Assembly (NCBI GenBank): GCA_000165345.1
Contig: CM000431.1
Location: 352,001 to 416,000, forward strand
Direction of reading: 5' to 3'
Length of the DNA stretch: 64,000 nucleotides
The position numbers were made by a program, and so were the translations under genes. Shown in pieces: positions 1 to 64,000 of the stretch. Within the stretch, counting starts at the first letter, position 1, and the number at the start of each line of letters is the position of its first letter. Under the pieces are notes generated by a model that made no database searches, was not told where the DNA came from, and was given only the letters and a program-made list of their open reading frames with translations.

Positions 1-3000
1 TTTGAAAACAATTCGTCCAACTTGTTCTCAATAAGCTGAGTCAAAATAGTAAAGTCTTCCAAAACTTGAATAGTAATTANAGAAAGAACCTGAAGAATTC
101 CATCAAAATATGCAGTTTTTGGAAGTCTATATAAAACTCCTAATCCTCCACCAAGTGTATTTCCCATACACATACAAGCAATATTCTGAGTTTTGTCCTT
201 ATTCTTATGCATCTCTATCATATAGAATGGAGTATAACTAAGTAGTAAAAGGGAATTATTGAATNTTCGTGTTAATATAGTTATTACTCCCAAAACAGCC
301 ATACTTGTACTTCCATTAATTCCTGGAAAATGAGTTAATATATCTAACATAGTAAATATAATATCCTTCTGATTCTTTTGTGATACCAAAAATGGAGTAT
401 TACTGCTTTCCGATACAGGTATAGATTGCTCAAATATAGGGAGNAGTCTCCATAATATCAGNCAAAAGTATTCAAACCAAATTGGGCACCTACTTGCTAA
501 CTTAATTCCTTTATCATTATATTCCTTGGATTCAGTTTCTTTATTTGCTGGAATCCAAACCAAACTGGATGGNCTTTGGNTACTNTTCATATTATTAGAA
601 TTGCTGTTAGAGTTAATATTATTGCCATTTTGGTTATTTTGTCCAGTTNATTGTCCGTTACCTTCTCCAAGATTNTCACGTATATACTTTTCCATATTCT
701 TAAATGTAAATCCATCATGNNTGGAATCAAATATATAATGGCCTTGAGTAAAAATATTAACAAAACTTAATAATGAATTAATTGGATGAAAAGATTGTTC
801 AGGTACCTGTTCAGTATTTGAATTACTAATATTGCTTTTATTCTTTGATTTGCTCGAATTCTTATTCTGAGTCGATGTTAACTTAATATAATTGGAATCT
901 ATTGATATCCAAAATGATTTGAGATCTGTCTTCTTATAAAGGAGAATAGATAATAAAGACAAATCTGGAATTAAGCTTAGATGAATTTTCTTAGTTGGAG
1001 CNCATTTCTTCGAGTATNTATCCAAGTTTGAATATATTTCTTGGTAGTTCAATTTGTTAAAGTTTGAATTACTGTCAATCAAAGGNGTTGAATTATTAAG
1101 TGATGTATAAAAAGAGTTGAATATTATAGGAAACTTGTCATTATTAAGTNTTTCATCTTGTAAGAAAGAAAGNTCTTCTTTAATGAATTGGTAACGATGG
1201 TTTGAAGACTCTGNAGAAAAAACTGACTGATTTCTCTCCAAAAGCATCTTCATAGATGTATANATNTGAAATAGGACCTTTTCCAACATATTGATTTTCT
1301 TAAGTAAAGGTGANAACTTAAGCATAATATCACAAACAATAGGTGATGAATAGTAGACATTTTTGCTTAAATAATATAACTCTGAAGGTAGAGTTGAGTA
1401 NATNCTTAGAATCTCACTTTTTTTATCTTCTTTGGATAAAGTCTTATACGNTATAAGTTTGCCTAACTCAAATTGTTCAGAAAGAACNTTNCCTATTCTC
1501 CTAAATGAATACATATAATTTCCAGCTTCTTCTGAAATCATTGTCTTATTCTCGTTCCTTTCTGTAACTCCTGTCAAATACTCGACAATTACTTCAATAT
1601 TATTNCCAAAGCAGAATATTGCATGCTCAGATACTCTAGAATCAAATCCCATCATATTTAATCTTTCTAATATTGAATTTACAGTATTTTCATCCTGGGN
1701 AGTCAGAGAAGCATCATGATTCTGTACNGAACTATCTATATTCAGATTAGAAGAANNCTGCAAATTATCATTACTTGTTGAGCTTGAAGAACGAGCATCT
1801 GCATCNCTGATACTATTTNGCTTGACAGTTTTNTCATTTGATTGATCNAAGTTCTTCGCAACAAAACTATTAAATGAATCGGATTGAATATCAAAAATAT
1901 GTAACATGATTTTGAAAGTAGATGATAAACATCTTATTGGGTAGAATATAAGCCAATTATTGTGTGCCATATCCAAATAATAGTTAGTTAGAACTTCTTT
2001 CCACCANAATTGGATATTTGTGATAATCATTAATAATATAGACTCAGTTAGTTCCACAGAATTAAACTCCATTCTAAAGAAGGAATCCAANCTTGAATCA
2101 AAGATATTAAGTTCTGCAGAGTTAGTATTNGAGATTATAGGCNTACAATTATTCAAATGGAATTTAGATTTATGAAGATGAGTAGTTNAAGTTGAATTTA
2201 AATATCTTTTCCAAGATGAAAAGTGNTCCAATAAAAGAATATTATTATGCATACTCTTTGTAGCCAAATAGAGAAGGCCGTTCAAGTTATGNACAGAAGA
2301 AAGCTTTGGAAGAATATACTCACTTAGNTGTCCTAAGAATTCAGAGCTATATTTCAACCTTGAGCTTGGATTCAAAGGAGGTAACATCTTATTAACATTT
2401 TCNGTATTGTGTTTACCAATNATTTTGCCCAAAACCATCCAATATGTTGACATAGAGAAATGGAAAAGGCTCATAATTTTCTCAAAAATACCAGTCTTGT
2501 ANGACAAATCTATTAAAAAAATATAAAATGTATTGTTTTGCTTGTCATCTATACACACCCTGTAGAANACATCAATTATTTCTGCAATATAGCAACAAAT
2601 CTGACCCATCTCATGTTTTCTTGTATTCATTGCATGCAAAAGCGGGAAACTCATGCATAATGTGGNCAGCNTGCGCAATACCGGTATTATCAATATTTTC
2701 AAATGGNGTGGACAGTTCTGGAANAGATTNGNAAAGNNGANTAAAAATGGCCTACAATTTGANAAGCNNNNANGTNTNGNNGNGGAGATNGNTNTCGNCA
2801 AANNNTTGGGGNNTCCNTTATCATTCCTAAAGAGCAAACTGGCGTTATTTTTCTTTTTGAATGTATTTGTAAGTCTTGATGCGAGTATTAGACAGCTTCT
2901 AATATTACAACAGGAAATTCGGCAAAGTTCCATAATAATTGGCATAAGATCTGTGTCTTTGGATATTTCGGATAAATTTTCAGAGTTCTGTTCGTAATAA

Positions 3001-6000
3001 ACAACATTAGAATAAGCATATTTTATCTGTGTTGACCATAAAAAGTCATTTACTGATAGCTGAGGCCATACAGAAAGTACTGGGTACGAAGTGCTGCATG
3101 TGGGTGATTCCTGTGCGTTATTAATACCAGAAGAATTATTTTGAGTATTTGTCGGCTGATTATTTGATGAGTTATCTTTTTTAATTAGTAATGGATGAGC
3201 GTGGGACTGGAATGAAGGATTGAGAAGCGAAGCTGACATATTATTATTACTAAGAAGGGAATCTTGAAGATACTTTTCAGATGCGTTAAAGTAAAGGAAT
3301 TCCAAAAGTTTTGGGAAAATTGGAGCAATCATGTTCACAGCCTGGTTATATAAGCTCATTATAGAGGCTCCATAAGGACAATAGTCACAAGGAGAGGTAG
3401 AATCTTGAAGCTTCACAATATCTTTTGAAATCAAATAGGACTGAACTATTCTTGAATGATTATAATTGGCAGCGTTTCTGAACATACAATTTATAGCAAA
3501 AATGCATGTAACCACTTTTGATAATCTTGAGATGGAATTATGGTCAACTTCTACATTTTTAAAATCTTTGCAAGCTTCTTGAAGAGTAGGTAACACCTGA
3601 TATTGTAAATCTGCGATCGAGATGTTTCTACTTGTTCCAAGAAATGTGAATAGAGAAATTAATGGATGGTTTGTTAGGATTGCTGCAAAAGCTGGAGGAA
3701 GAGAATCATCAACAATTGACCTTAAAACGTGATAAGGACCTCCTTGTAAAATAAACTGGTTAATTGTATCATGATTAGATAAGTATCCACATAGAAAACG
3801 TCCTACAATTGCCATTCTATCTGAAATTAAGAGATCTTTCGATTTTTTTGGAATTTTTATTGGCGTATAATATTCTTCAGGAGAATCCAAACTTTCCTTA
3901 CTAATTTCCGAAATTGGTTCCCATTTTGGAAGGCATTTTTGGATGAATCTAATCTGGAGAATAGCTGAAACTGAGATAAGGGAAATTGTCTTGGCTAGTT
4001 GGGAATGGTACCTAACAATCTCTTCAAATGCATTTCCAACCAAAGTTGCAATTTCACCCATTCTGTCAATGTGAATTGCATGGCTGGATGTAAGGAATTG
4101 AGAAAGTAAAATTAAAGGCTTAAAGTTGATGCTTTTCATAAGCTTAATGCCATCATTATGAAGAAAGAATATTGGAAGGTTTACCGCTAATATATTCAGA
4201 ATATCATCATTTTGAAGAATTCCAAAATTTATAGAATATAAAATAAATGGAATCAAATGATTATTAATTAAGTCTGGAACAATCGTTGGATCATTTGAAA
4301 CTAGTGGAATTAGTAATTGTATAACCAAAGAGTAATTCAAAAGTGAGTAAGTTTCTGGATACATTAATATGAGCATTAGACAGCTTCTATATATTGAGTC
4401 TTCTGACATCAGAAGTTCATATTGTATCTTTGATTGAGAAATTATTGGGTTTGAATCAGAATTTGAAACCAGGCTATTGTTATTTGGATGAATAAAAAGT
4501 TCCATAAATTTTAAAGATGTTTTGATAATCCATTGTCTTATGAGAATTACTCCTTCATCTTTAATAATCTTATTCTTGTACTCCTCTTTGGGAGAATCAA
4601 AGTAATACTTTTCTGATTGTAACAATCCTATTTCATATTGAAGTCTGGAAAGCATAATCTTATATATTGGCTTATTCTGTTGAAGTAGAAAGGAAATGTA
4701 AGTTTTCTTCTCTAACAAAGTTTCTAAGGCTCTGCAAATTGGCAAGACTAAAATAATGTAATAAGGATGGCGAATAGTAGAAATAAAATCAATAAATGCA
4801 ATAAGTATCGTAATGTGATGAGGAATATAAATATAAGAAGTAGAAGAAGATGATGAGTTTGTTACTATTGAATTAGGAGGTGGGTAAAGCTGCATTACCA
4901 AAATATAAATACCAATAAGTTCCATAACAAAATTGATCATTTCTTCCTCGAACTCAGCCATAATAAGGTTTGGGATGATTTTTGAAGAATCATTAATAGT
5001 TTTCTTCTGGAATTCCAAATCTAAGTTTTCATAATAATTATTGATCAAAAGTATCTCATCTTTAGCACTTTCCAAGTCCATATATGATGATAATGAAGTA
5101 TTATATTTCTTATGTAGCTCTACACTTGTTTGGTTATCAAGTTTATTACCTTTATAGTAACAATTCTCACCATCTTCATTACCATTATTTTCCTCAATCT
5201 TATCATAATTAATTTGGATCTCACTGAGTCTTTGTATTACTTGATCAGGTAATGGATAATTAACATTATTAAATATACTGGGATCAATGTACTCTAAAAT
5301 GTTGAATTGAGAATAATCCCCTTCAAAATCCAAAAGATTATTGGAAAGATTTTGATCATTATATTTGTACTGATTAAGAGATTCCGGAGGCTTCTTGATA
5401 AACTTTGGAAGTGGTCTATCCTTGTGATCATTAATATAATAAAGTATATCCCAAATAATCCTACTAATAAGACCATAAGAATTTGTGAAATTTAGTGCTT
5501 GAACGATAACTTTTGGAAAGATTCGATCTTGTAACATTAATGTAAGAAGTTCAACAATAGACCTCATACTAGTAATAAATCTGTATTGCTCGTTATTATT
5601 ATTGAGCTTTACCTTGGAATTACCTTCGAAAATGCTCAAATGACAGAATTCAAGGATTTCAATTGAATCTGGGATTAAAGTTGTATTTACCTGACAAATA
5701 TTAACTAAGTTATTGGTTGAGAAACCTGGAAAACTGAGTAAAGTAGTATATTTAACATCAACCCATTTCCTACGGAGCCATTTATCGCTGTAGCTCTTTA
5801 AGATTCGAACATAATGGTTTACAATAGACTTTAAACATATAGGTACCTTATATTTTCTCATTAAATCATCAACTTCAGGCTTGGAATTAACAGAAATAAG
5901 ATCCTTAAATTGAATCATTAAAATATGTGATTTATGATAATCAAAGCACATTTTGCATTCTTTTTCTTCAGAATCTGAATCTTTCCTAATAAAATGATTA

Positions 6001-6734
6001 CATATAAATGGTGGTATGTAAACTTCAATAAGATCATCATCATCAGGGTTTTTCCAAGTTTCTTCCTTGTAAAAGCTTGTAAGGGATGATAAAGCCTCAT
6101 TTTCCTTATTTTCAATTCCTGATTTATTAGAGCTTCTAGTATGTATTGGTAAATAGCATAATGTTGAGAGTCTCATCTGAAGATGGTAAACAGTCTCACT
6201 ATCAATATATCTTTTTGGTTTCTTCCAATTCGAGCAAGTAGTTGTCAAAGTTCTTAATGACCAACATACAATATCAGGATTTGAAGAATCTAAAAGAGCT
6301 ATAAGTCCAATAGTAGACGCATATAATGACTTTGAAGTGCAATTCTCCAATATAAGAAAAGTTGATTTCAATATCTTTTTCATCATTTCTTCACTTACAT
6401 CTCGAATATAACCATTAGCTTGCTTTAAGATATTTTCATTAGAATGACTTAATTCAGTACTTTCATCAGTTAGAGTGAGATGTTGAAGAAGAAATGGGTT
6501 TCCCAATTCCTCTCTAATAATATATGAGTTAATGTAATCATCAAATCTATTCAAAACTGATGCCCAACACTGTAGATCACCCTTATCCCAGATCCATCTC
6601 TGAAATGAATCCAGGTAACTATCGTAATTCGTCACATCATCACTACTTAATTTTAGAATTAATTCCCGTTGAGACTGAGGGAGAGAGGATACTGCTAGGA
6701 TATAATTGTCCCCTTTTGGGATACTAATCTTCAT
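1..6734 (-). CDS. Partial giant HECT E3 ubiquitin ligase, HUWE1/Tom1-like. Only the N-terminal ~2245 codons lie in the window; the gene runs off the left edge.
   Basis: The ATG is at 6734-6732 (cat on the plus strand). I hand-translated the reverse strand from 6734 down to ~6540: MKISIPKGDNYILAVSSLPQSQRELILKLSSDDVTNYDSYLDSFQRWIWDKGDLQCWASVLNRFD. This matches the HUWE1 N-terminal (DUF908) signature W..GK.DLYHWVDLLDRFD. My rougher read below 6540 also stayed open. The ORF track does not list it, presumably because no stop is reached before position 1. Ns at 79-2815 produce the X-filled pseudo-ORFs listed at 526-2997. Confidence 0.6.
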   Translation of the reverse strand, partial: MKISIPKGDNYILAVSSLPQSQRELILKLSSDDVTNYDSYLDSFQRWIWDKGDLQCWASVLNRFDDYINSYIIREELGNPFLLQHLTLTDESTELSHSNENILKQANGYIRDVSEEMMKKILKSTFLILENCTSKSLYASTIGLIALLDSSNPDIVCWSLRTLTTTCSNWKKPKRYIDSETVYHLQMRLSTLCYLPIHTRSSNKSGIENKENEALSSLTSFYKEETWKNPDDDDLIEVYIPPFICNHFIRKDSDSEEKECKMCFDYHKSHILMIQFKDLISVNSKPEVDDLMRKYKVPICLKSIVNHYVRILKSYSDKWLRRKWVDVKYTTLLSFPGFSTNNLVNICQVNTTLIPDSIEILEFCHLSIFEGNSKVKLNNNNEQYRFITSMRSIVELLTLMLQDRIFPKVIVQALNFTNSYGLISRIIWDILYYINDHKDRPLPKFIKKPPESLNQYKYNDQNLSNNLLDFEGDYSQFNILEYIDPSIFNNVNYPLPDQVIQRLSEIQINYDKIEENNGNEDGENCYYKGNKLDNQTSVELHKKYNTSLSSYMDLESAKDEILLINNYYENLDLEFQKKTINDSSKIIPNLIMAEFEEEMINFVMELIGIYILVMQLYPPPNSIVTNSSSSSTSYIYIPHHITILIAFIDFISTIRHPYYIILVLPICRALETLLEKKTYISFLLQQNKPIYKIMLSRLQYEIGLLQSEKYYFDSPKEEYKNKIIKDEGVILIRQWIIKTSLKFMELFIHPNNNSLVSNSDSNPIISQSKIQYELLMSEDSIYRSCLMLILMYPETYSLLNYSLVIQLLIPLVSNDPTIVPDLINNHLIPFILYSINFGILQNDDILNILAVNLPIFFLHNDGIKLMKSINFKPLILLSQFLTSSHAIHIDRMGEIATLVGNAFEEIVRYHSQLAKTISLISVSAILQIRFIQKCLPKWEPISEISKESLDSPEEYYTPIKIPKKSKDLLISDRMAIVGRFLCGYLSNHDTINQFILQGGPYHVLRSIVDDSLPPAFAAILTNHPLISLFTFLGTSRNISIADLQYQVLPTLQEACKDFKNVEVDHNSISRLSKVVTCIFAINCMFRNAANYNHSRIVQSYLISKDIVKLQDSTSPCDYCPYGASIMSLYNQAVNMIAPIFPKLLEFLYFNASEKYLQDSLLSNNNMSASLLNPSFQSHAHPLLIKKDNSSNNQPTNTQNNSSGINNAQESPTCSTSYPVLSVWPQLSVNDFLWSTQIKYAYSNVVYYEQNSENLSEISKDTDLMPIIMELCRISCCNIRSCLILASRLTNTFKKKNNASLLFRNDXGXPXXLXXXISXXXXXXXSNCRPFLXXFXNXFQNCPXHLKILIIPVLRXLXTLCMSFPLLHAMNTRKHEMGQICCYIAEIIDXFYRVCIDDKQNNTFYIFLIDLXYKTGIFEKIMSLFHFSMSTYWMVLGKXIGKHNXENVNKMLPPLNPSSRLKYSSEFLGXLSEYILPKLSSXHNLNGLLYLATKSMHNNILLLXHFSSWKRYLNSTXTTHLHKSKFHLNNCXPIIXNTNSAELNIFDSXLDSFFRMEFNSVELTESILLMIITNIQXWWKEVLTNYYLDMAHNNWLIFYPIRCLSSTFKIMLHIFDIQSDSFNSFVAKNXDQSNXKTVKXNSIXDADARSSSSTSNDNLQXSSNLNIDSXVQNHDASLTXQDENTVNSILERLNMMGFDSRVSEHAIFCFXNNIEVIVEYLTGVTERNENKTMISEEAGNYMYSFRRIXXVLSEQFELGKLIXYKTLSKEDKKSEILXXYSTLPSELYYLSKNVYYSSPIVCDIMLKXSPLLKKINMLEKVLFXXYTSMKMLLERNQSVFSXESSNHRYQFIKEXLSFLQDEXLNNDKFPIIFNSFYTSLNNSXPLIDSNSNFNKLNYQEIYSNLDXYSKKXAPTKKIHLSLIPDLSLLSILLYKKTDLKSFWISIDSNYIKLTSTQNKNSSKSKNKSNISNSNTEQVPEQSFHPINSLLSFVNIFTQGHYIFDSXHDGFTFKNMEKYIRXNLGEGNGQXTGQNNQNGNNINSNSNSNNMXSXQXPSSLVWIPANKETESKEYNDKGIKLASRCPIWFEYFXLILWRXLPIFEQSIPVSESSNTPFLVSQKNQKDIIFTMLDILTHFPGINGSTSMAVLGVITILTRXFNNSLLLLSYTPFYMIEMHKNKDKTQNIACMCMGNTLGGGLGVLYRLPKTAYFDGILQVLSXITIQVLEDFTILTQLIENKLDELFS
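2762..2815. other. Cluster of N base calls, a low-quality or unresolved assembly stretch. More single Ns are scattered across 79-2730.
   Basis: Seen directly in the sequence, inside the HUWE1-like coding region. Confidence 0.9.
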
Positions 6735-6934
6735 TTAAGTTGAGTCACTAAGAAAGTTAATCTTGATCCTCTTTAAAATTTATGTCTTTGAAATAATCGA
6801 CCAATATATTCTATGGGATCAGGCCTCACAAAAATCTTAATTCCTCCAATATTCTTATAGAAATATTATTGTTTTCCTAATTTCCAATTTTATTTGTAAG
6901 TAATTAATTTTTCTTTAGTTACCAATAAATGAGC

Positions 6935-6977
6935 TTGGCGCCACAACACTATGGGCACTTTTTTCGGCGCCAAAATT
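6935..6977. promoter_or_regulatory. Two E2F-like GGCGCC palindromes (TTGGCGCCACAA at 6935-6946, TTTTCGGCGCCAAAA at 6961-6975). They lie in the divergent promoter between the HUWE1-like gene (minus) and prefoldin (plus).
   Basis: Motif seen directly. The position is 120-240 bp from both start codons. Confidence 0.5.
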
Positions 6978-7094
6978 GTGTTGATCCTTTATTTAGAGGG
7001 AAATGCTAGGAATTAAATTAATTAATTAATAATAAAATAAAAAGATACTTGGCGTTTACAAATTTAGGCAATTTTGGAAGAAATTGAAGTAAAA

Positions 7095-7498
7095 ATGGCA
7101 TCAACTAGCAATGAGCATGAACTTATTACCAAGGAATTTTTAGAAACTCAAAAGAAATTTGAGCAAATCAATGAAAGAAGACGTATTTTGGTTGCACAAG
7201 AAAGCGAAAATCAAATGGTCAGTAAAGAGCTTGAATTGTTGGAGAGTGACGCAGTTATTTATAAGCTAGTCGGAAGTGTGATGGTAAAACAGTCTTTAGA
7301 TGATGCAAAAAGCACAGTTTCTAAAAGATTGGAGTATATTACTGGTGAAATTGAAAGTGTCAATAAGAGTTTTGAAAGTTTGCAATCAAAACTTGTTGAA
7401 AAATCTAATCAGGTGAGTTATAATTACCAATTATTTATTACTTTTTTTTAATTAATCTTAAATCTATATTATAGCTACAAAAATTGCAAAAGGCCTAA
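7095..7498 (+). CDS. PFDN6: Prefoldin subunit 6 (beta-type). Two exons, 7095..7412 and 7475..7498; intron 7413..7474 (GTGAGT...ATAG).
   Basis: The track M at 7074 is a TTG; the true ATG is at 7095. LLESDAVIYKLVGSVMVKQSLDDAKSTVSKRLEYITGEIES aligns with human PFDN6 LLDGSNVVFKLLGPVLVKQELGEARATVGKRLDYITAEIKR. Exon 1 ends in phase 0 at the GTGAGT donor. Exon 2 adds LQKLQKA and a stop. Confidence 0.75.
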
Positions 7499-8690
7499 AT
7501 TTATTTTATAGTTATAGTCAATAATCTCACTTTAATTAATATTATAATATTAAATTCAATACATAAATTGTTTTGTTATAAAGAACTTATCTTATTTGTC
7601 TTTCCTCCTCACTATTACTACTTTTTTTTATTTAAAAAAAAAGGAAATATTCCTGTGTTTTTATTTTTCCCAAGTTACTTTCATTCTAGCTTCAATTATA
7701 AAAAAAACTTTCAGCTTCTAGCTCATGTAGAAATCCTTAAAAATTGAAAACTATAAATTTATAAAGTTGCCTTTTCACTTGTAATATTCCAACATATTTA
7801 TTGCCTTTTGGCATTTATATGTTAATTCAAATGATCAATCATTTTCAAGAATTTTAGGCGCCTACCCCACAATAAATGTCAAATTGACGCATGCGCATAG
7901 AAATTTGTTATCATTCTGAATTTAGTCTGCAAATAATATTTAAATAAATTTAAACAAGAAACTAATATTTCTCAAGGATCAAGTGAGAAATATCTACTCA
8001 GAACAAGTCTTACTGACTTCTTACAATCAATATTCACTGCTAAAATTTTATAAAATAAAGAAAAGAAATTAAAATAATAAGGATTTTTAAAAAAAAAGTG
8101 CAACTTCACAATTCAATAAACCTATTTAACTTTCTTGAATTAGCAAATTCCGGTTTACCTCATATTTTATTTGAACCTAAATTTATTCAAATTAAAATAT
8201 TTAAAATTGTTTACAAACATTCCCGCCAAATACACACACATTTATTGGCGCCAACACTTTTCTTTTAAGAATCGAAAAGGTACCAAGTTCTATTGCAAAG
8301 AATCCAAATTTCAATATTTCCTGCAACTGTGATAACGAAAAATATTAGGATTCTGAATGGTATTGGTGAATCTAGACAAAAGTCTTTAAACGTTTTTGTT
8401 ATCTGAAAATAGAGTTGAGTTAATTTTTTTAATAACTATAAAACAACTTTTAGCGCCAATACATTTTTAAATTCAAGGGAAGAACCATTTTTGTATTTAA
8501 AGTTAAATCTCAAAAAATAGGGAATTAGATTCTTAGATAAATGCTTATGCAAACTGAAAGAAAGAAAACGCTCTAAACTTAGGAATAATCCTTTCTAACT
8601 CAGAAGGAAGAAATACCCACTCTTTATTTCAATGAAGCAAATAATCTATATTTATTACCTTCAAGTGACTAGAAGAATTTTATCATCACA

Positions 8691-10085
8691 ATGAAAGAAG
8701 TGGCAGAACTCCATTTGTCCGCATTGATCATTATTACTCTTCTTCTATCTTTTGGTTCTGCACTCTTCTCTGGTCTAACTTTAGGAATGATGACTCAAGA
8801 TCTTTTACATTTGAAAATATCTTCATCCTCAAAGAATAATAAAAATGCTGCTTTTTATGCGAAAAGGCTCTTACCTCTGAGAACTAATGGAAATTTTCTT
8901 CTAGTTACCCTATTATTTGGTAACGTTACCGTTAATACTGGTCTATCTATCTTAATTTCTGAATTAACTTCTGGTTGGCTAGCCTTCACTGTCTCTACTA
9001 TTCTTATTATGATCTTTGGTGAAATCATTCCTCAAGCTATCTGTTCTAGGTATGGTCTTTATATTGGAGGGTTCTTCTCTCCATTTATAAGACTTATTCA
9101 AATTATTCTATTTCCACTGCTAAAACCTATCTCAGTCATTCTTGATAAGGCTGTTGGTAAGACCAACGAAAAGATATACACTAGAGAAGAATTAAATACT
9201 TTACTTGAACATCATTCTAAAAAAGATATCATTTCAGTTTATGAGCTTGGACTTATAAAAAGAGTCATCTTTTCCAACTTTACTTTATCTGATATTATGA
9301 TACAAATTGATGAATTTCATATCTATTATATTGATTCTCAACTTGAAACTAATCAAATTGAAGATTTTATTAAAAAAGGTATTTCGAAGCTTTACATTAT
9401 TGATAATCATTCTACATATTCTGAATTATTCAAAGACGACTTCCAACAATGTTTAACTTATACAAAGAAAAATGATATTATATACTTGGATATTCCTAAT
9501 ACTAATGACCATCAATCTAACTATATTGAATATTCCAATTCCCCAATAACATCAGAAACTTACGATTCCGATTGCTCTATTTGTAATGATTCTCCCCATT
9601 CAAAAAGTGGTATTATATTAGGATATATAGATTTAGATCAGCTTTCAAAACAAAACAAAATTTTTCAAAATAAAAACAATTCAAATCGAATCTCAACTAT
9701 TGTCAATACCAAAAGCTTCATAAGACTAACAAACATTGTTATATCAAATAAAATGATGGATTTGATCAGAAATAAAGATACTCTGTCAATACTTACTAGT
9801 ATCTCTAATATTAAAGATAAAATTCTTTGTATCCAAGGATCAACATCAATCTCAACCTTATTTAATGTGCTCTGTCAGTACAACTTATCGCAAAATGATA
9901 TCATCATTATATACTCAACAATAGGAAATGGACATAAAATAAGATACGACGGAGTAATCACTCTGACAACATTGTATGAGTACATGTTCTCCAGCGAAAA
10001 ATATGTTGTAAATGAACTAAAAGAGGATATATGTAGTAATCTACTATTAAAACATCAACATCCAAATATATCTAGCTATTTCTAA
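8691..10085 (+). CDS. CNNM/Mam3-family putative metal (Mg2+) transporter, with an N-terminal DUF21 transmembrane region and a divergent CBS-pair region.
   Basis: Genuine ATG at 8691. Hydrophobic helices are followed by GEIIPQAICSRYGL, which matches the CNNM PQALCSRHGL motif. Confidence 0.7.
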   Translation: MKEVAELHLSALIIITLLLSFGSALFSGLTLGMMTQDLLHLKISSSSKNNKNAAFYAKRLLPLRTNGNFLLVTLLFGNVTVNTGLSILISELTSGWLAFTVSTILIMIFGEIIPQAICSRYGLYIGGFFSPFIRLIQIILFPLLKPISVILDKAVGKTNEKIYTREELNTLLEHHSKKDIISVYELGLIKRVIFSNFTLSDIMIQIDEFHIYYIDSQLETNQIEDFIKKGISKLYIIDNHSTYSELFKDDFQQCLTYTKKNDIIYLDIPNTNDHQSNYIEYSNSPITSETYDSDCSICNDSPHSKSGIILGYIDLDQLSKQNKIFQNKNNSNRISTIVNTKSFIRLTNIVISNKMMDLIRNKDTLSILTSISNIKDKILCIQGSTSISTLFNVLCQYNLSQNDIIIIYSTIGNGHKIRYDGVITLTTLYEYMFSSEKYVVNELKEDICSNLLLKHQHPNISSYF

Positions 10086-10293
10086 TTAAAACTTACAAAT
10101 AAAATGATACAAAGATTAAATATCATTATAGAATTTCAATAATGTGTCAAGAGTAGATCTAGAATACCATAGAATAAACTACTACAATTGTTATTAAAAG
10201 AACACAATTGCTTGCAAGTATATTTATAATAGATGTATCATTATCATCCACATAATAAAAAATAAATTTAGACCTTCTCCAGCTATATTAGAT

Positions 10294-11166
10294 TTATTGA
10301 CCCAATACCGGGAATGCTCTAGTGTCAGACACATCAGGAGCTTCTCTTCTGACTTGTAAGCTGCTATTTGGCCTTTGGTTACCTCTGTTTCTTCTATCAT
10401 CATTTCCTCTCCTATTGTAAGAGTTTCTACTTGTGTACTTTTCAACTAACTCAAAGTAGTTAAATACACCCTTGTCACTCTTAGTGTTATTTTTGTTAGC
10501 CTTGTTCTTGTTATTCTTATTTGTAGTGGTATTTGAACCATCATCACGAACATATCTTTGAAGGCCCTCCTTTTCGAAATCCTTAGCAGTGGTATTGCCT
10601 TTAACAATCTCAGTTTTAGGTACTTCAAGTCTTTTTGGAGCCATCTTCTTCATATATTCTTCGTAACTAATCATTTGGCTCTCCTTCTCTTTGGTTTCAT
10701 CAACTTTATTTTGTGATTCCTCAGAGTCAGCAACATTATCATCTAATTGATTATTAGAAGCAACATCAGAAGAGTTGGTATTATTGTACTTCTTCTCCTT
10801 ATCAATTATTTCATCTTCAATACCAGCAGAATCATTTTGCTTTGAAACTCTATGGGCCTTTCCAGAAGCGTCTCTTCTATCAAAAACTCTTCCATGAGAG
10901 CTAGTATATCCTCCTCTGCCACCTCTATGTACAGTATTTCCCTTTCTAGCACCTCTAGACATTTTAGAAGTTGTATCCAAAGCTGAAGCTGGAGCATTAG
11001 GGGTAACTTCATTCTTTGGATAAATTAAAGATGAAGGATTCTCCTTATTTCCAGCAGTGCTTTTTACAGGCTCTTGCTTAGTTATTATTTGTTGATCATC
11101 TTCATCGTCGCTTAAGCTTAAAGCTGCGAACTTGTTACGAGTATTTACTGTATATACCGTCCGCAT
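10294..11166 (-). CDS. Stm1/SERBP1/HABP4-family mRNA- and ribosome-associated protein (tentative).
   Basis: ATG at 11166. The N-terminus NKFAALSLSDDEDD, the RGGRGG motif, and the low-complexity basic/acidic composition are typical of Stm1_N/HABP4 proteins. Convergent with the CNNM gene. Confidence 0.5.
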   Translation of the reverse strand: MRTVYTVNTRNKFAALSLSDDEDDQQIITKQEPVKSTAGNKENPSSLIYPKNEVTPNAPASALDTTSKMSRGARKGNTVHRGGRGGYTSSHGRVFDRRDASGKAHRVSKQNDSAGIEDEIIDKEKKYNNTNSSDVASNNQLDDNVADSEESQNKVDETKEKESQMISYEEYMKKMAPKRLEVPKTEIVKGNTTAKDFEKEGLQRYVRDDGSNTTTNKNNKNKANKNNTKSDKGVFNYFELVEKYTSRNSYNRRGNDDRRNRGNQRPNSSLQVRREAPDVSDTRAFPVLGQ

Positions 11167-11297
11167 TTCCTACTTTGTAATTAAATTTCTAGCCTTTGAT
11201 CTTTCTTTGCAGTCAGATTTTGAACCTTAAGTATTTAATTGTCTTGTGTAGACACCAACTTGAATTATATAACATTAAAAATAAATTTCCTCAAAAG

Positions 11298-11303
11298 CCC
11301 GCC
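11298..11303. promoter_or_regulatory. G-box-like CCCGCC (AAAGCCCGCCTAAAAAA) 130 bp upstream of the Stm1-like gene.
   Basis: Seen in the sequence. Confidence 0.35.
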
Positions 11304-11534
11304 TAAAAAAAAAAAAGAAAGAACCGAATGCAAAATATTATTCAGGAGGTAATATATGGAGGGAAAAATAAGAGTTTGATAGTATTATGATTTACTGAAA
11401 TTAGTAATGAGTTTAAGGGTGGAAGAATTATAAAATTTAGATAAATAGATTATATTAAAATATACTTTATAGTTATAGCTAAGTAAGAGGAACAATACAC
11501 GAATATACAACATAAAAGTTTTGATTACTAGTAG

Positions 11535-12644
11535 TTAATTATGACCAAAAGAATTATTTTTCTCCGATTCCAGGTTAAAATGTCCAGTGTTCGCATTGCA
11601 GTTAGAATCATAGCTAGGCATGTCGGTATTTTCCTGATTTAAGTTTATGGAGATGGTGTTGGTGGAATTATCATTATTAGATTCAGCACTATTAGAATTA
11701 GCATTACCAATAGTTTGAGACTGTTTATTATTGTTAATAATGAGGGAGGAGTTCTTATAACCACCATATTTAAATACAGGGGCTTCAACATGATTAGGAT
11801 CCCAGCCATTTGGATGACTATAGTTGCAAAGAGAATTGTAACAGGCCAAACCGTACCTACAGGGTACAGTGGGGTGAATAAAAAAGCATCCAGGGCCATA
11901 TGGACAGAGAGGCCAAGATTTACAAGCCTCACTAGGGTGAATATAAAAGCAGTGATCACCTTTATCGCAATTAGGCCAGTTTTTACATCTAATTTTAATT
12001 TTTCCATGAGTAGAAGATGGACCAGTGGATGAATTAGCAGCTTGATTGGAAGAGTTATAGGGAGCTCCAGATTGATTAAAGTTATTGGACCTTGTGTAAG
12101 GAGCATTTCTATAATTAACTCTAGGTAGTCTATTATTTCCTACCATTGGACCAGAAGAAGATTCATGATTAATTAGGGAATGATTATTCTTATGTGAGGA
12201 AGCGGGTTGAAATGGTTTTGATCTTCCAGATCCTGATTTATTCTTGATAGCATTAGAGATTGCAAAGTCCAAAGAATCCTTGTTTTGATTGGACTGGGTG
12301 GAACTCTTATGAGTATCATTAGGAGAAGAATTGTTCTTGCCCAAGCCATTATCATGATTAATGTTTGGCATATTATTATTGGTGGAGTAATCGTTTTTAC
12401 TGCTTTCCACAAGCTGAAAGACCCATGTCCCAAATTGAGAAGCCTCATCAGAAAGAAACTCCTTGAGCTCATTGATGATGTGTTCTTTTGGTTGATTATG
12501 GTTTACCATGTGGCAAATGTAATCTGTTAATACTGAAACATCGTCATCTCCAAATATTTCCTGCAATTTGCTCGTAATCTTCGACTGAACCTCTGGAGTG
12601 ACAACTTCTCCAACAGAAGAACCTCCTCCACTAGATGACTCCAT
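11535..12644 (-). CDS. Nab2/ZC3H14-like tandem CCCH zinc-finger poly(A)-RNA-binding protein.
   Basis: The track start at 12668 is a TTG; the first ATG is at 12644 (MESSSGGGSS). The C-terminus has CKNWPNCDKGDHCFYIHP, CKSWPLCPYGPGCFFIHP and CRYGLACYNSLCNYSHP CCCH repeats. The N-terminal helical region resembles the Nab2 N-domain. Confidence 0.65.
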   Translation of the reverse strand: MESSSGGGSSVGEVVTPEVQSKITSKLQEIFGDDDVSVLTDYICHMVNHNQPKEHIINELKEFLSDEASQFGTWVFQLVESSKNDYSTNNNMPNINHDNGLGKNNSSPNDTHKSSTQSNQNKDSLDFAISNAIKNKSGSGRSKPFQPASSHKNNHSLINHESSSGPMVGNNRLPRVNYRNAPYTRSNNFNQSGAPYNSSNQAANSSTGPSSTHGKIKIRCKNWPNCDKGDHCFYIHPSEACKSWPLCPYGPGCFFIHPTVPCRYGLACYNSLCNYSHPNGWDPNHVEAPVFKYGGYKNSSLIINNNKQSQTIGNANSNSAESNNDNSTNTISINLNQENTDMPSYDSNCNANTGHFNLESEKNNSFGHN

Positions 12645-12774
12645 CCTTTTGCTATTTTTATCAACCAAAATAATTGATATTTTCTCTTTAATTAATTTTC
12701 TCCCTCCAGCTTTGGTTTCTCTTTATTTATATAAATATTAATTAATTATACAAAATATACATATAAACTCAAAG

Positions 12775-12825
12775 TTTGGCGCCAAAGTGCGGAACAGCTA
12801 ATTGTCATCGTTTTTGGCGCCAAAC
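12775..12825. promoter_or_regulatory. Two perfect TTTGGCGCCAAA palindromes (12775-12786, 12814-12825). They lie in the divergent promoter between the Nab2-like gene (minus) and the 13006 gene (plus).
   Basis: Seen in the sequence. This is the textbook E2F/DP consensus TTTSGCGCSAAA. Confidence 0.55.
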
Positions 12826-13005
12826 GTTTATTAAGAATTTGAATTTTACTGGATGTAAAAAATTCATTGCAAAAATAGGCAAAGAAAGAAAGATGGGCAA
12901 AAATTGATTATTTGTAAATTGTAAAATTTATATTTTTGTGGGAAGTATGTGCATTTTGGTTGGATTAAATTGTTATAATTTTTATTTTGTGTTGCATTTT
13001 AATTA

Positions 13006-14376
13006 ATGAAGGAAGACTCAAATCATGGATTATTATTGGATGTACCATTCACAAGTCCCATTTGCACGATAAATTCAACTGATGACAAGATCTTAGTAGG
13101 AACATGGGATGGTTACTTTTATCAGATTTGTTTAAACAAAAAAGATGATGTAGTTACAGTACAAATAGAACCTTCTTACCCAATAAGGTATATAAGTGCA
13201 TTGAAAGATTCAAACTGTGAAGTAGACCCCCATACTGGGGCTCAGAAGAGCTATGAGCTTATTTTGGGAGGTACATATAGAACAAAAGTAAGAATGAAAA
13301 ATCGGATCAATTCACCTATAACTCCATTGGAAGAGCTTGAGATATCATCAGACTCTCATTACCAAATAATTGAAACAAGATCAAGCCTTGAACCTTTTGA
13401 ATCTCATACTAAAGGAATTGAATTTGGAAACAAGTACCATGGGGGCCCCTTGTTTTTGTTTTCATCAACTATTAATTCGTATTTTGGTTTTAATAGTGAA
13501 AAAGGAGAAATTGAAATATTAATTGGGAATTTTAATCTTCCAGACAGAGAATTTGTTATTTTAGATTATGATTTTCTGAATAACCATTTGCTTATTGTTG
13601 AGAGATCACCAGAAAGATTGGACTATTATGCATTATGTTCACTTCAAATACTTGAACTACCAAATTCCCAGAATTACTTGCAAGAGGAAGTTGATTCAAG
13701 TAATATCACTAATTTAGCAGAAATACCTCCAAAATATATACTAAACTTTCCTATAAAGAATCCTCTCTTTATTACATCTAATATCAAGTCAGATTTAACT
13801 CTTAATTCATCAGCTGAATATAATAACTTTAAAGATTCTACTCACGTATATAAATATCTCTACTCCACAATGTTTTCAATTTCTGACTTCAAAAAACGAC
13901 CTTTGAATATATTCAAGTCAATGTATAATCTTTGTGATGCAAAATTCTGGGGATTTAATTCCTTTATATTTCTTGTTTCAAACCACACAATTATTGCAAT
14001 CGATGTCCTTTTCTCAAAAGATAATGAATTTGTAACTAATACAAACACTAAATGCAAATTCTGCATTAAGTCACCAGATCGAAATATTACATCTATCTCC
14101 ACTACCAATTACAATTACTTGGTTGCATTAACAGAAAAAAACAGAATATTTCTATTAAATAGAAATGGTGAGATTGTGTATTCTATAAGTAATATAACCC
14201 CTAATAAATCCAATTTTAGATGGGTTTGGCCAGCGCATGTATTTGTTACGCACACCGGTACTATAATCTTTTCAACTACCAAAGGGTTATATTATATTCA
14301 CTGTGATTTATTGGACAAAAGAAAAACTCAATTTACGAAGAATCAGAGCTTTATCATAGATTTACCTAATAATTAA
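13006..14376 (+). CDS. Hypothetical protein, 456 aa, no confidently recognisable domain.
   Basis: Genuine ATG at 13006. A long ORF in an AT-rich context with coding-like composition. Confidence 0.55.
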   Translation: MKEDSNHGLLLDVPFTSPICTINSTDDKILVGTWDGYFYQICLNKKDDVVTVQIEPSYPIRYISALKDSNCEVDPHTGAQKSYELILGGTYRTKVRMKNRINSPITPLEELEISSDSHYQIIETRSSLEPFESHTKGIEFGNKYHGGPLFLFSSTINSYFGFNSEKGEIEILIGNFNLPDREFVILDYDFLNNHLLIVERSPERLDYYALCSLQILELPNSQNYLQEEVDSSNITNLAEIPPKYILNFPIKNPLFITSNIKSDLTLNSSAEYNNFKDSTHVYKYLYSTMFSISDFKKRPLNIFKSMYNLCDAKFWGFNSFIFLVSNHTIIAIDVLFSKDNEFVTNTNTKCKFCIKSPDRNITSISTTNYNYLVALTEKNRIFLLNRNGEIVYSISNITPNKSNFRWVWPAHVFVTHTGTIIFSTTKGLYYIHCDLLDKRKTQFTKNQSFIIDLPNN

Positions 14377-14509
14377 CTACTATGTTTTTTCTCACTAAAT
14401 AAATAATTACTTTAATTTCATCCATTTTAAGCTCTTTTCTCCCCCACCTTTGCTTTTTCTTCACAACTTTTTATATTCAAAATTTATATAATTTTATTTG
14501 CATGAATTA

Positions 14510-14515
14510 GGCGCC
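14510..14515. promoter_or_regulatory. GGCGCC element (TTAGGCGCCAAACTC) about 340 bp upstream of RPL14.
   Basis: Seen in the sequence. Confidence 0.4.
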
Positions 14516-14853
14516 AAACTCTCGTCTCGTCTTGAGACAGTTAAAAGTATAAATAATCATAGTAAACTTTTAATAGAAAGTCAACAATGTATTTGTTAAT
14601 TCCGTATTAATTTAATTGCAACTTTTGAATTAAGAATTTAGTTAAAATAAAAAATTATTAAAATTGACAATTTTGTTATTTAATAATAATCCCAAATATA
14701 TTTCAAGGTCAAATATAGAACAAAGAAGTTGTGGCGCGCACCAAAGACAAATATTAATAAAATATAAACGGGAATCTCCAATTCTGAATTTTGATAATTT
14801 AATTATTCCAGAACTTTTAGCCGTTCTATCAAGAAGGTATCAAATAATAGAAA

Positions 14854-15787
14854 ATGACTTTATTTACTCGTTTTGTTGAGCCAGGTCGTCTTTGCAGAAT
14901 CCAATATGGACCAGACACAGGAAAGATGTGCTTTATTATTGATGTCATTAATATGAATCGTATCTTGATTGACGGTCCATCAACTAATGTAGCTCGTCAG
15001 AGTATTCCTCTGAAGAGACTTGCTCTCACTGATTTTAAGGCAAAGATTCCTCGTGGTGCTAGAACTGGAACTGTTAAGAAGATTTTGGAAAAGGACAACA
15101 CTATTGAGAACTTTAATAAGACCACATATGGTCAGAAATGGTAAGTTTACTTATTATTTGGTTGATTTTCGGCATTTTTGGGGTTAGAAGTTTACCTTAT
15201 TAAACAGTACTTACAGTTAAGACATACATATTGTGGTAATTCTGTTGAATGTATGTATTCAAAATGATGTAAATACATCACTTAGTCTCGTTCGTCTTAA
15301 TAGGCTTCTCAATTTATTTGTGAGGCTTGTTGTGATGATAATATGTATTATCTGACTTGATGTCATTTCCACGGGATTAAGCCACTTTTATGTATAATTT
15401 CTATACATTAACTGTCAAGTTGGTTCTGCACTGGAACTAGGTTCTTAATATCTAAATTATAATATTTTCTCTTATGTGGAGACAAATATATATATATATA
15501 TATATATATATTATGAACGAAAGCCTATTAGTGCATATAGAACTTTATTTATGTAAACTTCTACCGCATTACACTACTCTGAATCAAACGTAGATTCAGA
15601 TCATGGAATATAATCCGTAAATCGACCTTCTCCCCTTTTTTCAACCTTTGTTTTAACCATTATTTCCTTTAGTGCTGCCAAAATTTTCAAGGCTAATATG
15701 ACTGACTTTGAGCGTCATGCTCTTTTGGTTGCTCGTAAGAAGAGACAATACCTCGTAAAGCAAATCATCAAGACCAAGAAGAACTAA
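14854..15787 (+). CDS. RPL14: 60S ribosomal protein L14 (eL14). Exons 14854..15140 and about 15673..15787; phase-2 intron 15141..15672.
   Basis: Exon 1 MTLFTRFVEPGRLCRIQYGPD...TYGQKW ends at a GTAAGT donor. Exon 2 follows TTTCCTTTAG and encodes AAKIFKANMTDFERHALLVARKKRQYLVKQIIKTKKN (compare yeast L14 [31 protein letters not shown]). The exact acceptor nucleotide is uncertain by ±3. Confidence 0.8.
15486..15511. repeat. (AT)13 dinucleotide microsatellite inside the RPL14 intron.
   Basis: Seen in the sequence. Confidence 0.9.
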
Positions 15788-16117
15788 ATATGAATGATTA
15801 TAGACTTTCTATTTAGAAGTGGGAAGGCTAGCTCGCTAGTTAAATGGTACACATATGTGTTTGCGGAGAGAGAAATGAATTATTATTTCTATTATTTGGA
15901 AGTAGGGTTGGAAAGTTTGAGATCTAAACTAAACCTTTTTTTTCAGGCTTTCTTAGATATTAGATTACTTTGGTAATAATGAAAATACATTCATCGTTAT
16001 TACCTCCTATCTCCATTTAAATTTATAATTTCAAAAGAAGTCTCTTCATTATACCGTAATTTCTGTTTACAGTATTTAATTGTTGTTTTCTTAGTTGTAT
16101 AAATATATAAACACTTC

Positions 16118-16123
16118 GGCGCC
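16118..16123. promoter_or_regulatory. GGCGCC element (CTTCGGCGCCAAAATC) about 95 bp upstream of the RING gene.
   Basis: Seen in the sequence. Confidence 0.45.
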
Positions 16124-16215
16124 AAAATCATCAAAATAATACAATTTCCAAAAAAAAACTTGCCAGAAGAGTTAGTGAGGTTCTGATAGGTGGATGTGTC
16201 ATATTCTTTGAAAGA

Positions 16216-17016
16216 ATGGGTAATTTAATAGAAAGAGAGAATAGAGGAGTGCAATATCCAGTCAGAGAACAAATAACAAGAAGATTGAGTAATACAGAAT
16301 ATATTTTTAGTGAGGCTCTGAATAGGAATGATCCCAGAATTTCACTAAATAACGAAAAGCAAGAAAAAAAGCTGATTAGTGTTAGCAAGTCAAAAGCAAT
16401 ACAAAATCAGTGCCATATTAATGGCTTATCAATCCGATATATACCTTCTTTAAAGAGGATGAGATTCGAATATGACTGTATTCAAGATTCAATTTTGAAC
16501 ATATACAATTCAAATTCATTAGAGGAAAACTTAATTAACACAGAAAAACCAATATTCTCCCACATTGTACCAAAGTCTTTGAATAAAGAGTTTCAATGCG
16601 ACTTGAAATCAGACTTAAAACAAAATTTTGTATTGGAGATTAAGCCAAAAAGTTCTTCCACTAATAATACTGAGACTATCCAGCTAACATTTTGTGAGCA
16701 GATCCCAAAGAAAGCAAATAATGCATTGGAAAGCCAGATAGAAATTAAAAGGCAGTGTGTACTTTACAATGGCAAAGCATTTGAAATCCAAAATATATTC
16801 GGGTTATCAAACAAATCCAGTAAGGCTTCAAAGAATGATGAAGATTCAGAAAAATGTGTAATTTGTTTAACAAATAATCGGGAAACAATATTGCTTCCCT
16901 GTAGGCATGCTTGTCTATGTAAAATATGTAGTAATACGTTATTTAAAAATACTCAAGATTGTCCAATTTGCAGAAACTCAGTCTTGGGAGTAGTAAATAT
17001 TGAAGATAGTAAGTAA
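16216..17016 (+). CDS. MGRN1/LOG2-family C3HC4 RING E3 ubiquitin ligase.
   Basis: ATG at 16216. The C-terminus KCVICLTNNRETILLPCRHACLCKICSNTLFKNTQDCPICRN aligns with MGRN1 [41 protein letters not shown]. The protein begins MG. Confidence 0.75.
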   Translation: MGNLIERENRGVQYPVREQITRRLSNTEYIFSEALNRNDPRISLNNEKQEKKLISVSKSKAIQNQCHINGLSIRYIPSLKRMRFEYDCIQDSILNIYNSNSLEENLINTEKPIFSHIVPKSLNKEFQCDLKSDLKQNFVLEIKPKSSSTNNTETIQLTFCEQIPKKANNALESQIEIKRQCVLYNGKAFEIQNIFGLSNKSSKASKNDEDSEKCVICLTNNRETILLPCRHACLCKICSNTLFKNTQDCPICRNSVLGVVNIEDSK

Positions 17017-17133
17017 AAATCAATGTTTACTAGCAAATACCGGTTTTTACATGCATGGTTACATGCAAATTTGTAAATTTGGTTATAATATAAATATAAA
17101 GAAAAAGAAATCTAAGACATATATTTCCCTGAT

Positions 17134-17724
17134 TTAAAATAGATTAGTCTTTCTCATAATACGGATAAATTCTTCTTGATTAATTTCTCCATCTCCATCT
17201 CTATCAGCTTCATCAATCATTTCTTGAATTTCCTCGTCAGAAATATTTTCTCCTAATTCTTTTGCAACCCTTTTTAGGTTTTTAAAGGTGATTTTCCCAG
17301 TTTCATCATCATCAAACAATTTAAATGCTTTAATAATTTCTTCTTTTGGGTCTCTTTGAAGTATTTTAGTCTCAACTAAGTCGTAAAAATCATTATAGCT
17401 AACCATTCCATTATTTAGTTCAACATTGGACAAAATTTTCTTTAATTCCTCTTTCTTTGGATCAAATCCCAAGGCTCTCATTGCCACTTTTACTTCCTTA
17501 ATATCAATATAACCTATCGAGTCCCCATCAAAAAGCTCAAAAGCTTCCTTAATTTCCATTTTTTGCTGTTCTGTTAGTTCTGTTCTTTTCGAGACTGAAC
17601 CCATATAGCTATTTCCAATTCCATTTCCACCCAAGTTACTTCCACTTCCTCCACCCAATCCGCTTATCCCATTCACTCCCAGAGATGAACTTGACGAGGG
17701 GCGAGACCTCATAATATTCTTCAT
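17134..17724 (-). CDS. Centrin/caltractin, a 4 EF-hand protein with a Gly/Ser-rich N-terminal extension.
   Basis: The track M at 17730 is a TTG; the true ATG is at 17724 (MKNIMRSRP). EF-hand loops [18 protein letters not shown] and DRDGDGEIN are present, and the protein ends in a centrin-like C-terminus. Confidence 0.85.
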
Positions 17725-17894
17725 TCCCAAATCTATACCTTAAATCAGAAGCTTAGATTCTAGGTTTAAAAAATATAATACAAAAGAATAAATAGTCAAA
17801 TCTTTTTTATTTCTTAAATTTTTGTTTATCCTAGATTTCTTTAATACCAAATTCCTTTAATTACATTATTTAGTTTTATTTTCAAAGTAGTTTA

Positions 17895-17910
17895 GGCGCC
17901 AAAGCATGTA
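17895..17910. promoter_or_regulatory. GGCGCCAAAGCATGTA composite element 175 bp upstream of centrin.
   Basis: Seen in the sequence. Confidence 0.45.
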
Positions 17911-17951
17911 ACAATTATTATGAAATATTACGTGTAAAAATAATTAAATAA

Positions 17952-20090
17952 CTAAAAACTTAAAGAATTTTGAGTGGGGTCATCCAAATTGGTGCTTTCA
18001 CCCCCAGACTCTTTTTTAGAACTACTACTACTTACTATTTCAGTTTCATGATATATGTCTGAGTCAGCTTTTCTAGCAATATGTGCGTTATTTGTACAAA
18101 CCAAGTCACAGCTTAAGGCTTGAGATTCGTAATCTTTATCATCAAATCCACTTCTATCATCAAAACTACTATTATTATCATTTGTATTGTAGTTATTGTC
18201 TAGAAATGATGAAATTTCTTTCTCAGATTGGATTTCTGAGTGCTTATACTCTACAGTAACACCCTCATAATTTAAAGATGGAGGGCTTTCTTCTTCTAAA
18301 ACATGTTCAGGCTTTAATTCAGATTCAGAACCGGTGATAGCATCGGGTTGTTTGTTTTCCAACTGGGAAGAATGTTCGGTTGACTCAGCTTGTTTTTGCT
18401 GTGGTTGGATCTGTACATTGCCATGCTCTTTTCCATCCTCCAAATCGTGTTGATTTATTAAGCCAATCTCGAAGCTCAAAACTGAGTTAATTTGAGAGTA
18501 AAACTTCTCAGATAGTAAGTTTAGAATAAATGACGTGTTCTCTGAGAATATTTCACTATCGAAGGAGAATTTACATTCTTTGAGTTGTTCTACTTTTAAC
18601 TTGAGCTGTTGTCTTCTTTGCTTTCTGTTTAAAAGTACTTCATGTTTGCAAGCGTCCATTCTATTGATCTCATCCTGACGGCTCTTTCTAATCCTCTCAA
18701 TCTTTTCCATAAACTCTTTTTCCTGGTGTAATACGCTCGAGTAACTATCCTCAAGCTCCAAAACTTCTTGTTGAAGAACTTGAATTGTTTGTGAAATCAT
18801 AGAGGCTTCTTTAAAGTTTGCGTTTTTAATCTTGTCAGATTTTGAGGCTTGGGAAAGCCGGATCTGTTCTTCTAATAACTCCTTCTCCTCACCTTTGTAT
18901 CTCTTTATTTCCTGTATTTCTCGCAGTTTCTCTAAAACTACCTTTTCCTGTTTTTCAATCTTGGAAATTTCCTCTTGGATCAGTTTTAGTAAATCGCCTT
19001 CTCTAGAAATTTCCAACTTATATTCGCTCTGTTTCCTTTGTATAGGATATACAAAATTTTGTAAACATTCTTCAATCCAACAAATTATTATTGTCAAGCT
19101 TGAAAGCTCGTCTTTATAAACTTGTCTTGTACTTTTATATTCTTCAATTCTAATCCTTCTTTCGCTTTCTTCTTTTTTAATCCTCATTTCTTCAAGCATT
19201 ATTTCATTCTCAACATTAGAAAGTTCTTCCAATAACTTATTCTTTAGCCTGATTAGCTCTGAATATCTCTCTGAAATACTCATTGGCTCATTCTGTAAAT
19301 TATTCTCATCCTCCTCTCTATTTGTTGTCTTGTTAATCCCAACTTGCTCCAAATCACCGCCATAACCCTTAAGATCTTTGGTATTTTCTTCCAAATCTTG
19401 TTCTAACCTTTCTAATTTGCTTTGAATATTTAAACCAAAAGTCTCAAATTTACCTACCATCTTTGAAAACCATTTGGAAAGCTCCTCAATATCATGGCTT
19501 GTACCAAATACTCCCATACTTTCACTATTCAAATTTGAAACCAAATCCTTTAAAGAGACTGAATCCTCATCATATATCTGTTCATAGTCATATCTACTCT
19601 TTCTTAATACTGTCTTTACTTCACTACTTCTTTCATATGAAGCTTCTGATCCTGACCCAACTAGAAATGGGCAATTCGTAGTTGAATTTAGCTCAATTTG
19701 TGCATCAGTATCTTCCGTAGCCACTACTACTGTCTTCTCTATCATATCCTCCTTAAAACTCTTCTTTAATATTGAGCTCTTTCCATCATTTATCTCCCTA
19801 TTTCTATTATTCAATCCCATGGAGCCTAAGTTTTGCCTTAATGCCTCAACTTTGTTCTCATCTCTTGGTTCACTCTTCTTTTCTGCTTTCAAAGCTGATG
19901 TTCTTTTCGAAAATAATGAACTTAAATTCGACTCCTCTTGCCTTTGTTTTTCCATCCCCATTAATGAGGGTCTGGAAATTGATGTACATCCTATACCTAT
20001 ATTACTTTCTCCTATTTCCGGCCTTACTGCTTTTCTTGTCTTCTTTCTGATACCTGTGATACTAAAATTTTTATCTGAATTTAATTCCAT
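17952..20090 (-). CDS. Large coiled-coil protein, 712 aa, function unknown.
   Basis: Genuine ATG start. The central ~350 aa are heptad-like and E/K/L/Q-rich (LEEMRIKKEESERRIRIEEYKS...). The tails are Ser/Asn-rich. Confidence 0.6.
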   Translation of the reverse strand: MELNSDKNFSITGIRKKTRKAVRPEIGESNIGIGCTSISRPSLMGMEKQRQEESNLSSLFSKRTSALKAEKKSEPRDENKVEALRQNLGSMGLNNRNREINDGKSSILKKSFKEDMIEKTVVVATEDTDAQIELNSTTNCPFLVGSGSEASYERSSEVKTVLRKSRYDYEQIYDEDSVSLKDLVSNLNSESMGVFGTSHDIEELSKWFSKMVGKFETFGLNIQSKLERLEQDLEENTKDLKGYGGDLEQVGINKTTNREEDENNLQNEPMSISERYSELIRLKNKLLEELSNVENEIMLEEMRIKKEESERRIRIEEYKSTRQVYKDELSSLTIIICWIEECLQNFVYPIQRKQSEYKLEISREGDLLKLIQEEISKIEKQEKVVLEKLREIQEIKRYKGEEKELLEEQIRLSQASKSDKIKNANFKEASMISQTIQVLQQEVLELEDSYSSVLHQEKEFMEKIERIRKSRQDEINRMDACKHEVLLNRKQRRQQLKLKVEQLKECKFSFDSEIFSENTSFILNLLSEKFYSQINSVLSFEIGLINQHDLEDGKEHGNVQIQPQQKQAESTEHSSQLENKQPDAITGSESELKPEHVLEEESPPSLNYEGVTVEYKHSEIQSEKEISSFLDNNYNTNDNNSSFDDRSGFDDKDYESQALSCDLVCTNNAHIARKADSDIYHETEIVSSSSSKKESGGESTNLDDPTQNSLSF

Positions 20091-21118
20091 CTTAACTACT
20101 CTTTGAAATATTCTAATAAAAGTAAAATTAATTCAACTTCGCTTAGTCTTCTCCAAATATTTTTTGGAATTTCACTCTTAAAATCCACTATATGTTATTT
20201 TTCATTACAATTTCCTAGCTTATAACTCTTAATTTCCCACTCCTCTTTTCTGGCCAATTTAATTAATATTTATCTCTATTTTTATAATTATATAAAATTT
20301 AATTTTTTTTTTTTAAGTGGCATTACCCTCTTCTATTCCCATGTAGTCGTATTTTTTTTATTAATAAATGCCGGTACTAAAAAAAACATGCACATGCCCC
20401 CCACATTAAAAATTTAATGTTATTCAACATTTGTCTGCATTTAACGTAGTATTAGTTTCAACTAAGAAAACAATTTTGAAATCATACACACACCTAGGAT
20501 ATATCCAAAAATCACCCCTCGGTAGATGTCAGGACCCCTACACCCCTTCCATTAATCAGTGTATAACTTATTTAAAAAAAACAAATAGAACACGTAAAAA
20601 CACGTAATTTGCACACGAAAAAAAAAGAAAATCCAAAATTACAATATTAATGAAATAAAGTCGTTTTAATGGAAAAAGAACGATAACCACAGGCTTTCTA
20701 GTCCAACTTTATACATCCGGCGCTGTTAACATTAGAAAGTTAACATTTAGTAGATAGTATATTATTAAGATAAGAAATAAGGATAACCATTTCCCATCTA
20801 ATATTTTAGGACTACCGGCTAAAATGGCCGGTCCGGAGTCTGGATACAATTGATGGGAAAAAATACCAATGTATTTCGGTTAGACCTAAATGAGATTTGT
20901 ATGCCAAAAACTCTTCCAAATTCTTAATTGATATTTGCCAGAGATTTCTTTTTCTCGAAAAAAACACTGATTACTCGAATTGCAGCTAAAATATAATATT
21001 ATACATAGGAATTCCTGAGTCTGAAGATGGTCATTTCTGGAATTGGAAACCTCTTTTACAGAAAGGACCTACCACTATCCATCAGATCAAAGACCTTCCT
21101 AAATCCATACTACACTGC

Positions 21119-21883
21119 TTATGATGCTTCTGGAGCACCTTCAGCTTCTCCGGATGCGCCCAAGTCTGCAGTCCATAAAGTCAAGTTATCTCTCAAGAGC
21201 TGCATAATTAGAGTAGAATCTTTATAGCAATCTTCAGATAACTTGTCTAATTGTTCAATAGCCATTTCAAAAGCTTCCTTGGCCATATCTATAGCTGCTC
21301 TTGGTTCATTCAATATTTCATAATGGAATACTGAGAAGTTCAATGCTAAGCCAAGTCTAATTGGGTGAGTTGGTTCCAAATCCTTAGCAACAACTGTAGC
21401 ATCCTTGTAAGCTTTTAAGGCATCCTCAGCAGAGCTCTGCTTGGAGTCACCTGTGGAGAACTCGGAGATATATCTGTGATAATCTCCCTTCATCTTGAAA
21501 TAGAAAACTTTACTATCTGGACTTGTTGCTGTTGGAATTAAGTGCTTGTCAAGCATAGTCAAGATGTCATTGCAAATATCTGTAAGCTCAGCCTCAACTT
21601 TGCTTCTATACTTTCCACACATCTTGCTGGCATCCTCGGCATTTCTGCTGTGTTCTTTCTGCTCAACAGAAGAGATTATTCTCCATGAAGATCTTCTGGA
21701 TCCAACAGCATTCTTATAAGCAACGCTAAGTAAGTTTCTTTCTTCTACAGTAAGTTCTTCAGATTCTTGTCTTGCCTCAACAACATCCTTCATGTATTTG
21801 GCCATTTCATCATAACGTTCAGCCTGTTCAGCCAATTTGGCCATATAAACATTAGACTCTCTTGCATTTACTGAATCACTCAT
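21119..21883 (-). CDS. 14-3-3 protein.
   Basis: ATG at 21883. The protein carries 14-3-3 hallmark blocks: [40 protein letters not shown], and an acidic C-terminus. Confidence 0.9.
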
Positions 21884-22491
21884 TTTTGAATTCTTAATAT
21901 TAAGTTCAGAATCACGAATAGTGTGCTGAGTTCTTAGTATTTACCTATTGAGTTAAATACTATTTAATCTTATATTATTGTCTATCTTATGTATATGTAG
22001 ATATATATATGTATATAAATTATAAATTAATTTATATATAAATATATATATGTATATTTATTATCCACTCAATAAGTATATATTACTATATTGCTAATAT
22101 CTGGATGTTTTATCTAAAATTCCCCCAGTGGAATAATTAATGTGTATAATCTTATTGTATCTTTCCACGTTAAATTAAGTGAATAGACATGAAGCTTCTC
22201 ACACTTGACCTTTATATAATAAGTTATTGATATGCACAACAAACCTATTAACGTCTTATCTATTACAAATTATCTTGAATTACCCCCTCCTAATTACAGT
22301 GCAATATATTTCTTAATAAATATAATATCCTACTCTTTGGTGTCTAAGATAATTTATCTTCACTTTTACAATTTTACTACGTATTATTTACTAGTCCTTT
22401 ATTTCCACTATGTATAAATAAATATATATTATATTTGTATTAATTAATTAATCAATATACTTATATCTAGCCGCAATTATCCATTCTAACT

Positions 22492-22535
22492 ACTCCCCAC
22501 CCCTCTCAGACAAGCTTGACTGAAATGTGGGGAGT
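22492..22535. other. Perfect 9-bp inverted repeat ACTCCCCAC(N26)GTGGGGAGT, a potential stable hairpin. It sits in a GC-richer island of the 14-3-3/RPL12 intergenic region.
   Basis: Seen in the sequence. GCCGCC(N7)GGGCGG hairpin/G-box elements follow at 22570-22588. Confidence 0.5.
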
Positions 22536-23081
22536 ATCATCTAATTAATTAAACGATACCCGCAGATTTGCCGCCTTAATTTGGGCGGTAATGTGCCCCC
22601 TCGGAACATTCATAAATAGGGAAGAGTATAGATTAAAGGAACAGCTAAGAAAAAATAGGGATTTTTTTTTCTTAAATCAATTAATACTTAGAATTAAGGA
22701 AATACTAAAGTGTTGCTACTAATGTTGCCGTTCAATAAATAAATCTTTTATTAAACAACAACTGGTGTTATAATAAAGAAAACTTTCTTTTATCTATCTC
22801 TAACTCCTTACTGCAAAGTTGATATACCATATAAAATTAACATCGTCCCTCCGTACCAGCATCCAAGAGTGTATATCTCATGGAAGTTCGTATTACAATA
22901 ACATGTATCTGACTCAATATAATAGTCTTCCTAGATAAATAGCAAGTATAAGCTAATATATTATGTCTTAGAATTAGAGCTCATATTCCTTCTCTTCCTC
23001 CCTTAGATAATCTCAACATGGCTCATGCTTAAGTGTAAATACAAACGTTACTGCGGAGTGAGCCATAGAGATAGACAGAAT

Positions 23082-23585
23082 TTATGCAGTTGGAACCTCA
23101 ATCTCACCTGCATCAATCATCTTTTGTAAATCAACTGGTTTTTGTCCATCTACAGTGCAACCAATTGCATTACATGTTCCGAGAATCTCCTTAACGGTAC
23201 CAGAAAATGCCTTAGCTCTTGACTTGAATTTCATTGCACGAGCAACAGAAATAACTTGGTTCATTGACAAGTTTCCGCTGTGCTTGATGTTCTTAACCTT
23301 CTTTCTGTCTCTAATTGGCTCCTTGAGCTCTTTAATCAACAAACATGTTGCAGTTGGGACAACATCAATCTTAGCCTGACGATTTTGAACAGTAAGCTTA
23401 ACACAAACCTTCATACCCTTCCAGGCAGCTGTACCCTTGGCAATATCATCACCAACTTTTTTTGGTGACATACCCAATGGACCGAGCTTTGGGGCTAAGA
23501 CAGATGTTGCTCCTACCTCACCTCCAAGTTGTCTGATGTACAAGTACTTGACTTCAGATGGATCTGCTTTACCTGCTGGTGGCAT
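23082..23585 (-). CDS. RPL12: 60S ribosomal protein L12 (uL11).
   Basis: ATG at 23585. [50 protein letters not shown] is near-identical in pattern to eukaryotic RPL12. Confidence 0.9.
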
Positions 23586-23925
23586 TGTGATTTACTACCC
23601 TAATTAAATAATCTGTACAAAAACTTGGAAAATTATCCCTAATTCAGTTTGTCTAAACTCTGGAGTTTCCTTTATTTGCCTCCCGTCTTTTTTAACTTTA
23701 ATAGTTAAATTGTTTGCCGCCCAGCTTCCCCGTCTACAATTACATTATAATAAATAATAAAGGTACTATATAAGTTGAATAACAACTTAATAATAAATCT
23801 AAAATAATAAATATTATAATTTATATTTAATAACAATTTTATTTTACATTATTTAACTCAATTAAATGGATAAATTACATTTAATATTTATATAAACAAT
23901 ATTAATAAAATTGAGTCAATGGTTT

Positions 23926-23931
23926 GGCGCC
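23926..23931. promoter_or_regulatory. GGCGCC element (GGTTTGGCGCCAAATAC) about 340 bp upstream of RPL12.
   Basis: Seen in the sequence. Confidence 0.45.
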
Positions 23932-24192
23932 AAATACTATTATTTATAGATTACTATTAAAGAATTTGAATAAATTTAAAATTCGAATTCAGTCAATAGA
24001 TAAGAACATAGACTTTCAGAAATAGCAAAAAAGAATCGAGTAGATAAGAACTTTAGATTTTGTATTACTAATATAGGGTGATCTTTCAGTAGTTGATTTA
24101 AATGCTAGCTAAATATATAGTTTTGTATTCAATAGATATTGAACTTTAATAAAGTTATATATGAATAAAGAAGATAATAAAACCAATAATAT

Positions 24193-25113
24193 CTAGTCAT
24201 CAGAGTCCTCGTCAAAATTATTAATAAGTAGGAGAGTATTTGGATAGAATCCAATTTCACTTATAGTGATCTCTTTATCTGCATATGAATCGTCAATTTC
24301 CACTGACTTAGAGTGAGGGAGCCTTAAAGAAAATTTATCAGAAATTAAGTTGTTTTTGTCCAATGCAAGAGAATCAATCCATTTAAATATCTCATACACA
24401 GAGTCGTCTTTATGGAAATTTCTTTGAAACTTTTTCCCTGCTGAGTTTTTCACACAAACTCTAGAGAGACTTTCTTGTTCGATATCTCTATCTTGTTGAA
24501 ATTCAGCTTGTAATTTTTCTCTTCTTTCTCTAATCAAGTCCTTAGTTCTTTTTTTCTCTAATGCCTTTTCTTGTTTCATAGAATCCAAATTTAAAGATCT
24601 CATATACTCAAGATCTTGTTCTTCTCTAATTCTTCTAGCTTCCTCAATCTGAACTTGTTCAATTTGAGAAATAACTGATCTATTGAAATTTCTTATAGAT
24701 ACATTATCTTGAGCTCTATTATTTAGATTTGGAACACAAAATAAAGTTTTAAAGAATCCAAAGATTGCACTTAGACTTGTTCCACAGACTGACAAAAACA
24801 TCTTAAAACATTTTTTAAGCTTCAAAGTGTTTAAGTGTTTTCCTTCATTAGTCTGATCAATATTTGTTTCCTGTTGCTCATTCAAATTTTCATATTGATT
24901 TACTGTTATATTATTAGTATTAACTTGTTCAGTAATATTAAAATTATTACCTTCATAAACATTTGCATTTTGTTGCTCATAATAAAGAGATATTGCATTC
25001 TCTAAATCCCAGTTCGTTGATTCTAAAATTGTTCTACCTGTTGTAATATCACAGGTTGTGATCTCACAGAAAGCTTGTAGCAATTCAGTTTGGCCTTCTG
25101 AAATTTCTGTCAT
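24193..25113 (-). CDS. UBA-like/UBX domain protein (FAF/UBXD8-like p97 adaptor).
   Basis: ATG at 25113. The N-terminus is UBA-like (LLQAFCEITTCDITTGRTILESTNWDLENAISLY), followed by a coiled-coil middle. The C-terminal beta-grasp/UBX-like region is FQRNFHKDDSVYEIFKWIDSL...FSLRLPHS. Confidence 0.6.
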   Translation of the reverse strand: MTEISEGQTELLQAFCEITTCDITTGRTILESTNWDLENAISLYYEQQNANVYEGNNFNITEQVNTNNITVNQYENLNEQQETNIDQTNEGKHLNTLKLKKCFKMFLSVCGTSLSAIFGFFKTLFCVPNLNNRAQDNVSIRNFNRSVISQIEQVQIEEARRIREEQDLEYMRSLNLDSMKQEKALEKKRTKDLIRERREKLQAEFQQDRDIEQESLSRVCVKNSAGKKFQRNFHKDDSVYEIFKWIDSLALDKNNLISDKFSLRLPHSKSVEIDDSYADKEITISEIGFYPNTLLLINNFDEDSDD

Positions 25114-25510
25114 TTATATATTTATATATAGGAAGTAAACCCTATCAGTTTGTGTTTAAAGTAAAAAAGAAAAAAATAGTTTGTTAGAGATGTTCGGTAT
25201 TAAAGAATATTCACCAAAAGACTTTGTAGACAGATTTTAAATCATAGAATAACAAATATTCTGTTAACCCACACAAATTCTTGCTCAGTTTTATCTACAA
25301 TACCATCCAAATCAATCAAATGATCAAACTTCTTTTTCTATGTATTACTGTTTTTCTCCACTTTGAAAATACAATCACTACGTGTTAGTTATATTTATAC
25401 AAAAGTACTATACTAACATATATAATACTTTTTTATTTGGAAAAAAAAAATCTTACAATAATTATTTAGTTTTATATATTACTTAATTATTCTAATATAC
25501 AATTAGTTTT

Positions 25511-25516
25511 GGCGCC
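25511..25516. promoter_or_regulatory. GGCGCC element (TTTTGGCGCCAAACACG) about 400 bp upstream of the UBX gene.
   Basis: Seen in the sequence. Confidence 0.4.
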
Positions 25517-25548
25517 AAACACGAACCAATAACATGCAATAATAAAAG

Positions 25549-26148
25549 TTACAAGTCAGGAATTAGCTTCTCTTGACTAATATAGGCATCATACACATGT
25601 TTTGTTGTAATGACTCTTTTATTTGAGCCACTGTCATTTAATTGTTTATTAATTTTTGCCATAAGCTCCAAAATAAAGAGCTTGGTAGCAGAAGAAATTG
25701 CCAAGGTAATTTCCTCTATATTCTCTGGAATATATTTACTTTTCTGATGAAGCATTGACTGTATATAGCTCAAACTATCTTCAATAGGCTCTCCATTTTC
25801 CACCCCCTCATTCAAATCCAAATACCCAGAACTCACTAAATAACTAAGAATTATTGATTTTTTAAAACCTGAATTTCTACAATTTTGAATTGTGGAATCC
25901 ACCTTTTCTATTCCAGTTACATTACTCCCCTCCCCAGCCTTATATGATATGTAATCTAAGACTAAGTCAACCATTTCATTGCTTAAAATCCCACTATCCT
26001 CGTTTTCTACTACTCTACTACTTGTGGTGTTCATACTGTAATCTTTGACTGCTCCAGAGTATTCCATCTCCTCATCCATATTGAAAACATCCTCATTTGA
26101 TGTTTGAGAAGATCCAGGAGATAATTCATCAAACCCGTCCCCCACCAT
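25549..26148 (-). CDS. Histone-fold protein of the H2A-like NF-YC / NC2-alpha / POLE4 / CHRAC1 class, with a ~130-aa acidic N-terminal extension.
   Basis: The track M at 26160 is a TTG; the first ATG is at 26148. The C-terminal IEEITLAISSATKLFILELMAKINKQ...NKRVITTKHVYDAYISQEKL matches the LF(I/V)(L/E)EL ...KR.T....D fold signature of this family. Confidence 0.5.
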   Translation of the reverse strand: MVGDGFDELSPGSSQTSNEDVFNMDEEMEYSGAVKDYSMNTTSSRVVENEDSGILSNEMVDLVLDYISYKAGEGSNVTGIEKVDSTIQNCRNSGFKKSIILSYLVSSGYLDLNEGVENGEPIEDSLSYIQSMLHQKSKYIPENIEEITLAISSATKLFILELMAKINKQLNDSGSNKRVITTKHVYDAYISQEKLIPDL

Positions 26149-26343
26149 TCTTTTTACCAAAAATTTTTATAAACTTAGTCACTTAACAGCTAATTCTTCA
26201 AAAATGATAACTTCCTTTTAATAAGTTCTTGTAAAATCTGCTATATTTAATTATGCAACTTTTCTGCAATTGAAATTTGAACAGCTCAATTTTATTAATA
26301 TTCAAACTGAAGGCAATAATAATAATAAAATATATTGACATTA

Positions 26344-26358
26344 GGCGCCACTTTCATG
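26344..26358. promoter_or_regulatory. GGCGCCACTTTCATGTA composite element about 200 bp upstream of the histone-fold gene.
   Basis: Seen in the sequence. Confidence 0.4.
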
Positions 26359-27039
26359 TATTTTGATTATTGCAAGAATTGGCAAAAAAAAATTATTCAA
26401 GGTAAAAATCTACACACATGCATACGTGGGATTATCAATTTTAATATTAATAAAAATGAATCAATAAATCATAAAAATAAACTCAATAAGTTCTTTTTTT
26501 TATCATTCCTTTTAAAATTGGAGTGTATGCAAAAAGTCTTACATGGTATTTAGTTGGATTTTCTAACCTGTTTAATATAAAAAAGACTTTAAGTAGATTT
26601 TAATTCCTCTTCTTCCTTCCCCATAAATATATTGCATTTCAATTAAATCTTATGTAAAATAAACAAGAGGTCATAGTAGTAATACTAAGAAATGATTGTT
26701 TAACACTTAATCAGAAATTTTTTTTTCCCCCAAACATTTTTAAATAGTGAATATTTTTGTGTGCAATTAAATAAATCACTATATGTGTGATTAAATGTGA
26801 ACCCTCAACAAGTGATAAATGCACCTAATTAGAATTATAATAAGAGAATTTTTTAGGGAGACTTAACATTTAATAAACTTGAAGAAAGTGTATTTCTCGT
26901 ACTTGGAAACTATTTAAAAAACTCAACTCAATATTATTGAGGAATAGTACAAACTCTGGAGTAACTTTGTAGATATTAGATATTTCACACTTTATTTAGC
27001 AGCCAAACTGAGCTCAAGACCATTTATGGAAGTTAAAAA

Positions 27040-28584
27040 ATGAGAAATTCCCATTTTCTAGGGTTTCTCTTATTACTCCTATTAGTGCTTTCAAAGCAAG
27101 GAGAGGCATTAAAGGTAAAGAGCTTTTTTTTCGGCTTGGGAGGTGGAGATAAGAAAGAAGAGAAGAATGAAAATAAGCAAGAACAGGGGCCCAAATCAAC
27201 ACAAGATACTAACGGAATAAACCCAGCTGCAGGAGTATCCAAATCAGAAGGGAATCCACCTGAAAATTCTTCCAAGCCACCAGAAGAGGCTAAAAAACCC
27301 GAAGGAAGTCATCCTGAGGAAAAACCACCAGTAGAGGCTAAAAAGGCTGAGGGAGGCCATTCTGAAGAAAAGCCACCAGAAAATCACCCTCCTGCAGAGG
27401 GGGGAGAACCAAAACAAGACAATTTACCATTTATTCCTAGTCCACCACCACCACCTCCTTCAATAGCTCCAGAACATGAGCCAGAGCACCCCCCTTCTTC
27501 TTCCCCTCCTCCTCCTCCTCCTCCTCCTCCTCCTCCTCCATCAGGATGTAGCTGTGGCAACGAGAAGCCTCTTTCTGATTGTTGTCATGAAACCGTTTAT
27601 GGTGAGAAGAAAACAGGAGAAAAAAGAAATGCTACAATTACTGGAACAATTACTGGAACAATTACAGATTCAGTATTAACAGCAAAAACAGGAGATGAAA
27701 TAACTGTTAAGCATAATTCTGATAAGCCAACTCCTGAATGTGAACGTTCTAATAAGCAATCTGTTACTACAGTAACTCATGAAGCTCATACAAATCTTCA
27801 TTCTGTACAAAGTGGAAAATTACCTTCTCTTGAAGCATCCCCAAATGTTGGTAAAAGTAAGTTTCCCAATGGAGCCAACTTTATTCCTCTTGTATTGGAT
27901 GCCAATACGGGCCAATATGGAGTTGAACTCAAGACCATGGATTTGCTTGTTACAGGCCAGGATGAAAAAATTAAACCTTTCGATATGTTAATTCCATTCG
28001 TCAATGAAAGCGGTCAAATTAAATTTGTAACTAGAAGGAGATTAAGGCAATTAGTCAAATCTGGTCTTTCAAAAGGTTTCTTAGAAGGTGTTCCTCCATT
28101 TACTCAAGAAGCTATGGTTGAAGGTGCAGCTGAACCAAAAGAAAATAATGAAGAAAAAAATAATGAAGAAAAGAAGAGTGAAGAAAAAAATGATGAAAAG
28201 AAGCCAGAAGAAGAAAAGAGCTCAGAATCATCTGCTGCAGAAAAAGGTAAAGAAGCTGCAAACAGTGCAAAAAGCCTACTGCAAGAGGCTGAAACTGTTC
28301 TTACTGGAGGATCTCTATTTGAACCCTCTGAAAAGAAGGAAGATGATAATAAAAAGGAAGAAAAGGATGACAAGAAAGATGACGATAATAAAAAGGATGA
28401 TGAAAAGGCTGAGGAAGGTGAATCTAGCTCAGAGAAAAAAGACTCCAGCGAGTCAGAAGAAACCTCTGAATCGTCAGGTAGTGAAACATCAAAATCTTCA
28501 AAATCGGATGATGTTGATAGTGCAATGGGAGCACAAGATTCTGCGAGTGTACATGCATCAGAAGAGGAAGAGGAAGAGGAGTGA
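27040..28584 (+). CDS. Secreted low-complexity glycoprotein-like protein. It has a signal peptide, Pro-rich repeats, polyproline, a Cys cluster, a Thr-rich repeat, and a K/E/D/S-rich tail ending in poly-Glu.
   Basis: ATG at 27040. MRNSHFLGFLLLLLLVLSKQGEA is a signal-peptide-like N-terminus. Repeats are KKPEGSHPEEKPP / KKAEGGHSEEKPP. A run of about 14 Pro is encoded by (CCT)n. The Cys cluster is SGCSCGNEKPLSDCCHETVY. TITGTITGTITDS carries potential O-glycosylation sites. Confidence 0.65.
   Translation: MRNSHFLGFLLLLLLVLSKQGEALKVKSFFFGLGGGDKKEEKNENKQEQGPKSTQDTNGINPAAGVSKSEGNPPENSSKPPEEAKKPEGSHPEEKPPVEAKKAEGGHSEEKPPENHPPAEGGEPKQDNLPFIPSPPPPPPSIAPEHEPEHPPSSSPPPPPPPPPPPPSGCSCGNEKPLSDCCHETVYGEKKTGEKRNATITGTITGTITDSVLTAKTGDEITVKHNSDKPTPECERSNKQSVTTVTHEAHTNLHSVQSGKLPSLEASPNVGKSKFPNGANFIPLVLDANTGQYGVELKTMDLLVTGQDEKIKPFDMLIPFVNESGQIKFVTRRRLRQLVKSGLSKGFLEGVPPFTQEAMVEGAAEPKENNEEKNNEEKKSEEKNDEKKPEEEKSSESSAAEKGKEAANSAKSLLQEAETVLTGGSLFEPSEKKEDDNKKEEKDDKKDDDNKKDDEKAEEGESSSEKKDSSESEETSESSGSETSKSSKSDDVDSAMGAQDSASVHASEEEEEEE
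27505..27540. repeat. (CCT)~12 trinucleotide microsatellite encoding polyproline.
   Basis: Seen in the sequence. Confidence 0.9.
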
Positions 28585-28836
28585 ATAGCTTTATAGGTAT
28601 GATAATAGAGGTTGTGCCTAAAAACGTTGTCAAAGAAACATATATTTAAAGTCTAAAGACATTACACTAAAATCAGCACTTTTAAAATTAGTATATATTA
28701 GGTTTTAAGATTCAATACAAGTAAAGTCAACTAGTAGCAAAATAGACTTGTAATATAACTACTTACTTATAAGTTAAATGTTTATATTTACAAAAAAACA
28801 CAAATCTCTAAATTTAGAGAATTCTGTTTAATTCTT

Positions 28837-30603
28837 CTACTGTAGATCATTGATTGAAAGCCCATCAAGTAACTCAGAAATGTCAACTTGTTGTGAAAAC
28901 TCATCATCATGATCTTGTTGGTACCCTTCGTCATCCATAATCATATCATCAGATTCAAATTGGCCTTGTGATTGATTCTTTGAGAGTTTATCTTTTTTAA
29001 CAAGGTGTCTGGGTTTTCTAGCCTTTTGATAAATTTCTCTGGATGATTCTTGTATTCTTGGATCCCAATATAAATTAACATCACGTCTCATTTCTGAATC
29101 TTCTTCAAGTTCTGCTTTGAATTGTTCAAGATCTTGGTTAAAGCTACTCTTAGAATTTGCATTGTCAAAAGCAAGCTGTTCTTTTGGAAGTCTTTGTAAG
29201 ACCCAAGGTCTTTGAATAGATGAATCAAGATTATTTTGATTTTTTCGGAAAACCTTCTTGACAAGAATTACATCATGGTTACGTTCTCTCCATTGAACAA
29301 ATTCTGAAATATCTTCAACAACACCAAAGTTATTTAGTGTTCTAAAATCATATCCAGAAACCCAGTCACCTGAATTCAAGTATGCTCCTAAATGGGTGGT
29401 TACTATTACACTAGAGTCTGGTATTCCTAAGTCAGACTCTCTGCAAACTTCAACCTCTGCAATACAAACTTTGTTATTCTTACCTTGGTTATGATCTGAT
29501 CCTACAGCTGAATGCTTCCCCGTGGTATTAATCCTTTCAACATTGAGAACATAAAAGTCAACTAGACTTGAACGTGATAACAATGGGATAAACGAGCTTC
29601 CATTAGATCCCGAATATTGCCAATACTTCTCTTTTGTAAGATCTGCTTCTCTTCCTGTGAAAGGATCTATAAGAGAAATTCTGTTAGTTATCTTCTTACA
29701 TAACAATAAAGATGAAATACCTCCTAAGAGTGATATACATAGATTCTTTGGAATAAAAACGACGTCATCTTTACAAATTGGACATAACTCAACAGAAAAT
29801 GTGAATTTGTTATTGTGAGTATTAGAGCTTAAATCTTGAGAAATAAGCTGTCTACTGTTTTTAACCTTGGATGCAAAATAATGAGTAATAAAGTCAACAA
29901 GCTTCTGAGCATGACTCTTCTGTTGAAACTGGAAATCCAATCCATCAGGTTTCTCAACAATATTAGACACTTTCTCATGTGCTCCATGCTTTAGAATAAG
30001 TTGTTCCAAGTACAAAAAGGTTCTCTTATGTTCTACTCTCTGACGAACTTGTACAACAGTATTCCAAGTATGAGGAGTAAAGCTCCTTCTACAATCATCA
30101 CATTGCTGAGCTTGCATAAAGAACTCAACTACTATACTCTGTTGAATAATTGCTCCATTCATTACCTCTTTTTGTATTGTACACTTAACCTTCAATCTTC
30201 TACTATGTGGCTCTGTCCAAATAAATGATGCATCTACCAGCCTAACAGTGTTCAAACCCTTTATTTTCTTCAAGCATAAAGCTAATAACTCTCTACTTTC
30301 TAACTGACAAGATACCCATGGAGGCTTTTGAAATCTCTCGCATTGCCTACAAAATGATATTATTGCTTGCCTAGAAATTCCTTCAGTTATATCAACTTCT
30401 GATCGAATACAATTTATACACATTCTAGATGGATTAATTTCTGTTGCAACTCCGCATACACAACAGTTCATATATTTAGGACGTTCTACCCTGTAGCTCA
30501 TCCCATCCATTTCTCCATAAACTGTTGCATTAGCATCCATATGCATTTGACTATTCTCCATACTACCTACCATCCTTCCACCATCATTACTATCAAACAT
30601 CAT
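28837..30603 (-). CDS. NMD3: NMD3, the 60S ribosomal subunit nuclear export adaptor.
   Basis: ATG at 30603. The N-terminal Cys clusters CCVCGVATEINPSRMCINCIRSEVDITEG...FCRQCERFQKPPW are diagnostic of NMD3. The length of 588 aa is typical. Confidence 0.85.
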   Translation of the reverse strand: MMFDSNDGGRMVGSMENSQMHMDANATVYGEMDGMSYRVERPKYMNCCVCGVATEINPSRMCINCIRSEVDITEGISRQAIISFCRQCERFQKPPWVSCQLESRELLALCLKKIKGLNTVRLVDASFIWTEPHSRRLKVKCTIQKEVMNGAIIQQSIVVEFFMQAQQCDDCRRSFTPHTWNTVVQVRQRVEHKRTFLYLEQLILKHGAHEKVSNIVEKPDGLDFQFQQKSHAQKLVDFITHYFASKVKNSRQLISQDLSSNTHNNKFTFSVELCPICKDDVVFIPKNLCISLLGGISSLLLCKKITNRISLIDPFTGREADLTKEKYWQYSGSNGSSFIPLLSRSSLVDFYVLNVERINTTGKHSAVGSDHNQGKNNKVCIAEVEVCRESDLGIPDSSVIVTTHLGAYLNSGDWVSGYDFRTLNNFGVVEDISEFVQWRERNHDVILVKKVFRKNQNNLDSSIQRPWVLQRLPKEQLAFDNANSKSSFNQDLEQFKAELEEDSEMRRDVNLYWDPRIQESSREIYQKARKPRHLVKKDKLSKNQSQGQFESDDMIMDDEGYQQDHDDEFSQQVDISELLDGLSINDLQ

Positions 30604-30708
30604 CGGGCTCGCTTTCTATAAATAGTAACTTCGCCCGGTCAATTTATCTCGAAATGTAAAGTTTAACTGGTCGGTCAATTTAAAGTCTTTTTTAATCAAA
30701 ATGTCTTC

Positions 30709-30776
30709 CCGCCTAAAAAATGACTATCCTTGTAGAAAATTATAGGGGGAATGTAATAATTGAACGTTTTGGCGGG
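30709..30776. promoter_or_regulatory. CCCGCC (30709-30714) and TTTTGGCGGGC (30767-30777) G-box/E2F-like elements 110-170 bp upstream of NMD3.
   Basis: Seen in the sequence. Confidence 0.4.
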
Positions 30777-31755
30777 CTTTTGCTTTTAGTTGGTTAAATT
30801 ACTAAAGAATAAAGTGGGTTTAGAACTAGTAAGGGTCGGAATGAAAGGGAAATAAAGGTAGAAAGAGAAGGAGCGATGTAGTGGATAGAATTTAGATTTG
30901 TTTTATAGATAGAGCTTCCGACTTGTTTATAGTACTTAGGTTATAGATCAAATTTATAGAAAAGGTATCTTAGTTTGTTAGGATATTGAAAACGATGCAA
31001 GTGACATAGCGGATGATTAAGGATATTCAGATTTTGGGTAATATTTTGGTGGCAATGGGAAGAGCTGCTAATTGAGAAATTTGGCAAAATTAGCGACGAT
31101 CTTGGCGAATAGAAACTGCTTCCAGTAATTTTAATGAGTGAAAATTGCTGGTTAAAATTTGGATGGGGGGAGGGGGTAAATTACATAATATACCTTATAT
31201 ATTTAATATCAAAAATATACTTGTGTATATTAATTTTTATATTAAGGTATACATTTATATATACAAATAAATATAAATGTATAAATATATATTTATTAAT
31301 ATTGTTATTGTAGATATATTTTGAATAATACAGTTTAATATTAATATTGTATGAATACTTAAGTTAAGTGTGCTGTTTATTAAAGATAGTTACTGATAGT
31401 AAATAGCAGTAAAACCTAAAGAGAATTAATTTTCAGGTAGAAATTGAAGAGAATCTTGAAAGGAGGAAAATTAAACACAAATTTGAAATTATAAAAATTA
31501 TAGAAGTTGCCAATACTGCAAGGTGAATTCTAATTATAATAATTGCAAGTATTCAAGAGGTTTCTCCATAGTATAGGGGAAGAAAGAGGTTGGTTAAATA
31601 ATATATAAAGTCAAACAAGACAAATAATACAGTGTAGAGAATACAGGAGATTTAAATATTTGTGAAAAATAGCTCAAAATAACGAGGAAGACAATAAAAT
31701 TGGTAGTAGAGAGAGGAGCCAAGATCCCAGGACAGGAAGCAATAAGAGGCGTAAG

Positions 31756-34700
31756 ATGAATAGGGAAGAGAATCCTTCAGGCGGATCCAGTGAGGTTTCA
31801 CAAGAAAACCCTGAAAATCATGAAGGGATTCAAAATGGTGAAAATATTTCTGAAGACTGGAATCCAGTTGAGGGGGATATAAGAGCTACAGTCTCCAATG
31901 ATCGTCATCAAGCTCAAAATAACAATTTGGATACTGGAATTCATACCTCGAATAGTTTAAGTTCCGAAAACTATGTAGTTGTTGGTTCTTCAGAAAATGA
32001 GATGAGCGAAGAAAAGAGGTTCAAAATTGTAGTTAGACCTTTAAATGGGAGGGATTTAACAGTTGAAGCTTCTCAAACCTCAACAATTCGCCAGCTAAAA
32101 GTTCTGATAGAGGTACAGAGCGGGATTGAAGCTATAAACCAACGTCTAATTTTTCGAGGAAGATGTATGCTTGATGATGATACTGTTGGTACATATATTA
32201 AAGAGGATGGAGTAATAATACATTTGGTTCCATATGCAAGAAATCAGAGAAATGAAGGCTCAGCTCAACCTGCTTCTGAATCCAGATCAAGAGCTTCGGG
32301 AACTGGAGGAAATGCTGCTAACATCCACAACCTTTTTGCTGCAACATCTGGAATACCAGGTTTGAACACATCAATAGGAGGATTTCCTGGTGCAATGATG
32401 TTTGGAGCAATTAGATTAGATGGTGAAACAGGTCTTCCCTTGGAAGCTGAAGATTTGATGCAAAGAGTGTTGAGAACTTTTGGAGATGCAGTAAACGGTA
32501 ATGGGATAGATCAAAATCTGATGAATATTTCCACAGGAACTGGAGATAACAGAAACTTGGGCTCAGTAACGTTTGATTCATTCGCTGTTGGCCAACCAAC
32601 AACAATACCTGGCTTCTCAGGACTTATTTCTAGTACAGAAAGAAGCAATCAGGAGTCTTTATCCTCCAACACTGATGCAAACAGAACCACAACATCCGCA
32701 TCAACTGGTGCTACCGCCAATAATTCTGCAAACTCATCCGCTACTGTTACAGGAACTGAAGGTAGGAGAAGCTCAAATACTAATGGTGCCAATATGAACC
32801 GTTCTGGAAGCAATACGGACTCTAGGTTAAACAACAACTCAGCACAAGCTCAAGGAAATTTCAGAGGTGGGAACGGAGAAGGTATTAGAGGTGATCCGAT
32901 GAATAGCAACCCAATTGGGAGGATTGGGACAATTGTTTCCAGAATTTTCCAGGCCTTTAATCAACCAGTAGGAGAAGGAATCCAGGAAGGAGAAACCAGG
33001 TCTGAAGGCAGAGTTAGTCAGGCTGGAATCGGAAATGGAACTGGGTTGGAAACTGGGGCTAGGGCTGATGTGGGTTCTGGCGCTAACCAGACTGTAGCTT
33101 CTGATAGAACTTCAGGAAACACTACTTCCCAGGATGTCAGGGGGAGAGTTATTTCAAGTCCAGCCTCTGGTCTGAGCTGGACCCAGATTGCATCTTCTGG
33201 GGCTCTGAATACCGGTAGAACAGGTGTACTGCCAATAGGACGTCCAGGTTTAGCAGTTGCAACGATTCCAATCTCTAATTTTTCAATTCCAATTACAATT
33301 AGAGCTACTTCTTCTACGGGGATCCCCTCAATCAATCTTTCTCAGAGCTCAAATACAGTAGCCAGCGTAGCTGCACCCGCCCAGGGGGAGTCAGCCTCTG
33401 CAAGAGCTCCAACAGATACTGGTAGCACTCCATCATCTAATACAAATGTGTCTGAGGCCTATAGAACTTCTTCAAACAATTTCTTTAGGAATATCTCAAA
33501 TGTCCTAGAAGAATCAGCAAATCAGCTACGAACAGTTGCTGCTGGAATCAGAGAAATGAGTGGATTAGAAGGTCCAAGTAGAACTGAACAGAATAGGGAG
33601 GGCTCATCCTCTTCGTCCTCTCTACCTCCAATCCCCTCTAGTGTGAGTAGCAGAAGCATTTCGGGTGAAAATTTGGCTTTGAGTGGCCAGACTTCTGACT
33701 ACATTCAGCACCATTCGCATAGACTTTATATATCTAATGAAGTGGTTCATAGGTTCCTTCCTTGGGACTCTCTTAACGAACTGATGGATATATTGGAGAG
33801 AGATTGTGGATGGAGAAGACCCAGAATTACAATTCCTCCCCCTGTGGATTCTATTGATGCTAGCCCATTGGCAATCTTTATTTCAGTATACCTCCAGGCT
33901 ATGTCAATAGTTCAGTCCAATTTAATGCAAATACAAGCATGGCAAGAGAGGTTTGCCAGATTAGATATCCCAAGACTATGCTATACAGTACATTTACTTG
34001 CGCTTATTTCACATATTTCGGCTCATATTGGCTCACTTTTAGCCTGGCTATTCCAAAATATGGCGCAACATGTCGAACAGGACAGACTTATTGAAGGACT
34101 ACAGTGGAATAGGTCTAGTAATGAAATTGAGAATCCTATAGATATAGTAGAAAAAAGACAAGATACTTCAGAAGAAACTAAAGGAATGGATGTAGATGAA
34201 GAGACTCCATGTGAATTGATTGGAGAAGATATCTTAAATAATGCTAATTTGAATCAAGATAACCAGGATATCAAAGATAATACAGGAAATGTAGCGAAAA
34301 TGTTTGAAAGAGATAGTTCTAGCTTTGGTTTTAATAATGCAAATACAAACTCATCCTCCAATGTGGGCTATGATCAAAACAACGAAGAAATAATAAATAA
34401 GCTTCCTGATGAAATTAGGGAAAAATGGGAAAGATGGACTGGTAATCCACAAAACTTCTCCAGAAATGTTTTTGCCTCATTCTCCACCAGACCCTTCAGT
34501 GATACATACCAACAAGGTGATGTGTTCTCCAGCAGCTCGAGTTTTGGATTCTCCCAACCCTCCAATGAGAATGGAAACACATCAGGTAGTAGAATTAATA
34601 GTCATCCTAGCTCCCAAGAACTTTTGAGAATGATTATTCACCAAACAGAAGCTAATTTGAATATTAGCAGCTCCTCGAATTCTCGTAATTATACTAATAT

Positions 34701-34827
34701 TCAGGCTGAATACCGTTCAATGCTAATCAGAGACCTAATAAATATTGCAAGGAATGACTCTGACTTTCTTAATAATCGAAGCAGATTTCCGTACCTACAA
34801 AGAATTATTTCCCTTTTATATGAGTAA
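31756..34827 (+). CDS. Ubiquitin-like (UBL) domain protein with a long Ser/Thr/Asn/Gly-rich linker and a conserved-looking C-terminal domain (BAG6/Scythe-like, tentative).
   Basis: ATG at 31756. The UBL domain is FKIVVRPLNGRDLTVEASQTSTIRQLKVLIEVQSGIEAINQRLIFRGRCMLDDDTVGTYIKEDGVIIHLV. The rest is low-complexity, then a structured C-terminal ~350 aa. Confidence 0.6.
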   Translation: MNREENPSGGSSEVSQENPENHEGIQNGENISEDWNPVEGDIRATVSNDRHQAQNNNLDTGIHTSNSLSSENYVVVGSSENEMSEEKRFKIVVRPLNGRDLTVEASQTSTIRQLKVLIEVQSGIEAINQRLIFRGRCMLDDDTVGTYIKEDGVIIHLVPYARNQRNEGSAQPASESRSRASGTGGNAANIHNLFAATSGIPGLNTSIGGFPGAMMFGAIRLDGETGLPLEAEDLMQRVLRTFGDAVNGNGIDQNLMNISTGTGDNRNLGSVTFDSFAVGQPTTIPGFSGLISSTERSNQESLSSNTDANRTTTSASTGATANNSANSSATVTGTEGRRSSNTNGANMNRSGSNTDSRLNNNSAQAQGNFRGGNGEGIRGDPMNSNPIGRIGTIVSRIFQAFNQPVGEGIQEGETRSEGRVSQAGIGNGTGLETGARADVGSGANQTVASDRTSGNTTSQDVRGRVISSPASGLSWTQIASSGALNTGRTGVLPIGRPGLAVATIPISNFSIPITIRATSSTGIPSINLSQSSNTVASVAAPAQGESASARAPTDTGSTPSSNTNVSEAYRTSSNNFFRNISNVLEESANQLRTVAAGIREMSGLEGPSRTEQNREGSSSSSSLPPIPSSVSSRSISGENLALSGQTSDYIQHHSHRLYISNEVVHRFLPWDSLNELMDILERDCGWRRPRITIPPPVDSIDASPLAIFISVYLQAMSIVQSNLMQIQAWQERFARLDIPRLCYTVHLLALISHISAHIGSLLAWLFQNMAQHVEQDRLIEGLQWNRSSNEIENPIDIVEKRQDTSEETKGMDVDEETPCELIGEDILNNANLNQDNQDIKDNTGNVAKMFERDSSSFGFNNANTNSSSNVGYDQNNEEIINKLPDEIREKWERWTGNPQNFSRNVFASFSTRPFSDTYQQGDVFSSSSSFGFSQPSNENGNTSGSRINSHPSSQELLRMIIHQTEANLNISSSSNSRNYTNIQAEYRSMLIRDLINIARNDSDFLNNRSRFPYLQRIISLLYE

Positions 34828-35075
34828 TTTTCGCTATTCCAAGGGTGAATATTGCCCTAGTAGAAGAAAATGTCTTCAATTATAGAACATAAATGTTAAG
34901 AGTACTTTTATTACTGTTAAGGCTAGACTTTCCCTTTTTTACTTTCTAGCTTTATCATCCTCTATCTCCTCTTATTATTTTTATTCATGTTTCTATTCCT
35001 TTCAAACATAAATTGAGAAAGCAGCATTAAGCATCAAATCACAATGTGGTTCTTTTTATGGTAATTTTCTTTGTT

Positions 35076-35124
35076 CCCGCCCAAACATGGGATCACAACG
35101 GTATTAAGTTACATGTAAGGCGGG
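35076..35124. other. Inverted repeat CCCGCC(N37)GGCGGG spanning a GC-richer patch 310-350 bp upstream of the methyltransferase gene.
   Basis: Seen in the sequence. It doubles as two G-box-like motifs. Confidence 0.4.
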
Positions 35125-35431
35125 GTAGGCCTGTCTGATTAATTTGAAATATTAATATAAATAAGAAATAACAAGCATTAGAGGGAATTGAATATTGTAA
35201 TTTAAAAGACCAAATTGAGTTAATTTTTCGATAGAGTTTTGGTTTTAGATAAAAAATTAGATTCAGACTATTTTAGTTGAAGTGTGAAGTGAGAATATTT
35301 CACAGGTTTTTTTTGTGTTTAGCTCGATAATAGTTCAAGGTAAAAAGGGGGGTAGGGGAGCGTTTAGGCTTCAAATTTATAAATATTTGATTTGATACAA
35401 TTTTGGTTGATAAATTTTGGATTTAGCGATT

Positions 35432-36295
35432 ATGGCAGACTATGGGACCACTGAATACTGGGAGGAAAGGTACAAGAAGGACTCAAATCCATATGATTGG
35501 TACCAAAGGTGGGAGAATATGAGGGAAATAATTAAGGAATATTTGAAATTTGATGATAAAATACTTGTTGTTGGCAATGGAACAAGCAGATTACCAGAAG
35601 AAATTTATGATGATGGATATCAAAGCATTGAAGCAATGGATATCAGTACTGTTGCAGTAGAAATTATGCACGAAAGATTTGCCTCAAGAAATATTCCATG
35701 CCAAGTCGGTAATGTTTTAGATATGTATCAGTATTCTGACGATGGTTATGATGTAGTTATTGATAAAGGAACATTTGATTCTATTTTATGCGGTGAAAAT
35801 AGTCACATTAATATTGACACCATGATGAGGGAATTAGTTAGAGTACTAAATTATGACAAAGGTAGATATATATGTATCTCTTATGGACAACCTAATTATA
35901 GATTAAACTACTTGAAATCTATGAAAGAGTGGGAAGTTACCACAATTCCAATTAAAAAACCTGCAAATGACCAGATTTATAAACTTAAAAATTACAATGA
36001 CGAGGATTCTAACTCACAAGAAAATGTGAATATTACAACTTCAACCAGACCAGACTTATACCACTATATATACGTCTGCACAGTGGTTAATAAAAATGTC
36101 CCTGAAATTGGAAATTCCTTGAATTTAAATGATGATGAAAATGGAGATATTAAGACTGATAACGACGTTGAATTAAATGCTGATAATATTCAAGATCCTA
36201 ATAACTTTGAACAAGATCTTGGGGAAAACCAGGAGGATGAGAGAAATGAATTCCAAGTTCCTGATGAGAACAAAGTTCTTGAAAACTCTATTTAG
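35432..36295 (+). CDS. Class I SAM-dependent methyltransferase, EEF1AKMT4/METTL13-N-like.
   Basis: The track M at 35417 is a TTG; the ATG is at 35432. YGTTEYWEERYKK...YDWYQRWENMREII...ILVVGNGTSRLPEEIYDDGYQSIEAMDISTVAVE fits the family motif (YW.ERY..fdWY...; hVLGCGNS motif I). Confidence 0.7.
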   Translation: MADYGTTEYWEERYKKDSNPYDWYQRWENMREIIKEYLKFDDKILVVGNGTSRLPEEIYDDGYQSIEAMDISTVAVEIMHERFASRNIPCQVGNVLDMYQYSDDGYDVVIDKGTFDSILCGENSHINIDTMMRELVRVLNYDKGRYICISYGQPNYRLNYLKSMKEWEVTTIPIKKPANDQIYKLKNYNDEDSNSQENVNITTSTRPDLYHYIYVCTVVNKNVPEIGNSLNLNDDENGDIKTDNDVELNADNIQDPNNFEQDLGENQEDERNEFQVPDENKVLENSI

Positions 36296-36851
36296 TTTTT
36301 CAAACTATTGTATTGTCTTATAAATCTTCAGCTTTTAAATTTTGGTTAATTTTTTAGACACTTTATGCTTTCGAAAATAGAATAGAAAAAGAATTAGGTC
36401 TTAAATGTTATCATAGATTTCAAAATTCAATTTTAACTTTTCAACCACTATTCATCACTTTTAGCTTCAATATTTTTAGTTAGTAGTAACAATAATTCAG
36501 TAACTCAAACGTTACTCCTCATTATTCCAAAAAATTGTCAATATCACTAATCCTATGAATTTATTTCCTTAATAATCACCTTTTATTCTATCTTATTTTT
36601 TCCTCACATTTTTTCTATTCATAGAAATATATATTGCATGTAATCACTAGACTGTGAAAATTTTAATTCAAATTTATTTCGTTTCATTTTTTTTCCTAAT
36701 AATTTGTAATGTAATATTTTAACTATATCTAAGTATCTGAATACATGATTAAATTCTACAAGGAACATGATCAACCATTAGGCCTCGTTTTTTGGCTCTT
36801 TATCTATGTTCCTTTTCAATAAATAACTAATTATTTTAATCAACAACTTTC

Positions 36852-36868
36852 GGCGCCAAAAACATGCA
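36852..36868. promoter_or_regulatory. CGGCGCCAAAAACATGCA composite element upstream of the first IQ gene.
   Basis: Seen in the sequence. A second element, TTTTGGCGGGAAACAATTCCATG, is at 37308-37330. Confidence 0.4.
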
Positions 36869-37675
36869 TTATAACTAAACTAAAAGCATGTGGGGCAGTT
36901 TCTTCCTTGACATTTTTCTGCACAAAATTAATTCATTTCTGTATGGAAAGTCAAAAAAAAAATGAAGTTCATATTTCTGAGAAGATTAAGGGAAGTTTTC
37001 AGACTAATAAGCATCAAAAATAGTTTTAAGTTAATTAATTAAATTTTAATTACCACTTCTTTTTAATTATTGATGGCAATAATTAATACTTAAAATCACC
37101 ATATTAAACTATATTTTAATTTATAGCACACATTGTAAGCCTAATATATTTAGCAGCTTACAATAATTATTCTTTTTTCAAAAAATGCATTAATATGACC
37201 TGATAATAATAATTCAGTCATCTCTCCCATCCCCCTTCTCCCCTCTTTTAATTTTTAAATTAAATTTACGTATTTGATCTATATTTATTCAATAACTAAA
37301 TGAATTGTTTTGGCGGGAAACAATTCCATGTAAAAATTATTATCGTTGGTCAAAAATACCAAAAGTGAAATAACAGGGTTATGAAAGGCTTGGAAAAAAA
37401 ATTAGTAAAACCATAATTAATTAAATTAATAACAACAGTGTTAATACTTATTTTGTGATATGAACGGTGAGCCAGACGGGTGAAAAATTTACAAAAGTTA
37501 ATTAAGTGAATTAATTAGACGTTTGGACTTAGAAGAGAAAATAATAACATAATAAATAAATAATTACACATTAAATTTTATAGCAAGCAGTTCAAATTAA
37601 ATAGAGACGTGTTAATTAAATTAAAGTATAAATATTTGGGTATATAAAAAGAAAAGGAAAATTAATTAGGAAGAG

Positions 37676-39192
37676 ATGTTGATAAATAATGAGAATGTGA
37701 GGGCAGAAGAAGAGAATGGTCGTAGACCAACAAGAAACGAAACTATTGTCTATAAGATAGTAAATTATATGTCATCTTTAATTGGTGGAATTAACGATAA
37801 TGTGGGTAGAAATAATCCGTGTATTGGTATTTTAAGTCCAATGTCTCCAGTTATGATAACAGATCATGTTAAGACAGTTGGGAATACAATGGTTTTACCA
37901 AGTCCAGAACCAATAATTCAGATGATTCCAAATCAAAATCTAAGGAATAATATGTTCTTTAACGTTTACAGCAATGATAAAAAATATGTTCATAAATTTG
38001 GGCCTAAAGTTACTCCATATACTAATTTGAATAACGGATTATTAGCTATTAATGAAAAAGGAGACCAAATTGTTACTGGAAATATATCACTCATGAGTTC
38101 TCCTACTGATATGTGTTTAAACTCTTCAAGAAATAAATTAATTAATCCTAGTAGTTATTTTTCGAGATTAAGGAATCCAATCAGTGAATGTGGAGGTCTT
38201 GTAAAATCACCAATCAATTCATGTTTTAGTGGCCAAATCAACAAGGCTAATGAGTCATCTATTACTGAAATACTTGTCTCACCTGAACTTGCTCAAACAC
38301 TTCAGCAGATAATTTCAATAATTTCCCACCAAATAGAAATTGATGATTCTGAAAATTTTATTAATATTAATAATATCAAAGGATCTGTCAAGATTAACAG
38401 ATTTCAGAGAATTAACAAGAAAAGTACAATTGGAGGATTAAACTATGCCCTTATGAGTTATTCAGCAAGTATTATTCAAAAACACTTTAGAAATTTTGAT
38501 AATAATAGAATGGTAAGATATATTAATCCAGTTACTAGAAGTAAATTTTCAAAAAATCAAATCATGAATGCAATTCATATTATTCAAAGATATTGGAGAA
38601 TTTATATGTATCGTAACCAGATTATGAGAGAGCTCTTAATAAAAAATGTTATGACTGCTAGAAATGCTGCAAGTTGTAAGATAGCTTCTTTATGGAAAGG
38701 ATATAAAACAAGAAAGTTTATGGATTCTATCATTAAAGATGTGTATATCAAATGGATTTGGAATAATGATGATTCAGCTAATAATAATTGTTCTTCTGAA
38801 ATCAGCAATACTCAAAACTATGAATATTCAAAATATGAAGTTAAGTTAAGAGGATCTTTCACGTGTAAGCCATGGCAAGAACATTTAAAACTTAATTGGG
38901 ACAACCAGGAAAACTGTTTTCTAATTAATATATGTCTCACAAAAGGGGCTCATTATCTCCAATTTATAATTAATGATGAAATTAAAGCTTGTGGGAGTAT
39001 GGAAATTGTTGTTTTACCTATCATTGGAGTATCCAATAAAATCAATATTGTTGGAGAATCCTACAAAAGTTCACGTAAGTTTATTCTACTTTCCTATCAA
39101 CTAACACATTTTTTACTCTTTTTTATTTTTATTTTTCAGTAAAGAGAATTAGATCAAATATTCAAAAAATTACTTCAGAAATTCATGTTTAG
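37676..39192 (+). CDS. IQ-motif protein with a C-terminal AMPK-beta-type carbohydrate-binding module (CBM48-like). Probably two exons, 37676..39074 and 39140..39192.
   Basis: ATG at 37676. IQ motifs are IQKHFRNFDNNRM, IQRYWRIYMYRNQ and ASLWKGYKTRKF. VKLRGSFTCKPWQEHLKLNWDNQENCFLINICLTKGAHYLQFIINDE aligns with the AMPK-beta GBD VYLSGSFNNWSKLPLTRSHNNFVAILDLPEGEHQYKFFVDG. A GTAAGT donor is at 39075 and a TTTTTCAG acceptor at 39139. The track's hydrophobic tail LLSYQLTHFLLFFIFIFQ is intron read-through. Confidence 0.55.
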
Positions 39193-39415
39193 CTAATTTG
39201 ATATAACTTCCCGCTTTTAAATAAAAACATTTAGACCGAAAACCCATTAATTCACTTATTCTTTGAAAACACCTTATCATAATGCTATCGAATAGGTTTA
39301 CTTAATTAGAAGGAAATTATTTTTGTATTTTAATTGATATTTAATTCTATTCATCTCTTCCTAGTTTCCTACACTTTTATTATTACTCACAATTTACATG
39401 CAAAATAACAACGTT

Positions 39416-39433
39416 GGCGCCAAAATACCCGCC
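39416..39433. promoter_or_regulatory. GTTGGCGCCAAAATACCCGCC, a GGCGCC plus G-box element 420 bp upstream of the second IQ gene.
   Basis: Seen in the sequence. Confidence 0.4.
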
Positions 39434-39836
39434 TAATAATGTATGCTTTAGACTAAATAACTAGGTCAAATTAAACAAATAATAGTAATTAATACTAAAT
39501 TGATAATATAGAGTGGTAAAAACGTAAAACTCTAATTAAAACGGCTAAAAATAAGGAAATAATTTATTATTAATTTATGATTGTGATCATAATAATAACA
39601 TTTTAGTAGAATTATCACACTTTAAAGATTTATTCAATAAAGCTGGATACTAATTAATAAAATTATTTTTGTAAATTGTGTATTAATCAATTGAGTAAAA
39701 TTTCGTGATCATACTGGTCTAAGCTACTTTTTTGTAATAATAATAATTGTTACTATTAGAATATTTACAAAAGTAAAGCTAATTAAGTAGATTTTTGAAA
39801 AGTAATGGTTAAAGGGACACTACAATACCTTTGAAA

Positions 39837-41795
39837 ATGTTTAGTCGTCTATACAATAGAAACGTGGATAGCAATAATCAAAGCTCTGGTAAATCAAACA
39901 GAATTAGAATCACCTTAAATGACAGAATAAATTCTAGAGAAGCTGCAAAATTTCCAATCACTGAAAGCAGATCTTTTATCAATCATGGAGAAAAAGATGA
40001 TTATTCGGTAGTAAGAAGAAGTAATACTATAGGAAGAATCATACAAAATGGATCTCAGCAAATCTTCTATCCTATAAACCCCAATAATAACTTTACTAGA
40101 CAACAAATGAGAGGTTGTTACAATTCAAATATAGTACAAAATAGTCACTCAAACTTTCAACAAAATGGTTCCATCGATTCTGCTCTCAGTAGCAGGAGAT
40201 CCAATGAGTTTAATACAATTCAATCTTTAAGATCAACATCTGATTTAGCTTCGAAGATTTCGTCAAACGTAGTATTAGCAGAAGATCAGGAACCTAAAAT
40301 AGCTGGAAACAAAGTAAAGTCTATTACATCTTCAATTCCTCTAAATTTAATAGAGAAAGATTCGGCTGAGAGATTAAAATCCTCTGTAAATAGTCAGATT
40401 AATGAAATTGAAGATAGCGAAAATGAAAGACTAAATAGTAATAGAAATAGATATGGACTTTCACTTGATTTATATTCACTTACTGAAGATTCTGCGAGAA
40501 AAATAAAGCCAGAATTGTCAGTTGAATTGGAATGTTCGATTAATGAGACAAGTGAAAATAATGAGGTACTTGTAAGGAGTATTTCATTACAGAAGGAAAA
40601 GTTACCTAATTTGGAGATTTTTCCTTTGGAAACAGTGAATAGCCCAAATTCAAAAAGTAACAATAGAGAAAACTGTCAATTAAGGAGATTTATTGATAAT
40701 AGTGAAATCACTGGATTAATTTCAAAACTTAACAAATCAGCATTTTATTTTGTAAGGTTTAATTTACTTTTACATTTAGCTGCAATAGTTATTCAATGTT
40801 ATTTCAGACGATATCTATGCAAGAAATATCTATATTTCAGAAAATATGGACCAATTAAGCTCTTGAACACTTCTGCAATGCAAATACAAGCATGTTGGAG
40901 AAGTTTTCTGACTAGATTTGGCGCATCTCTGTGTGAAGGGACGCCTTCAAACAATGGAAGTCATAAATGTATAAATGAGTATAATTGGTCGACTCTTCAT
41001 GAGAAGAATTTTACTGAGATTGTTAAAAAAAGAAATCAAAATGCAAAATGCATACAAAATTTCTGGAGAAATATATATTTAAAAAATATCAACATTGAGA
41101 GGGAAATCCTGACAAATTCCATATTCTCAGCTAGAGCTTTAGCTAAAGAGACTATTGAGAAATTCCTTCTTGGTTATTTAGTTAGGAAGAATGCTGATTC
41201 TAGATATAAACTAGTTCCTATTAAATGGAGTTGGAGCGTTCAGGAGATTTCAGAAATCTTCATTTTGCAAAAAATTAGAAACAGATGGTCAGAACCAAAG
41301 AAGATGTGGCTCAATCAGGAGGAAAATGTCTACAGATATAATCTTTTCCTATCAAATGGTATCCATCAAGTTGTATTTAAAGTGTACTATAAGAATAAGG
41401 AGTGTAAAGGAGATCAGGATTACAAGATTTTATGTAATTCATCCTTGGAAACTACTCCAAGTGATGAATTCCAGTTTGTAAACAATATCAGTGTTTACAA
41501 TAATAACTATACTGTTAGTGCTTTCAAGTACATGAGAGATAGAATCTCATACATTAATTTCTCAACTATAAATTATTTGGACAACCTAAACCCCGATATT
41601 ATGCAAAATATTGAGCAGGATCTAGGCTATATTGCATTATCTCCGAGTTACAAGCAGCGCCTTGATATTGAATACTCAGAAACTGAATATGAAAACTCTC
41701 CCTATAAAGAGTTTGACAGAATTAAGAATGATGTAATTAACACTCCAAGTACTAACTTAGACTATAGTCCAGGAACTCAGCACTTTATCCATTAA
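39837..41795 (+). CDS. Tandem paralogue of the preceding gene: an IQ-motif protein with a C-terminal CBM-like domain.
   Basis: The track M at 39831 is a TTG; the ATG is at 39837. IQ motifs are IVIQCYFRRYLCKKY, MQIQACWRSFLTRF and KCIQNFWRNIYLK. The C-terminal WSWS...NVYRYNLFLSNGIHQVVFKVYYKN has the same architecture and order as gene 37676. Confidence 0.6.
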   Translation: MFSRLYNRNVDSNNQSSGKSNRIRITLNDRINSREAAKFPITESRSFINHGEKDDYSVVRRSNTIGRIIQNGSQQIFYPINPNNNFTRQQMRGCYNSNIVQNSHSNFQQNGSIDSALSSRRSNEFNTIQSLRSTSDLASKISSNVVLAEDQEPKIAGNKVKSITSSIPLNLIEKDSAERLKSSVNSQINEIEDSENERLNSNRNRYGLSLDLYSLTEDSARKIKPELSVELECSINETSENNEVLVRSISLQKEKLPNLEIFPLETVNSPNSKSNNRENCQLRRFIDNSEITGLISKLNKSAFYFVRFNLLLHLAAIVIQCYFRRYLCKKYLYFRKYGPIKLLNTSAMQIQACWRSFLTRFGASLCEGTPSNNGSHKCINEYNWSTLHEKNFTEIVKKRNQNAKCIQNFWRNIYLKNINIEREILTNSIFSARALAKETIEKFLLGYLVRKNADSRYKLVPIKWSWSVQEISEIFILQKIRNRWSEPKKMWLNQEENVYRYNLFLSNGIHQVVFKVYYKNKECKGDQDYKILCNSSLETTPSDEFQFVNNISVYNNNYTVSAFKYMRDRISYINFSTINYLDNLNPDIMQNIEQDLGYIALSPSYKQRLDIEYSETEYENSPYKEFDRIKNDVINTPSTNLDYSPGTQHFIH

Positions 41796-41900
41796 TATTG
41801 TAATTAACATTTAGTTTTTGGCATATCCACATTTATGATATGTGTAATTTATTAAGTTATTTTTTTCTAAAATATTTGCATCTTTCAAACCTTTATTATT

Positions 41901-41906
41901 CCCGCC
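41901..41906. promoter_or_regulatory. CCCGCC (TTATTCCCGCCAGATC) 180 bp upstream of the HYPK-like gene.
   Basis: Seen in the sequence. Confidence 0.35.
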
Positions 41907-42083
41907 AGATCTAAATTAGTATTACTTAGGGTAACTAGGCAAAATAATAGAAATTCAAAGTTAAAAAAAATAATAACAAATTATATTAATAAATCAGAAT
42001 TATTAATATATAGCATATGCCTTATAAAAGGTTTTTGTTAATTAAAGCTAGCTGTAATATTAATATAATTGTTTATACTGATC

Positions 42084-42512
42084 ATGGTAGATAATACTCG
42101 AGGAGAAAAAGATCTAACAAGCCTAAATACAAATAATAATGAAGGCTTGGATGGGAGTTCCAACTTCAATTTTGACATTCAGTCATCTCTTTTGGCAACA
42201 AAGAAGGCACTAGATGAGGATATGAAGGTAAGTTTGCTAAATAATATTTTTGAAGAGTTTTAGTGATAGCATTGCTGATGCTCTTTAATAATTTAGTTCC
42301 TAGTAATTATCAACTATATGTAAATTTAGAATCTAAGCATTGTTAATGTTGACGCGGGAAACATTCAAAAACTTTCACAGTTATTTGATTTATCACTTAC
42401 ACAAGCCGAAAACATACTTAAAGCCAACAACAACAGTGTTGAAAAGTCTATTGACGATTTGTTGTTAAACTTCTCAGATTTCCAAAATTCCAGACTTGAT
42501 TATCAATTTTAG
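42084..42512 (+). CDS. Small NAC-alpha/HYPK-type UBA-domain protein. Two exons, 42084..42227 and 42330..42512.
   Basis: The track M at 42069 is a TTG; the ATG is at 42084. A GTAAGT donor is at 42228 and an AATTTAG acceptor at 42329, both phase 0. Exon 2's ILKANNNSVEKSIDDLL matches the NAC-alpha UBA ALKNNSNDIVNAIMEL. Only about 109 aa. Confidence 0.5.
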
Positions 42513-42518
42513 AATGGT

Positions 42519-42556
42519 GGCGCCAAAGTCATGTATTTTGGTTAGTGTTTGGCGCC
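42519..42556. promoter_or_regulatory. Two GGCGCC elements (GGTGGCGCCAAAGTCATGTA at 42516-42535, TTTGGCGCCAATC at 42548-42560) 270-310 bp upstream of the 42828 gene.
   Basis: Seen in the sequence. Confidence 0.45.
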
Positions 42557-42827
42557 AATCTACAATAAATAATTAAGGGGTACCTATTATTTAAGGAGAA
42601 AAGAATGCAAAAAGGTTTGTAGAAAAATTGTTCAAGTCTAAGGGAGAATTTCTTAAGAAATATATAGTTTTGTAGAGTGAAGGCTGAAATATAAAATTTT
42701 TGTTTGAAGGTTCAAAGGTATTTTGGTAGTGGATCATGATCTTTTGATTGTGTGGGAATAAGTTAATAATATTAGAGTACACACTGAAGCTATTGAGTTA
42801 ATTAGTTGGAGGAGATTGTACAAGAAA

Positions 42828-45236
42828 ATGGAGAATTCTGCGATAAATCATCCTTTTAAGAAGAAACTGAATAGAGTACTAGAGCTAAAGCTAGGAGAGA
42901 ATGAGGAATTAATTAATGGGCTTATCAGCTTAGACACAGTAGATGATATATCTGAGGGGATCCCAAAGCACTTAGTTACTGAATTACTGAATACTAAAGG
43001 TCAAAACAAGTGTAGATCCATGCAGCTTTTAATATATAAGTACCATCTAATGGTTGCAGAGAGTTGTTTGGACTCTTTAAAACCTTTTATTGATGATTTG
43101 AGAGCAATGAATAATGAAATCAGATCATTTGAAAAGGAGTTTAATGAGAATGTTACAACTCAGCTAACAAACTGGAATAAATTTACTTTTCCCCTTTTGG
43201 AGGAGTTTAGCATGATACAAGATCAAATACAATTAGTAGAGAATAAGAAAAATATGTGTAATACAATGTTATCACACTTAAGTACCAATTTTGTGGGCGA
43301 TATTAAGAACTTAAAATCTTCCATGGATGAATCCAAGGGGAATCTCTTGTTATCTTTAGTTGCAATTTACAACAAATGTATGGCCAGCGAAATCAATTCC
43401 AAGAAACTGATTGAAATCCTTTCTGGTGATTCACTAGATTCACAAAATACTTCGGAATCTGTCCTCTCTAAGCTTAAGAGTGACCGTGAATACTCTAGTA
43501 TGATACCACAAATTCTGATTAATCTGAAAGCATTAATATTAGATTTGGAACTTAAAAGAAATCAGCTGGCGACTGAAATCACAAGCTTCTTGGTTGATCT
43601 AGTGATCTCTAAGTCACCTGATGAATTTAATGATCAATTTGAACAGTCACAGAATGATGAAGATGAGACAGAAGGAATAGAAAAAGGAACTGAAGAGAAA
43701 GTATGTATTTTTGGAAGTCAAAGCTTTCAGGAGTCTGTCGAAATACTCGAGCTTCATCATAAAGAACAGTGCCATTCTTTACTTACCTGCGTTGTTGAAA
43801 CCAGATCAAAGTACTTGGAATATAGATTTAACCATATTATTGGTCATGGAATTTCTATTGGAGACAACAACTATTCCTCTAATCTACTGGACTACCTGGA
43901 GTCTATTTTCGAATGGATTCGCGTTTGTGGAGTTTCCATTGAGTCTGAATTTCTTATTAAAGCCTTTGGCTATCAGATGTGTGAAGATTGTGAGTTTGAA
44001 GAAAAGCATCTGGACTTTAACCAAAGCGATACTTCTGAGCCAGAATCACTTGATAACATGGCCAAGAATATTTTAAATAGCATTACTCATACACTTTGTA
44101 TCCCCTTTTCTGGAGCAATCAGAGATATTCTTCGTCAGTTTCATCCTCCACAGACATCCAGGCCGGATTCCACTCATCATTTTGGTAACCTAACTTCTCT
44201 TAAGATAGGAATTACTATTGGAATTAAAATTGCACATTTAATCAATAATTATGTTGAGACATTAATTCCAATGTTTAAGATCCTACCTAAGAGATTTAGC
44301 TCAAAACCAAAACAAGCCCGTCTTGCATTTCCTTTACTTATTCAGCGTTTTAAAGATTTAAGAGAAGAAGCAATTGCTCAATATTATGTGTATGCGGGAA
44401 TTGTCAAAGAAAACATATCCTCTCGCATTTCTGAAATCATAACTACAGACTTTTCCATATCCATTTTGGTCATGGAATGGTCTTCCCTCTTAAAAGACAT
44501 CCTCTCTACAATACAAAATGGAGTTCTTGCGATTTCAAATGACAACATTCCAAAAATTGAGGACATTAACTCTACCCTAACATCTATGCTTGACACCTTT
44601 ATTAACCCTATGTTTAATGCTATCTGTTCAGTTGCTACTTCAGACAAAACTCCTCTTGCATCAATCATTCGGATCAATAACGTAAACTACTGCCTCTCAG
44701 TACTAACAACTTTTCAAAAAATGAAAGTCCTATTAGAGAAACAGATTGAAATTGCAAATCAAATTATCAATGATGAAGTTTCCAAACTAACTGATTTTTT
44801 AAAAGAAGAATTTTGTGATAAATATAGATTTGGGGAACTGCTTAAAGAGCTTGAAGCCAAAAAAGAAGGTTTAACAACCCCCCAAGTATTTGAGGGATCT
44901 GCTAATAGTAATACTGACCCCAAACTTGAACCTAATTCTAACTACAATAGTAGTGAAAGCGATCCAGGCCAGGACCCACTTTTAATACTATCACAGGTTA
45001 TCATTGATCAGTTCTTTGAAAGTATCTTACGATTTGGAGCCATCCCTTTTGCCAACGCTGATCGAATTCAAGATAAACAAATTAGAAATAATATTTTAAA
45101 AAACCTTTTCGCACACATTTCCCGCCAATACGAGTTAATATTTGACCAAATTACCCTAATTTGGCCTCAAAAAAGTTCTTTTCTCAGGCACGACCCTCAG
45201 CAAATTAAGCTTATTTTTTCTAGTTTGACCGTTTAG
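42828..45236 (+). CDS. Large, mostly alpha-helical hypothetical protein of ~802 aa. It is possibly a vesicle-tethering-complex (CATCHR/COG/exocyst-type) subunit, but that assignment is weak.
   Basis: The track M at 42816 is a TTG; the ATG is at 42828 (MENSAINHPFKK). The long ORF has coding composition. I recognise no diagnostic motif. Confidence 0.5.
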   Translation: MENSAINHPFKKKLNRVLELKLGENEELINGLISLDTVDDISEGIPKHLVTELLNTKGQNKCRSMQLLIYKYHLMVAESCLDSLKPFIDDLRAMNNEIRSFEKEFNENVTTQLTNWNKFTFPLLEEFSMIQDQIQLVENKKNMCNTMLSHLSTNFVGDIKNLKSSMDESKGNLLLSLVAIYNKCMASEINSKKLIEILSGDSLDSQNTSESVLSKLKSDREYSSMIPQILINLKALILDLELKRNQLATEITSFLVDLVISKSPDEFNDQFEQSQNDEDETEGIEKGTEEKVCIFGSQSFQESVEILELHHKEQCHSLLTCVVETRSKYLEYRFNHIIGHGISIGDNNYSSNLLDYLESIFEWIRVCGVSIESEFLIKAFGYQMCEDCEFEEKHLDFNQSDTSEPESLDNMAKNILNSITHTLCIPFSGAIRDILRQFHPPQTSRPDSTHHFGNLTSLKIGITIGIKIAHLINNYVETLIPMFKILPKRFSSKPKQARLAFPLLIQRFKDLREEAIAQYYVYAGIVKENISSRISEIITTDFSISILVMEWSSLLKDILSTIQNGVLAISNDNIPKIEDINSTLTSMLDTFINPMFNAICSVATSDKTPLASIIRINNVNYCLSVLTTFQKMKVLLEKQIEIANQIINDEVSKLTDFLKEEFCDKYRFGELLKELEAKKEGLTTPQVFEGSANSNTDPKLEPNSNYNSSESDPGQDPLLILSQVIIDQFFESILRFGAIPFANADRIQDKQIRNNILKNLFAHISRQYELIFDQITLIWPQKSSFLRHDPQQIKLIFSSLTV

Positions 45237-45357
45237 TGAGGTTATTCTAGCATATACTAATTTACAAATATATTTATTAAAATCGTTCTCTATTATTTAC
45301 TCTTGATTTATTTATTTTTTCGCCTGCATTCACAATCAGGAAAAAACTAGTTATCTT

Positions 45358-45385
45358 CGTTTTCCCGCCTGCGCCACATGCAAAA
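45358..45385. promoter_or_regulatory. TTTTCCCGCCTGCGCCACATGCAAAA composite element (G-box + GCGCCA + CATGCA) 310 bp upstream of the PFK gene.
   Basis: Seen in the sequence. Confidence 0.45.
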
Positions 45386-45690
45386 TATTTTCAAGTTGGC
45401 CCTAGACCGAGGAAATTGCATGTGAAAAGAAAATTATCGAAAAAAATTAATATCAATAATAAAATAAATAGGTTTTACATATCAGCTTTGGAATCGGATT
45501 TTAAAAGGGAATAAAGGGCTGGCTTACTTTTCTAGATTTTTTTTTAAGAAGAAATAGAGAAATTAAGAACAAGAGCCAGCAGAATATAGAAATATAATAT
45601 CAATAGAAAAATAGCAATCACAACTAAAAGGTAATATCAGAGATTAGCAATATATTACCAATTAATTCAAAACTAGGAAAATAAGTAACA

Positions 45691-48600
45691 ATGAGTAACT
45701 ATAAACAAACTGAACTAAAAAGAAACAAGGGCGATTCAAGAGATGTTTCACTACTTTCTGCTTCAAGCTTGCATGAAGGCCAATCAAACATGCAAATGTG
45801 GAGGAGAAGGTGGGAGCCATGCCTACCACACATACTAAGATCCCCGTTATCTATTAAGGAAGTTTCAGCTTTTGAAGGAATGGGGAAAATGGAAAGATCT
45901 GACGTTTCTGCCTATTTTCCTTTAACATCTGGAAACAGTTTGGTGAAGTTTGAGGCCATTTCAGATGGAAGTAGCTCATGGAAGAAGTTTCCCGCCAGAA
46001 GAATCGGAGTAGTATTATCGGGAGGTCAGGCCTCAGGAGGTCATAATGTGATTGCTGGATTAATGTCTTATATTAAACTTTGTAACCAAAGTAGTCAGCT
46101 TTTTGGATTTTTAGGAGGCCCAGAAGGAGTATATAGTGGGAGATACAGAGAGTTAACTGAAGATGATATTAACGGTATACTTAACCAGGGAGGGTTTAAT
46201 ATTATTTGTTCAGGCCGTCACAAAATTGAAACAGAAGAACAAATGAGAGCTTCCTTGGAGATTTGTGAAAAACTCAAATTACATGGCCTAGTAGTAATAG
46301 GAGGAGATGATTCTAATACAAATGCAGCAGTTCTAGCAGAATACTTCAAACGTAACTCGTCTAGTACAGTAGTTGTAGGATGTCCCAAGACCATAGATGG
46401 AGATTTGAAAAACGAGGTAATTGAGACATCTTTTGGTTATGATACAGCAGTGAAAACTTATAGTGAACAGATTGGAAGTATTATGGATGCAATTAAAACT
46501 GAGGGATACGGATACTATTTTGTAAGGTTGATGGGAAGATCTGCATCTCACATTACTTTAGAATGCGGTCTTCAGACTAGAGCGAATATGATCTTGATTG
46601 GAGAAGAAATTAAGGAAGAGAACAGATCTTTGATGTCGATAGTAGACGAAATTGTAGAAATGATTCTAAAAAGAGATTCACTGGGAAAGAAACATGGAAT
46701 TGTATTATTACCCGAAGGGTTAATAGAGTTTATTCCAGAATTTGAGACTTTAATCAAAGAATTAAATCTTATTTTGCTTAAAACTAACGATAGAAAACAG
46801 ATTATAGATAGCTTAAGTCAAGAAATGAAGACTCTTTTCTTGGAGCTTCCTTCAGATGTACAAAATCAGCTCCTTTTAGAAAGGGATCCACATGGTAACG
46901 TTCAAGTAGCAAAGATAGCAACAGAAGAGTTGTTAGTACACATGGCAAAAGAAAAACTTGAGAGGGTAAAGAAGGATTATATTTTAGACAATGTTAAGAC
47001 TCACTACTTTGGATATGAAGGAAGATGCGCTTTACCTTCAAATTTTGATGCAAGTTATTGCTTTGCTCTTGGACATACTGCAGCAGCTCTTATAGACAAT
47101 CAGCGTTCAGGATATATGGCAGTAGTCAGGAAGCTAAGCTTAACTCCTGAACAATGGGAACCAGCAGGATGTCCTCTTACATATATGATGAATATTGAGC
47201 TTAGAAAAGGGAAGTCTGTTCCCGTTATTAAGAAGTACTTAGTAGATCTTAAAGGACAATCTTACTTAGCTTATTGTCAAGTTAGATCTGAGTGGAAGTT
47301 GAATGATTATTACAGAAATCCAGGACCAATACAATTTGATGGTCCTAATTCCGGAGTAACTAATTATATGATTTCTCCTCCAAGAGTGGAGGATTTACTT
47401 AGAATGGAGGATAGATGCGAGAATAAAATGAGTCATAAATTATCAGGGTCAGAAAGCTCTCAAAATAGATCAAAGGACGACATGAAGATACAGAAGATCC
47501 TTCTTTCAACAGCTTCCAAGTTTAACGATGATCTAATCATTTCCTCCTCATGCAGAGATTTAGATGCTTACATTATTACTAAATGTTTACCTCATCAGAC
47601 TGGGAGACACAACAGCAAAATACTACAATTAAAAGAGGAGGAATACTCATCAGGATTCACAGAGATAAGAGAGAACAGCCAGTCAAAATCTTCCATGGGT
47701 AATTCACTAGCTTGTGAGTCACTTGGATTAATTCTATCATGCCTTTCAACTCCTGGTACTCAGAATGTAATTTGTGGACTAGTCAATGGACTACCATCGC
47801 TTAAACAGCTTATAGTTTTTAAGTCTCTCTCAGACTTTTCAGAAGGAAAAGCTCTAAAAGTCGATCTTACTTCCGAAGGATCATTGGCTTTCTTTGAGAA
47901 TTCTCTCAATTCTGGAGGCTGTATATTCCCAAATGGAGTAGAAATAAAAATGAATGTCTCAGAAAAAAAGAGCTCAAATACAACTTTAAAAGCTAATGAT
48001 AACCAAGAATTCACAAACAGCTCTTGCGTTCTTTCATGCAAAGGGCTAGTTAGTAATGACTTCCTCTCTCAACTCTTGTCATTTTTTAATATGCGTGCAA
48101 TTGCAATTGTGGGGAACAGTGAGGCGGCAACGTTTGGCGCCTCTATATCGGAGCAATTAATTTGCATGTCGTTAAATGGCATGAAGAGTGAGATCCCAGT
48201 AGTGTTTGTTCCAGTTTGCTTGGAAAACAGTATTTCTCATCAAATGATTGAGACATGTATTGGATTTGACTCTGTAACTAAGAGTATTTCAACTTTGGTT
48301 GGAAATCTGTTAACAGATTCAGCTTCAGCAACAAAGTATTGGTATTTCATGAAGATGATAGGCGATAAGACTTCAAATGTTGCTTTAGAGGTTGGAATAC
48401 AAACTCATCCAAATTTGGTTGTAATTCCAGAAAGATATGCAGATGGAAAACTTTCAGTTTATGGTTCAGAAATGGCTGGGGTCACTTTAGATGATATTAT
48501 TACTGAAATTTGTGATATAATTTGTTTGAGATCTAATCAGGGAAATAATTTTGGCGGGCTCCTGGTATCAGAAGGTCTTTTTGACCAGGTATACCCAACA

Positions 48601-49674
48601 AGAGAGTATAGGAAGATATTTTCAAGGTTTAGCACTCAGAATTTATGTAATGCTTCAAATTCAGGATGCGAGATTCTGGGTTCTGAAAGTTTAAGTAGAT
48701 ATGAGAAAAAAGTTGTTGAGGATTTCAAACTTATATTTAGTGATATAGATACGAGACTTATTGAGAATTTGATTAATTCAAGAAAGATATGTGATGTTAG
48801 GACTGAGATTATACTCTCAGCTCTGGTTCAAAAGGAACTCAAATTTAGAAGGTCTAAGAATAAAATTAAGAATGGGATGAACCCAGTGTGCTTTAGTTTT
48901 ACAGATCAAGTCAGAGCTTGTATCCCTTCTGATTTTGACTCTACACTTGGATTAATGTACGGAATGCTTGCATCAAAAATAATTAATAGTAACTTGGTTG
49001 GGGGATATGTTACGGGGATTAAGGGGGTATTGAGCCAGACAGATAGTTGGAATATGTATGCTATTCCTATTTCCTCTTTAATGACTTTAAATATTGAAGG
49101 AGATAAAATACAGGATTCAAGAAACAACTCAAATCTTTCATTTGAATCAAAGAAACTTCTAACCGAATCTACACTAGGAAATGCTGGCCATCAACTTGAA
49201 TTCATATGCAAACTGAATTCCGTTAATTTGCGCAATAACCCTTCATTTAAACTTTTAATGAACCACATTGAAAAATGGGAAGTCGATAATACTTATGCTA
49301 ATCCAGGCCCTATTCAATACTTTAATCTATTCAAAAATTTATTCAACAGAACACTATTTGAAAGTGAATACGTTTATACGCGAAACCTAAAAGAAATGGA
49401 TCAAATATTACTTGAAATTAAGACATTATGCCAATTAGGTGTTGAAAAGGATATTTTAAACTCTACTATACAACACTTAAAGGCAATTCAAAATTCTATT
49501 TCAATAATGAGCAGCTGTAACCACAGAAAATCTAAACCAGAACAAATAGAATGCATACAGAAAACAAACTCAATAGCAAACTACACATCAAACTTAAAAT
49601 GCAAAAGCAATAATAATGAAACCAATCTGGAAATGATTGTTAACAATATTATTAATCAGGAAACTTGCAATTAA
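45691..49674 (+). CDS. Pyrophosphate-dependent phosphofructokinase (PPi-PFK), a long two-domain form with a catalytic N-terminal half and a degenerate C-terminal PFK-like half.
   Basis: ATG at 45691. The N-terminal half has GGDDS (VVIGGDDSNTNAAVL; Asp at the Gly position is typical of PPi-dependent enzymes), PKTIDGD (GCPKTIDGDLKN) and MGR (LMGRSASH). In the C-terminal half the same positions read VGNSEA, PVCLENS and MIGDKT, so the catalytic signatures are lost. Confidence 0.9.
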   Translation: MSNYKQTELKRNKGDSRDVSLLSASSLHEGQSNMQMWRRRWEPCLPHILRSPLSIKEVSAFEGMGKMERSDVSAYFPLTSGNSLVKFEAISDGSSSWKKFPARRIGVVLSGGQASGGHNVIAGLMSYIKLCNQSSQLFGFLGGPEGVYSGRYRELTEDDINGILNQGGFNIICSGRHKIETEEQMRASLEICEKLKLHGLVVIGGDDSNTNAAVLAEYFKRNSSSTVVVGCPKTIDGDLKNEVIETSFGYDTAVKTYSEQIGSIMDAIKTEGYGYYFVRLMGRSASHITLECGLQTRANMILIGEEIKEENRSLMSIVDEIVEMILKRDSLGKKHGIVLLPEGLIEFIPEFETLIKELNLILLKTNDRKQIIDSLSQEMKTLFLELPSDVQNQLLLERDPHGNVQVAKIATEELLVHMAKEKLERVKKDYILDNVKTHYFGYEGRCALPSNFDASYCFALGHTAAALIDNQRSGYMAVVRKLSLTPEQWEPAGCPLTYMMNIELRKGKSVPVIKKYLVDLKGQSYLAYCQVRSEWKLNDYYRNPGPIQFDGPNSGVTNYMISPPRVEDLLRMEDRCENKMSHKLSGSESSQNRSKDDMKIQKILLSTASKFNDDLIISSSCRDLDAYIITKCLPHQTGRHNSKILQLKEEEYSSGFTEIRENSQSKSSMGNSLACESLGLILSCLSTPGTQNVICGLVNGLPSLKQLIVFKSLSDFSEGKALKVDLTSEGSLAFFENSLNSGGCIFPNGVEIKMNVSEKKSSNTTLKANDNQEFTNSSCVLSCKGLVSNDFLSQLLSFFNMRAIAIVGNSEAATFGASISEQLICMSLNGMKSEIPVVFVPVCLENSISHQMIETCIGFDSVTKSISTLVGNLLTDSASATKYWYFMKMIGDKTSNVALEVGIQTHPNLVVIPERYADGKLSVYGSEMAGVTLDDIITEICDIICLRSNQGNNFGGLLVSEGLFDQVYPTREYRKIFSRFSTQNLCNASNSGCEILGSESLSRYEKKVVEDFKLIFSDIDTRLIENLINSRKICDVRTEIILSALVQKELKFRRSKNKIKNGMNPVCFSFTDQVRACIPSDFDSTLGLMYGMLASKIINSNLVGGYVTGIKGVLSQTDSWNMYAIPISSLMTLNIEGDKIQDSRNNSNLSFESKKLLTESTLGNAGHQLEFICKLNSVNLRNNPSFKLLMNHIEKWEVDNTYANPGPIQYFNLFKNLFNRTLFESEYVYTRNLKEMDQILLEIKTLCQLGVEKDILNSTIQHLKAIQNSISIMSSCNHRKSKPEQIECIQKTNSIANYTSNLKCKSNNNETNLEMIVNNIINQETCN

Positions 49675-49732
49675 TTCAATTACACATTTTGGCGGTAAGG
49701 CGCCAAAATGTGTGCAATCATATATTTTACGA

Positions 49733-50038
49733 AAAATTTAGTCCGAGATGAATCTCGCGAATCACTGAGATGCCAGGAAGTTACACAACTACTGTTATCC
49801 TTACACCGTACTACAGCGAACCCTTTTCCGTGCTCTGTTTCCAGCCTCCGGCGGTACGGGTTTCACTATCTCACAAGTCACCTCGGTCTCCACCAAGGCA
49901 ACTCTAGAGACTGCAGCCTTGTAATGGGCAGCCATCGTGCAATGTTACTTCCGGGATGTAGTGACACAGTATCCCATCCTAAACCTTTAACGACTCCACT
50001 TGGTTACAGCTGGGCGTTATCCCAGCCAGTCACTATCT
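49733..50038 (-). ncRNA. Signal recognition particle RNA (SRP/7SL RNA), about 305 nt, transcribed on the minus strand. Ends are approximate (±10 nt).
   Basis: Sharply GC-rich island in an AT-rich genome. The minus-strand read GUGAAACCCGUACCGCCGGAGGCUGGAAACAGAGCACGGAAAAGGGUUCGCUGUAGUACGGUG parallels the human 7SL S-domain GGUGAACCGGCCCAGGUCGGAAACGGAGCAGGUCAAAACUCCCGUGCUGAUCAGUAGUGGG (helix 8 GNRA loop GGAAAC, AGCA.GG, AAAA bulge). The minus-strand 5' end GGCUGGGAUAACGCCCAGCUGUAACC is Alu-domain-like (compare CCUGUAGUCCCAGCUACU). The 3' end runs into UUUUU (plus-strand 49732-49736), a pol III terminator. An AT-rich TATA-like stretch and TTTGGCGGGAA lie within 70 bp upstream (plus coordinates 50040-50107). 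The overlapping track ORF 49708-50040 is spurious. Confidence 0.7.
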
Positions 50039-50096
50039 AATGTTTTAGAATTTAGATTATTAAATACTTTACAATACTTTTGAATGACGGCTATTA

Positions 50097-50107
50097 TTTG
50101 GCGGGAA
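50097..50107. promoter_or_regulatory. TTTGGCGGGAA element placed between the divergently oriented SRP RNA gene (about 60 bp away) and the Kish gene (about 145 bp away).
   Basis: Seen in the sequence. Confidence 0.45.
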
Positions 50108-50249
50108 CTTACAGCTCATTTATTTTATATTTGTGAAATAGAGGGGGTGGTAAGAATATAAAAAATAAGCTGATATAATCATTGAAATTATTACAATTAT
50201 TGTTAGAATTGGCTGAGTGAAGATATTTCACAGTTAGTTCTCGATCAAA

Positions 50250-50468
50250 ATGTCTGCTCTATTCAATTTTCAAAGCATGATTGTGGTGGTCTTGCTGTCA
50301 ATATGTACATGCTCGTATTTACGTCCAAAAATTCCAGGCTTAATAGACAATAAAAAGTCAGGTTTTTTGGGAATTCTAGGTAAAATGGCGGTTATTGGAG
50401 ATAGACTTAGCCCATATGTGTCATTCGCATGCATTCTAATGGCAGGCATGACATTATTCTATAGATAA
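50250..50468 (+). CDS. Protein Kish (TMEM167/Ksh1), a 72-aa small membrane protein of the early secretory pathway.
   Basis: ATG at 50250. MSALFNFQSMIVVVLLSICTCSYLRPKIPGLIDNKKSGFLGILGKMAVIGDRLSPYVSFACILMAGMTLF is co-linear with human TMEM167A [70 protein letters not shown]. Confidence 0.85.
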   Translation: MSALFNFQSMIVVVLLSICTCSYLRPKIPGLIDNKKSGFLGILGKMAVIGDRLSPYVSFACILMAGMTLFYR

Positions 50469-50672
50469 TTCATTTCAAGGTTTTGTAATACATTTATGAC
50501 TACAAAATGAGTCTCACTCAAAATATCAGAAAGTTATACTTTGAGATTTTCAGGAATTATAAAGCTTAAAAGTTATCCATAATTGTAGCAAATTAAATAG
50601 ATATTTTAAATTAAATATTTTCTAAGTACTAAATATTTATCGTTAAGTTTGTGTAATAGGAATTTGTTCCGG

Positions 50673-51319
50673 CTACTTCAAACCAAATCTTAATTTTCTT
50701 GCTTGGATCTTCTTTTCATGATCTGGATCATTTACTCTTGACATTGTTCCAAACCTTTCTCTTCTATTTTTAATTTTGTCAGCTTCTGATATCATTCCAA
50801 ATCTTTCTTGTCTAAGCTTTCTCTTATCATCTTCTGACGTAGAACCAAATCTTTTTGAACGAGCAAGCCTTTTCTCAGCTTCTGTGGATGGGCCACATGC
50901 TCCAAACTTCTGTCTTCTTAATTCAACTCTTTCTTTTTCAGAAAGTTGGTTAACATCACTTATACATATTGTTTGTCTTACTGGCTCAGAAATGCTTACA
51001 TTCTTTTCTCCTTGATCAGTTTTTACTTCATTACTAGAATTAGTCATTGGCTCATCAAATTCCTCTTTCTCTGCTGATACAGATGTAGTAGCAGTAGCGG
51101 CTGGTACTGTACTATCTGTATGGTTATTTTGTGAGTCATAATCAATCAATGCTTGAACTAGTTGTTGCTAAAAAACAGAAAAAATTACAATTAATATTCA
51201 AATTTCATTACAGATTAAGATTAAAGTCAATTATCACATACCTTTCTCCCAGTAACAGATAAGCCTCTTTCTTTTAATAGCTCCTTCAACTCATCAATCT
51301 TTAAAGTATTATAGTTCAT
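50673..51319 (-). CDS. SAP-domain ribonucleoprotein (SARNP/Tho1/CIP29-like). Two exons, 51242..51319 and 50673..51167; intron 51168..51241.
   Basis: Exon 1 (minus strand) encodes MNYNTLKIDELKELLKERGLSVTGRK, which is a SAP motif. It ends at a GTATGT donor in phase 0. A TTTTTTAG acceptor follows, then QQLVQALIDYD... The C-terminus has Tho1-like RFG repeats (SKRFGSTSEDDKRKLRQERFGMISEADKIKNRRERFGT...KLRFG). Confidence 0.7.
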
Positions 51320-51473
51320 TTGACTAAAAGGCTTCGAATCTTAATTATGAATATATAAAAAGCTTTATGTAAATTCAACTTCCTTGTTTTTCTTTATTTG
51401 GCTTTCACAATTTTTGCCAAACTAGTTTTTTCATTTGATTATAACTTCTATTAAGAAAAAATGCTATCAGTTT

Positions 51474-51479
51474 GGCGCC
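51474..51479. promoter_or_regulatory. GGCGCC (CAGTTTGGCGCCTTTTAAG) about 155 bp upstream of the SARNP-like gene.
   Basis: Seen in the sequence. Confidence 0.4.
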
Positions 51480-51866
51480 TTTTAAGAAAATATTTAAATG
51501 AAAATAATAAAATATATGAAAGGATTTAAATGGTTAAAAAGAAAAAAAAGTAAATTTAGAAATAGTGAAACAAAGTGGGATATTTAAAATAATTACCTTT
51601 TAGATGGTTTGATTCATTTTAGCACTGCTTTTGAGCCAAAATCGATGCTTTAAATACTTATAGTTTAATTATCCCCCCTTAATTTGCTATTATAATAGTT
51701 TTAAATATGCATTATATGAATAGAACCTAAAGTAAAGATTGATAATATGCTTAATACAAATTTGGTTTCAATAAAAGCGGCCCACAATCTCCTTATTTGG
51801 AATGAAAATAGGCATTATTGCAACTTGCAAATGAGTGTAATATAGTGAATGTGTCAATTTCCGTAC

Positions 51867-52544
51867 TTAACGGGGAATTTTTCGAGATTTAAAGACAATT
51901 TTTATCTTTTCATTTTTCGCTTTTTGATAATCAGAAGTACTCTTCTCATTAAATTGTTGTTCTTCAAAGCTTCCTTCAATATCGGAAATACATGAGTAGA
52001 CTTTTTGGGATAAACTATTCTTTTTGATCTGGACACATCCTTCAATAGGCTTAAATGGGTTCGGGATTTGAGTATGATCTTGTTGTTCTAAGGTAATATT
52101 TCCTAAAAAGGCAGATTCAGACTCTTTAACTTCTTCCCATTTCCCAATAATTCCCATTTCGTTCGTTTTGTCATGGCTTTCATTATGATCTTTTTTTTCA
52201 AAAATATTCTTTGAATCATCAAAGGTATAATTGGCTGTGAAAACATTATCTCCAAAAGTGGTAGAACTTCCTGATCTGACTTCCTTATCTATCAGTTTGA
52301 TTCTTTTCTTTTCACGATTAGAAGTTTGCTCGACCCCTTGTAACTTCATAAACTCCTTTCGGACCTCTTCCTCATCTTTTTTCTTCTGTAGTTCCCTATA
52401 GTTTTCACTTTTCAACAACTTTCTTAAATTATAGTTGTGCCTTCCGCCTTCTTGGTGGCTTCTTATATTATTTGGATGATTTTCTATCCAAATTTTGCAA
52501 ACTTGACAATAATGTTTATTGTTTACCTCTTTGTTCCTCCTCAT
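51867..52544 (-). CDS. U1-type (matrin-type) C2H2 zinc-finger protein, WBP4/FBP21-like, with no WW domains.
   Basis: ATG at 52544. YCQVCKIWIENHPNNIRSHQEGGRHNYNLRKLLK...KKKDEEEVRKEF parallels the WBP4 N-terminus FCDYCKCWIADNRPSVEFHERGKNHKENVAKRI...KAKEEEKASKEF. Confidence 0.55.
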   Translation of the reverse strand: MRRNKEVNNKHYCQVCKIWIENHPNNIRSHQEGGRHNYNLRKLLKSENYRELQKKKDEEEVRKEFMKLQGVEQTSNREKKRIKLIDKEVRSGSSTTFGDNVFTANYTFDDSKNIFEKKDHNESHDKTNEMGIIGKWEEVKESESAFLGNITLEQQDHTQIPNPFKPIEGCVQIKKNSLSQKVYSCISDIEGSFEEQQFNEKSTSDYQKAKNEKIKIVFKSRKIPR

Positions 52545-52668
52545 ATATTCCGTATCTCTGAATTCCTCAGATCTATCTTTACTACCTATTTTAGCTTCAG
52601 TATAAGCGATTTACTTCTTTTCCTTTTTTTCTCTCTCTAATGAATAGTCCATTAATATGTAAAAAAAA

Positions 52669-52690
52669 GGCGCCAAATTCATGCAATGTT
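52669..52690. promoter_or_regulatory. AAGGCGCCAAATTCATGCAATG composite element 125 bp upstream of the WBP4-like gene.
   Basis: Seen in the sequence. Confidence 0.45.
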
Positions 52691-52819
52691 TAAATTGCCA
52701 TGCCCGTTAATATTATTGAATCAGGTAAGATATATAGAAAAAAAAAGTTAGCTATATAAACTTTAATTTCAAAGTAATAGAATTCTACAAATATTTGGTG
52801 GCAAATTTAGATCAGGGTT

Positions 52820-53803
52820 TTAGTTGGTCTTATTTGAATTTAAACCACATCTAGCAGAAATCATACACAATTGGCCAAGAAGTTTGTCTAATTGTAAGGG
52901 GGTGGCACAACCATCAAGCATGACAAAGTGGCATCTCCCGACCTCTTTTAGGTACTCCAAAATGGCCCTTTCAGGGAGTTGATATCTTTTCAATACATTT
53001 CTCATGGTAATGACAATATCAAGTGGTGAGTAACCCCCAATAAAAAGTTCTTCAACAATGGAGTGAGCTAATCTCCAGTTACATTTAACACAAGAGTCCA
53101 AAATACTCTTAATTTTCTCAGGAGAGGGAATGTCGGAGACTTTGAGTACATTATCTCTAGAAACCATAGAAAATCCATGGTAAGTTGCTTGGAGATTGTT
53201 AATTACAATTCTCATATCTCCATCTGCAGTAAATACAAGAGTGTCAATTCCAGAATCAACGTATGGAATGTTCTCCATCTTGATAATCTCAAATAATCTT
53301 TTTCTGATTTGTGCATCTGTAAGCTTTGAGTACCTAATAATTGCGCATCTACTTTGGATTGGCTCTATAATTTTTGTTGATTGATTACAAGCTAGAGCAA
53401 AACGGGTACTTTCTGAGTAAACTTCCATTAGTCTTCTGAGAGCTTGTTGTGCTGAGTCTGTCATACTGTCTACTTCGTCCAGTATTACAATTTTGTGCCT
53501 TCCTTCAGGTAAGTCAATTTTCTCTCTTGCAAAGCTCTTGATCTTATCTCTAACAACGTCAATTCCACGGTCGTCTGATGCATTTAATTCTAGAACAGCT
53601 CTACCATATTTACTTCCAAGCATTTCAGAAGCCAGACAGTGAATACTAGTAGTCTTTCCTGTTCCTGGAGGACCAGAAAGAAGTAGATTTGGCATATTAC
53701 CATGCTTGGCTAAGACTTTTAATCGAGTTAAAACCTCTTCATTACCAACCATTTCATCCAAAATCTTTGGACGATATTTTTCTATCCAAATTTGGGTTGA
53801 CAT
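52820..53803 (-). CDS. Replication factor C small subunit (human RFC2-like 40 kDa subunit), an AAA+ clamp-loader protein.
   Basis: The track M at 53830 is a TTG; the ATG is at 53803 ([13 protein letters not shown]). Walker A is [29 protein letters not shown] (human RFC2: [29 protein letters not shown]). The DEVD box is ILDEVDSMT, and SRC is in [10 protein letters not shown]. Confidence 0.85.
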   Translation of the reverse strand: [327 protein letters not shown]

Positions 53804-54049
53804 TTCCAATATCTGCTTGCTTTTTACCAACTTATTTCCCTAGCGTTTTATACTTGTATTTTTAAACAGCTATTGCTTCACCAGCCTATAGCTAAGTAAA
53901 ACTTTAACCTAATCCTATAAATCCCAATATACAACCAATGCAATCCCAATATAAATAATATATTCACTCACACCTTTCTTTGTTTCTTTTCCCCTTTATT
54001 TGTCATTTTCCTACTTGTAATATAAATACCACATAGGTACCTCACCCTT

Positions 54050-54254
54050 GGCGCCATTTATGCTGACTTTAAAAAAAAAATACTTGTAAATGAAATAAAA
54101 TCGATCAAAGCAGCAAGCAATCTATATCCCAAATTAGTTATCACTATAAATACAAGAATCAAAAGTTCTACTAATTTTATATTCACCCTTTTTTTACTTT
54201 ACAAATATTCATCAGAAATTTATTGACAAATTGGCGCCACACCAATTTGGCGGC
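54050..54254. promoter_or_regulatory. Three E2F-like elements in the divergent RFC / GAF-gene promoter: CTTGGCGCCATTTA (54047-54060) and AATTGGCGCCACACCAATTTGGCGGCACATTG (54229-54260).
   Basis: Seen in the sequence. Confidence 0.45.
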
Positions 54255-54651
54255 ACATTGTGGGGAGATTGTTTGAAAAAGAATGTTGAGCAGAAATTAT
54301 AAAGCTGGGTGAAAATACATTTTTTTTTTTTAAAAATTTCAATTCGTTCGAATACTGTGCAATATTTGAGTAAAAGGCAAGTTAAAATTACTCTGGCTGA
54401 TTTCTTTTCTAGACAGGAGCAACGGCATCAATGTATGTCTGACAGTGGTCTAAGGAAAGCAGGCAAAATAATAATCGTCAAGTTTTAAATGACTAATTAT
54501 TTAAATAATTATACGCACACAGTAAAATTTAAGCTCAGGATTGGTAGCCTTGACATTCTTCAATTTGGTTCTGTTTATTTCTCTCGATTTTCTCTTTTTT
54601 TTTGAAGCATTTGAATGTGAGCGCAAATCAACTATTTTTGCAAATTGTTAG

Positions 54652-56265
54652 ATGTTAAACATTCCAGAATTAAAGGAGACTTTATCTTGGGACGATATTT
54701 ATAGCTTATTTGAGTCAAGCCTAAGAATCAGCTCAAATTTGGATCCAAAGCTACTTGTTAATACAATTTTATGCGAATGTAGGAAAGTCATTAATTGTAG
54801 AGATTGTAATTTATTCATCTACGATTCTATTAACAATGTTTTCTACCATGGGTTTGACACAAGCAAGTATATAATATCTGACTCCCTGCTTAAGAAGGTA
54901 CTTATTACGAAAAAGTACGAAATTCTTGACGACTCAGATTCTGACAATTATCAACTAGAGAACAACCATGATATTAAGACAAGAAGATTTTCCAATAATG
55001 CTATTTATATTCCTATATATAATACTGAGAAAGAATCTCCAATAGCAGTTCTTGAGATTTTGGACAAATTCAAATTGAATAAAGACGGTATCGAAGTTAA
55101 GGATAGTTTTACCCAAATTGACATTATTAAATTAAGATGTATGTCCAGAGTATTCTCAATTTCAGTTATGAATTGTGAAAAGTACAGAGAAGTTAGAAAT
55201 ACTAAGGAAAAAGCTGACAATCTACTTAACCTTGTTCAATCTTTAAGACCAGATCTGGGACTTCAGTCTAACTTATTCACTCTCTGTATCCACGCTCAAG
55301 AAATCATCGAATCTGAGCATTGTATTGCTTTAATTGGGATTCCTGAGAGGCAACAAATCATATCTCTTATATCTGATACTGGGAATGAACTTCTATTTAA
55401 TTATGAGATTGGTGATATAATTCATAGAATTATCGAGACTAGGCACTCTCTTATTATACAGAATACTGGAGATGATAACAAGCCACGTTTCGAAAATAGA
55501 CTCGTTGAATGTTCATGCAGCTCAATTAGAATTGTGATAGGAAGCAGCTCTGTATCAACGAGCAATGATGATCAATTTATTCGCCTCCTACAAAAAGTGT
55601 ATGGAGGTGAAAAACCAATCTATAACGCTTTAGTATTCCCAATTTATGCAGAAAGGGACAATTGGTCATGTATCCCGACCCCCAGCCAAAGGATCTCATC
55701 CATTTCTTCTCTTTCATCAGCCTTCTCATCATTTGAAATTGGACATGATTATGATGATTTAGTATCAGTTTCACCCAGAAACAATTCAATTCTGAACTCT
55801 TCAATCATTTCCTCCAGTATCGTTGCCCCTGGCTCTCCAAAATCGGATAGAGTTGGGAGAAGCAGCTTAGTTGCTCAAACTCATACAAATACAAGATCTT
55901 CATCTTTATCTCCAAGCAATCAGTTTTCCCAGAGTAACAACACCCAGGCAATTTCTCTTATTGTACTTATTAATAGATTAGGCGTTTTCAAAGAAAAATC
56001 CAAATTTACTGAAAATGATGTCAGGCTTCTCGAACCATTTGGCAGAATTGTTGCTCCAAATATAGGTACTTTGTTCCAAACATCTTTATTTTCTTATCTT
56101 CAAACAATTTACAATACTGACAGAAATATCAGCTTTAATAAGTATCAAGACAAGATGCCACAAGATCCCCCTTCATTCGCATTTCCTCATAGCAACTGGA
56201 AAAACAGACACTCTGATGTAATTTTCGAGGAGGATGAGGACGGAGCTAAAGACTTAGAGAAATAG
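54652..56265 (+). CDS. Hypothetical protein with GAF-like fold region(s) and a Ser-rich low-complexity segment.
   Basis: ATG at 54652. The N-terminal ~160 aa (LLVNTILCECRKVINCRDCNLFIYDS...PIAVLEILDK) have a GAF-like pattern. A second similar block runs around residues 200-300. The domain call is by pattern only. Confidence 0.45.
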   Translation: MLNIPELKETLSWDDIYSLFESSLRISSNLDPKLLVNTILCECRKVINCRDCNLFIYDSINNVFYHGFDTSKYIISDSLLKKVLITKKYEILDDSDSDNYQLENNHDIKTRRFSNNAIYIPIYNTEKESPIAVLEILDKFKLNKDGIEVKDSFTQIDIIKLRCMSRVFSISVMNCEKYREVRNTKEKADNLLNLVQSLRPDLGLQSNLFTLCIHAQEIIESEHCIALIGIPERQQIISLISDTGNELLFNYEIGDIIHRIIETRHSLIIQNTGDDNKPRFENRLVECSCSSIRIVIGSSSVSTSNDDQFIRLLQKVYGGEKPIYNALVFPIYAERDNWSCIPTPSQRISSISSLSSAFSSFEIGHDYDDLVSVSPRNNSILNSSIISSSIVAPGSPKSDRVGRSSLVAQTHTNTRSSSLSPSNQFSQSNNTQAISLIVLINRLGVFKEKSKFTENDVRLLEPFGRIVAPNIGTLFQTSLFSYLQTIYNTDRNISFNKYQDKMPQDPPSFAFPHSNWKNRHSDVIFEEDEDGAKDLEK

Positions 56266-56412
56266 GGTATATTTTTTCTAATGAATTCGACGTTTCTTAT
56301 CTCATTTATATAGATTAAGACTAATGTTTATTTTGAGGCGCGATAAACATCTAAATAGAGCTTTAACTTTGAATTTTTTTGAAGTAGATTATTCACTATC
56401 AATTAATATAGC

Positions 56413-57357
56413 CTATTTGATTCTCCCAACATTCCTCTTTAAGTTGGTTTGATATGGGACACCCTGAACCTGAATCTGAGTCTGATTTGAATTTGATATT
56501 TGTTGTCTTTTTTGACAAACCTTAGCAGAAGTCAAAAATAACTGATAATTGTATAATTGGTTTAAGAAGCCTGGATTTGGCGCCACATAGGGCCTAGACA
56601 ACTTAATTAGATTTAAAGCTTGTAAAGAGCTAATCCCTAGTTCTCTCATTAGAAAGGCCGTACAAATTGTTGGAGCTCTGCTAATACCAGCAGCACAATG
56701 TATGTAGACATTATTAGGTCTTTCCACAGTAGATTGAGATAGTGCATTGTGAATAAAATCAAAAGATGAGGAGAAATATTTACTAATATCTTCAAATGGA
56801 GTATCATAAATAGGGATATTCAAATACAAAAATTCATTTGGAAACTTGCATGCACCCTGTAGACAACATACAATGTGAGTAATTCCAAGGTCCTTAAGTT
56901 TTTTTAAATCATTTGCTACAGTGCTTCCTCCTAAGAAAATTCCAGGAATAATCCTTTGGGCTCTGTGAAGATCCAAATTCTCTTTATTAGAATACTGGAC
57001 CTCTTTTTGAAGGATATCCCTGAAACCCAAACGATTGATTGAGCTGATGATAGTCCTCATATTACTTTCAACTTTCTCTTCATAATCTTCAATTGTGCTT
57101 TTTGGAGAAGTTACAAGTGCTCCATACAAGCTAATAACTTGGTCTAAAGAGCATATTAAGCTTATTGTTTCTTGTATCTGCATCCCTTTCATAGGCTCTG
57201 GCGTCTTTCTTTTCAACTGATGGAGAATGCGTAAAGCTGCAAAATAAAAGTTTACTCTCTCTGGTAAAATTAATTCTGATTCAGTTGAACCGCTGATATT
57301 CTCAACAACTGCCATCCTCTCAGATCTTTTATCTATTAGTCTCTTCAAGGCCTCCAT
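56413..57357 (-). CDS. Dual-specificity protein phosphatase (DUSP).
   Basis: ATG at 57357. The active-site loop VYIHCAAGISRAPTICTAFLM fits the HCxxGxxR signature. A general-acid Asp lies upstream (IPIYDTPFEDI). Confidence 0.8.
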   Translation of the reverse strand: MEALKRLIDKRSERMAVVENISGSTESELILPERVNFYFAALRILHQLKRKTPEPMKGMQIQETISLICSLDQVISLYGALVTSPKSTIEDYEEKVESNMRTIISSINRLGFRDILQKEVQYSNKENLDLHRAQRIIPGIFLGGSTVANDLKKLKDLGITHIVCCLQGACKFPNEFLYLNIPIYDTPFEDISKYFSSSFDFIHNALSQSTVERPNNVYIHCAAGISRAPTICTAFLMRELGISSLQALNLIKLSRPYVAPNPGFLNQLYNYQLFLTSAKVCQKRQQISNSNQTQIQVQGVPYQTNLKRNVGRIK

Positions 57358-57429
57358 TTATTATTTAATTTCTCAACAAACATTTAAAAAAAAACCTTTA
57401 AGTCAATAATTCAATAATGCACACAAGTA

Positions 57430-57440
57430 CCCGCCAAAAG
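57430..57440. promoter_or_regulatory. CCCGCCAAAAG about 75 bp upstream of the DUSP gene.
   Basis: Seen in the sequence. Confidence 0.35.
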
Positions 57441-57749
57441 TCTTAGAAAAATTATTATTGACTTTTATAGAGAGAAATATATTGTATATATATTTTGTGG
57501 CATATTTAATGATTAAAACATACATATTTAGTATTTGAGTTTCTTATATTAGTGCTATACTATGCTTCGTGTTCTTCTGACTTAATTTTGTATTAATTTT
57601 CCGTTCAAAAATTAACTATTACAGTCTTGAAGTCAGTTTATTTTTTAATATAGACTTGAATTTTTATATTAGCCTTACTTTACAAAGAAATCTGAGAGGT
57701 AAATGCACATATTTGTAGTATATATGGTAAAATGTACAAAATAAAATTG

Positions 57750-57770
57750 CATGTAGTTGGCGCCAATACA
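57750..57770. promoter_or_regulatory. ATTGCATGTAGTTGGCGCCAATACA composite element about 250 bp upstream of the PP2C gene.
   Basis: Seen in the sequence. Confidence 0.45.
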
Positions 57771-58015
57771 TTCCCCACAGTTTGCGAAACAAAAAAAAAG
57801 GTAGGGAAACAAATTCTTCTGGAAGAAAATAATTATCAATTATTTCAGTTTTCCAAGGGGTTGAGTTATAGGGGGAATCTTGGTTTTAGCTCAAGGAGGA
57901 ATATAAAGTTCCATTATTTTGAGTAGAATCTTAAAGAAGGTTGTTAGAAAAGCTGAGTTACAGAATTTAGTTAAGAAATCAACTTGAGTATATTTTTGTT
58001 AGTTAGTATTCAAAA

Positions 58016-59843
58016 TATGTTTAGAGATAAAGTAAGAACATTCTCATCAGGAAGAAGATTTGCATGCCAAATGAAATCCTTTTTGAAAAATAGAAGGTGC
58101 ATTTCAGGATGTGCCACAGCTTTTTTGGCGGGAGGCTTGTCTGCATGGCTTTATTTGGACTCCAGAGAAAAACCAGAAAGTTATTTTTTTAACAAGCTAA
58201 AGAGTTCATATAAGGTTGGATGTGCATCTCAAGAAACTTCTAACAAGTTATTTCACCAGAAAATCTTGAATCAAAATCTATCATTGAAAACTGAAAAGTC
58301 TAATTACGTTGAGTTGATTGGAGAACAAGGACCAGTAAAAAGTATGGTTTTAGGCTCTGAAGGAACATCAGCAAAGATTTCAATTTCAGCTATTCAGGTG
58401 AATGCAAATAACCCAATAGAAGACAGGTTATTGATACAAAGGATGAGGCTCAATTTACCAGGAGGGGAAAATAAAGATTTTGTGATTTCAGCAGTAATTG
58501 ATGGACATGGAGGGTGGCAAGTTGCAGAGTATGTCCAAAATAACTTTATAAGGATATTTCAGAAAGAACTTTCTCAATATATGTCTTCTCTAGTGAGAGA
58601 GGGAAGTGCTAATGAAAGTAATCCAATTTCTCAAATAAATGAAACTGATATAATAGCCGGACTTTTTTACTCACTTAAAAAGACATATTATATACTAGAT
58701 GAGGAACTGAAGAGTAAATTGGAAGTTGCTTATAATCTTGGATTTTCTAAGTTAGCCTCAGTAGGAGCATGTACAACTGTTTCAATCATTACAGAAGATG
58801 CAATTCTTACAGCCAATTCTGGAGATTGTCTCTCCGTTTATTGTAATGAGAATGGGATCTGGCTCCCTTTAAATGAGCAACTTTCAGCAATGAATCCCCA
58901 AGAACAAAAAAGACTTGAGGAGATTCACAAGCATGAGAAGGATAACTTGATTCAATGTAAACAGATTCTTCATGAAAAATTTCTTATGGGACTTTATACC
59001 ATTCCGAAGTATAGGGGTTGCTATGTCAAAGGGATCTTACAGCCATCTAGGGCAATTGGTGACTTTAGACTAAAATCTATGGATTTCAACTATAACTGGG
59101 AGAAAGATCTAAGCACAGAAAAACTTTTACCTACATTTTCATATGTACTTAAAGACAAAGAGAGTGAACAATCTAAAAAAGAACAACACCGAGAAAATGA
59201 AGATCTGAATGAAGATGAGTTTCCATATTCATATGACCTAATTAATGGAAATAATTCAATCAATATGAGACGAGACAGTTATAGATACTTTGTAAAGAAT
59301 CCATTGAGCTTTCCTTATGTAAGATCTGAGCCAATGTTACATCTTTTCTTTTATAACTCTTTGAATAAGAATTTGAGTTCAACAGATAACACTAGTGTTG
59401 AGAAGATCTCTCCAAATGAATACTCTTTAACACCAGTACATACAAATTCTTCCCTTAAAGTTGAATATATTACTCCGGAATATAAGCACCTACCTATTTC
59501 GGAGTATTCAAACTCGAACGAATTTATCAGAGATTTCACTTTATCCAAAATAAGAAATGCATATTCTTACATTCAAAATCCCATGAATTCATCCAAAAAA
59601 AGTTTTCTTGTGCTTGGAACGGATGGAGTTTGGGACTTTTTAACTCCGAAAGATGTTACAAACGTCATATTAAACTCCAAATCAGTAGAGGATGGAGTAA
59701 GAAGAATCCTTAAAAAAGTTTTGAATAATGCAGGAATAAACAGCATTGAAAAACTCAAAAGTTTACCCAAAAAAAGAAAGGTATTTGATGATACTAGCAT
59801 TGTTCTAGCTGAGATCACCCCAAATAAACATGACAATGACTGA
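58016..59843 (+). CDS. PPM-family Ser/Thr protein phosphatase (PP2C) with a basic/hydrophobic N-terminal extension.
   Basis: The track M at 57984 is a TTG; the ATG is at 58016 (MFRDKVRTFSSGRRFACQMKSF...). PP2C motifs are VIDGHGGWQVAEYV, CTTVSIITED...NSGDCLSV and LVLGTDGVWDFLTPKDV. Confidence 0.8.
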
Positions 59844-59858
59844 GCCTGAGATACTGAT

Positions 59859-60269
59859 TCATAATGCATCATCTTCCTTACTACCTCTTGATCTAATAGA
59901 ATTATTTATCCACTCATTCTTGGAGTCTCCATTTCCATTTATACTGTCTGAAACATGAAGGACTTTAAAAACGCCTTTGTTTAATTGACAAACTATCGAA
60001 ATTAACCTTCCTTTTTGGACGAGTTCCTCAATGAGTCCCCTATAAGTCTTTATAGTATCTTCATGGAAATTGTCACAGTTTGCATCATTCAGCTTGTCCT
60101 TGATTGAAACTCTAATATTGGAGGTTCCGTCATCCAACGTAATCATATCCAATTCTCCATCTTGATCTATCTCAACATCAACCACAAAACCGTGAATCCA
60201 ACAACAATCTCCATCTTCCAGAATCTTCTCTGGAACCTCGCAGATGAACATTTTTGGTGTGATTTTCAT
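59859..60269 (-). CDS. Small hypothetical protein, 136 aa, possibly an OB-fold-like beta protein; no confident family.
   Basis: ATG at 60269 (MKITPKMFICEVPEKIL...). It is 15 bp from the PP2C stop and convergent with it. Confidence 0.45.
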   Translation of the reverse strand: MKITPKMFICEVPEKILEDGDCCWIHGFVVDVEIDQDGELDMITLDDGTSNIRVSIKDKLNDANCDNFHEDTIKTYRGLIEELVQKGRLISIVCQLNKGVFKVLHVSDSINGNGDSKNEWINNSIRSRGSKEDDAL

Positions 60270-60537
60270 CGTTTCCCCTCTAATTTACACACAATTACAC
60301 ATGAAATTAACCTTTTCCTTTAGTCCTTGCTTTTATTATTTTAATAATGAGAGATTCTGTATATTAACTAAGTTATACAACAACTTTTGTACCTCAGCTC
60401 CATTTAGTCTGTAAGAAGAAATCTTTTGGAAAAAAAACTTTCATCTCATAATTTTTTTCTTGTAATTCTTTTTCGGTACCGTACCCACATGAGTTTGCCG
60501 CTCGTTTCTAATATTTCCAATAAAAATTACGCGTTTG

Positions 60538-60543
60538 GCGCCA
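60538..60543. promoter_or_regulatory. GGCGCC (ACGCGTTTGGCGCCAATTGTG) in the divergent promoter, about 270 bp from both the 60269 (minus) and 60812 (plus) start codons.
   Basis: Seen in the sequence. Confidence 0.45.
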
Positions 60544-60811
60544 ATTGTGAATTTAAAGATGAAATTAGAGTTAGAAAAAGGATAAATATTGAAATAGAAA
60601 AATCATTATGTAGATAATAATGATAAAAAGAGGAAGAACCGATTATTTGAGATAGAGGCAGAGTTTGCACACATTTACTAATTTTGCTTCATTCCTTTAG
60701 TTGGCGAGCTGAAGGTTAATAGAGGGTTAGATGGTTTAGACTCCAACTATTGTAAATAATAATATTAAGTTCGGGATTTCGAAATCGTTCGAGGGCAGAA
60801 CTAAAGTAAAG

Positions 60812-62238
60812 ATGGAGGTAAGTCTTTTTTTGAGATTGGCAATGCTTTATGTAGGGGATTACTTAACTTTCAAAATGTGTTATAGAATGAAAAAGAATAC
60901 CAAAAACTGGTATCTAAGTATAAGTATGTCTCTGATATTGTAAAGGAGATAATAAATCACTGCAATTCAAAGGTAGGTATAGTCTATAGACTAAGATCAA
61001 GATTTATTTTTGTTACTTATAATATTTTGATTTTTTTATTTCGTAATGCAGAAGTTTGCGACAAGTGATTTAAGCTCAATGATTGTTCTATTGGAAGATT
61101 TAGAACAGAAAGGTATTTTTGTTGAGGTAAGACTAATGAAGTAGGAGATTTTTTATTACAGAATACAGTAGAGCTTTTATATAACTCATCTGTTTTGTGT
61201 TTTCTATAGGATTCTGATATTGAGTTTGAGAGAAAAGTGTTAGGACTTCTAGAATTTGAAATGGAGACTATGTCGAGGGAGTACGAGCAGCTTAAGAATA
61301 GTATTTTAGAACTAGCAAATGGTATTTCGAATATATCTGAGAATAAGAATCTTCCAATTCTATTAAATATATTAATGGATGGAATAGGTGCTTACAATTC
61401 TATGATAAGTAGACAATCAAACTTTACGGATTCCATGCTAGAAATGTCATTTTGGTCGATTGAGTTGATGGACACTATTTATGCAACTAATGGAGGAATG
61501 ACGACTTTGTTAGATTATACTTTAGAAAAGATCCAAGACCAATTTCCATCAATATTGAATACTTTTGACGAAATAAATTACTTGGATAAATTTTCCACAA
61601 GGTATAAAATTTCAGAAATTTATAGAGGATTAGTTAGGTTAAACTTTGGACTTGACCAGAGAATTAAATCATTAGAGGAGATGATAAATAAGAGGCAGAA
61701 ATCCAGGAACAAATCAAAAGCTTGGGAATTATATAATAGAGAGGAGGTGTTATTGAAGATCAACAATTTAAGAGAATTATCAGATTTCCTAAAGTATGAA
61801 TTCATTTCTTTAATCAAAGATATTCTCTTTTTCTCAAAATACCTTGGAATAGATGATGAACATAATTCAGCGATTAATAGTAGCCATGAAACTGATACAG
61901 ATAGCATTAAAGGGAGCTATGATGACTTAATCTCTGAAATTGAGACAGTTTGCGAGATTTTCCAAAATGGACAGGTCCACAAAACAAGAGAAATAATGGA
62001 TAGGATCATATCAAATTTAGATGTAGAGGAATTTGAAGAAATACTTGGTGCATTTAACCTTTTGAATTGGCTCAAAGGTAGGGTTTCCATTTGTTTAGGT
62101 AGAAACCTTGAAAACAACATTGAAGAGATCTCAGCAATTTGCAGCAATAAACAACAAGAATCGAGCAGTAGCGACCTTGATAAAGATGATGAGAGACTAT
62201 TAAATCACCAGGAGACTCGGTATTACGACGAAGACTAA
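60812..62238 (+). CDS. Hypothetical four-exon gene. Exons 60812..60817, 60886..60972, 61052..61126 and 61210..62238, all phase 0. Helical, possibly coiled-coil protein.
   Basis: ATGGAG|GTAAGT micro-exon, then TTATAG|AAT...AAG|GTAGGT, then ATGCAG|AAG...GAG|GTAAGA, then TCTATAG|GAT joining in frame to the 61237-62238 ORF. Deduced N-terminus: ME-NEKEYQKLVSKYKYVSDIVKEIINHCNSK-KFATSDLSSMIVLLEDLEQKGIFVE-DSDIEFERKVLGLLEFEMETMSREYEQLK.... The choice of first exon is the least certain part. Confidence 0.45.
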
Positions 62239-62419
62239 AGTAGAAAAGAACAGAGAAAGATAAGGGGGAGAGAAAGAAAAAAGCCGTTACGTAATATATC
62301 GTTCATTCAAAGTAGAATGTATGCAAGCACCAGTATCATAGCCATTATAATACAGAATAATAGCTTTAGATGAATTAGGACCACGTCCTCTATTAATTGT
62401 TTTACATACAAAAATTTGA

Positions 62420-63415
62420 TTATATTGTCATTTCAACATTAATATTCTGAGTATTAGTATTTAACCATGGATGCTGAAGGGCTTCCAATGCAGTGATTCG
62501 CTTCTTAGGACAATATTGCAACAATCTGAATAACAGATCAACCCCAGCCTGATCAAGGTTTGGAAGAAGTGCATGGAGATTCAACTTTGGATTCACCTTC
62601 CACTGAGGAAATACGCTTTTATAGCAAGGAAGCTGAGTAACCCCTGGCCAATTACTCTCATTTGCAGTTCCAAGAAGCCTGAAAATATAAAATAAAGTAT
62701 CAATTTCACTGTCTCCCGGGAATATAGGCTTTCCAGAGATCATTTCTACCATAATACAGCCTACACTCCATAAGTCAACGCTACAATTATAACATCTTTG
62801 TCCAAGAAGAAGTTCAGGTGCACGGTACCATAATGTAACAACTTCGTGGGTATTTGGCTTTAAAGGAGGAGTAAAGGTTCTAGCAAGGCCAAAATCTGCA
62901 ATCTTAAGAGTGTTTCCTGAATCACTTAATAATAAATTTTGTGGTTTTAAATCACGATGTAAAATCCTTTTCCCGTGGCAGAAAGCCAAACCGCTGAGTA
63001 GCTGACGTAATAGAGACTTGACCTGGTTTATAGAAAGACCCTTTTTCCTGTTTAGTCTTAAATATCTTCTCAAGTCTGTCTCGCAATACTCAAAAATAAG
63101 CCATATCTGCATGCCCGTGCATGATACTTCCAGCAGCGCTACTATATTTGGGTGTTTTAACTCTCTTAATAGGACGATTTCTCTTATAGCTGTTGAAGGC
63201 AGTCCAACTTCATCCAATATCTCATCACTGTCAAACCTAATCTTTTTTAAGGCAACAACTTCCCCAGTATCTTTTCTTAAACCTTCCCAAACAATACCAT
63301 AAGTGCCTTCTCCAATCACTCTAACCATACTATAGTTTTTTTCTAGGCCTTGAGTATCTTCAAAAGTGCTTGTACATTCTGTTTGGCAGCCTACTGTGCT
63401 TGAGTGGACCTCCAT
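62420..63415 (-). CDS. Cyclin-dependent kinase (CDK1/CDK2-like, PSTAIRE class).
   Basis: ATG at 63415. GEGTYGIVWEG (Gly loop with T/Y), an exact PSTAIRE helix (GLPSTAIREIVLLREL), HRDLKPQNLL, DFGLAR, and T-loop THEVVTLWYRAPE. Confidence 0.9.
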   Translation of the reverse strand: MEVHSSTVGCQTECTSTFEDTQGLEKNYSMVRVIGEGTYGIVWEGLRKDTGEVVALKKIRFDSDEILDEVGLPSTAIREIVLLRELKHPNIVALLEVSCTGMQIWLIFEYCETDLRRYLRLNRKKGLSINQVKSLLRQLLSGLAFCHGKRILHRDLKPQNLLLSDSGNTLKIADFGLARTFTPPLKPNTHEVVTLWYRAPELLLGQRCYNCSVDLWSVGCIMVEMISGKPIFPGDSEIDTLFYIFRLLGTANESNWPGVTQLPCYKSVFPQWKVNPKLNLHALLPNLDQAGVDLLFRLLQYCPKKRITALEALQHPWLNTNTQNINVEMTI

Positions 63416-64000
63416 TTTAAAATCTCAAAATTCTAAGTTATGGAGCTTTAGCAAATAGTAATTTATTTGTATATTTTTACTTTATTATTAAACATATCTT
63501 TATCAGAGTATTCCAAAAGTTTTTGTTAATATAATCCACCTCTTATTAATACTAATTTTTCGATATTAATATTTCACTCCTCAATTTCCTACCGTTTATG
63601 CTTCTTTATTGTTTTCTTACACCTTTTGTTTGAATTTCTTTCATAAAATAAACTGGGGAGTAACTGGAGGGAAATTTTTTGTTGCTTTTTTATTAATATT
63701 TTGTTTTTTTTAAAATAATATTTATATATAAACAAGAAAGTTGTATTATGTCTTTTCTAACTCTGAAAATTTTTTCAATTCACATTATTCTTACTTTAGA
63801 TTTAGCTTAAATTCTCAATTTCTCAATAATAGTTTACTATTTTCTTAGCTTTCTCATAGAAATTATACAAAAGCCTACACAATATATTTTCAGTCATATA
63901 GTTATTTATATTTCTTCAAAATTATAATTCTTTAATTTATCGGAAATTAACCCAGGTATAGTTTGTACTTTTATTTCTTTTCCTACATAGCTTTCTTCGC

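Follow-up and report, generated by a model that had tools for sequence, protein, structure and literature searches.

A CATG(C/T)A element at fixed spacing from E2F-like promoter sites in a 64-kb window of Cryptosporidium parvum DNA

Introduction

In mammals, TATA-less promoters such as that of DHFR can have an E2F site where transcription initiates. The mammalian DREAM complex reads two elements, the CDE via E2F4/DP and, 4 nt away, the CHR via LIN54 (PMC3287175, PMC4974476). In C. parvum, the earliest report of an E2F-like motif concerned chromosome 6 (Bankier et al. 2003, cited in PMC3734150). Oberstaller et al. [quoted passage not shown] Of 200 co-expression clusters, 161 were reported to have an E2F-like motif upstream, and the E2F motif dominates the ATAC-seq peaks of sporozoites, where no AP2 motif was among the top open-chromatin motifs. 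TGCAT is bound in vitro by the four ApiAP2 domains of cgd2_3490, cgd1_3520, cgd8_3230 and cgd5_4250 (PMC4117751), and AP2_1-like and E2F motifs were reported to co-occur upstream of 17 lncRNAs (PMC7840661).

We analysed a window of C. parvum chromosomal DNA in which a sequence-only reading had described a near-universal GGCGCC-type motif upstream of the genes, often with CATGCA or CATGTA close by.

Results

The window is the whole stretch under study, 64 kb of record CP044420.1, and our sample was this stretch plus its orthologues, not the genome. Placement was counted on a gene map refined with public annotation and orthologues. GGCGCC is present in 25 copies against 0.66 +/- 0.79 expected from dinucleotide shuffles, well above the background. 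The flanks extend the core to TTTGGCGCCAAA, which is matched 28 times with at most 2 mismatches in the 64 kb (1.9 expected); A occupies positions +1 to +3 in 66-80% of the half-sites versus 34% in the background. Although intergenic DNA makes up 28% of the window, 23 of the 25 copies are located there (Fisher p = 2.6e-11). A GGCGCC, GGCGGG or GGCGCG core was found at least once in the upstream spacer of 31 of the 34 genes, mostly 75-450 bp from the ATG, and the presence upstream of nearly every gene was thereby borne out. The 14-3-3 gene, one of the three genes without such a core, has a degenerate pair. Every divergent spacer contains one or two copies, as the sequence-only reading had stated, and the 3'-3' spacers of the window showed no E2F-like cores except GGCGCG at 56337 and GGCGCC at 49699. 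Coding copies of GGCGCC are indeed rare, but two were found, at 48136 (PFK) and 56579 (DSP), where a single exception had been named; GGCGGG/CCCGCC also has five copies in coding sequence.

The palindromic SGCGCS core, the T/A flanks, the promoter location and the cross-species conservation fit an E2F/DP consensus, the match that had been proposed. The enrichment of GGCGCC/GGCGGG upstream of genes is confirmed as real but already published, as the sequence-only reading had correctly said (PMC3734150, PMC4117751, bioRxiv 10.1101/2025.01.17.633476), and its main observation is this known E2F-like upstream feature of C. parvum.

Some of the E2F-like sites are paired. In the divergent spacer of a large gene (minus strand) and prefoldin (plus strand), cTTGGCGCCAcA (6934-6945) has a twin, TTCGGCGCCAAA (6963-6974), 29 bp away, and the twin is the copy retained in C. 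ubiquitum and C. canis. Two perfect TTTGGCGCCAAA sites 38 bp apart (12775-12824) occupy the divergent PWI/456-aa spacer, where the intervening stretch is conserved too. CNNM has TTAGGCGCCTAC followed by CCCCACA far upstream (7854-7865; kept in C. ubiquitum) and a pair of CCCGCC (8222) and GGCGCC (8247) 441-466 bp upstream (8219-8255). An inverted pair, CCCGCC (30708) and GGCGGG (30771), is found between the divergent NMD3 and ubiquitin-like genes (30705-30779; kept in C. canis and C. felis), and a pair of CCCGCC (35076) and GGCGGG (35119) upstream of a methyltransferase gene (35073-35127). On the plus strand at 54230-54265, GGCGCC (54233) and GGCGGC (54249) are followed by a G-box, GTGGGG, at offset 11, and are kept in C. 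canis and C. felis.

Further CCCGCC-type sites are located 134 bp upstream of a 290-aa gene (11295-11306; kept in C. ubiquitum, C. canis and C. bovis), 180 bp upstream of a small 108-aa gene with an intron (41898-41909) and 75 bp upstream of DSP (57427-57438; kept in C. canis and C. felis). A GGCGCG-type site is embedded in the conserved block TTGTGGCGCGCACCAAAGACAAAT (14729-14752), 118 bp upstream of RPL14e. The sequence TTCGGCGCCAAA recurs 95 bp upstream of a RING-finger gene (16115-16126) and TTTGGCGCCAAA upstream of an RPL11/L12-type ribosomal protein gene (23923-23934). TTTGGCGCCAAT is COG6's second upstream site (42548-42559), 32 bp from that at 42519, and is also present in the divergent 136-aa/325-aa spacer (60534-60545; kept in C. 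canis and C. felis). TTTGGCGCCTTT is 157 bp upstream of a SAP-domain gene (51471-51482; kept in C. canis, C. felis and C. bovis), and the site in the divergent RFC/GAF spacer (54047-54058) is preceded by a conserved GGTACCTCACCCTT. Between the SRP RNA gene (minus strand) and DUF1242 (plus strand), TTTGGCGGGAAC (50097-50108) keeps its position about 70 nt upstream of the SRP RNA. Within genes, TTTGGCGCCTCT (48133-48144) encodes the same rare Gly-Ala codon pair of PFK in C. parvum, C. canis and C. felis. The GGCGCC in DSP (56576-56587) falls on the codons Val-Ala-Pro, for which C. felis, C. bovis and C. muris use other codons, and is a coding coincidence.

The association with CATGCA or CATGTA is real, statistically strong and conserved, but its gap, given as 2-6 nt in the sequence-only reading, is fixed at 5 nt (4 nt at 17895). 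At seven of the 25 GGCGCC sites, CATG(C/T)A starts 11 nt (once 10 nt) from the first G, giving the composite form (TTT)GGCGCC(AAA)-NN-CATG(C/T)A. The centres of the palindromic cores (GGC/GCC and CA/TG) are thus 10 bp or one helical turn apart, which would place both on one face of the helix, and the (C/T)A is in every case on the side away from GGCGCC. Three of the seven elements are of the CATGTA form and have no TGCAT core, and the full TGCATGCA palindrome occurs in none; both points count against the explanation favoured below.

Two composites are on the minus strand. GGCGCC-TAATT-CATGCA (14499-14518), 341 bp upstream of RPL14e, is kept in C. ubiquitum and C. canis; GGCGCC-AACTA-CATGCA (57748-57767), in the divergent DSP/PP2C spacer, is kept in C. 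felis and, with a GGCGGC core, in C. canis. The other five are on the plus strand. GGCGCC-AAAG-CATGTA (17892-17910), 173 bp upstream of an EF-hand gene, has offset 10; its orthologues have 11 in C. ubiquitum and C. canis and 22 in C. bovis. GGCGCC-ACTTT-CATGTA (26341-26360), between the divergent 199-aa and 514-aa genes, reads GGCGCC-ACTTT-CATGCA in C. canis. GGCGCC-AAAAA-CATGCA (36849-36868) has the IQ 488-aa gene, 821 bp downstream, as its nearest annotated gene; the same spacer of C. felis and C. ryanae contains no GGCGCC or composite, and the C. canis contig stops short. GGCGCC-AAAGT-CATGTA (42516-42535), 306 bp upstream of COG6, is GGCGCC-AAAAC-CATGTA in C. ryanae. GGCGCC-AAATT-CATGCA (52666-52685), 127 bp upstream of a zf-U1 gene, is identical in C. 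canis and CGCGCC-AAAGT-CATGCA in C. felis. The genes with composites (RPL14e, EF-hand, COG6, zf-U1, PP2C/DSP and hypotheticals) share no obvious function.

Some of the examples listed in the sequence-only reading were wrong, and the mirror-image composite at 14499-14515 had been left out. No CATG is present at 49699, which had been taken for a weaker variant; this GGCGCC (49696-49707) is located between the 3' ends of the PFK and SRP RNA genes, is not conserved and forms no composite. At 45364, upstream of PFK, the CATGCA is present, but it follows a double core, CCCGCC-TGCGCC, then A-CATGCA (45361-45382, plus strand), at a distance of 13 nt (or 7 nt); C. felis has CCCGCT-CCCGCC-A-CATGCA there and C. 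canis CATACA.

The spacing was examined by scanning every 4-, 5- and 6-mer at each offset around the sites, roughly 260,000 tests. Outside the AAA flank, CATG at offset 11 was the top signal (6 of 50 half-sites versus 0.12 expected, p = 2e-9; corrected p about 6e-4), in agreement with the preferred spacing that had been proposed. None of 1000 random intergenic site sets equalled this value (family-wise permutation), and the 17-nt pattern GGCGCCNNNNNCATGYA has 6 matches in the window versus 0.00 in shuffles. The seven copies have flanks that bear no relation to one another. The sample is small, with seven independent instances in 64 kb, and the orthologues are not independent gains. A second, weak class has CATG(C/T)A at offset 21-22, about one more helical turn away, which suggests a dependence on the face of the helix. 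It includes a site between UBX and the 199-aa gene (25508-25538, plus strand), where TTTGGCGCCAAA has CATGCA at offset 22, and GGCGCC (39416) with CCCGCC alongside (39428) and CATGTA at offset 21 (39395-39436, minus strand). Pooled across all loci, offset 11 was found 14 times, 10 once and 21-22 three times, with 0.09 expected per offset. A GGCGGG-type site, TTTGGCGGGAAA with CATGTAAAAA at offset 15 (37309-37332, plus strand), has equal spacing in C. felis and C. ryanae.

Conservation was tallied over those 5' spacers with a core in C. parvum that fell within the syntenic loci retrieved for each species. An E2F-like core was present in 8/8 of these in C. ubiquitum, 18/19 in C. canis, 15/15 in C. 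felis, 11/13 in C. bovis and 5/7 in C. ryanae. Around the sites the spacer can no longer be aligned in the syntenic loci of C. ubiquitum, C. canis, C. felis and C. ryanae, yet CATG(C/T)A is still at exactly offset 11 in 10 of the 16 orthologous sites. Identity outside both elements is mostly 20-50% in anchored comparisons, and C. canis keeps the offset with 47% GC in one locus (L006) versus 31% in the same C. parvum stretch. The best explanation is that selection preserves both the CATG element and its distance from GGCGCC, while the bases between and around the two elements are left to drift. At the C. bovis orthologous sites no composite was found at offset 11, one having moved to 22; two C. 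felis sites have lost it, and the orthologous 21.6 kb of C. muris contains zero GGCGCC. The rule therefore appears to be lineage-limited or tolerant of turnover.

Discussion

We favour, with a probability of roughly 0.55, an E2F/DP site that cooperates with an adjacent second-factor site on the same DNA face, the second factor probably being a TGCAT-type ApiAP2 protein. On this view, Cryptosporidium uses GGCGCC and GGCGGG as promoter elements of the E2F/DP type. A 5' intergenic region has one or two of them, divergent gene pairs share them, and through them the E2F/DP heterodimers of the parasite would presumably be brought to the nucleosome-free part of the promoter. Adjoining them, a second sequence-specific protein would bind or act jointly; the best candidate may be one of the four TGCAT/ACATGY-binding ApiAP2 proteins, cgd2_3490, cgd1_3520, cgd8_3230 and cgd5_4250. 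An AP2-like partner is plausible because CATGCA/ACATGY belongs to the published AP2_1-like family and the 10-bp phasing puts both sites on the same face. It counts against such a partner that the sporozoite ATAC-seq study lists no AP2 motif among its leading ones. The cooperative binding suggested by the sequence-only reading is likewise plausible, and its interpretation as a whole is partly supported. We infer the identity of both binding proteins, the cooperativity and the transcriptional effect from sequence features. If correct, a subclass of otherwise generic E2F promoters would have a distinct output.

It is less likely that the pair is a core-promoter module, in which transcription begins at a point marked or set by CATG(C/T)A, with the E2F site about 10 bp off, at or just inside the transcribed region. 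The CATG half faces away from the nearest gene start in five of the seven composites (14510, 17895, 26344, 52669, 57759), so that transcription from CATG would cross the E2F site on its way to the gene. Core-promoter elements are typically strictly spaced, bidirectional promoters are said to be frequent in C. parvum, and many antisense lncRNAs have E2F and AP2_1 motifs within 100 bp upstream (PMC7840661). However, the orientation is mixed (5:2, not significant), with CATG on the gene side at 36852 and 42519; the implied 5' UTRs are 127-341 nt, Li et al. (PMC7840661) saw no clear spacing between the motifs and lncRNA start sites, and protein-protein phasing better accounts for the 21-22 nt class and for the wobble between 10 and 11. 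The literature searched yielded no cap-based start-site map for C. parvum. Were this explanation true, the pair would set the place and direction of the RNA polymerase II start, possibly of antisense or bidirectional transcripts.

Somewhat less likely again, by analogy with DREAM, one complex would make both contacts, CATG(C/T)A being read by a DNA-binding subunit of the same E2F-containing complex or by one protein with two DNA-binding domains. The geometry nearly equals that of CDE/CHR, a GC-rich E2F-like element and a hexamer, with a spacer of 4 nt there (PMC3287175) and 5 nt here, and some E2F-complex partners, DP1, RPD3 and LIN-53, are reported as retained in C. parvum (PMC3734150). Yet the second element is CATG(C/T)A rather than TTYGAA, and the 21-22 nt offsets and the conserved offset-15 GGCGGG case speak against a rigid single-complex footprint.

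It is improbable that a factor other than E2F/DP binds GGCGCC, which would make the E2F label a mere resemblance and the composite a site for other factors. Binding of Cryptosporidium E2F/DP to the motif was found in none of the literature examined, and our search found no E2F ChIP, CUT&RUN or DAP-seq study. Against this, the 12-bp E2F/DP consensus is fitted exactly, including the T/A flanks, and both variants described in plants and animals, the palindromic one and GGCGGG, are present. Among apicomplexan genera, E2F/DP genes are reported as kept only in Cryptosporidium, whose promoters the same motif dominates, and no C. parvum AP2 domain tested by PBM bound it. That the spacing stems from chance, composition or duplicated promoter sequence is very improbable: the pattern was first spotted by eye and has just seven instances in one window, but the unbiased scan, the permutation, the shuffles, the mutually unrelated flanks and the retention in species with otherwise saturated spacers and different GC content all disfavour it.

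Compared with the E2F-like motifs of Oberstaller et al., the single motif is no different in sequence, organism, upstream location and near-ubiquity. The additions here are the conservation of position, followed site by site in six other species of Cryptosporidium, the phased partner element and, at the C. muris locus, the near absence of the full core. CATGCA resembles the AP2_1 family in its TGCAT core on the opposite strand, and several composites read ACATGC on one strand. Unlike that family, the element is half of a palindrome, CATG(C/T)A, with no full TGCATGCA among the seven; it lacks TGCAT in the three CATGTA cases and is locked 11 nt from the E2F core. This spacing rule was absent from the literature examined, and the phased E2F-CATG(C/T)A arrangement is apparently new.

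As in DHFR-type promoters, a palindromic TTTCGCGCCAAA-type E2F site would lie near a start, here putative, and belong to the promoter architecture rather than to a distant enhancer; we know of no CATG partner in these mammalian promoters. CDE/CHR likewise joins an E2F-related GC-rich element by a fixed short spacer to a second hexamer, and the pair is read together. There, the hexamer is TTYGAA bound by LIN54, the spacer 4 nt and the orientation tied to the gene, whereas here it is CATG(C/T)A at 5 nt in both orientations, near genes that are not obviously cell-cycle genes. Of the known systems compared, CDE/CHR is the nearest model for the working of such a pair.

E2F-like cores lie upstream of most genes

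The gene map was built from long open reading frames, public gene calls and orthologous loci, and holds 34 protein genes and one SRP RNA gene. The window is gene-dense, with mostly intron-less genes and a GC content of 29-36% except for one stretch of 43%. Neither an E2F nor a DP gene is located within it. The 456-aa protein encoded at 13006-14376 has identical copies in GCA_015245375.1 CP044420.1 and GCA_048859185.1 CM109963.1, and its closest homologues come from other species of the genus, among them Cryptosporidium hominis, C. ubiquitum and C. canis, which identifies the window as chromosomal DNA of C. parvum.

The palindrome GGCGCC was found 25 times in the window, whereas dinucleotide shuffles predicted 0.66 copies. 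Likewise, the 12-mer TTTGGCGCCAAA was observed 28 times at up to 2 mismatches against 1.9 expected. Of the GGCGCC copies 23 are intergenic, with intergenic DNA making up 28% of the window (Fisher p = 2.6e-11), and control hexamers such as GGTACC and GAATTC showed no intergenic bias in the same DNA. This bears out the upstream enrichment over a shuffled-dinucleotide background and the preference for upstream over coding sequence that had been proposed in a sequence-only reading, but its single coding exception has to be corrected to two coding copies. The variants GGCGGG/CCCGCC add 17 further copies, 12 of them intergenic.

At least one E2F-like core was present in the upstream spacer of 31 of the 34 genes, mostly 75-450 bp from the ATG. 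The earlier claim of a copy in nearly every promoter therefore holds at the level of genes, but the GGCGCC at 49699, flanked by the 3' ends of both PFK and the SRP RNA gene, lies outside any promoter. Each of the seven divergent spacers has one or two cores, as had been claimed for divergent gene pairs, and GGCGCC is absent from the 3'-3' spacers between protein genes of the window. An A at the positions +1 to +3 of GGCGCC was observed in 66-80% of the half-sites, compared to 34% in the background, so that the consensus is indeed the classical E2F/DP 12-mer. Its form TTTSGCGCSAAA occurs in four perfect and nine one-mismatch copies. This site class has a palindromic or near-palindromic SGCGCS/GGCGGG core that is T-rich on its 5' side and A-rich on its 3' side, is promoter-proximal and depleted in coding sequence and 3' regions, and its cores are positionally conserved between species.

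Two of the three genes scored without a clean core are the protein kinase gene, whose upstream region is truncated at the window end, and the 14-3-3 gene. The latter has a degenerate inverted pair, TTGCCGCC..GGGCGGTAA, at 22571-22592 with G-boxes nearby, orthologous to clean CCCGCC..GGCGGG pairs of C. ubiquitum and C. canis.

A CATG(C/T)A element is placed at a fixed distance from GGCGCC

The positions of CATG were recorded around each GGCGCC palindrome with both sides folded, and the offset was counted from the first G of GGCGCC to the start of CATG. In the window, six half-sites have their CATG at offset 11 and one has it at offset 10, and no offset other than 11 has more than one half-site. 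The offset-11 composites are located at 14499-14515 and 57748-57764, both in the minus orientation, and at 26344-26360, 36852-36868, 42519-42535 and 52669-52685. The offset-10 composite is at 17895-17910. All seven have CATG(C/T)A as the second element, its (C/T)A end being distal to the E2F core. The centres of the two palindromes are separated by 10 bp (9 bp at 17895), the gap between GGCGCC and CATG is fixed at 5 nt in the offset-11 class, and the predicted 12-bp E2F/DP footprint stops 2 bp short of CATG. In two further cases CATG(C/T)A was found about one more helical turn away, at offset 22 (25511) and 21 (39416).

An unbiased scan was then made with all 4-, 5- and 6-mers at offsets from 6 to about 55. 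Apart from the AAA flank, the top k-mer signal was CATG at offset 11, with six occurrences where 0.12 were expected (p = 2e-9, or about 6e-4 after roughly 260,000 tests). The 4-mer scan was also applied to random intergenic positions, in 1000 sets of 25. No set came near the value seen at the real sites, and this null had a 0.1% quantile about 200-fold weaker. The string GGCGCCNNNNNCATGYA was matched six times in the window and 0.00 times in the shuffles. These statistics cover one 64-kb window plus its orthologous loci and hence a small sample. The spacing to CATGCA/CATGTA suspected earlier is thus a preferred one, but some of the examples listed for it were wrong: 49699 has no CATG, and 45364 differs in core and spacing, so both were rejected as offset-11 members.

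The flanks of the copies are unrelated, and a dispersed repeat or a duplicated promoter was rejected on this ground as the origin of the composite. A rule of orientation relative to the gene was also rejected (five distal against two proximal, not significant), and Pfam annotation of the window proteins gave no functional theme among the composite-bearing genes.

The second element was compared with the AP2_1-like family, described as BGCATGCAH and ACATGY (PMC3734150). CATGCA, which contains ATGCA, is present in four of the seven composites. The other three have CATGTA, which is without the TGCAT core, and among these only 17895 shows ACATGY on the opposite strand. The full 8-bp palindrome TGCATGCA was found in none of the seven C. 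parvum composites; its two copies elsewhere in the window (2631 and 56847) are both coding.

The spacing is conserved in several Cryptosporidium species

Syntenic loci spanning about 3,000-64,000 of the window were taken from C. ubiquitum (L005), C. canis (L006, L008, L011), C. felis (L009, L012), C. bovis (L007, L013), C. ryanae (L010) and C. muris (L014), and the gene order was identical in all of them. Counting only the 5' spacers that have a C. parvum core and are covered by these loci, cores recur in 8/8 spacers of C. ubiquitum, 18/19 of C. canis, 15/15 of C. felis, 11/13 of C. bovis and 5/7 of C. ryanae. The flanks anchored on the cores are essentially unalignable, with 20-50% identity at most positions, and the C. 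canis locus L006 has 47% GC against 31% in the matching C. parvum stretch.

Of the 16 orthologous sites, 10 keep the composite at exactly offset 11, for which chance would give about 0.1% per site. When all loci are pooled, 14 half-sites have CATG(C/T)A at offset 11, one has it at offset 10 and three at offsets 21-22; the expectation for each offset is 0.09. The RPL14e composite is kept in C. parvum, C. ubiquitum and C. canis and lost or changed in C. bovis, as is the zf-U1 composite, which is kept in C. parvum, C. canis and C. felis (there with the core CGCGCC). In the EF-hand composite the offset is 11 in C. ubiquitum and C. canis, 10 in C. parvum and 22 in C. bovis. The composite in the spacer between the 199-aa and 514-aa genes is shared by C. 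parvum and C. canis, and that of COG6 by C. parvum and C. ryanae; both are lost or changed in C. felis. The DSP/PP2C composite is kept in C. parvum, C. felis and C. canis (core GGCGGC), C. bovis lacks both the core and a neighbouring CATG at this site, and C. muris has only TTGGCGCT without CATG. The bases between GGCGCC and CATG vary (TAATT, TAAAT, TAAGT and others), showing that selection acts on the two cores and their distance and not on a longer word.

The offset-11 rule decays in the C. bovis/C. ryanae branch and in C. muris. GGCGCC is absent from the whole 21.6-kb C. muris locus, which has only two copies of GGCGGG/CCCGCC. The orthologous promoter positions show half-site-like TTGGCGC or TAGCGC in place of the full core, and the motif may be weaker or of another form in the gastric species. 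The upstream motifs have been stated to be similar across the genus (PMC5146892).

Coding copies and the SRP RNA gene

The GGCGCC at 56579 was rejected as a functional site. It encodes Val-Ala-Pro of a conserved DSP motif for which C. felis, C. bovis and C. muris use other codons, and is a coding coincidence. Inside the PFK coding sequence, TTTGGCGCC at 48133-48144 corresponds to GGC-GCC, a rare codon pair for Gly-Ala. This pair is at the same alignment column in C. parvum, C. canis and C. felis, and C. bovis has AGT-GCA. It could be a selected internal E2F site, serving an internal or antisense promoter, rather than chance.

The SRP RNA gene (49774-50013, minus strand; Rfam RF01856, 150 bits) is the downstream neighbour of PFK on the opposite strand, and orthologous genes are at the same place in C. 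canis, C. felis, C. bovis and C. muris. It is overlapped by a 110-aa ORF (49708-50040, plus strand), a protein gene in GCA_048859185.1 that is probably a spurious call. GGCGCC 49699 was rejected as the promoter of this ORF because of the overlap and because the site is not conserved. An E2F-like TTCCCGCC is positioned upstream of the SRP RNA, about 70 nt from its 5' end, and adjoins an invariant GCCGTCAT block and an AAATTC..AAAA block. Their positions are conserved in C. parvum (window 50040-50110), C. canis (L011 5432-5510), C. felis (L012 5471-5548) and C. bovis (L013 5040-5117). These blocks may be the external promoter of a presumably Pol III-transcribed gene, with the E2F-like element used by it or shared with the divergent DUF1242 gene.

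Further conserved blocks in the spacers

On the gene side of the RPL14e composite, the palindrome GTCTCGTCTTGAGAC (14524-14538), a single copy in the window, is invariant in four of four species including C. bovis. At 14729-14752, 118 bp from the RPL14e ATG, TTGTGGCGCGCACCAAAGACAAAT is likewise conserved across four species including C. bovis, though with a few substitutions. In the divergent promoter of PWI and the 456-aa gene, 32 nt between twin perfect E2F sites (aaagtgcggaaCagctaattgtcat..., 12778-12821) are nearly unchanged in C. ubiquitum and C. canis. Such conservation is well beyond that of the spacers in general and suggests further binding sites or a start region.

At 54233-54265, GGCGCC is followed 16 bp on by GGCGGC and, 11 nt from the latter, by the G-box GTGGGG, an arrangement kept in C. 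canis and C. felis. From this one orthologous group the G-box, another AP2 motif, may appear as a second kind of phased partner. As a general partner it was rejected, since the group upstream of the GAF gene (GTGGGG at 10-11 nt from GGCGGC/GGCGCC in C. parvum, C. canis and C. felis) and one other case gave no pooled peak. Upstream of the IQ 488-aa gene, CATGTAA(AAA) is found at offset 15 of a GGCGGG-type site (37312-37332). This spacing, which differs from the 11-nt rule, is common to C. parvum, C. felis (L009 11919) and C. ryanae (L010 11688), the last with an inverted core.

The RING/EF-hand 3'-3' spacer contains a tandem AP2_1-type TACATGCATGgtTACATGCA (17048-17067) without an E2F site, conserved in C. 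ubiquitum and C. canis as CATGCATGCATGCA. Its possible roles are those of an antisense promoter and of a 3'-end element. The 1.38-kb spacer 36296-37675 has no annotated gene and holds the composite 36852, 821 bp from the next ATG. In C. canis, a 278-aa gene is called on the minus strand just downstream of the methyltransferase gene, at the start of the matching spacer, and the contig stops short of the position matching the composite. The spacer may hold an unannotated C. parvum transcript.

Discussion

The over-representation of E2F-like motifs, noted in the sequence-only reading, is well documented (PMC3734150, PMC4117751, PMC12246861). Oberstaller et al. (2013) found the E2F-like DTTGSCGCCH and TTTGGCGGGAAV over-represented upstream of 114 and 47 co-expression clusters and called E2F the genome's most over-represented upstream motif (PMC3734150), which was repeated later (PMC4117751, PMC12246861). 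The E2F motif also dominates the ATAC-seq peaks of sporozoites (2025 preprint, bioRxiv 10.1101/2025.01.17.633476), and C. parvum is reported to have two or three E2F and two DP genes (PMC3734150, PMC4117751, PMC12246861). E2F and AP2_1 motifs co-occur upstream of 17 lncRNAs (Li et al. 2021, PMC7840661). The orientation, spacing and combinations of motifs were left to be worked out (Oberstaller 2013, PMC3734150), and a 2025 review (PMC12246861) makes no mention of composite, cooperative or co-occurring elements. Our literature search found no ChIP, DAP-seq or PBM study of Cryptosporidium E2F/DP and nothing relevant on the sequence of the composite, although the spacing may have been mentioned before. 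The single motifs are already known, and what appears to be new is their pairing at a fixed spacing, in a small sample.

The composite is most likely two adjacent protein-binding sites on the same helix face, as judged from its sequence and geometry. E2F/DP would occupy GGCGCC and a second factor the adjacent CATG(C/T)A. We favour an ApiAP2 protein for the latter, and with it an E2F/DP plus ApiAP2 site marking a subclass of E2F promoters, because CATG(C/T)A appears to belong to the AP2_1-like family, whose motifs are bound in vitro by four C. parvum AP2 domains (cgd2_3490, cgd1_3520, cgd8_3230 and cgd5_4250; PMC4117751). These PBM results were obtained with isolated ApiAP2 domains on generic probes (PMC4117751). 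Against the ApiAP2 assignment counts that AP2 motifs are outside the top motifs of sporozoite open chromatin (bioRxiv 10.1101/2025.01.17.633476). Further weak points of the reading are the CATGTA elements with no TGCAT, the lack of a full TGCATGCA in any composite, and the decay of the rule in C. bovis/C. ryanae and C. muris. The full proposal is a genus-level grammar of the intestinal lineage, in which roughly a quarter of the E2F/DP sites are tied one helical turn from CATG(C/T)A for an ApiAP2 (or other) factor and E2F/DP and AP2 cooperate directly and heterotypically on a subset of promoters. It is tentative, and we give it a probability of about 0.35.

Gene regulation in Cryptosporidium is poorly understood. 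The E2F motif precedes most genes irrespective of when they are expressed, and so does not suffice to explain stage-specific expression. A locked, conserved partner is a specific hypothesis that is simply testable and would split the 'E2F promoters' into classes. If the proposed grammar is true, the ancestral E2F/DP and the apicomplexan AP2 systems would be joined in a composite cis-element of fixed spacing, the first to be described from an apicomplexan. It would offer a practical way into the question of how different expression programmes arise from a single ubiquitous motif. Should the rule fail genome-wide, the confirmation of a known motif is what remains.

Alternatively, the composite might be a core-promoter or start-site module, which we consider unlikely. 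What bears on it is that the CATG half is on the side away from the nearest gene in five of the seven composites, and transcription starting at such a CATG would read through the E2F site.

Somewhat less probable still is that a single complex reads both halves, as DREAM reads CDE/CHR. The geometry is alike, in that a short gap of constant length separates a GC-rich E2F-like element from its neighbour, 5 nt in the composite and 4 nt in CDE/CHR (PMC3287175). However, every instance of the composite has CATG(C/T)A in second place instead of the CHR sequence TTYGAA. By this difference the composite is an analogue of CDE/CHR and not a member of it.

Follow-up and report, generated by a model that had tools for sequence, protein, structure and literature searches.

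We analyzed a 64,000-nucleotide piece of chromosome 3 from a Cryptosporidium parvum-like genome (NCBI GenBank assembly GCA_000165345.1, contig CM000431.1, positions 352,001 to 416,000 of the forward strand), hereafter the window, which spans cgd3_1290 (14-3-3) to cgd3_1400 (PFK1). Its landmarks are cgd3_1290, which matches PDB entry 2npm (E=9e-155), cgd3_1300 (RPL12) and cgd3_1400. Between them lies a gene for a 514-amino-acid protein, with an uninterrupted open reading frame of 514 codons from the ATG at 27040 to the TGA at 28582–28584 and in-frame stop codons upstream. C. tyzzeri, C. muris, C. canis and one Logan assembly share with the window the gene order 14-3-3, RPL12, UBX, 199-aa gene, 514-aa gene, NMD3 and Ub-like. 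A reading frame of this length in DNA of ~34% GC, together with genus-wide synteny and an overall dN/dS of 0.38 against C. tyzzeri, goes beyond chance, and we conclude that 27040–28584 on the + strand is a real Cryptosporidium gene. Its recognizable features are as follows:

27040–28584, + strand: complete single-exon coding sequence, 514 aa plus stop (open reading frame list and translation; orthologues with matching N- and C-termini)
27040–27108, + strand: predicted signal peptide, aa 1–23 (MRNSHFLGFLLLLLLVLSKQGEA), the sole hydrophobic segment, kept in orthologues; putative cleavage after A23 by the −3/−1 rule
27109–27147, + strand: conserved motif directly after the signal peptide, LKVKSFFFGLGGG (aa 24–36), with K25, F29, F31 and G34 invariant in 8/8 species (alignment)
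27277–27381, + strand: K/E/P-rich tandem repeat of 48 nt (16 aa), 2.2 copies (TRF score 140, 80% matches)
27442–27459, + strand: first proline run, P6 (aa 135–140), in mixed CCA/CCT codons inside the conserved LPFIPSPPPPPP element, with P135, P137 and P139 invariant (alignment)
27505–27540, + strand: (CCT)11 + CCA microsatellite encoding P12 (aa 156–167) (TRF, 11.7 copies, 100% match)
27547–27585, + strand: Cys cluster CSC...CC (C170, C172, C181, C182); the CC pair is invariant; C. muris and C. serpentis, both gastric, lack CSC
27634–27672, + strand: TITGTITGTITDS block (aa 199–211), 12-nt unit x2.7 (TRF and alignment)
27862–28074, + strand: conserved core, aa 275–345, with 49/71 positions invariant genus-wide in two alignments and dN 0.005 against C. 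tyzzeri
28033–28059, + strand: invariant basic stretch RRRLRQLVK (aa 332–340), columns R332–K340, helical at 332–340 in both models
28139–28217, + strand: K/E-rich short tandem repeats with 15-nt and 27-nt periods, aa ~367–393 (TRF)
28267–28323, + strand: conserved motif AKSLLQEAETVLTGGSLFE (aa 410–428) within the acidic tail, with 15 invariant positions and no non-synonymous change against C. tyzzeri
28561–28581, + strand: C-terminal E7, encoded by (GAAGAG)3.3; the C-terminus is acidic in all orthologues

By gene count from cgd3_1290, cgd3_1300 and cgd3_1400, and thus by position only, the 514-aa gene is probably cgd3_1330. In the literature searched, cgd3_1320, cgd3_1330, cgd3_1340 and cgd3_1350 receive no main-text mention. 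The identifier cgd3_1340, which could denote either the 514-aa gene or its NMD3 neighbor, is a non-highlighted (‘grey40’) point on the JCI antigen array, and of the local identifiers only cgd3_1300 and cgd3_1250 are present in the DG8 supplement. The gene is currently uncharacterized, and public genomes already carry annotated orthologues; the present analysis serves mainly to remove a mucin label and to highlight a conserved core.

The N-terminus of the protein reads MRNSH-FLGFLLLLLLVL-SKQGEA/LK (slash, predicted cleavage site); its n-region is charged, its hydrophobic core spans 12 residues, and positions −3 and −1 hold small residues (G21 and A23). We called this signal peptide by heuristics (hydropathy and the −3/−1 rule). 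A signal-peptide-like N-terminus is kept in 8/8 orthologues; the annotation of the one from C. canis reads ‘putative signal peptide-containing protein’. The preliminary description of this DNA proposed a secreted protein with a signal peptide, and these observations support the secretory-pathway character of the sequence. Outside the signal peptide we found neither a transmembrane helix nor a GPI-addition signal: the highest 19-aa Kyte-Doolittle mean there is 0.61, and the protein ends in EEEEEEE. Could the hydrophobic N-terminus instead be a signal anchor, or the product of a mis-called start, in an intracellular low-complexity protein? The heuristic nature of the call leaves room for this, as do the annotated starts of the C. 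muris and C. serpentis models, which lie 13–16 residues further upstream and add a basic extension, so that the N-terminus could be a signal anchor in those species. Against it stand the in-frame stops upstream of the ATG at 27040, the conserved layout MRN...hydrophobic...LKVKSFFF, and an L6 core followed by G/A at −3/−1 as in a textbook cleavable signal, and we consider a non-secreted protein highly improbable.

Much of the remaining sequence is repetitive. At a TRF score of at least 80, the tandem arrays of the whole 64-kb window all fall inside the 514-aa gene, in keeping with its first characterization as repeat-rich. The N-terminal repeats had been described as 13 aa long; their period is 48 nt, or 16 aa (TRF), and the units read KPPEEAKKPEGSHPEE, KPPVEAKKAEGGHSEE and KPPENHPPAEGGEPKQ. 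One extra copy of this unit occurs in the C. parvum/C. tyzzeri lineage only and appears as a 20-column gap in the other species of the alignment. Further downstream, a P14 tract had been placed at 27505–27540 and attributed to (CCT)n. Both its location and its CCT coding hold, and its length is P12; the interval given spans 36 nt, or 12 codons. The compact Cys cluster was correctly recognized (C170, C172, C181 and C182, to which C234 can be added), as was the block after it, where ATITGTITGTITDS is encoded by a 12-nt unit x2.7 at 27634–27665 (TRF). Intestinal species and C. ryanae retain the TITGTITGTITDS block at the protein level; its counterparts in C. muris and C. serpentis are degenerate.

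The (CCT)11 tract is the sole perfect trinucleotide repeat of at least 7 units in the window. C. tyzzeri carries (CCT)7+CCA at this position, and the corresponding 12-nt gap at 27505–27516, a slippage difference, is the only coding-sequence indel between the two. Other Cryptosporidium species use mixed codons at the proline tract; all species have a Pro/Ser-rich segment in some form, and only the C. parvum lineage has the long polyproline. The tract had been called length-polymorphic, which is borne out between species (11 versus 7 units) and is seen at the species level only. As a perfect tandem repeat with 100% matches, (CCT)11 is long enough for a microsatellite marker and could supply a chromosome-3 length marker for typing; it is a candidate within-species marker of a class, trinucleotide tracts, that is prone to stutter. 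We found no typing scheme using this locus in the literature searched, and metagenome scans with a protein pattern and with the exact DNA flanking the CCT tract gave no match. A known typing marker, the ‘hydroxyproline-rich glycoprotein’ DZ-HRGP, resembles the present gene in being a Cryptosporidium gene named as (hydroxy)proline-rich, with length or sequence polymorphism used for MLST typing. We rejected an identity of the two: DZ-HRGP lies at ~917.6–918.1 kb of chromosome 6 and the window on chromosome 3, and they are therefore different loci. The map position of another marker, Chom3T (‘T-rich gene fragment’), was not located in the literature searched.

The earlier reading was that of a surface or secreted antigen, mucin-like and with heavy O-glycosylation; as an O-GalNAc protein of invasive stages it would be comparable to gp40/15, gp900 and the CpMuc proteins, and a signal peptide, repeats and low complexity speak for it. 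Some O-glycans could indeed be borne by a TITGTITGTIT block, by two SSS triplets and by the acidic window at aa 462–491, where Ser and Thr make up 53% of 30 residues; three NxS/T sequons are also present. For established C. parvum O-GalNAc proteins, Ser- and Thr-rich domains are described in an O-glycoproteomics study (PMC5549699). Here, Ser and Thr together account for 16% of the protein and for 33% of its densest 60-aa window, which lies in the acidic tail; the longest Ser run is 3, Thr runs are absent, and E, K, S and P dominate the composition. With Ser+Thr at just 16% and no second hydrophobic segment, the mucin reading is unsupported, and a surface location fares no better given the missing transmembrane segment and a C-terminus that offers no hydrophobic stretch for a GPI anchor. 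Moreover, the best-conserved parts of the protein are non-repetitive, and neither candidate identifier, cgd3_1330 or cgd3_1340, figures in the main texts searched. We therefore judge a mucin-like antigen to be quite unlikely.

Eight orthologues align end to end and share blocks of invariant residues. Compared with C. tyzzeri, dN is ~0–0.005 in the core and the helix motif and 0.145 in the K/E repeats, which are the fastest-evolving part of the gene (aa 353–405; dS 0.293). The 71-aa core (aa 275–345) has the consensus FPNGAxFxPLVLDAxxGQYGxExKxxDxL...EKxKPxDMLIPFxxExGxIxFVTRRRLRQLVKxGLSK and ends in FVTRRRLRQLVKSGLSK. The second element, at aa 410–428, has the genus consensus AKSLLQEAExxLTGGSLFE and lies partly in a helix modeled by AlphaFold2 at 397–422 with pLDDT ~62. 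The C-terminal region had been taken for a uniform tail of alternating K/E/D/S ending in EEEEEEE; the K/E/D/S richness and the E7 end are as described, and the aa 410–428 motif inside it breaks the uniformity. Both this motif and the core, the best-conserved part of the protein, had been overlooked in the preliminary description. A conserved, non-repetitive core makes the protein more than a low-complexity antigen.

An exhaustive profile HMM search of 1.84 billion (1.84e9) protein representatives recovered three clusters, all from Cryptosporidium, so that the proposed lineage specificity holds at the level of the genus. Pfam and PDB-sequence searches gave no match, Foldseek against the PDB gave none at E<=0.001, and across the profile, Pfam, PDB-sequence and Foldseek searches the core had no match outside Cryptosporidium. 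A word-index protein search with the core alone returned nothing and missed even the 98%-identical C. tyzzeri protein; it is superseded by the HMM search. The full-length AlphaFold2 model has a mean pLDDT of 41, with 421/514 residues below 50, and a model of the core alone has a mean pLDDT of 46. Structured segments in these models are confined to short elements in the conserved core and helix, and the core is weakly predicted to follow a strand-strand-helix-strand-strand-helix order (pLDDT no higher than ~67). Disorder is thus predicted for about 80% of the protein, although low confidence from an eight-sequence alignment is no proof that the core itself is disordered. An internal duplication of the core, suggested by eye from its two strand-strand-helix halves, found no support, as Smith-Waterman comparison against shuffles gave p = 0.06–0.33.

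Two of the invariant segments raise the question of proteolytic processing. According to published work, MEDLE2 and MVP1 are exported only if a signal peptide is closely followed by a hydrophobic-Ser-hydrophobic-hydrophobic motif, and for MEDLE2 disorder is a further requirement. The LKVKSFFFGLGGG element partly resembles this export motif (VSLI in MEDLE2, LSFV in MVP1): in V26-K27-S28-F29-F30-F31, a Ser is followed by two hydrophobic residues, S28-F29-F30-F31 sits 5–8 residues past the predicted cut, and all eight species keep F29 and F31. Within the core, RRLRQ (aa 333–337) fits both the PEXEL (RxLxE/Q/D) and TEXEL (RRLxx) consensus sequences, and RRLR a minimal RxxR site. The pentamer occurs in 8/8 species in a protein that appears to enter the ER, a match in sequence that by itself weighs little. 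Combined with the extensive predicted disorder, these features could describe an exported effector cut by an aspartyl protease at KSFFF (compare VSLI/L35 in MEDLE2 and LSFV/F39 in MVP1), at RRL/RQ in TEXEL/PEXEL-like fashion, or at both, and then exported through small or dense granules to the interface or the host cell. Yet the residue before the Ser is Lys rather than hydrophobic, and the Ser itself is Ala in C. ryanae. A distance of ~310 residues separates the RRL site from the signal peptide, and the site falls in the best-folded part of the protein, where a helix is predicted. By our rough estimate, short motifs of this kind occur by chance in roughly 10% of comparable N-termini. The Cryptosporidium effectors known to be exported are polymorphic, and members of the MVP and SKSR families mostly sit close to telomeres; unlike them, the 514-aa gene is chromosome-internal and, throughout the genus, syntenic and subject to purifying selection. 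The profile search, which gave the three orthologue clusters only, revealed no similarity to any other family, MEDLE and MVP included. On balance, an exported effector seems doubtful.

The composition of the protein invites a different idea. The mature form would have a mass of about 53 kDa, a pI of 4.8 and a net charge of about −36; its tail is acidic and rich in Ser, and its poly-Glu end is conserved. Such a make-up might suit a luminal matrix or structural protein: either a granin- or calsequestrin-like, cation-binding condenser of organelle contents, or an oocyst or vacuolar wall matrix component with extensin-like Pro-rich and Cys elements. The multibasic RRR site, the small Cys cluster and the Pro/Ser-rich segment that all species have in some form would agree with such a role, and conservation across the genus would suit a housekeeping function in organelle or wall biogenesis. 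Nevertheless, Pfam, profile and PDB-sequence searches detected no homology to granins, calsequestrin, COWPs or extensins, and the SxE and S/TxxD/E secretory-kinase motifs of the tail are not enriched over shuffles. The long polyproline, restricted as it is to the C. parvum lineage, is ruled out as the conserved function. Oocyst wall proteins carry Cys-rich repeats, compared with only five Cys residues here. A matrix or structural role is accordingly rather unlikely in our view.

The reading that we prefer, with a probability of roughly 0.5, is that the gene encodes a soluble secretory-pathway protein found only in Cryptosporidium, probably organelle cargo, in which a conserved core binds a partner and the repeats act as fast-evolving spacers. 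A cleavable N-terminal signal peptide would direct the protein into the ER, and the absence of a transmembrane segment, a GPI signal or an ER-retention tail would let it travel onward as luminal cargo. We would conjecture that its most likely store is a secretory organelle (micronemes, or dense or small granules), from which it would reach the vacuole or the interface between parasite and host. Function would probably reside in three short genus-invariant elements, namely KxKSFFFGLGGG, the core ending in FVTRRRLRQLVKSGLSK, and the AKSLLQEAE..LTGGSLFE helix, which we infer to be binding surfaces for a conserved parasite partner or else sorting or processing sites. Since these elements are conserved across gastric and intestinal species with different hosts, a parasite partner is favored over a host-specific one. 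The Pro-rich, K/E-rich and acidic Ser-rich stretches would serve as flexible spacers, changing rapidly by replication slippage of CCT units, of the 48-nt duplication and of the 15-nt K/E repeats. Taken together, the observations of the preliminary description are confirmed in part, and its interpretation is likewise supported in part.

A bolder version, which we offer as speculation with perhaps a small chance of being right, holds that the same three elements define an unnamed Cryptosporidium-wide secretory family without relatives elsewhere, matured by aspartyl-protease cleavage at Ser-Phe-Phe, at RRL or at both, and that the protein is a core, non-polymorphic component either of the parasite-host interface or of the biogenesis of secretory organelles. 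If so, it would present a conserved target, unlike polymorphic antigens. More generally, if the protein is a conserved part of the secretory or interface machinery, it would be a genus-wide and relatively invariant target, in contrast to the main subjects of current work, polymorphic mucins and telomeric effector families. Its invariant motifs offer simple targets for point mutation (F29A, L335A).

How does this putative soluble secretory protein compare with known systems? Like gp40/15 (cgd6_1080), gp900 (cgd7_4020) and the CpMuc proteins, it is secretory in appearance and contains repeats, including a trinucleotide repeat that varies in length. The length-variable trinucleotide repeat of gp60 is a TCA/TCG serine tract. 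In the 514-aa protein the repeat encodes Pro instead of Ser or Thr, and the protein has neither dense Ser/Thr arrays nor a GPI or transmembrane anchor. With MEDLE2 (cgd5_4590) and MVP1 (cgd6_40) it shares a predicted signal peptide followed by a short conserved motif containing Ser and then hydrophobic residues, and with MEDLE2 also, by prediction, intrinsic disorder; it differs in the motif (KSFF), in showing no homology to them, and in being encoded by a single-copy, chromosome-internal, syntenic gene, whereas MEDLE proteins are highly polymorphic and MVP genes lie mostly near telomeres. The invariant RRLRQ in a largely disordered, apparently secretory protein recalls the Toxoplasma TEXEL and Plasmodium PEXEL substrates of ASP5 and plasmepsin V, and Toxoplasma tolerates TEXEL sites far from the N-terminus (PMC8687662). 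Here the pentamer is a candidate site only, within a predicted helix of the core, and the export motifs defined so far in Cryptosporidium differ in type from TEXEL and PEXEL. Finally, Cryptosporidium dense- and small-granule cargo (DG1–DG8, SG4 and CP2), most of it annotated as ‘uncharacterised’, is delivered to the vacuole membrane or to the interface with the host. Although the 514-aa protein is absent from the 2025 review table of characterized secreted proteins and validated markers and stood apart from every other family in the profile search, it resembles this cargo in having a predicted signal peptide and in lacking recognizable domains.

The gene is a single uninterrupted forward-strand ORF with its ATG at 27040 and its stop codon at 28582-28584 (514 codons); the translation shows in-frame stops upstream and the following features:

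aa 1-23, +, predicted signal peptide MRNSHFLGFLLLLLLVLSKQGEA, of textbook layout as read from the translation
aa 24-36, +, motif following the signal peptide, LKVKSFFFGLGGG, read from the translation
aa ~37-134, +, K/E/P/G-rich stretch containing a 16-aa tandem repeat
27277-27381, +, this tandem repeat, with a 48-nt (16-aa) unit in 2.2 copies
aa 135-140, +, P6
aa 156-167 (27505-27540), +, P12, encoded by (CCT)11+CCA
C170, C172, C181, C182 and C234, +, cysteines
aa 199-211, +, TITGTITGTITDS, a 12-nt unit repeated 2.7 times
aa 212-350, +, non-repetitive stretch
aa 351-514, +, K/E/D/S-rich tail that includes repeats of 15-nt and 27-nt period and terminates in E7

The preliminary description had counted a P14 tract and 13-aa repeats, where we find P12 and a 16-aa period; the signal peptide, cysteine cluster, TITGTITGTITDS block and K/E/D/S tail with E7 are present as it described them. 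The predicted mature protein is 491 aa long (52.9 kDa, pI 4.82), with charged residues making up one third of it, and no second hydrophobic segment occurs anywhere beyond the signal peptide. All tandem arrays with a TRF score of at least 80 in the 64-kb window lie within this gene, and (CCT)11 is the window's only perfect trinucleotide tract of at least seven units.

Protein searches returned seven matches, every one from Cryptosporidium: C. tyzzeri (91-95% identity to the window protein), C. canis (~60-68%), two read-set assemblies (~60-70%), and C. ryanae, C. serpentis and C. muris (CMU_042960; ~40% each). These relatives are 474-539 aa long and align end to end. The gene order 14-3-3 / RPL12 / UBX / ~199-aa ORF / studied gene / NMD3 / 1,022-1,045-aa ubiquitin-like protein is the same in C. 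tyzzeri, C. muris and C. canis, and on a Logan contig over the span that it covers; the relatives are therefore positional orthologues across intestinal and gastric lineages. This 13-kb contig (SRR31860986), whose orthologue is ~60-70% identical to the window protein, exceeds C. parvum in GC content and in CCG/CCC codon use. We built a profile from aa 168-352, which are non-repetitive; scored against all 1.84 billion representative proteins, it recovered three clusters, only from Cryptosporidium, and neither Pfam, PDB sequence profiles nor a JGI metagenome scan gave a match. A word-index search with the 185-aa core query also returned zero matches, but it missed a 98%-identical C. tyzzeri protein present in the collection, and negatives from such short queries are thus unreliable. 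The family is confined to Cryptosporidium and has no paralogue, which bears out the earlier call of lineage specificity at the level of the genus.

At least from cgd3_1290 via cgd3_1300 to cgd3_1400, the window (GC ~30%, tightly spaced genes, few introns, no tRNA genes found) and C. parvum chromosome 3 are collinear, as anchored by three genes:

21119-21883, -, 14-3-3 epsilon (Cp14-epsilon, cgd3_1290), identified by its match to PDB 2npm (E=9e-155) and its position
23082-23585, -, ribosomal protein L12 (RPL12), which a published table lists as cgd3_1300
45691-49674, +, phosphofructokinase (PPi-PFK1, cgd3_1400), with a 454-nt upstream gap, in agreement with the tabulated PFK1 value of 455 nt

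Between cgd3_1300 and cgd3_1400 there are nine ORFs for nine available IDs, and by this count we infer that the studied gene is cgd3_1330. In the accessible part of the table for an antigen array biased toward signal peptide and transmembrane proteins, cgd3_1340 is the sole cgd3_13xx ID, and an offset of one in our assignment is therefore possible.

Several neighbors are of interest in their own right. The 1,023-aa protein at 31756-34827 (+), which adjoins NMD3 in every species examined, has a single ubiquitin-like domain near its N-terminus (aa 91-158) and, after it, a ~500-aa S/N/G/T-rich low-complexity region, a BAG6/Scythe-like layout; this region coincides with a local GC content of 43% versus a ~30% background. 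The ~199-aa ORF at 25549-26160 (-) is transcribed away from the studied gene and shares an 879-bp intergenic region with it; this protein, also conserved in the genus, has no Pfam match and keeps its location in C. tyzzeri, C. canis, C. muris and the Logan assembly. At 24193-25113 (-) lies a 306-aa UBA/UBX protein, in which a hydrophobic stretch (FKMFLSVCGTSLSAIFGFFKTLF) between the two domains suggests a membrane-inserted, UBXD8/Ubx2-like ERAD adaptor. The 712-aa, E/S/K/L-rich and apparently coiled-coil protein at 17952-20090 (-) has no Pfam match and falls where negative GC and AT skew peak within the window.

In an alignment of eight Cryptosporidium proteins, invariant positions are grouped in a few elements: the signal peptide with K25/F29/F31/G34 just downstream, LPFIP-PPP, the CC pair, a core at aa 275-345 (FPNGAxFxPLVLDAxxGQYGxExKxxDxL..EKxKPxDMLIPFxxExGxIxFVTRRRLRQLVKxGLSK; 49/71 positions invariant) and aa 410-428 (AKSLLQEAExxLTGGSLFE); the acidic C-terminus is also conserved. 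The coding sequence is 96.8% identical in nucleotides to that of C. tyzzeri, which points to C. parvum or a very close relative as the source of the window; an identical protein is absent from the protein collection searched. Against C. tyzzeri, the gene has a dN/dS of 0.38 versus 0-0.18 for its neighbors; it thus evolves faster than they do, yet purifying selection persists. Between these species dN is 0.005 in the core, 0 in the aa 410-428 motif and 0.145 in the K/E repeats (aa 353-405). An internal duplication of the core was suspected but gained no statistical support.

The repeats differ among lineages. An additional 16-aa repeat copy occurs only in the C. parvum/C. tyzzeri lineage, and the long pure CCT tract is likewise lineage-specific: C. 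tyzzeri has (CCT)7+CCA, C. canis and the ~60-70%-identical read-set orthologues have a P/S-rich stretch that is interrupted and uses mixed codons, and C. muris has only IPPPSP. The sole indel between the window and C. tyzzeri coding sequences is 12 nt (four units) in this tract, a signature of replication slippage. Its proposed use as a typing marker is a reasonable idea, with the length difference known between species only; no typing scheme in the literature searched uses this locus, and the similarly named DZ-HRGP marker is another locus, on chromosome 6.

AlphaFold2 modeling of the full-length protein from the eight-sequence alignment gave a mean pLDDT of 41 (<50 at 421/514 residues, maximum ~67), and the core alone gave 46. 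Both models place strands at ~284-286, 293-295, 317-321 and 327-331 and helices at 297-304 and 332-340 in the core, and the full-length model adds a helix at 397-422. Foldseek found no PDB match at E<=0.001, a result that carries no weight since it is expected of such a low-confidence model.

Overall, the evidence fits a soluble, largely disordered secretory-pathway protein, and secretion, as first proposed, holds as a prediction. A cleavable signal peptide would direct the protein into the ER, and it lacks both an anchor and a retention signal; a surface location is unlikely because no anchor is present. Nor does the proposed mucin-like, heavily O-glycosylated character hold: Ser and Thr total 16%, and dense Ser/Thr arrays are absent. 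Established O-GalNAc proteins of C. parvum carry Ser- and Thr-rich domains, as described in PMC5549699; the TITGTITGTIT block or the Ser-rich tail may bear some O-glycans. Function would be concentrated in a few short invariant elements, separated by spacers that are prone to slippage. Because conservation reaches gastric and reptile- or rodent-infecting species, we infer that these elements bind a parasite partner or act in sorting or processing, rather than in host-specific ligand binding. In this genus, such a protein would most likely be stored in micronemes or in dense or small granules and then released at the host-parasite interface.

Public genomes already carry annotations of the orthologues as uncharacterised or signal peptide-containing proteins, and no paper in the literature searched names or studies the gene. 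Orphan proteins of this sort, secreted, disordered and repeat-bearing, are well known from Apicomplexa; the new points here are a genus-invariant core without relatives outside Cryptosporidium and a clean CCT tract prone to slippage, and the gene would gain in interest should its product turn out to be a conserved part of the interface or of organelle biogenesis. Two motifs invite comparison with known export systems, and we treat both as hypotheses. [quoted passage not shown] The studied protein bears an invariant KxKSFFF at the equivalent site, but the match is imperfect because Lys stands before the Ser, which is itself Ala in C. ryanae. Similarly, its invariant RRLRQ fits the PEXEL/TEXEL export-cleavage consensus, but lies ~310 residues into the protein and inside a predicted helix.

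Follow-up and report, generated by a model that had tools for sequence, protein, structure and literature searches.

Two adjacent genes on the plus strand occupy positions 37676–39192 and 39837–41795 of the 64,000-nt Cryptosporidium window analyzed here (GCA_000165345.1, CM000431.1:352001-416000; coordinates are counted from its first nucleotide, and all coding features given below lie on this strand). Both are open reading frames (ORFs) at the positions proposed in the initial annotation of the window, but an end of gene 1 at 39192 requires an intron. Exon 1 of this gene (37676–39074) is an ORF covering a conserved N-terminal region, the IQ helix and a CBM48-like domain, and is followed by a 65-nt intron (39075–39139, GTAAGT...TTTTCAG), which keeps the frame on splicing, and by exon 2 (39140–39192, stop codon included). 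The spliced tail, SSLKRIRSNIQK/SSLKRIRSNIQKITSEIHV and stop, agrees with the C. felis model P0007 and also with the SPFxxIR motif of coccidian homologues. Most deposited models of gene 1 orthologues read through the intron and appear to have missed it; in C. muris gene 1, where we sought its equivalent, a GTAAGT is present with no convincing acceptor or KRIR exon. Orthologues of gene 1 were found in eight other Cryptosporidium species or assemblies (56–97% identity), and the identifier cgd3_1370 was derived from synteny to PFK (cgd3_1400) together with the order of genes annotated in PMC6877471.

Gene 2 (cgd3_1380) is a single-exon ORF of 652 aa (39837–41795), and its ATG at 39837 agrees with the MFSRLYNR start of nine orthologues, those of C. 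muris and C. serpentis included. Between the two genes, ∼415 nt upstream of this ATG, lies the palindrome TTGGCGCCAA (39414–39423), which, on the model of E2F-like motifs in Cryptosporidium, we take to be a likely candidate promoter element; the window holds 23 copies of TGGCGCCAA, compared with 0.13 expected. The existing annotation describes cgd3_1370 as 'Ig-like fold' and cgd3_1380 as 'IQ motif'.

Both proteins match the Pfam IQ profile (PF00612; cut-off 20.3 bits), with scores of 22.8 bits for gene 1 and 35.4 bits for gene 2, and the cut-off was exceeded in all 19 orthologous sequences (9/9 for gene 1 and 10/10 for gene 2). Three instances of the core [ILVFM]Qxxx[RK]xxxx[RK] were counted in gene 2, where 0.13 were expected (P = 1.5e-4), at IQ-1 (AAIVIQCYFRRYLCKKYLY, 40779–40835, also the Pfam IQ stretch at aa 315–331), IQ-2 (SAMQIQACWRSFLTRFGAS, 40872–40928) and IQ-3 (NAKCIQNFWRNIYLKNINI, 41040–41096). 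Gene 1 has the core pattern only once (P = 0.075), at IQ-2 (AIHIIQRYWRIYMYRNQIM, 38570–38626), which also holds the Pfam IQ stretch (aa 302–315), so the three IQ motifs originally counted in this gene were a generous estimate. Its IQ-1 (ASIIQKHFRNFDNNRMVRY, 38465–38521) is a partial consensus, IQxxxR with the second basic residue displaced. A degenerate motif adjoins the CBM in each gene: that of gene 1 (AASCKIASLWKGYKTRKFM, 38666–38722) lies within one continuous helix in the AF2 model (residues 2–59) and sits in the very alignment columns occupied by the canonical IQKAWRGYKVRK in homologues from gregarines and coccidia, and that of gene 2 (LAKETIEKFLLGYLVRKNA, 41139–41195) is homologous to the gene 1 motif as well as to the relatives' canonical last IQ. 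The tally is therefore one consensus and two degenerate motifs in gene 1, and three consensus motifs and one degenerate motif in gene 2. Consensus scoring by the Pfam cut-off supports IQ motifs in both genes, but the full IQxxxRGxxxR is absent from every C. parvum motif of either gene: Gly at position 7 is confined to the final, degenerate motif of each gene, the position at which coccidian and gregarine homologues carry the full consensus. The IQ region may bind calmodulin or a calmodulin-like light chain.

The region that follows the IQ motifs is predicted to fold as a beta-sandwich closest to starch-binding domains of the AMPK-beta/SEX4 type, and the fold neighbours of the models are all starch- or glycogen-binding domains, the gene 2 model having been built from an alignment that included gene 1 sequences. 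In gene 1, the CBM48-like sandwich (aa 356–460; 38741–39055) contains a low-confidence insert of 20–25 aa after strand 1 and matches PF16561 (AMPK1_CBM) at 27.1 bits, just over the cut-off of 26.8, with 9/9 orthologues matching; its profile also matched SIP2 and LSF1. Weak matches of this profile to Clostridioides toxin B (E = 0.002–0.05) were regarded as compositional and spurious. The sandwich of gene 2 (aa 459–555; 41211–41501), which carries an inserted loop following the KV strand, is more divergent; none of 10 sequences (gene 2 and its orthologues) matched PF16561 at E≤1, and its profile matched no PDB sequence at E≤10. The CBM48-type fold expected for both C termini is predicted in each, but a Pfam match accompanies it in gene 1 and not in gene 2, and the signature GSF..W...G.H.Y.F.I.DE, previously ascribed to both, is literally present in gene 1 and missing from gene 2. 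The putative CBM of gene 2 rests on paralogy with gene 1 and on the predicted fold rather than on a sequence signature. We consider chance resemblance ruled out by the fold, profile and family evidence taken together.

A short element downstream of the sandwich is also shared. The SPFxxIRxxL of the relatives has as counterparts SSLKRIRSNIQ in the spliced tail of gene 1 and SAFKYMRDRIS in gene 2; the latter belongs to a conserved post-CBM helix (YTVSAFKYMRDRISY..., 41508–41591; helix 133–155 in the model) in which S, K, R and I do not vary among orthologues and which is positionally equivalent to SPFxxIR. Overall, the proposed architecture of variable N-terminus, IQ helix and CBM48-type sandwich held for both genes, the count of IQ motifs in gene 1 excepted.

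The two genes are paralogues. BLASTP aligned them over 147 aa at 31% identity (E = 4e-11), hhalign of the CBM-only profiles gave a probability of 93.9% (E = 1.5e-7), and in a neighbor-joining tree the Cryptosporidium sequences of both genes formed a single clade in 99 of 100 bootstraps. From this clade and from the conserved synteny of both genes in C. muris, we conclude that they were duplicated within the Cryptosporidium lineage alone, as initially suggested, and before the split between C. muris and C. parvum. A search with a profile made from both Cryptosporidium families returned 69 matches, in ∼40 of which IQ motifs run colinearly into a CBM in one stretch; the named members come from Cystoisospora, Hammondia, Besnoitia, Blabericola, Gregarina and Vitrella. 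The Hammondia, Besnoitia, Cystoisospora, gregarine and Vitrella matches cover profile positions ∼2–173, a span that takes in the CBM and the final two IQ motifs (E = 1e-9 to 1e-15), and PF16561 detects the named members with E values of 1e-12 to 1e-18. A homologue search with the broad family alignment A6 returned just one 97-aa fragment. TGME49_262120, which bears the same product name, is no more than a candidate orthologue.

Proteins such as Hammondia XP_008882885, Besnoitia XP_029221860, Cystoisospora XP_067920258 and Vitrella CEM33392 belong to the same family as both genes, and the coccidian, gregarine and chromerid members are colinear with them from an F..LR...AA.IQ start through the CBM to the SPFxxIR helix. 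They differ in having one representative per species among the matches and in being two to three times longer, with low-complexity tails; their last IQ is canonical (IQxxWRGYxxRK), K126 is retained and the W133 position is aromatic (AMPK-beta1 numbering). The IQ-then-CBM48 unit is also carried by protist proteins fused to a PP2C-like phosphatase (P0044, P0049, P0057, P0070, P0075 and P0078; PF16561 E = 1e-12 to 1e-18), most of which have W at W133 (the exceptions, P0049 and P0057, have L or I). Their C-terminal PTC7/SpoIIE-type phosphatase domain is absent from the Cryptosporidium genes, and they form a separate branch of the tree. We conclude from these sequence comparisons that cgd3_1370 and cgd3_1380 are members of a real family common to coccidia, gregarines and chromerids; with ∼40 colinear proteins in coccidia, gregarines, Vitrella and PP2C-fused protists, the coupling of IQ motifs to a CBM is not peculiar to this locus. 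In the literature, we did not find this architecture described under IQ combined with CBM48, AMPK1_CBM, amylopectin or PP2C, and found no published functional data on the coccidian, gregarine or chromerid proteins and no localization or binding data for cgd3_1370 or cgd3_1380.

To compare glucan-contact residues, W100, K126, W133 and N150 of AMPK-beta1 were used as the reference, with sequence and numbering verified against the PDB. The equivalents of W100 and N150 are kept in both Cryptosporidium families and in all other aligned members. At the K126 position, gene 1 has Q (in both C. parvum-type and C. muris sequences) and gene 2 has V, while both genes have I at W133, and these substitutions are fixed across the genus; most aligned members outside Cryptosporidium retain K126 and have W, Y or F at W133. 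In AMPK-beta1, glycogen binding is lost with K126Q and reduced with W133L (PMC6274970).

Expression of the two copies has diverged. In females sorted from in vitro culture, which induce 22 amylopectin and trehalose enzymes, neither gene is up (log2 fold change relative to asexual stages of 0.59 for cgd3_1370 and −2.48 for cgd3_1380), compared with an increase of ∼5 log2 units for PFK (PMC6877471). In in vivo females, the amylopectin-loading stage, cgd3_1370 almost vanishes (0.2 log2CPM). cgd3_1380 is high in asexual stages, low in in vitro females and high in the in vivo 'female' sample, and it shares a place on the sporozoite-overlap list with actin, a myosin regulatory light chain, articulin and a myosin; these co-expression lists are broad and include metabolic genes such as PFK2. 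Because the K126 and W133 equivalents are replaced and the pattern of the female amylopectin regulon is lacking, the amylopectin targeting initially proposed is less likely for the Cryptosporidium copies than for their relatives.

One explanation that we considered is that both proteins are divergent AMPK/SNF1 beta regulatory subunits, since their best sequence and fold matches are the glycogen-binding domains of AMPK-beta and yeast SIP2-GAL83 (CBM48, PF16561). They share with these the W100 and N150 equivalents, and 'FIINDEI' of gene 1 resembles 'FIVDNEL' of SIP2, which likewise is without the W133 tryptophan. However, the K126 and W133 equivalents are replaced, the IQ helix, an array foreign to beta subunits, precedes a CBM that is C-terminal instead of central, and both proteins are without the N-terminal Gly2 for myristoylation. 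The lack of a kinase-binding tail was correctly recognized in the initial annotation: the C-terminal alpha/gamma-binding domain is missing, Pfam matches are limited to IQ and AMPK1_CBM, and AMPKBI was not found by Pfam in either protein or any orthologue. By no tested criterion are these proteins kinase subunits, and an explanation that is extremely improbable on these grounds is ruled out by the absence of AMPKBI.

Two further explanations divide over the use of the CBM. If both proteins were functional amylopectin-granule tethers, they would bind amylopectin through the retained W100/N150-type site and other aromatics and would draw partners under calmodulin control to the granules of zoites and oocysts. 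The invariance of W100 and N150 in both families, the starch- or glycogen-binding nature of every fold neighbour, and the failure to see the family, among the matches, in named lineages without amylopectin are consistent with this idea, as are the CDPK2 precedent (see below) and the consumption of amylopectin by sporozoites (PMC6877471), with which cgd3_1380 is associated. We nevertheless regard it as doubtful, given the genus-wide Q/V and I at positions that matter in AMPK-beta1 mutagenesis, the absence of co-regulation with the female enzymes and the near loss of cgd3_1370 transcripts at the loading stage. Alternatively, the proteins could be cytoskeletal or motor scaffolds unrelated to glucan, in which an IQ neck with myosin-type light chains is joined to a CBM48 and trailing helix that serve purely in protein docking during zoite building. 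The loss of glucan-contact residues in Cryptosporidium and the stage pattern and list partners of cgd3_1380 fit such a role, and the AMPK-beta CBM likewise clamps onto the kinase N-lobe. But the relatives retain the glucan residues, the lists extend to PFK2 and evidence of localization or interaction was not found, so that we consider this improbable.

We instead favor, with a probability of roughly 55%, the reading that cgd3_1370 and cgd3_1380 are ancient tandem paralogues of an apicomplexan/chromerid family of non-catalytic adaptors, combining a putative light-chain-binding IQ helix with a CBM48 docking module, and that in these two copies a probably ancestral glucan binding is now weakened or repurposed. 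A single long alpha-helix with three to four IQ motifs would recruit calmodulin or a calmodulin-like light chain and would continue directly, with no linker, into strand 1 of the predicted CBM48 (AMPK-beta/SEX4-type) sandwich, itself probably followed by the short conserved helix. Since the last IQ abuts the sandwich, light-chain occupancy would be placed to influence CBM docking, and since the glucan contacts of AMPK-beta persist in the CBMs of the wider family, the original function was most likely to tether proteins to amylopectin, as a storage alpha-glucan, in a Ca2+/calmodulin-linked manner. Two of the contact residues were replaced in the Cryptosporidium pair before the genus radiated, and its CBMs probably bind glucan weakly or dock on a protein partner instead.

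Comparable arrangements are known. Plant proteins of the PTST/FLO6 type and the SEX4/LSF glucan phosphatases likewise combine CBM48 with a helical interaction region or a phosphatase, bringing partners to starch, and the PP2C-fused relatives resemble other enzymes made of a phosphatase and a starch-binding domain. The plant proteins are plastidial, however, with a sequence relationship to the Cryptosporidium genes limited to the CBM, and PTST has coiled coils, not IQ motifs. Toxoplasma CDPK2 has a CBM20 as its starch-binding module and is a kinase with built-in EF hands, whereas the Cryptosporidium proteins are non-catalytic and would depend on calmodulin as a separate protein. CDPK2 binds amylopectin and controls its level, and through its starch-binding module it joins apicomplexan Ca2+ signalling directly to the storage glucan (PMC9729606).

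A more specific and rather unlikely proposal is that the IQ-CBM48 unit acts as a glucan clamp gated by calmodulin: when bound to the CBM-adjoining IQ, Ca2+/calmodulin would switch the CBM on or off storage-glucan granules. If this were true, alveolates and the PP2C-fused protist relatives would have a direct Ca2+ switch for mobilizing amylopectin at zoite activation, and the Cryptosporidium pair would be a sub-functionalized version with an altered binding site. The overall finding is a domain-architecture inference on uncharacterized genes, not a demonstrated mechanism; for annotation, its gain is that cgd3_1370 and cgd3_1380 become recognizable as paralogues in one family. Amylopectin is the fuel reserve that keeps the oocysts and sporozoites of Cryptosporidium and coccidia infectious, and Ca2+ signals set off the motility and invasion that consume it. 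To our knowledge, TgCDPK2 is the one direct Ca2+-to-starch link known so far in Apicomplexa, and the IQ-CBM48 family is a concrete candidate for a second.

The ORF order of the window (G+C ∼30%) was the same as that of the annotated genes listed in the PMC6877471 supplementary tables, with the methyltransferase cgd3_1360 at the start and the PPi-PFK cgd3_1400 at the end, identifying gene 1 (37676-39192, + strand) as cgd3_1370 and gene 2 (39837-41795, + strand) as cgd3_1380, on chromosome 3 of a genome of C. parvum/hominis type. The 454-nt gap 5′ of the ORF at 45691-49674 agrees with the upstream length of 455 given for PFK1, cgd3_1400 (PMC1779779). Homologues of the two genes found by protein search were all from Cryptosporidium (the public-assembly protein, 100% identical; a C. 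tyzzeri-named cluster, 97%; C. meleagridis, 92%).

Gene 2 is a single ORF of 652 aa, and its ATG agrees with the MFSRLYNR start found in all orthologues. The unspliced ORF of gene 1, starting at 37676, stops at 39142 after a hydrophobic tail; once a 65-nt intron at 39075-39139 (GTAAGT...TTTTCAG) is spliced out, with an in-frame join to 39140-39192, the gene end at 39192 given in the initial annotation is reached in frame. This splice is supported because the resulting tail, SSLKRIRSNIQK, equals that of the C. felis model (SSFKRIRSNIFK) and fits the SPF(K/R)xIR motif located after the carbohydrate-binding domain (CBM) in coccidian and gregarine relatives. Most deposited Cryptosporidium gene 1 orthologue models read through the intron, resulting in the hydrophobic tail SSRKFILL...FIFIFQ, and one of these is named 'putative transmembrane domain-containing or GPI anchor-containing protein', probably owing to the artefactual tail. 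The N-terminal half of gene 1 (aa 1-260; 37676-38460) had no Pfam match and is strongly conserved genus-wide, including C. muris (for example TIVYKIVNYMSSLIGG, NPCIGILSPMSP, TMVLPSPEPII, FGPKVTPY, VSPELAQTLQ), and could form another functional module; the gene 2 N-terminus, in contrast, is poorly conserved.

Pfam IQ motifs were above cut-off in both proteins, as well as in 9/9 gene 1 and 10/10 gene 2 orthologues. Gene 2 contains three copies of the core [ILVFM]Qxxx[RK]xxxx[RK], compared with 0.13 expected from shuffles (P = 1.5e-4), and gene 1 contains one (P = 0.075, shuffles). Immediately 5′ of the CBM lies a degenerate IQ (IAslwKGyktR in gene 1, IEkflLGylvR in gene 2) where relatives have a textbook IQkaWRGYkvRK, and gene 1 carries an extra partial IQ, IQKHFR. 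The count of three IQ motifs per gene originally proposed is therefore right in spirit, with one good and two degenerate motifs in gene 1 and three good and one degenerate in gene 2.

The match of gene 1 to the Pfam domain AMPK1_CBM was marginal (27.1 bits, cut-off 26.8; E 4.8e-6), with 9/9 orthologues also matching; neither gene 2 nor its orthologues matched this Pfam domain, and the gene 2 domain profile had no matches among PDB sequences. When a combined sequence profile was compared with the PDB, SIP2 and LSF1 were the best, weak matches. AlphaFold2 models of both genes bore out the suggested CBM-like fold of the C-terminal domain: in gene 1 (IQ-2 to CBM; pLDDT 76) a long IQ-bearing helix (residues 2-59) runs unbroken into a beta-sandwich, and the gene 2 region (pLDDT 80.5) forms a helix, an 8-stranded sandwich and a helix. 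The short helix after the CBM48-type sandwich is conserved. We regard the fold assignment as solid for gene 1 and good for gene 2, for which the alignment behind the model contained gene 1 sequences. In a comparison of the gene 1 CBM profile with the PDB, its initial 60-70 residues (IKDVSIKWIWS.DD...) also gave weak matches (E 0.002-0.05) to residues ∼1730-1800 of the large clostridial toxins TcdB and TcsL, a likeness that we dismissed as compositional chance.

Gene 1 and gene 2 are paralogues (BLASTP E 4e-11, 31% identity, aa 303-447 against aa 406-532), and profiles restricted to the CBM, with the IQ region excluded, still aligned by hhalign at 93.9% (E 1.5e-7). A joint alignment of both orthologue sets contained invariant columns across two IQ motifs and the IKWxW first strand, and further invariant Trp, Gly, Phe, Glu and Asn columns. 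The same block is present in C. muris (a 1024-aa gene, the methyltransferase, a 489-aa gene 1 orthologue and a 728-aa gene 2 orthologue, with PFK farther downstream), and the two orthologues have adjacent locus tags in C. ubiquitum and C. bovis. In a neighbour-joining tree of 161 columns, a method simple enough that long-branch or compositional artefacts are possible, the two families formed one clade in 99/100 bootstraps and each family by itself in 100/100. The C. muris synteny and the tree place the duplication in the Cryptosporidium stem, before the gastric/intestinal species split; it is thus lineage-specific, as had been proposed, and also old. In the C. muris locus, the gene 2 orthologue is separated from the large gene that comes next by a 118-aa gene with a faint UBA_HYPK match (11950-12408); the matching window interval holds just a 64-aa ORF (42069-42263), and a small, possibly spliced gene may lie there.

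The pairing of IQ motifs with a CBM48 was thought to be unusual, and it is not unique to this locus. An IQ-to-CBM profile built from both Cryptosporidium families and searched against 1.84 billion representative proteins gave 69 matches at E≤1e-3, ∼40 of them colinear across the junction of IQ motifs and CBM, and the architecture is conserved over Apicomplexa and chromerids. Besides coccidian proteins, the members include proteins of two gregarines, Blabericola and Gregarina, and one of Vitrella brassicaformis with the UniRef name 'AMP-activated protein kinase glycogen-binding domain-containing'; those members that were tested matched AMPK1_CBM at E ∼1e-13. Family homology extends downstream as far as the helix that follows the CBM and, in the other direction, to where the IQ array begins (F..LR......AA.IQ). 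In a more distant branch of unnamed protists and metagenomes, a PTC7/SpoIIE-type PP2C-like domain lies C-terminal to the IQ-CBM48 unit (P0044, P0049, P0057, P0070, P0075 and P0078), possibly constituting a calmodulin- and starch-linked phosphatase family. Our literature search found no paper on the IQ-CBM48 architecture, which, as far as could be found, is unstudied.

Glucan-contact residues were compared by aligning the family to the rat/human AMPK-beta1 CBM, after its sequence and numbering had been verified against the PDB. W100 is conserved in non-Cryptosporidium members, gene 1 and gene 2, as is N150 (in nearly all of the non-Cryptosporidium members). K126 is K in nearly all non-Cryptosporidium members (Q in P0043 and P0046), Q in gene 1, including C. 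muris, and V in gene 2. At W133, most PP2C-fused proteins have W (L/I in two), most apicomplexan/chromerid members have Y/F, and both gene 1 and gene 2 have I; SIP2 FIVDNEL, resembling gene 1 FIINDEI, is likewise without this Trp. Two contact residues are therefore lost in Cryptosporidium, with the substitutions fixed throughout the genus. In AMPK-beta1, glycogen binding is abolished by W100G and K126Q and weakened by W133L (PMC6274970). Taken with these mutants, the residue pattern suggests that the ancestral CBM was glucan-competent and that the Cryptosporidium CBMs look weakened or retargeted.

The palindrome TTGGCGCCAA (core TGGCGCCAA) had 23 strand-matches at 14 sites in the window (for example 8245-8254, 12776-12785, 12814-12823, 39414-39423, 42518-42526 and 42549-42558), compared with 0.13 expected by chance. 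Each site examined precedes an ORF, either gene 2 or the one of 806 aa at 42816, and a GGCGCCAAA variant is located at 36852, upstream of gene 1. This palindrome, which we take to be E2F-like, looks like a shared promoter element.

In published expression data (mean log2 CPM; PMC6877471), values for asexual, female in vitro and female in vivo stages were 5.1, 5.7 and 0.2 for cgd3_1370, 5.8, 3.3 and 6.8 for cgd3_1380, and 6.5, 11.4 and 11.0 for PFK cgd3_1400. Over three bulk conditions, which we infer to be sporozoite, 24 h and 48 h, cgd3_1370 rose from 4.1 to 5.3 and 6.9. The two genes have clearly diverged in regulation.

We favor, at a probability of roughly 55%, a general adaptor with a degenerate glucan site. 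The IQ helix would take up calmodulin or a calmodulin-like light chain, and this complex would be docked by the CBM onto a target. For the ancestral protein and those of coccidia the target would presumably be amylopectin; in Cryptosporidium it would be either amylopectin, bound weakly, or a protein. With the last IQ lying directly against strand 1, light-chain binding could modulate docking.

Genuine amylopectin tethering by both proteins, the function hinted at in the initial annotation, seems doubtful to us. Calcium control at the granule exists in Apicomplexa, since TgCDPK2 binds amylopectin and sets its level (PMC9729606), and the link is plausible for the family; it is weakened for the Cryptosporidium copies by replacement of the K126 and W133 equivalents. 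Females induce 22 amylopectin/trehalose enzymes (PMC6877471), and neither cgd3_1370 nor cgd3_1380 shows such induction. A purely cytoskeletal or protein-docking role is, in our estimate, unlikely; cgd3_1380 is on the common gene list of sporozoites and in vivo 'females' together with actin, myosin light chain, articulin and a myosin, and that list also has metabolic genes (PMC6877471). That either protein is an AMPK-beta subunit is very improbable.

The tandem pair is thus real and well located, and the reading first given to it is right in part; its genes combine known kinds of parts, CBM48 modules for targeting and IQ helices that bind light chains, in a family that is readily testable.

Follow-up and report, generated by a model that had tools for sequence, protein, structure and literature searches.

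A fused PPi-type phosphofructokinase of Cryptosporidium parvum with a degenerate, alpha-type C-terminal half

Gene and domain architecture

The window analysed here (the whole stretch of 64,000 nucleotides) carries a complete, intronless coding sequence, in which a single uninterrupted open reading frame begins with ATG and specifies 1327 amino acids followed by a stop codon. Its translation matches exactly the C. parvum Iowa II protein EAK89146.1, an entry annotated as "pyrophosphate-dependent 6-phosphofructokinase"; other exact matches exist besides this one. The locus is probably cgd3_1400 (PFK1), an assignment based on the intergenic distance upstream of the coding sequence, which is 454 bp here and is listed as 455 for cgd3_1400 in PMC1779779.

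The product is very probably the C. parvum PPi-dependent phosphofructokinase (EC 2.7.1.90), a single-chain beta–alpha fusion of the 'long' PPi-PFK family, and we regard its identity and architecture as a PPi-PFK fusion as close to certain. Both the gene and its two-half architecture were already known, and its classification is unchanged. The orthologue from C. hominis, for example, serves as a GGDD exemplar in a motif alignment presented in PMC8836295. A second C. parvum PFK isozyme is encoded by cgd2_2130, and the PPi activity of extracts is not assignable to either gene. The literature searched yielded no recombinant Cryptosporidium enzyme. The gene is divided as follows.

45691–49674, forward strand: complete, intronless PPi-PFK coding sequence
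45793–47352, forward strand: N half, aa 35–554, a beta-type, complete 'long' PPi-PFK domain (from TIGR02477, 1KZH and Foldseek)
47353–47547, forward strand: inter-domain linker, aa 555–619, Ser-rich and fast-evolving
47548–49398, forward strand: C half, aa ~620–1236, an alpha-type pseudo-PFK domain that retains the PPi-PFK fold in full (from hhalign, 1KZH, AF2/Foldseek, the alpha clade and dN/dS)
49399–49671, forward strand: C-terminal tail, aa 1237–1327, outside the PFK fold

Pfam PF00365 matches the 1327-aa protein twice, and the two tandem PFK domains are only 20–21% identical to each other. A BLASTP comparison of aa 1–570 with aa 571–1327 (E 7e-25, 414 columns) pairs GGDDS with GNSEA, PKTIDGD with PVCLENS and MGR with IGD, and alignment of the N-half and C-half profiles of 109 homologues with hhalign covers the whole domain (probability 100%, 502 columns aligned). 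The pairing of motifs between the halves thus reflects homology rather than chance. An AF2 model of aa 40–1235 has a pTM of 0.90, and therefore the relative placement of the two halves is confidently predicted by the model. Blocks with pLDDT below 70 in this model, which is numbered from aa 40, lie at aa 570–589, 610–629 and 650–669.

The N-terminal half

The N half (aa 35–554) scores 647.3 bits against TIGR02477 (PFKA_PPi), above the curated equivalog cut-off of 587.95 bits. It matches the Borrelia burgdorferi (Bbu) structure 1KZH with E 3.5e-138 and a Foldseek TMt of 0.89, and 131 of its 520 positions reach a conservation of 93% or more among the 109 homologues. Its motifs are the following.

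46300–46323, forward strand: GGDDSNTN, aa 204–211; D206 aligns with E. coli Asp103, D207 corresponds to Bbu Asp177 and N211 to Bbu Asn181
46384–46404, forward strand: PKTIDGD, aa 232–238; K233 corresponds to Bbu Lys203, and D236 is the general base (E. coli Asp127; role from PMC12203962)
46531–46539, forward strand: MGR, aa 281–283, fructose 6-phosphate (F6P)-binding motif aligned with E. coli M169-G170-R171
46885–46899, forward strand: DPHGN, aa 399–403; H401 corresponds to Bbu His384 of the beta-hairpin
47011–47025, forward strand: GYEGR, aa 441–445, with the equivalents of E. coli H249 and R252

Residues of the F6P site (M281-G282-R283, E342 of the PEG motif, Y442 and R445) are invariant in 109 of 109 N halves, and the position of D207 is occupied by Asp in 107 of the 109 fused homologues. 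All four determinants of PPi specificity defined on the Borrelia structure are present (D207, K233, N211 and H401). According to PMC12203962, which describes the donor-specificity roles of Bbu Asp177, Asn181, Lys203 and His384, the hairpin residue His384 blocks the ribose of ATP, and the residue at position 181 is larger than Gly. Because the N half carries the whole catalytic apparatus together with all four residues that exclude ATP and position PPi, catalysis belongs to this half, which should phosphorylate F6P with PPi as the donor.

The C-terminal half

The C half preserves the overall fold. It matches 1KZH with E 2.4e-36, is modelled by AF2 with a pLDDT of 80.8 and is aligned by Foldseek to 1KZH/2F48 with TMt values of 0.73–0.75. 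Its match to TIGR02477, at 222.5 bits, lies below the 587.95-bit cut-off. The counterparts of the catalytic motifs, and one further conserved segment, are the following.

48109–48126, forward strand: VGNSEA, aa 807–812, counterpart of GGDDS; S810 replaces Asp206, E811 replaces Asp207, and F815 replaces Asn211
48211–48231, forward strand: PVCLENS, aa 841–847, counterpart of PKTIDGD; V842 replaces Lys, E845 the general-base Asp and S847 Asp
48328–48348, forward strand: ATKYWYF, aa 880–886; K882-Y883 align with E. coli Q161-R162 and Bbu K243-Y244
48355–48372, forward strand: MIGDKT, aa 889–894, counterpart of LMGRSA; D892 replaces the F6P-binding Arg
48901–48915, forward strand: TDQVR, aa 1071–1075, counterpart of GYEGR; the alpha-type Gln and Arg are kept and Gly-Tyr is lost

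A preliminary description of this DNA had noted GGDDS, PKTIDGD and MGR in the N half and VGNSEA, PVCLENS and MIGDKT at matching positions of the C half, and had called the C half catalytically degenerate. These placements are correct (aa 204, 232 and 281 in the N half, aa 807, 841 and 889 in the C half), and every donor-site and catalytic position of the C half, along with the Arg of MGR, is occupied by a different residue. The description had also suggested an alignment with characterised enzymes as a check on whether the missing residues had merely moved. The full-length profile alignment reveals no catalytic or donor-site residue, and no MGR Arg, at shifted C-half positions. Two residues at sugar-phosphate positions, E961 and R1075, are retained.

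Signatures of the alpha type persist in this half, namely K882-Y883-W-Y-F, Q1073, R1075 and E961. Neither GGD nor the Lys occurs in the C half of any of the 109 fused homologues. Further losses are seen in Cryptosporidium, where IGD or IGE stands in place of MGR with its Arg, TDQVR in place of GYQGR with its Gly-Tyr, NGVE in place of the G-R pair and SCLSTPG in place of the GRQxPG loop. The fold persists at full length in the C half, but the donor-site and general-base residues are lost and, in Cryptosporidium, most of the sugar-phosphate residues too. By these motifs, degeneration appears to have gone further in the Cryptosporidium C half than in that of most other fused homologues.

Proposed role of the C-terminal half

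We propose that packing of the two halves against each other creates an intramolecular pseudo-heterodimer, which would replace the homodimer of bacterial long PPi-PFKs and the separate alpha and beta subunits of plants. The dead half would then be the obligatory partner of the live half and would stabilize it. It probably also donates the invariant Lys882-Tyr883 to the F6P site of the N half, from a position like that of Arg162′ in bacterial PFK, which acts in trans (PMC12203962). The C half would accordingly be neither a second enzyme nor a sensor of fructose 2,6-bisphosphate. We advance this trans-complementing role tentatively, as a plausible account that may well need revision.

Several features of the dipeptide are consistent with such a role. 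Lys882-Tyr883 is invariant in 109 of 109 C halves and is also present in plant alpha-type proteins. The corresponding dipeptide of the N half is kept in only about 57 of the 109 and has been lost from the Cryptosporidium N half. Among the homologues, N halves that retain it tend to be paired with C halves that retain xGR and [YF]..R (odds ratio 12, Fisher p 3e-8, with phylogeny ignored). A point against the role is that, in the sequence alignment on which it rests, E. coli Arg162 stands opposite Tyr883, not Lys882. The invariant Lys-Tyr of the C half may be taken as a modest new lead.

A stronger form of the proposal is that the alpha half of Cryptosporidium has degenerated beyond that of other alveolates. 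It would have lost even its relic sugar-phosphate pocket, and its sole remaining function would be to partner the N half within the chain by giving Lys882-Tyr883 in trans, making the enzyme an obligate pseudo-heterodimer. The N half would then be unable to work as a homodimer because its reciprocal dipeptide has been lost. We consider this stronger form possible but rather doubtful. If it is true, the parasite-specific interface between the halves might be targeted.

Alternatively, the C half could be an allosteric sensor, a role proposed for the alpha domain or subunit elsewhere; a sugar phosphate bound in its relic active site, such as fructose 2,6-bisphosphate, would then tune the N half. 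The half is of the alpha type, and the alpha domain is described as regulatory in other systems (PMC6234871). Many C halves outside Cryptosporidium have MGR, PEG, GYQ[GA]R and the G-R pair, which together form a plausible sugar-phosphate site, and E961 and R1075 survive even in Cryptosporidium. However, the MGR Arg, the Gly-Tyr of GYQGR, the G-R pair and the GRQxPG loop are all missing from Cryptosporidium C halves. Furthermore, Denton et al. are said to have found in 1996 that fructose 2,6-bisphosphate has no effect on C. parvum PFK activity, which also counts against a sensor. On balance, this alternative is unlikely.

Phosphoryl donor and number of active sites

The fusion enzyme is in all likelihood PPi-dependent, judging from its donor-site residues. 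The preliminary description had drawn the same prediction from the Asp of GGDDS; that residue is insufficient alone, but K233, N211 and H401 agree with it, and sister fusions that carry GGDGS also lack the hairpin His. An ATP-dependent enzyme with a PPi-like sequence would have a precedent in Plasmodium falciparum PFK9, a plant-like enzyme that is described as ATP-dependent (PMC7733947), and the lysine of PKTIDxD is by itself no indicator of the donor (PMC12203962). Nevertheless, it is the fused proteins of Theileria, Babesia, Cyclospora and Vitrella_2 that have GGDGS and lack the hairpin His, a state consistent with ATP use, whereas the C. parvum protein combines GGDDS with His401 and Asn211. 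In addition, C. parvum PFK activity is reported to be PPi-specific (Denton 1996, cited in PMC4621754), and Toxoplasma PFK2, which also has GGDD, uses PPi only (PMC8836295). ATP dependence of the C. parvum enzyme is thus very unlikely. Two of the GGDGS-type fused proteins are named 'Probable ATP-dependent' in UniRef.

Could the C half also be catalytic, with a cryptic second site built from non-canonical residues? The alpha and beta domains of P. falciparum and P. knowlesi PFK9 are reported to be active when expressed individually (PMC7733947; PMC6234871), and because of the activity reported for these alpha domains, calls of inactivity based on motifs are contested in this sister clade. In the C. 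parvum C half, however, all donor-site and general-base residues are replaced (S810, E811, V842, E845, S847 and D892, the last in place of the MGR Arg), the TIGR02477 score is far under the cut-off, and in Toxoplasma PFK2, an enzyme likewise made of two such domains, the activity of the C domain was undetectable (PMC8836295). We therefore consider a second active site extremely improbable.

Origin and selection

Plant alpha-like proteins score 64–72 bits higher on the C-half HMM, and plant beta and bacterial enzymes score 150–215 bits higher on the N-half HMM. A neighbour-joining tree separates the two halves with bootstrap support of 100/100: plant alpha-type and other stand-alone alpha-like proteins cluster with the C half, plant beta and bacterial enzymes with the N half. 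This alpha/beta split comes from neighbour joining only, with limited sampling, and the plant 'alpha' label is our own. The beta–alpha fusion occurs with the same layout in at least 109 full-length alveolate and stramenopile proteins, including those of ciliates, chromerids, gregarines and stramenopiles. The N half is of the beta type and the C half of the alpha type, and they share the paralogy of the plant PFP subunits, which was later followed by fusion. Of the earlier word 'duplicated', the sense that stands is this deep paralogy; intragenic duplication is contradicted by the HMM scores and the tree.

The C half has dN/dS values of 0.17 against C. hominis and 0.126 against C. ubiquitum, and the N half of 0.064 and 0.046, respectively. 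The C half is kept under purifying selection, and because its dN/dS is 0.13–0.17, it is constrained rather than decaying. We give almost no credence to the idea that the second half is a decaying copy left by an intragenic tandem duplication that took place recently within this lineage. The PFK domains do lie in tandem and are only 20–21% identical, but the C half clusters with alpha-type proteins and apart from its own N half (bootstrap 100/100), and the same fusion is spread over ciliates, chromerids, gregarines and stramenopiles. The fusion is also independent of the duplication in ATP-PFK-1, its halves deriving from the alpha and beta lineages of PPi-PFK.

Implications

The preliminary description had pictured a glycolytic parasite, and the organism is indeed C. 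parvum, a species dependent on glycolytic ATP; Cryptosporidium ATP comes mainly from this pathway (PMC6114080). PPi-PFK is a standing drug-target candidate because it increases the net yield of ATP and is without an equivalent in humans, an argument already made in reviews (PMC4621754; also PMC6114080). In Toxoplasma, PPi-PFK is described as essential mainly by keeping pyrophosphate in check (PMC8836295). Added here are the recognition that the dead half is an alpha-type paralogue under selection, that the Cryptosporidium copy looks unusually degenerate, and the testable idea that this half may contribute a trans-acting Lys-Tyr.

Comparison with known systems

Animal and fungal ATP-PFK-1 (TIGR02478) follows a similar logic, in which an enzyme is duplicated and fused and the second active site is retired; there, the C half of the tandem duplication became allosteric sites. 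Membership of TIGR02478 was rejected for the C. parvum protein (N half 50.7 bits, cut-off 708.4), as was the two-half arrangement of ATP-PFK-1 (whole-model Foldseek comparison with human and yeast PFK, rmsd ~18 Å, TM 0.34–0.37).

The PPi-PFK of B. burgdorferi (1KZH/2F48) is the best structure and sequence match for both halves, and its four donor-specificity residues are all conserved in the C. parvum N half. The Borrelia enzyme is a homodimer of two identical active chains, whereas the C. parvum polypeptide joins a live 'chain' covalently to a dead one.

Plant PFP (pyrophosphate:fructose-6-phosphate 1-phosphotransferase) resembles both halves: Arabidopsis PFP-beta clusters with the N half, and the C half falls with alpha-like proteins of Musa and Triticum, whose 'alpha' label is drawn from motif state and length, since the sources do not name them alpha. 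The alpha signatures GRQxPG, GYQxR and KYW[YH]F are common across the wider family. Plant PFP subunits, in contrast, are separate gene products, and the sampled plant alpha-like proteins keep MGR, PEG and GYQAR, a site that is mostly gone from the Cryptosporidium C half.

P. falciparum PFK9 (PF3D7_0915400) likewise places a beta N-terminal and an alpha C-terminal domain in one polypeptide, a 'plant-like' fusion (Mony et al. 2009, cited in PMC6234871 and PMC7733947) whose two domains are both modelled best on Borrelia 1KZH (PMC6234871; PMC7733947). It differs from the C. parvum enzyme in being described as ATP-dependent (PMC7733947).

The same layout is seen in Toxoplasma gondii PFK2 (TGGT1_226960), a two-domain single chain with GGDD in its N half and a C half that lacks key residues. 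The separate expression of each half, which the preliminary description had proposed for C. parvum, has already been done on this protein: as described in PMC8836295, the N half is active with PPi and the C half is inactive. In vitro, PFK2-N alone reaches roughly the activity of the full-length protein (PMC8836295), so in T. gondii the C half is not required for catalysis as such, a point against the partner role proposed above. Upon knock-down, however, neither domain alone rescued, and both are needed in vivo (PMC8836295). The Cryptosporidium protein, known here from its sequence, differs in that its C half lacks the MGR Arg and Gly-Tyr and its N half lacks Lys-Tyr. A requirement for the inactive C half in vivo is established for Toxoplasma PFK2 only; the purifying selection on the Cryptosporidium C half is consistent with it.

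Gene identity and genomic setting

The phosphofructokinase (PFK) gene of Cryptosporidium parvum lies in a window of roughly 30% G+C whose open reading frames (ORFs) are long and uninterrupted; no tRNA genes were found within the 64 kb. Its full-length translation is identical throughout to EAK89146.1 of C. parvum Iowa II and to three other C. parvum accessions, all four named 'pyrophosphate-dependent 6-phosphofructokinase'. The gene and the features around it are as follows.

45691–49674 (+): PFK ORF, 1327 aa
42816–45236 (+): upstream neighbour, with a weak COG6_N match (24.2 bits, under the 27.4 cut-off)
49774–50013 (−): protozoan SRP RNA gene (RF01856; 150 bits, gathering score 65), on the strand opposite to PFK and 100 nt beyond the PFK stop codon
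49708–50040 (+): ORF of 110 aa that overlaps the SRP RNA in antisense
37676–39142 (+): ORF with IQ calmodulin-binding motifs and an AMPK1_CBM glycogen-binding module (27.1 bits, cut-off 26.8)
39831–41795 (+): adjacent ORF, likewise with IQ calmodulin-binding motifs
31756–34827 (+): ORF of 1023 aa whose sole Pfam matches are the overlapping ubiquitin-family domains PF00240 and PF11976 (aa 90–158); it contains the only G+C-rich stretch of the window (32001–34000, 43%)

The upstream gene ends at 45236, leaving an intergenic gap of 454 bp. Published upstream distances are 455 bp for PFK1 (cgd3_1400) and 575 bp for PFK2 (cgd2_2130) (PMC1779779), and because the observed gap fits the distance tabulated for PFK1, the ORF is very probably cgd3_1400. 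Two PPi-PFK isozymes have been stated for C. parvum (PMC13599311).

Several annotations at and near this locus merit comment. The TTG start of the upstream ORF is probably an artefact, because the 802-aa C. hominis product fits a methionine start (MENS...). At the SRP RNA position (5021–5368 of the C. hominis locus), assembly GCA_045269125.1 of C. hominis has a protein-coding call of 115 aa, which is probably spurious. The PFK model of Cryptosporidium sp. chipmunk genotype I (1460 aa) combines PF06842 (DUF1242) with PFK; since C. hominis has a separate 72-aa DUF1242 gene just downstream of PFK (5568–5786 of the same locus), two genes seem to have been merged in the chipmunk-genotype annotation.

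Two complete PFK domains from two old paralogues

The preliminary description had placed GGDDS, PKTIDGD and MGR in the N-terminal half and VGNSEA, PVCLENS and MIGDKT at the same positions of the C-terminal half, and all six motifs were found there. BLASTP of one half against the other (E = 7e-25, 21% identity) pairs GGDDS with GNSEA, PKTIDGD with PVCLENS and MGR with IGD. We also aligned 109 full-length homologues, split them into halves and compared the two resulting profiles. These match with a probability of 100% over 502 columns that reach from the N-terminal extension as far as NPGPIQ, and thus the C half is a complete domain copy rather than a fragment.

Modelled on its own by AF2 (pLDDT 80.8, pTM 0.83), the C half has as its best PDB match the Borrelia burgdorferi PPi-PFK (1KZH/2F48; E = 1e-35, TMt 0.73–0.75, about 570 columns), which it also matches by sequence (1KZH, E = 2.4e-36). 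A model of residues 40–1235 reached a pLDDT of 86.4 and a pTM of 0.90, indicating that the mutual arrangement of the halves is confidently predicted.

The C half had been described as duplicated, a word that holds for paralogy and fails for a recent internal duplication. An exhaustive search with the C half retrieved the C halves of other long proteins first, and then stand-alone proteins of 500–640 aa that fall into two motif classes. A catalytic class (SGGxAPGGHN, GGDDSNTN, PKTIDGD, GYEGR) includes the Arabidopsis PFP subunit beta and bacterial enzymes, and a degenerate class (CGRQxPGGHN, GGxxTxTD, PVxxxGD, GYQAR) includes plant proteins of Musa (618 aa) and Triticum. HMMs built from the two halves cleanly split these classes, with degenerate members scoring 64–168 bits higher on the C model and catalytic members 150–215 bits higher on the N model. 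A neighbour-joining tree (507 columns, 38 sequences) separates C halves plus degenerate stand-alone proteins from N halves, plant beta subunits and bacterial enzymes in 100 of 100 bootstraps. Both results reject a recent intragenic duplication and indicate that the gene is a fusion of two old paralogues, arranged beta-alpha. Motif state, length and tree position are the grounds for the putative orthology to Toxoplasma gondii PFK2 and for the provisional 'alpha' label given to the plant proteins of Musa and Triticum.

In the homologue search, the fusion is present in Cryptosporidium species, gregarines, Vitrella, ciliates and stramenopiles. Some long fused homologues (from a Digyalum gregarine, Gymnodinium and unnamed transcriptome or assembly proteins) lack catalytic motifs in both halves, with N-half sequences such as GGRRDLSW and PHNKNLH; these double PFK proteins appear to be pseudoenzymes throughout.

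Donor specificity of the N-terminal half

The N half passes the TIGR02477 equivalog cut-off (647 bits against 588) and matches 1KZH both by sequence (E = 3.5e-138) and by structure (TMt 0.89). Four determinants of phosphoryl donor specificity, derived from the Borrelia structure, are summarized in a 2025 review (PMC12203962), and all four are found in the N half.

Borrelia donor-specificity determinants, their roles (PMC12203962) and N-half counterparts
Asp177 (GGDD); fills the ATP alpha-phosphate site; D207
Lys203 (PKTIDxD); places PPi; K233
Asn181; obstructs adenine; N211
His384 (beta-hairpin); obstructs ribose; H401

The general base D236, MGR (281–283), E342 and Y442/R445 are invariant in the 109 N halves. 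The PKTIDxD lysine is by itself not diagnostic of the donor (PMC12203962). The preliminary prediction of PPi use from the GGDDS aspartate agrees with the presence of K233, N211 and H401 beside D207.

A fused sister group from Theileria, Babesia, Cyclospora and a second Vitrella protein carries GGDGS and lacks the hairpin histidine; its motifs are GGDGSNSN and E[AS][ST]G[SY] where GGDDSNTN and DPHGN stand otherwise. 'Probable ATP-dependent' is the UniRef name of the proteins from Theileria and Babesia, and the Vitrella protein is named likewise. Because this group is without both residues, the aspartate and histidine co-vary, and the C. parvum protein falls on the PPi side. The combined Asp-to-Gly change and histidine loss are consistent with a putative switch to ATP inside the fused family. 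PPi-specific PFK activity has been described for C. parvum (Denton et al. 1996, as cited in PMC4621754), and for Toxoplasma PFK2, likewise a GGDD protein, PPi is the sole donor (PMC8836295).

Degeneration of the C-terminal half

As the preliminary description held, the C half is degenerate, with every donor and catalytic position and the MGR arginine replaced. In the alignment, both Asp of GGDDS are replaced (by S810 and E811), Asn211 gives way to F815, the PKTIDGD Lys to V842, the general base to E845, the third Asp to S847 and the MGR Arg to D892; the DPHGN hairpin His has no C-half counterpart there. Catalytic residues shifted elsewhere in the C half were also sought and rejected, as none appeared in the full-length profile alignment and neither GGD nor the Lys occurs in any of the 109 C halves. 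The C half is therefore predicted to be catalytically dead.

In many C halves from outside Cryptosporidium, something like a sugar-phosphate pocket persists, made up of MGR (49 of 109), PEG, GYQ[GA]R and a G-R pair. In the ten Cryptosporidium C halves this putative pocket is mostly gone (IGD/IGE, TDQVR, NGVE, SCLSTPG), and only E961 and R1075 remain. Cryptosporidium and Vitrella share 31% identity in the C half and 57% in the N half, where Vitrella and Paramecium share 45% and 53%, respectively. The Cryptosporidium C half is fast-evolving.

Constraint on the C half and a possible contribution in trans

From codon alignments with the C. hominis and C. ubiquitum loci, dN/dS is 0.064 (N half) and 0.17 (C half) between C. 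parvum and C. hominis, and 0.046 and 0.126 between C. parvum and C. ubiquitum. Relative to the N half, the C half is relaxed two- to threefold but still under clear constraint. Conservation of 93% or more across the 109 homologues is seen at 131 N-half positions and at only 40 in the C half, most of the latter being shared core glycines and prolines.

The dipeptide K882-Y883 (within SATKYWYF) is invariant in 109 of 109 C halves and is also present in plant alpha-like proteins. It aligns with Borrelia K243-Y244 and Escherichia coli Q161-R162; in the E. coli PfkA sequence used, nine landmark residues fall at their literature positions with a constant offset of one. Arg162 of bacterial PFK extends into the active site of the adjacent subunit and binds the F6P phosphate (PMC12203962). 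The N-half counterpart is retained in only about 57 of 109 homologues and is replaced in Cryptosporidium (...TEGYGYYF); its retention tracks that of the C-half relic pocket (odds ratio 12, p = 3e-8, uncorrected for phylogeny).

We infer that each half may serve the sugar-phosphate site of the other in trans, wherein the C-to-N contribution would be indispensable and the N-to-C contribution would decay once the C site is dead. This reading is tempered by the Toxoplasma enzyme, whose isolated N domain has about full-length activity in vitro, with neither half alone rescuing the parasite (PMC8836295).

The inter-domain linker diverges rapidly. Between C. parvum and C. hominis, 47353–47652 (aa 555–654) holds ten non-synonymous and no synonymous differences, and identity is 90% in the inter-domain stretch versus 98.8% in the N half. 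Of the 34 amino-acid differences along the full protein, 8 fall in the Ser-rich residues 556–601, and four of these 8 replace serines. Both PFK isozymes are among the enzymes with an elevated relative phosphorylation index (PMC13599311).

Comparison with known PFK systems

Membership in the animal/fungal tandem ATP-PFK family is rejected by the TIGR scores and by structure, as the half-to-half arrangement of the Cryptosporidium model does not superpose on animal and yeast tandem PFK (rmsd about 18 Å). We found no recombinant characterization of the Cryptosporidium enzyme in the literature searched. No structure of an apicomplexan long PFK existed as of 2020 (PMC7733947), and our PDB sequence and structure searches returned none.

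The preliminary observation is confirmed and its interpretation supported, but it describes a known feature. Toxoplasma PFK2 has already been published with this architecture, the GGDD argument, the label 'pseudo-PFK domain' and an assay of the separate halves, in a paper whose alignment used the C. hominis orthologue A0A0S4TCQ1 (PMC8836295); this orthologue shares a 90% cluster with the C. parvum protein. The drug-target and ATP-economy arguments have also been published (PMC4621754). Plasmodium falciparum PFK9 is likewise described as a beta-alpha fusion (PMC6234871, PMC7733947). What remains new is that the alpha-type half has degenerated further in Cryptosporidium and that the Lys-Tyr dipeptide is conserved asymmetrically.
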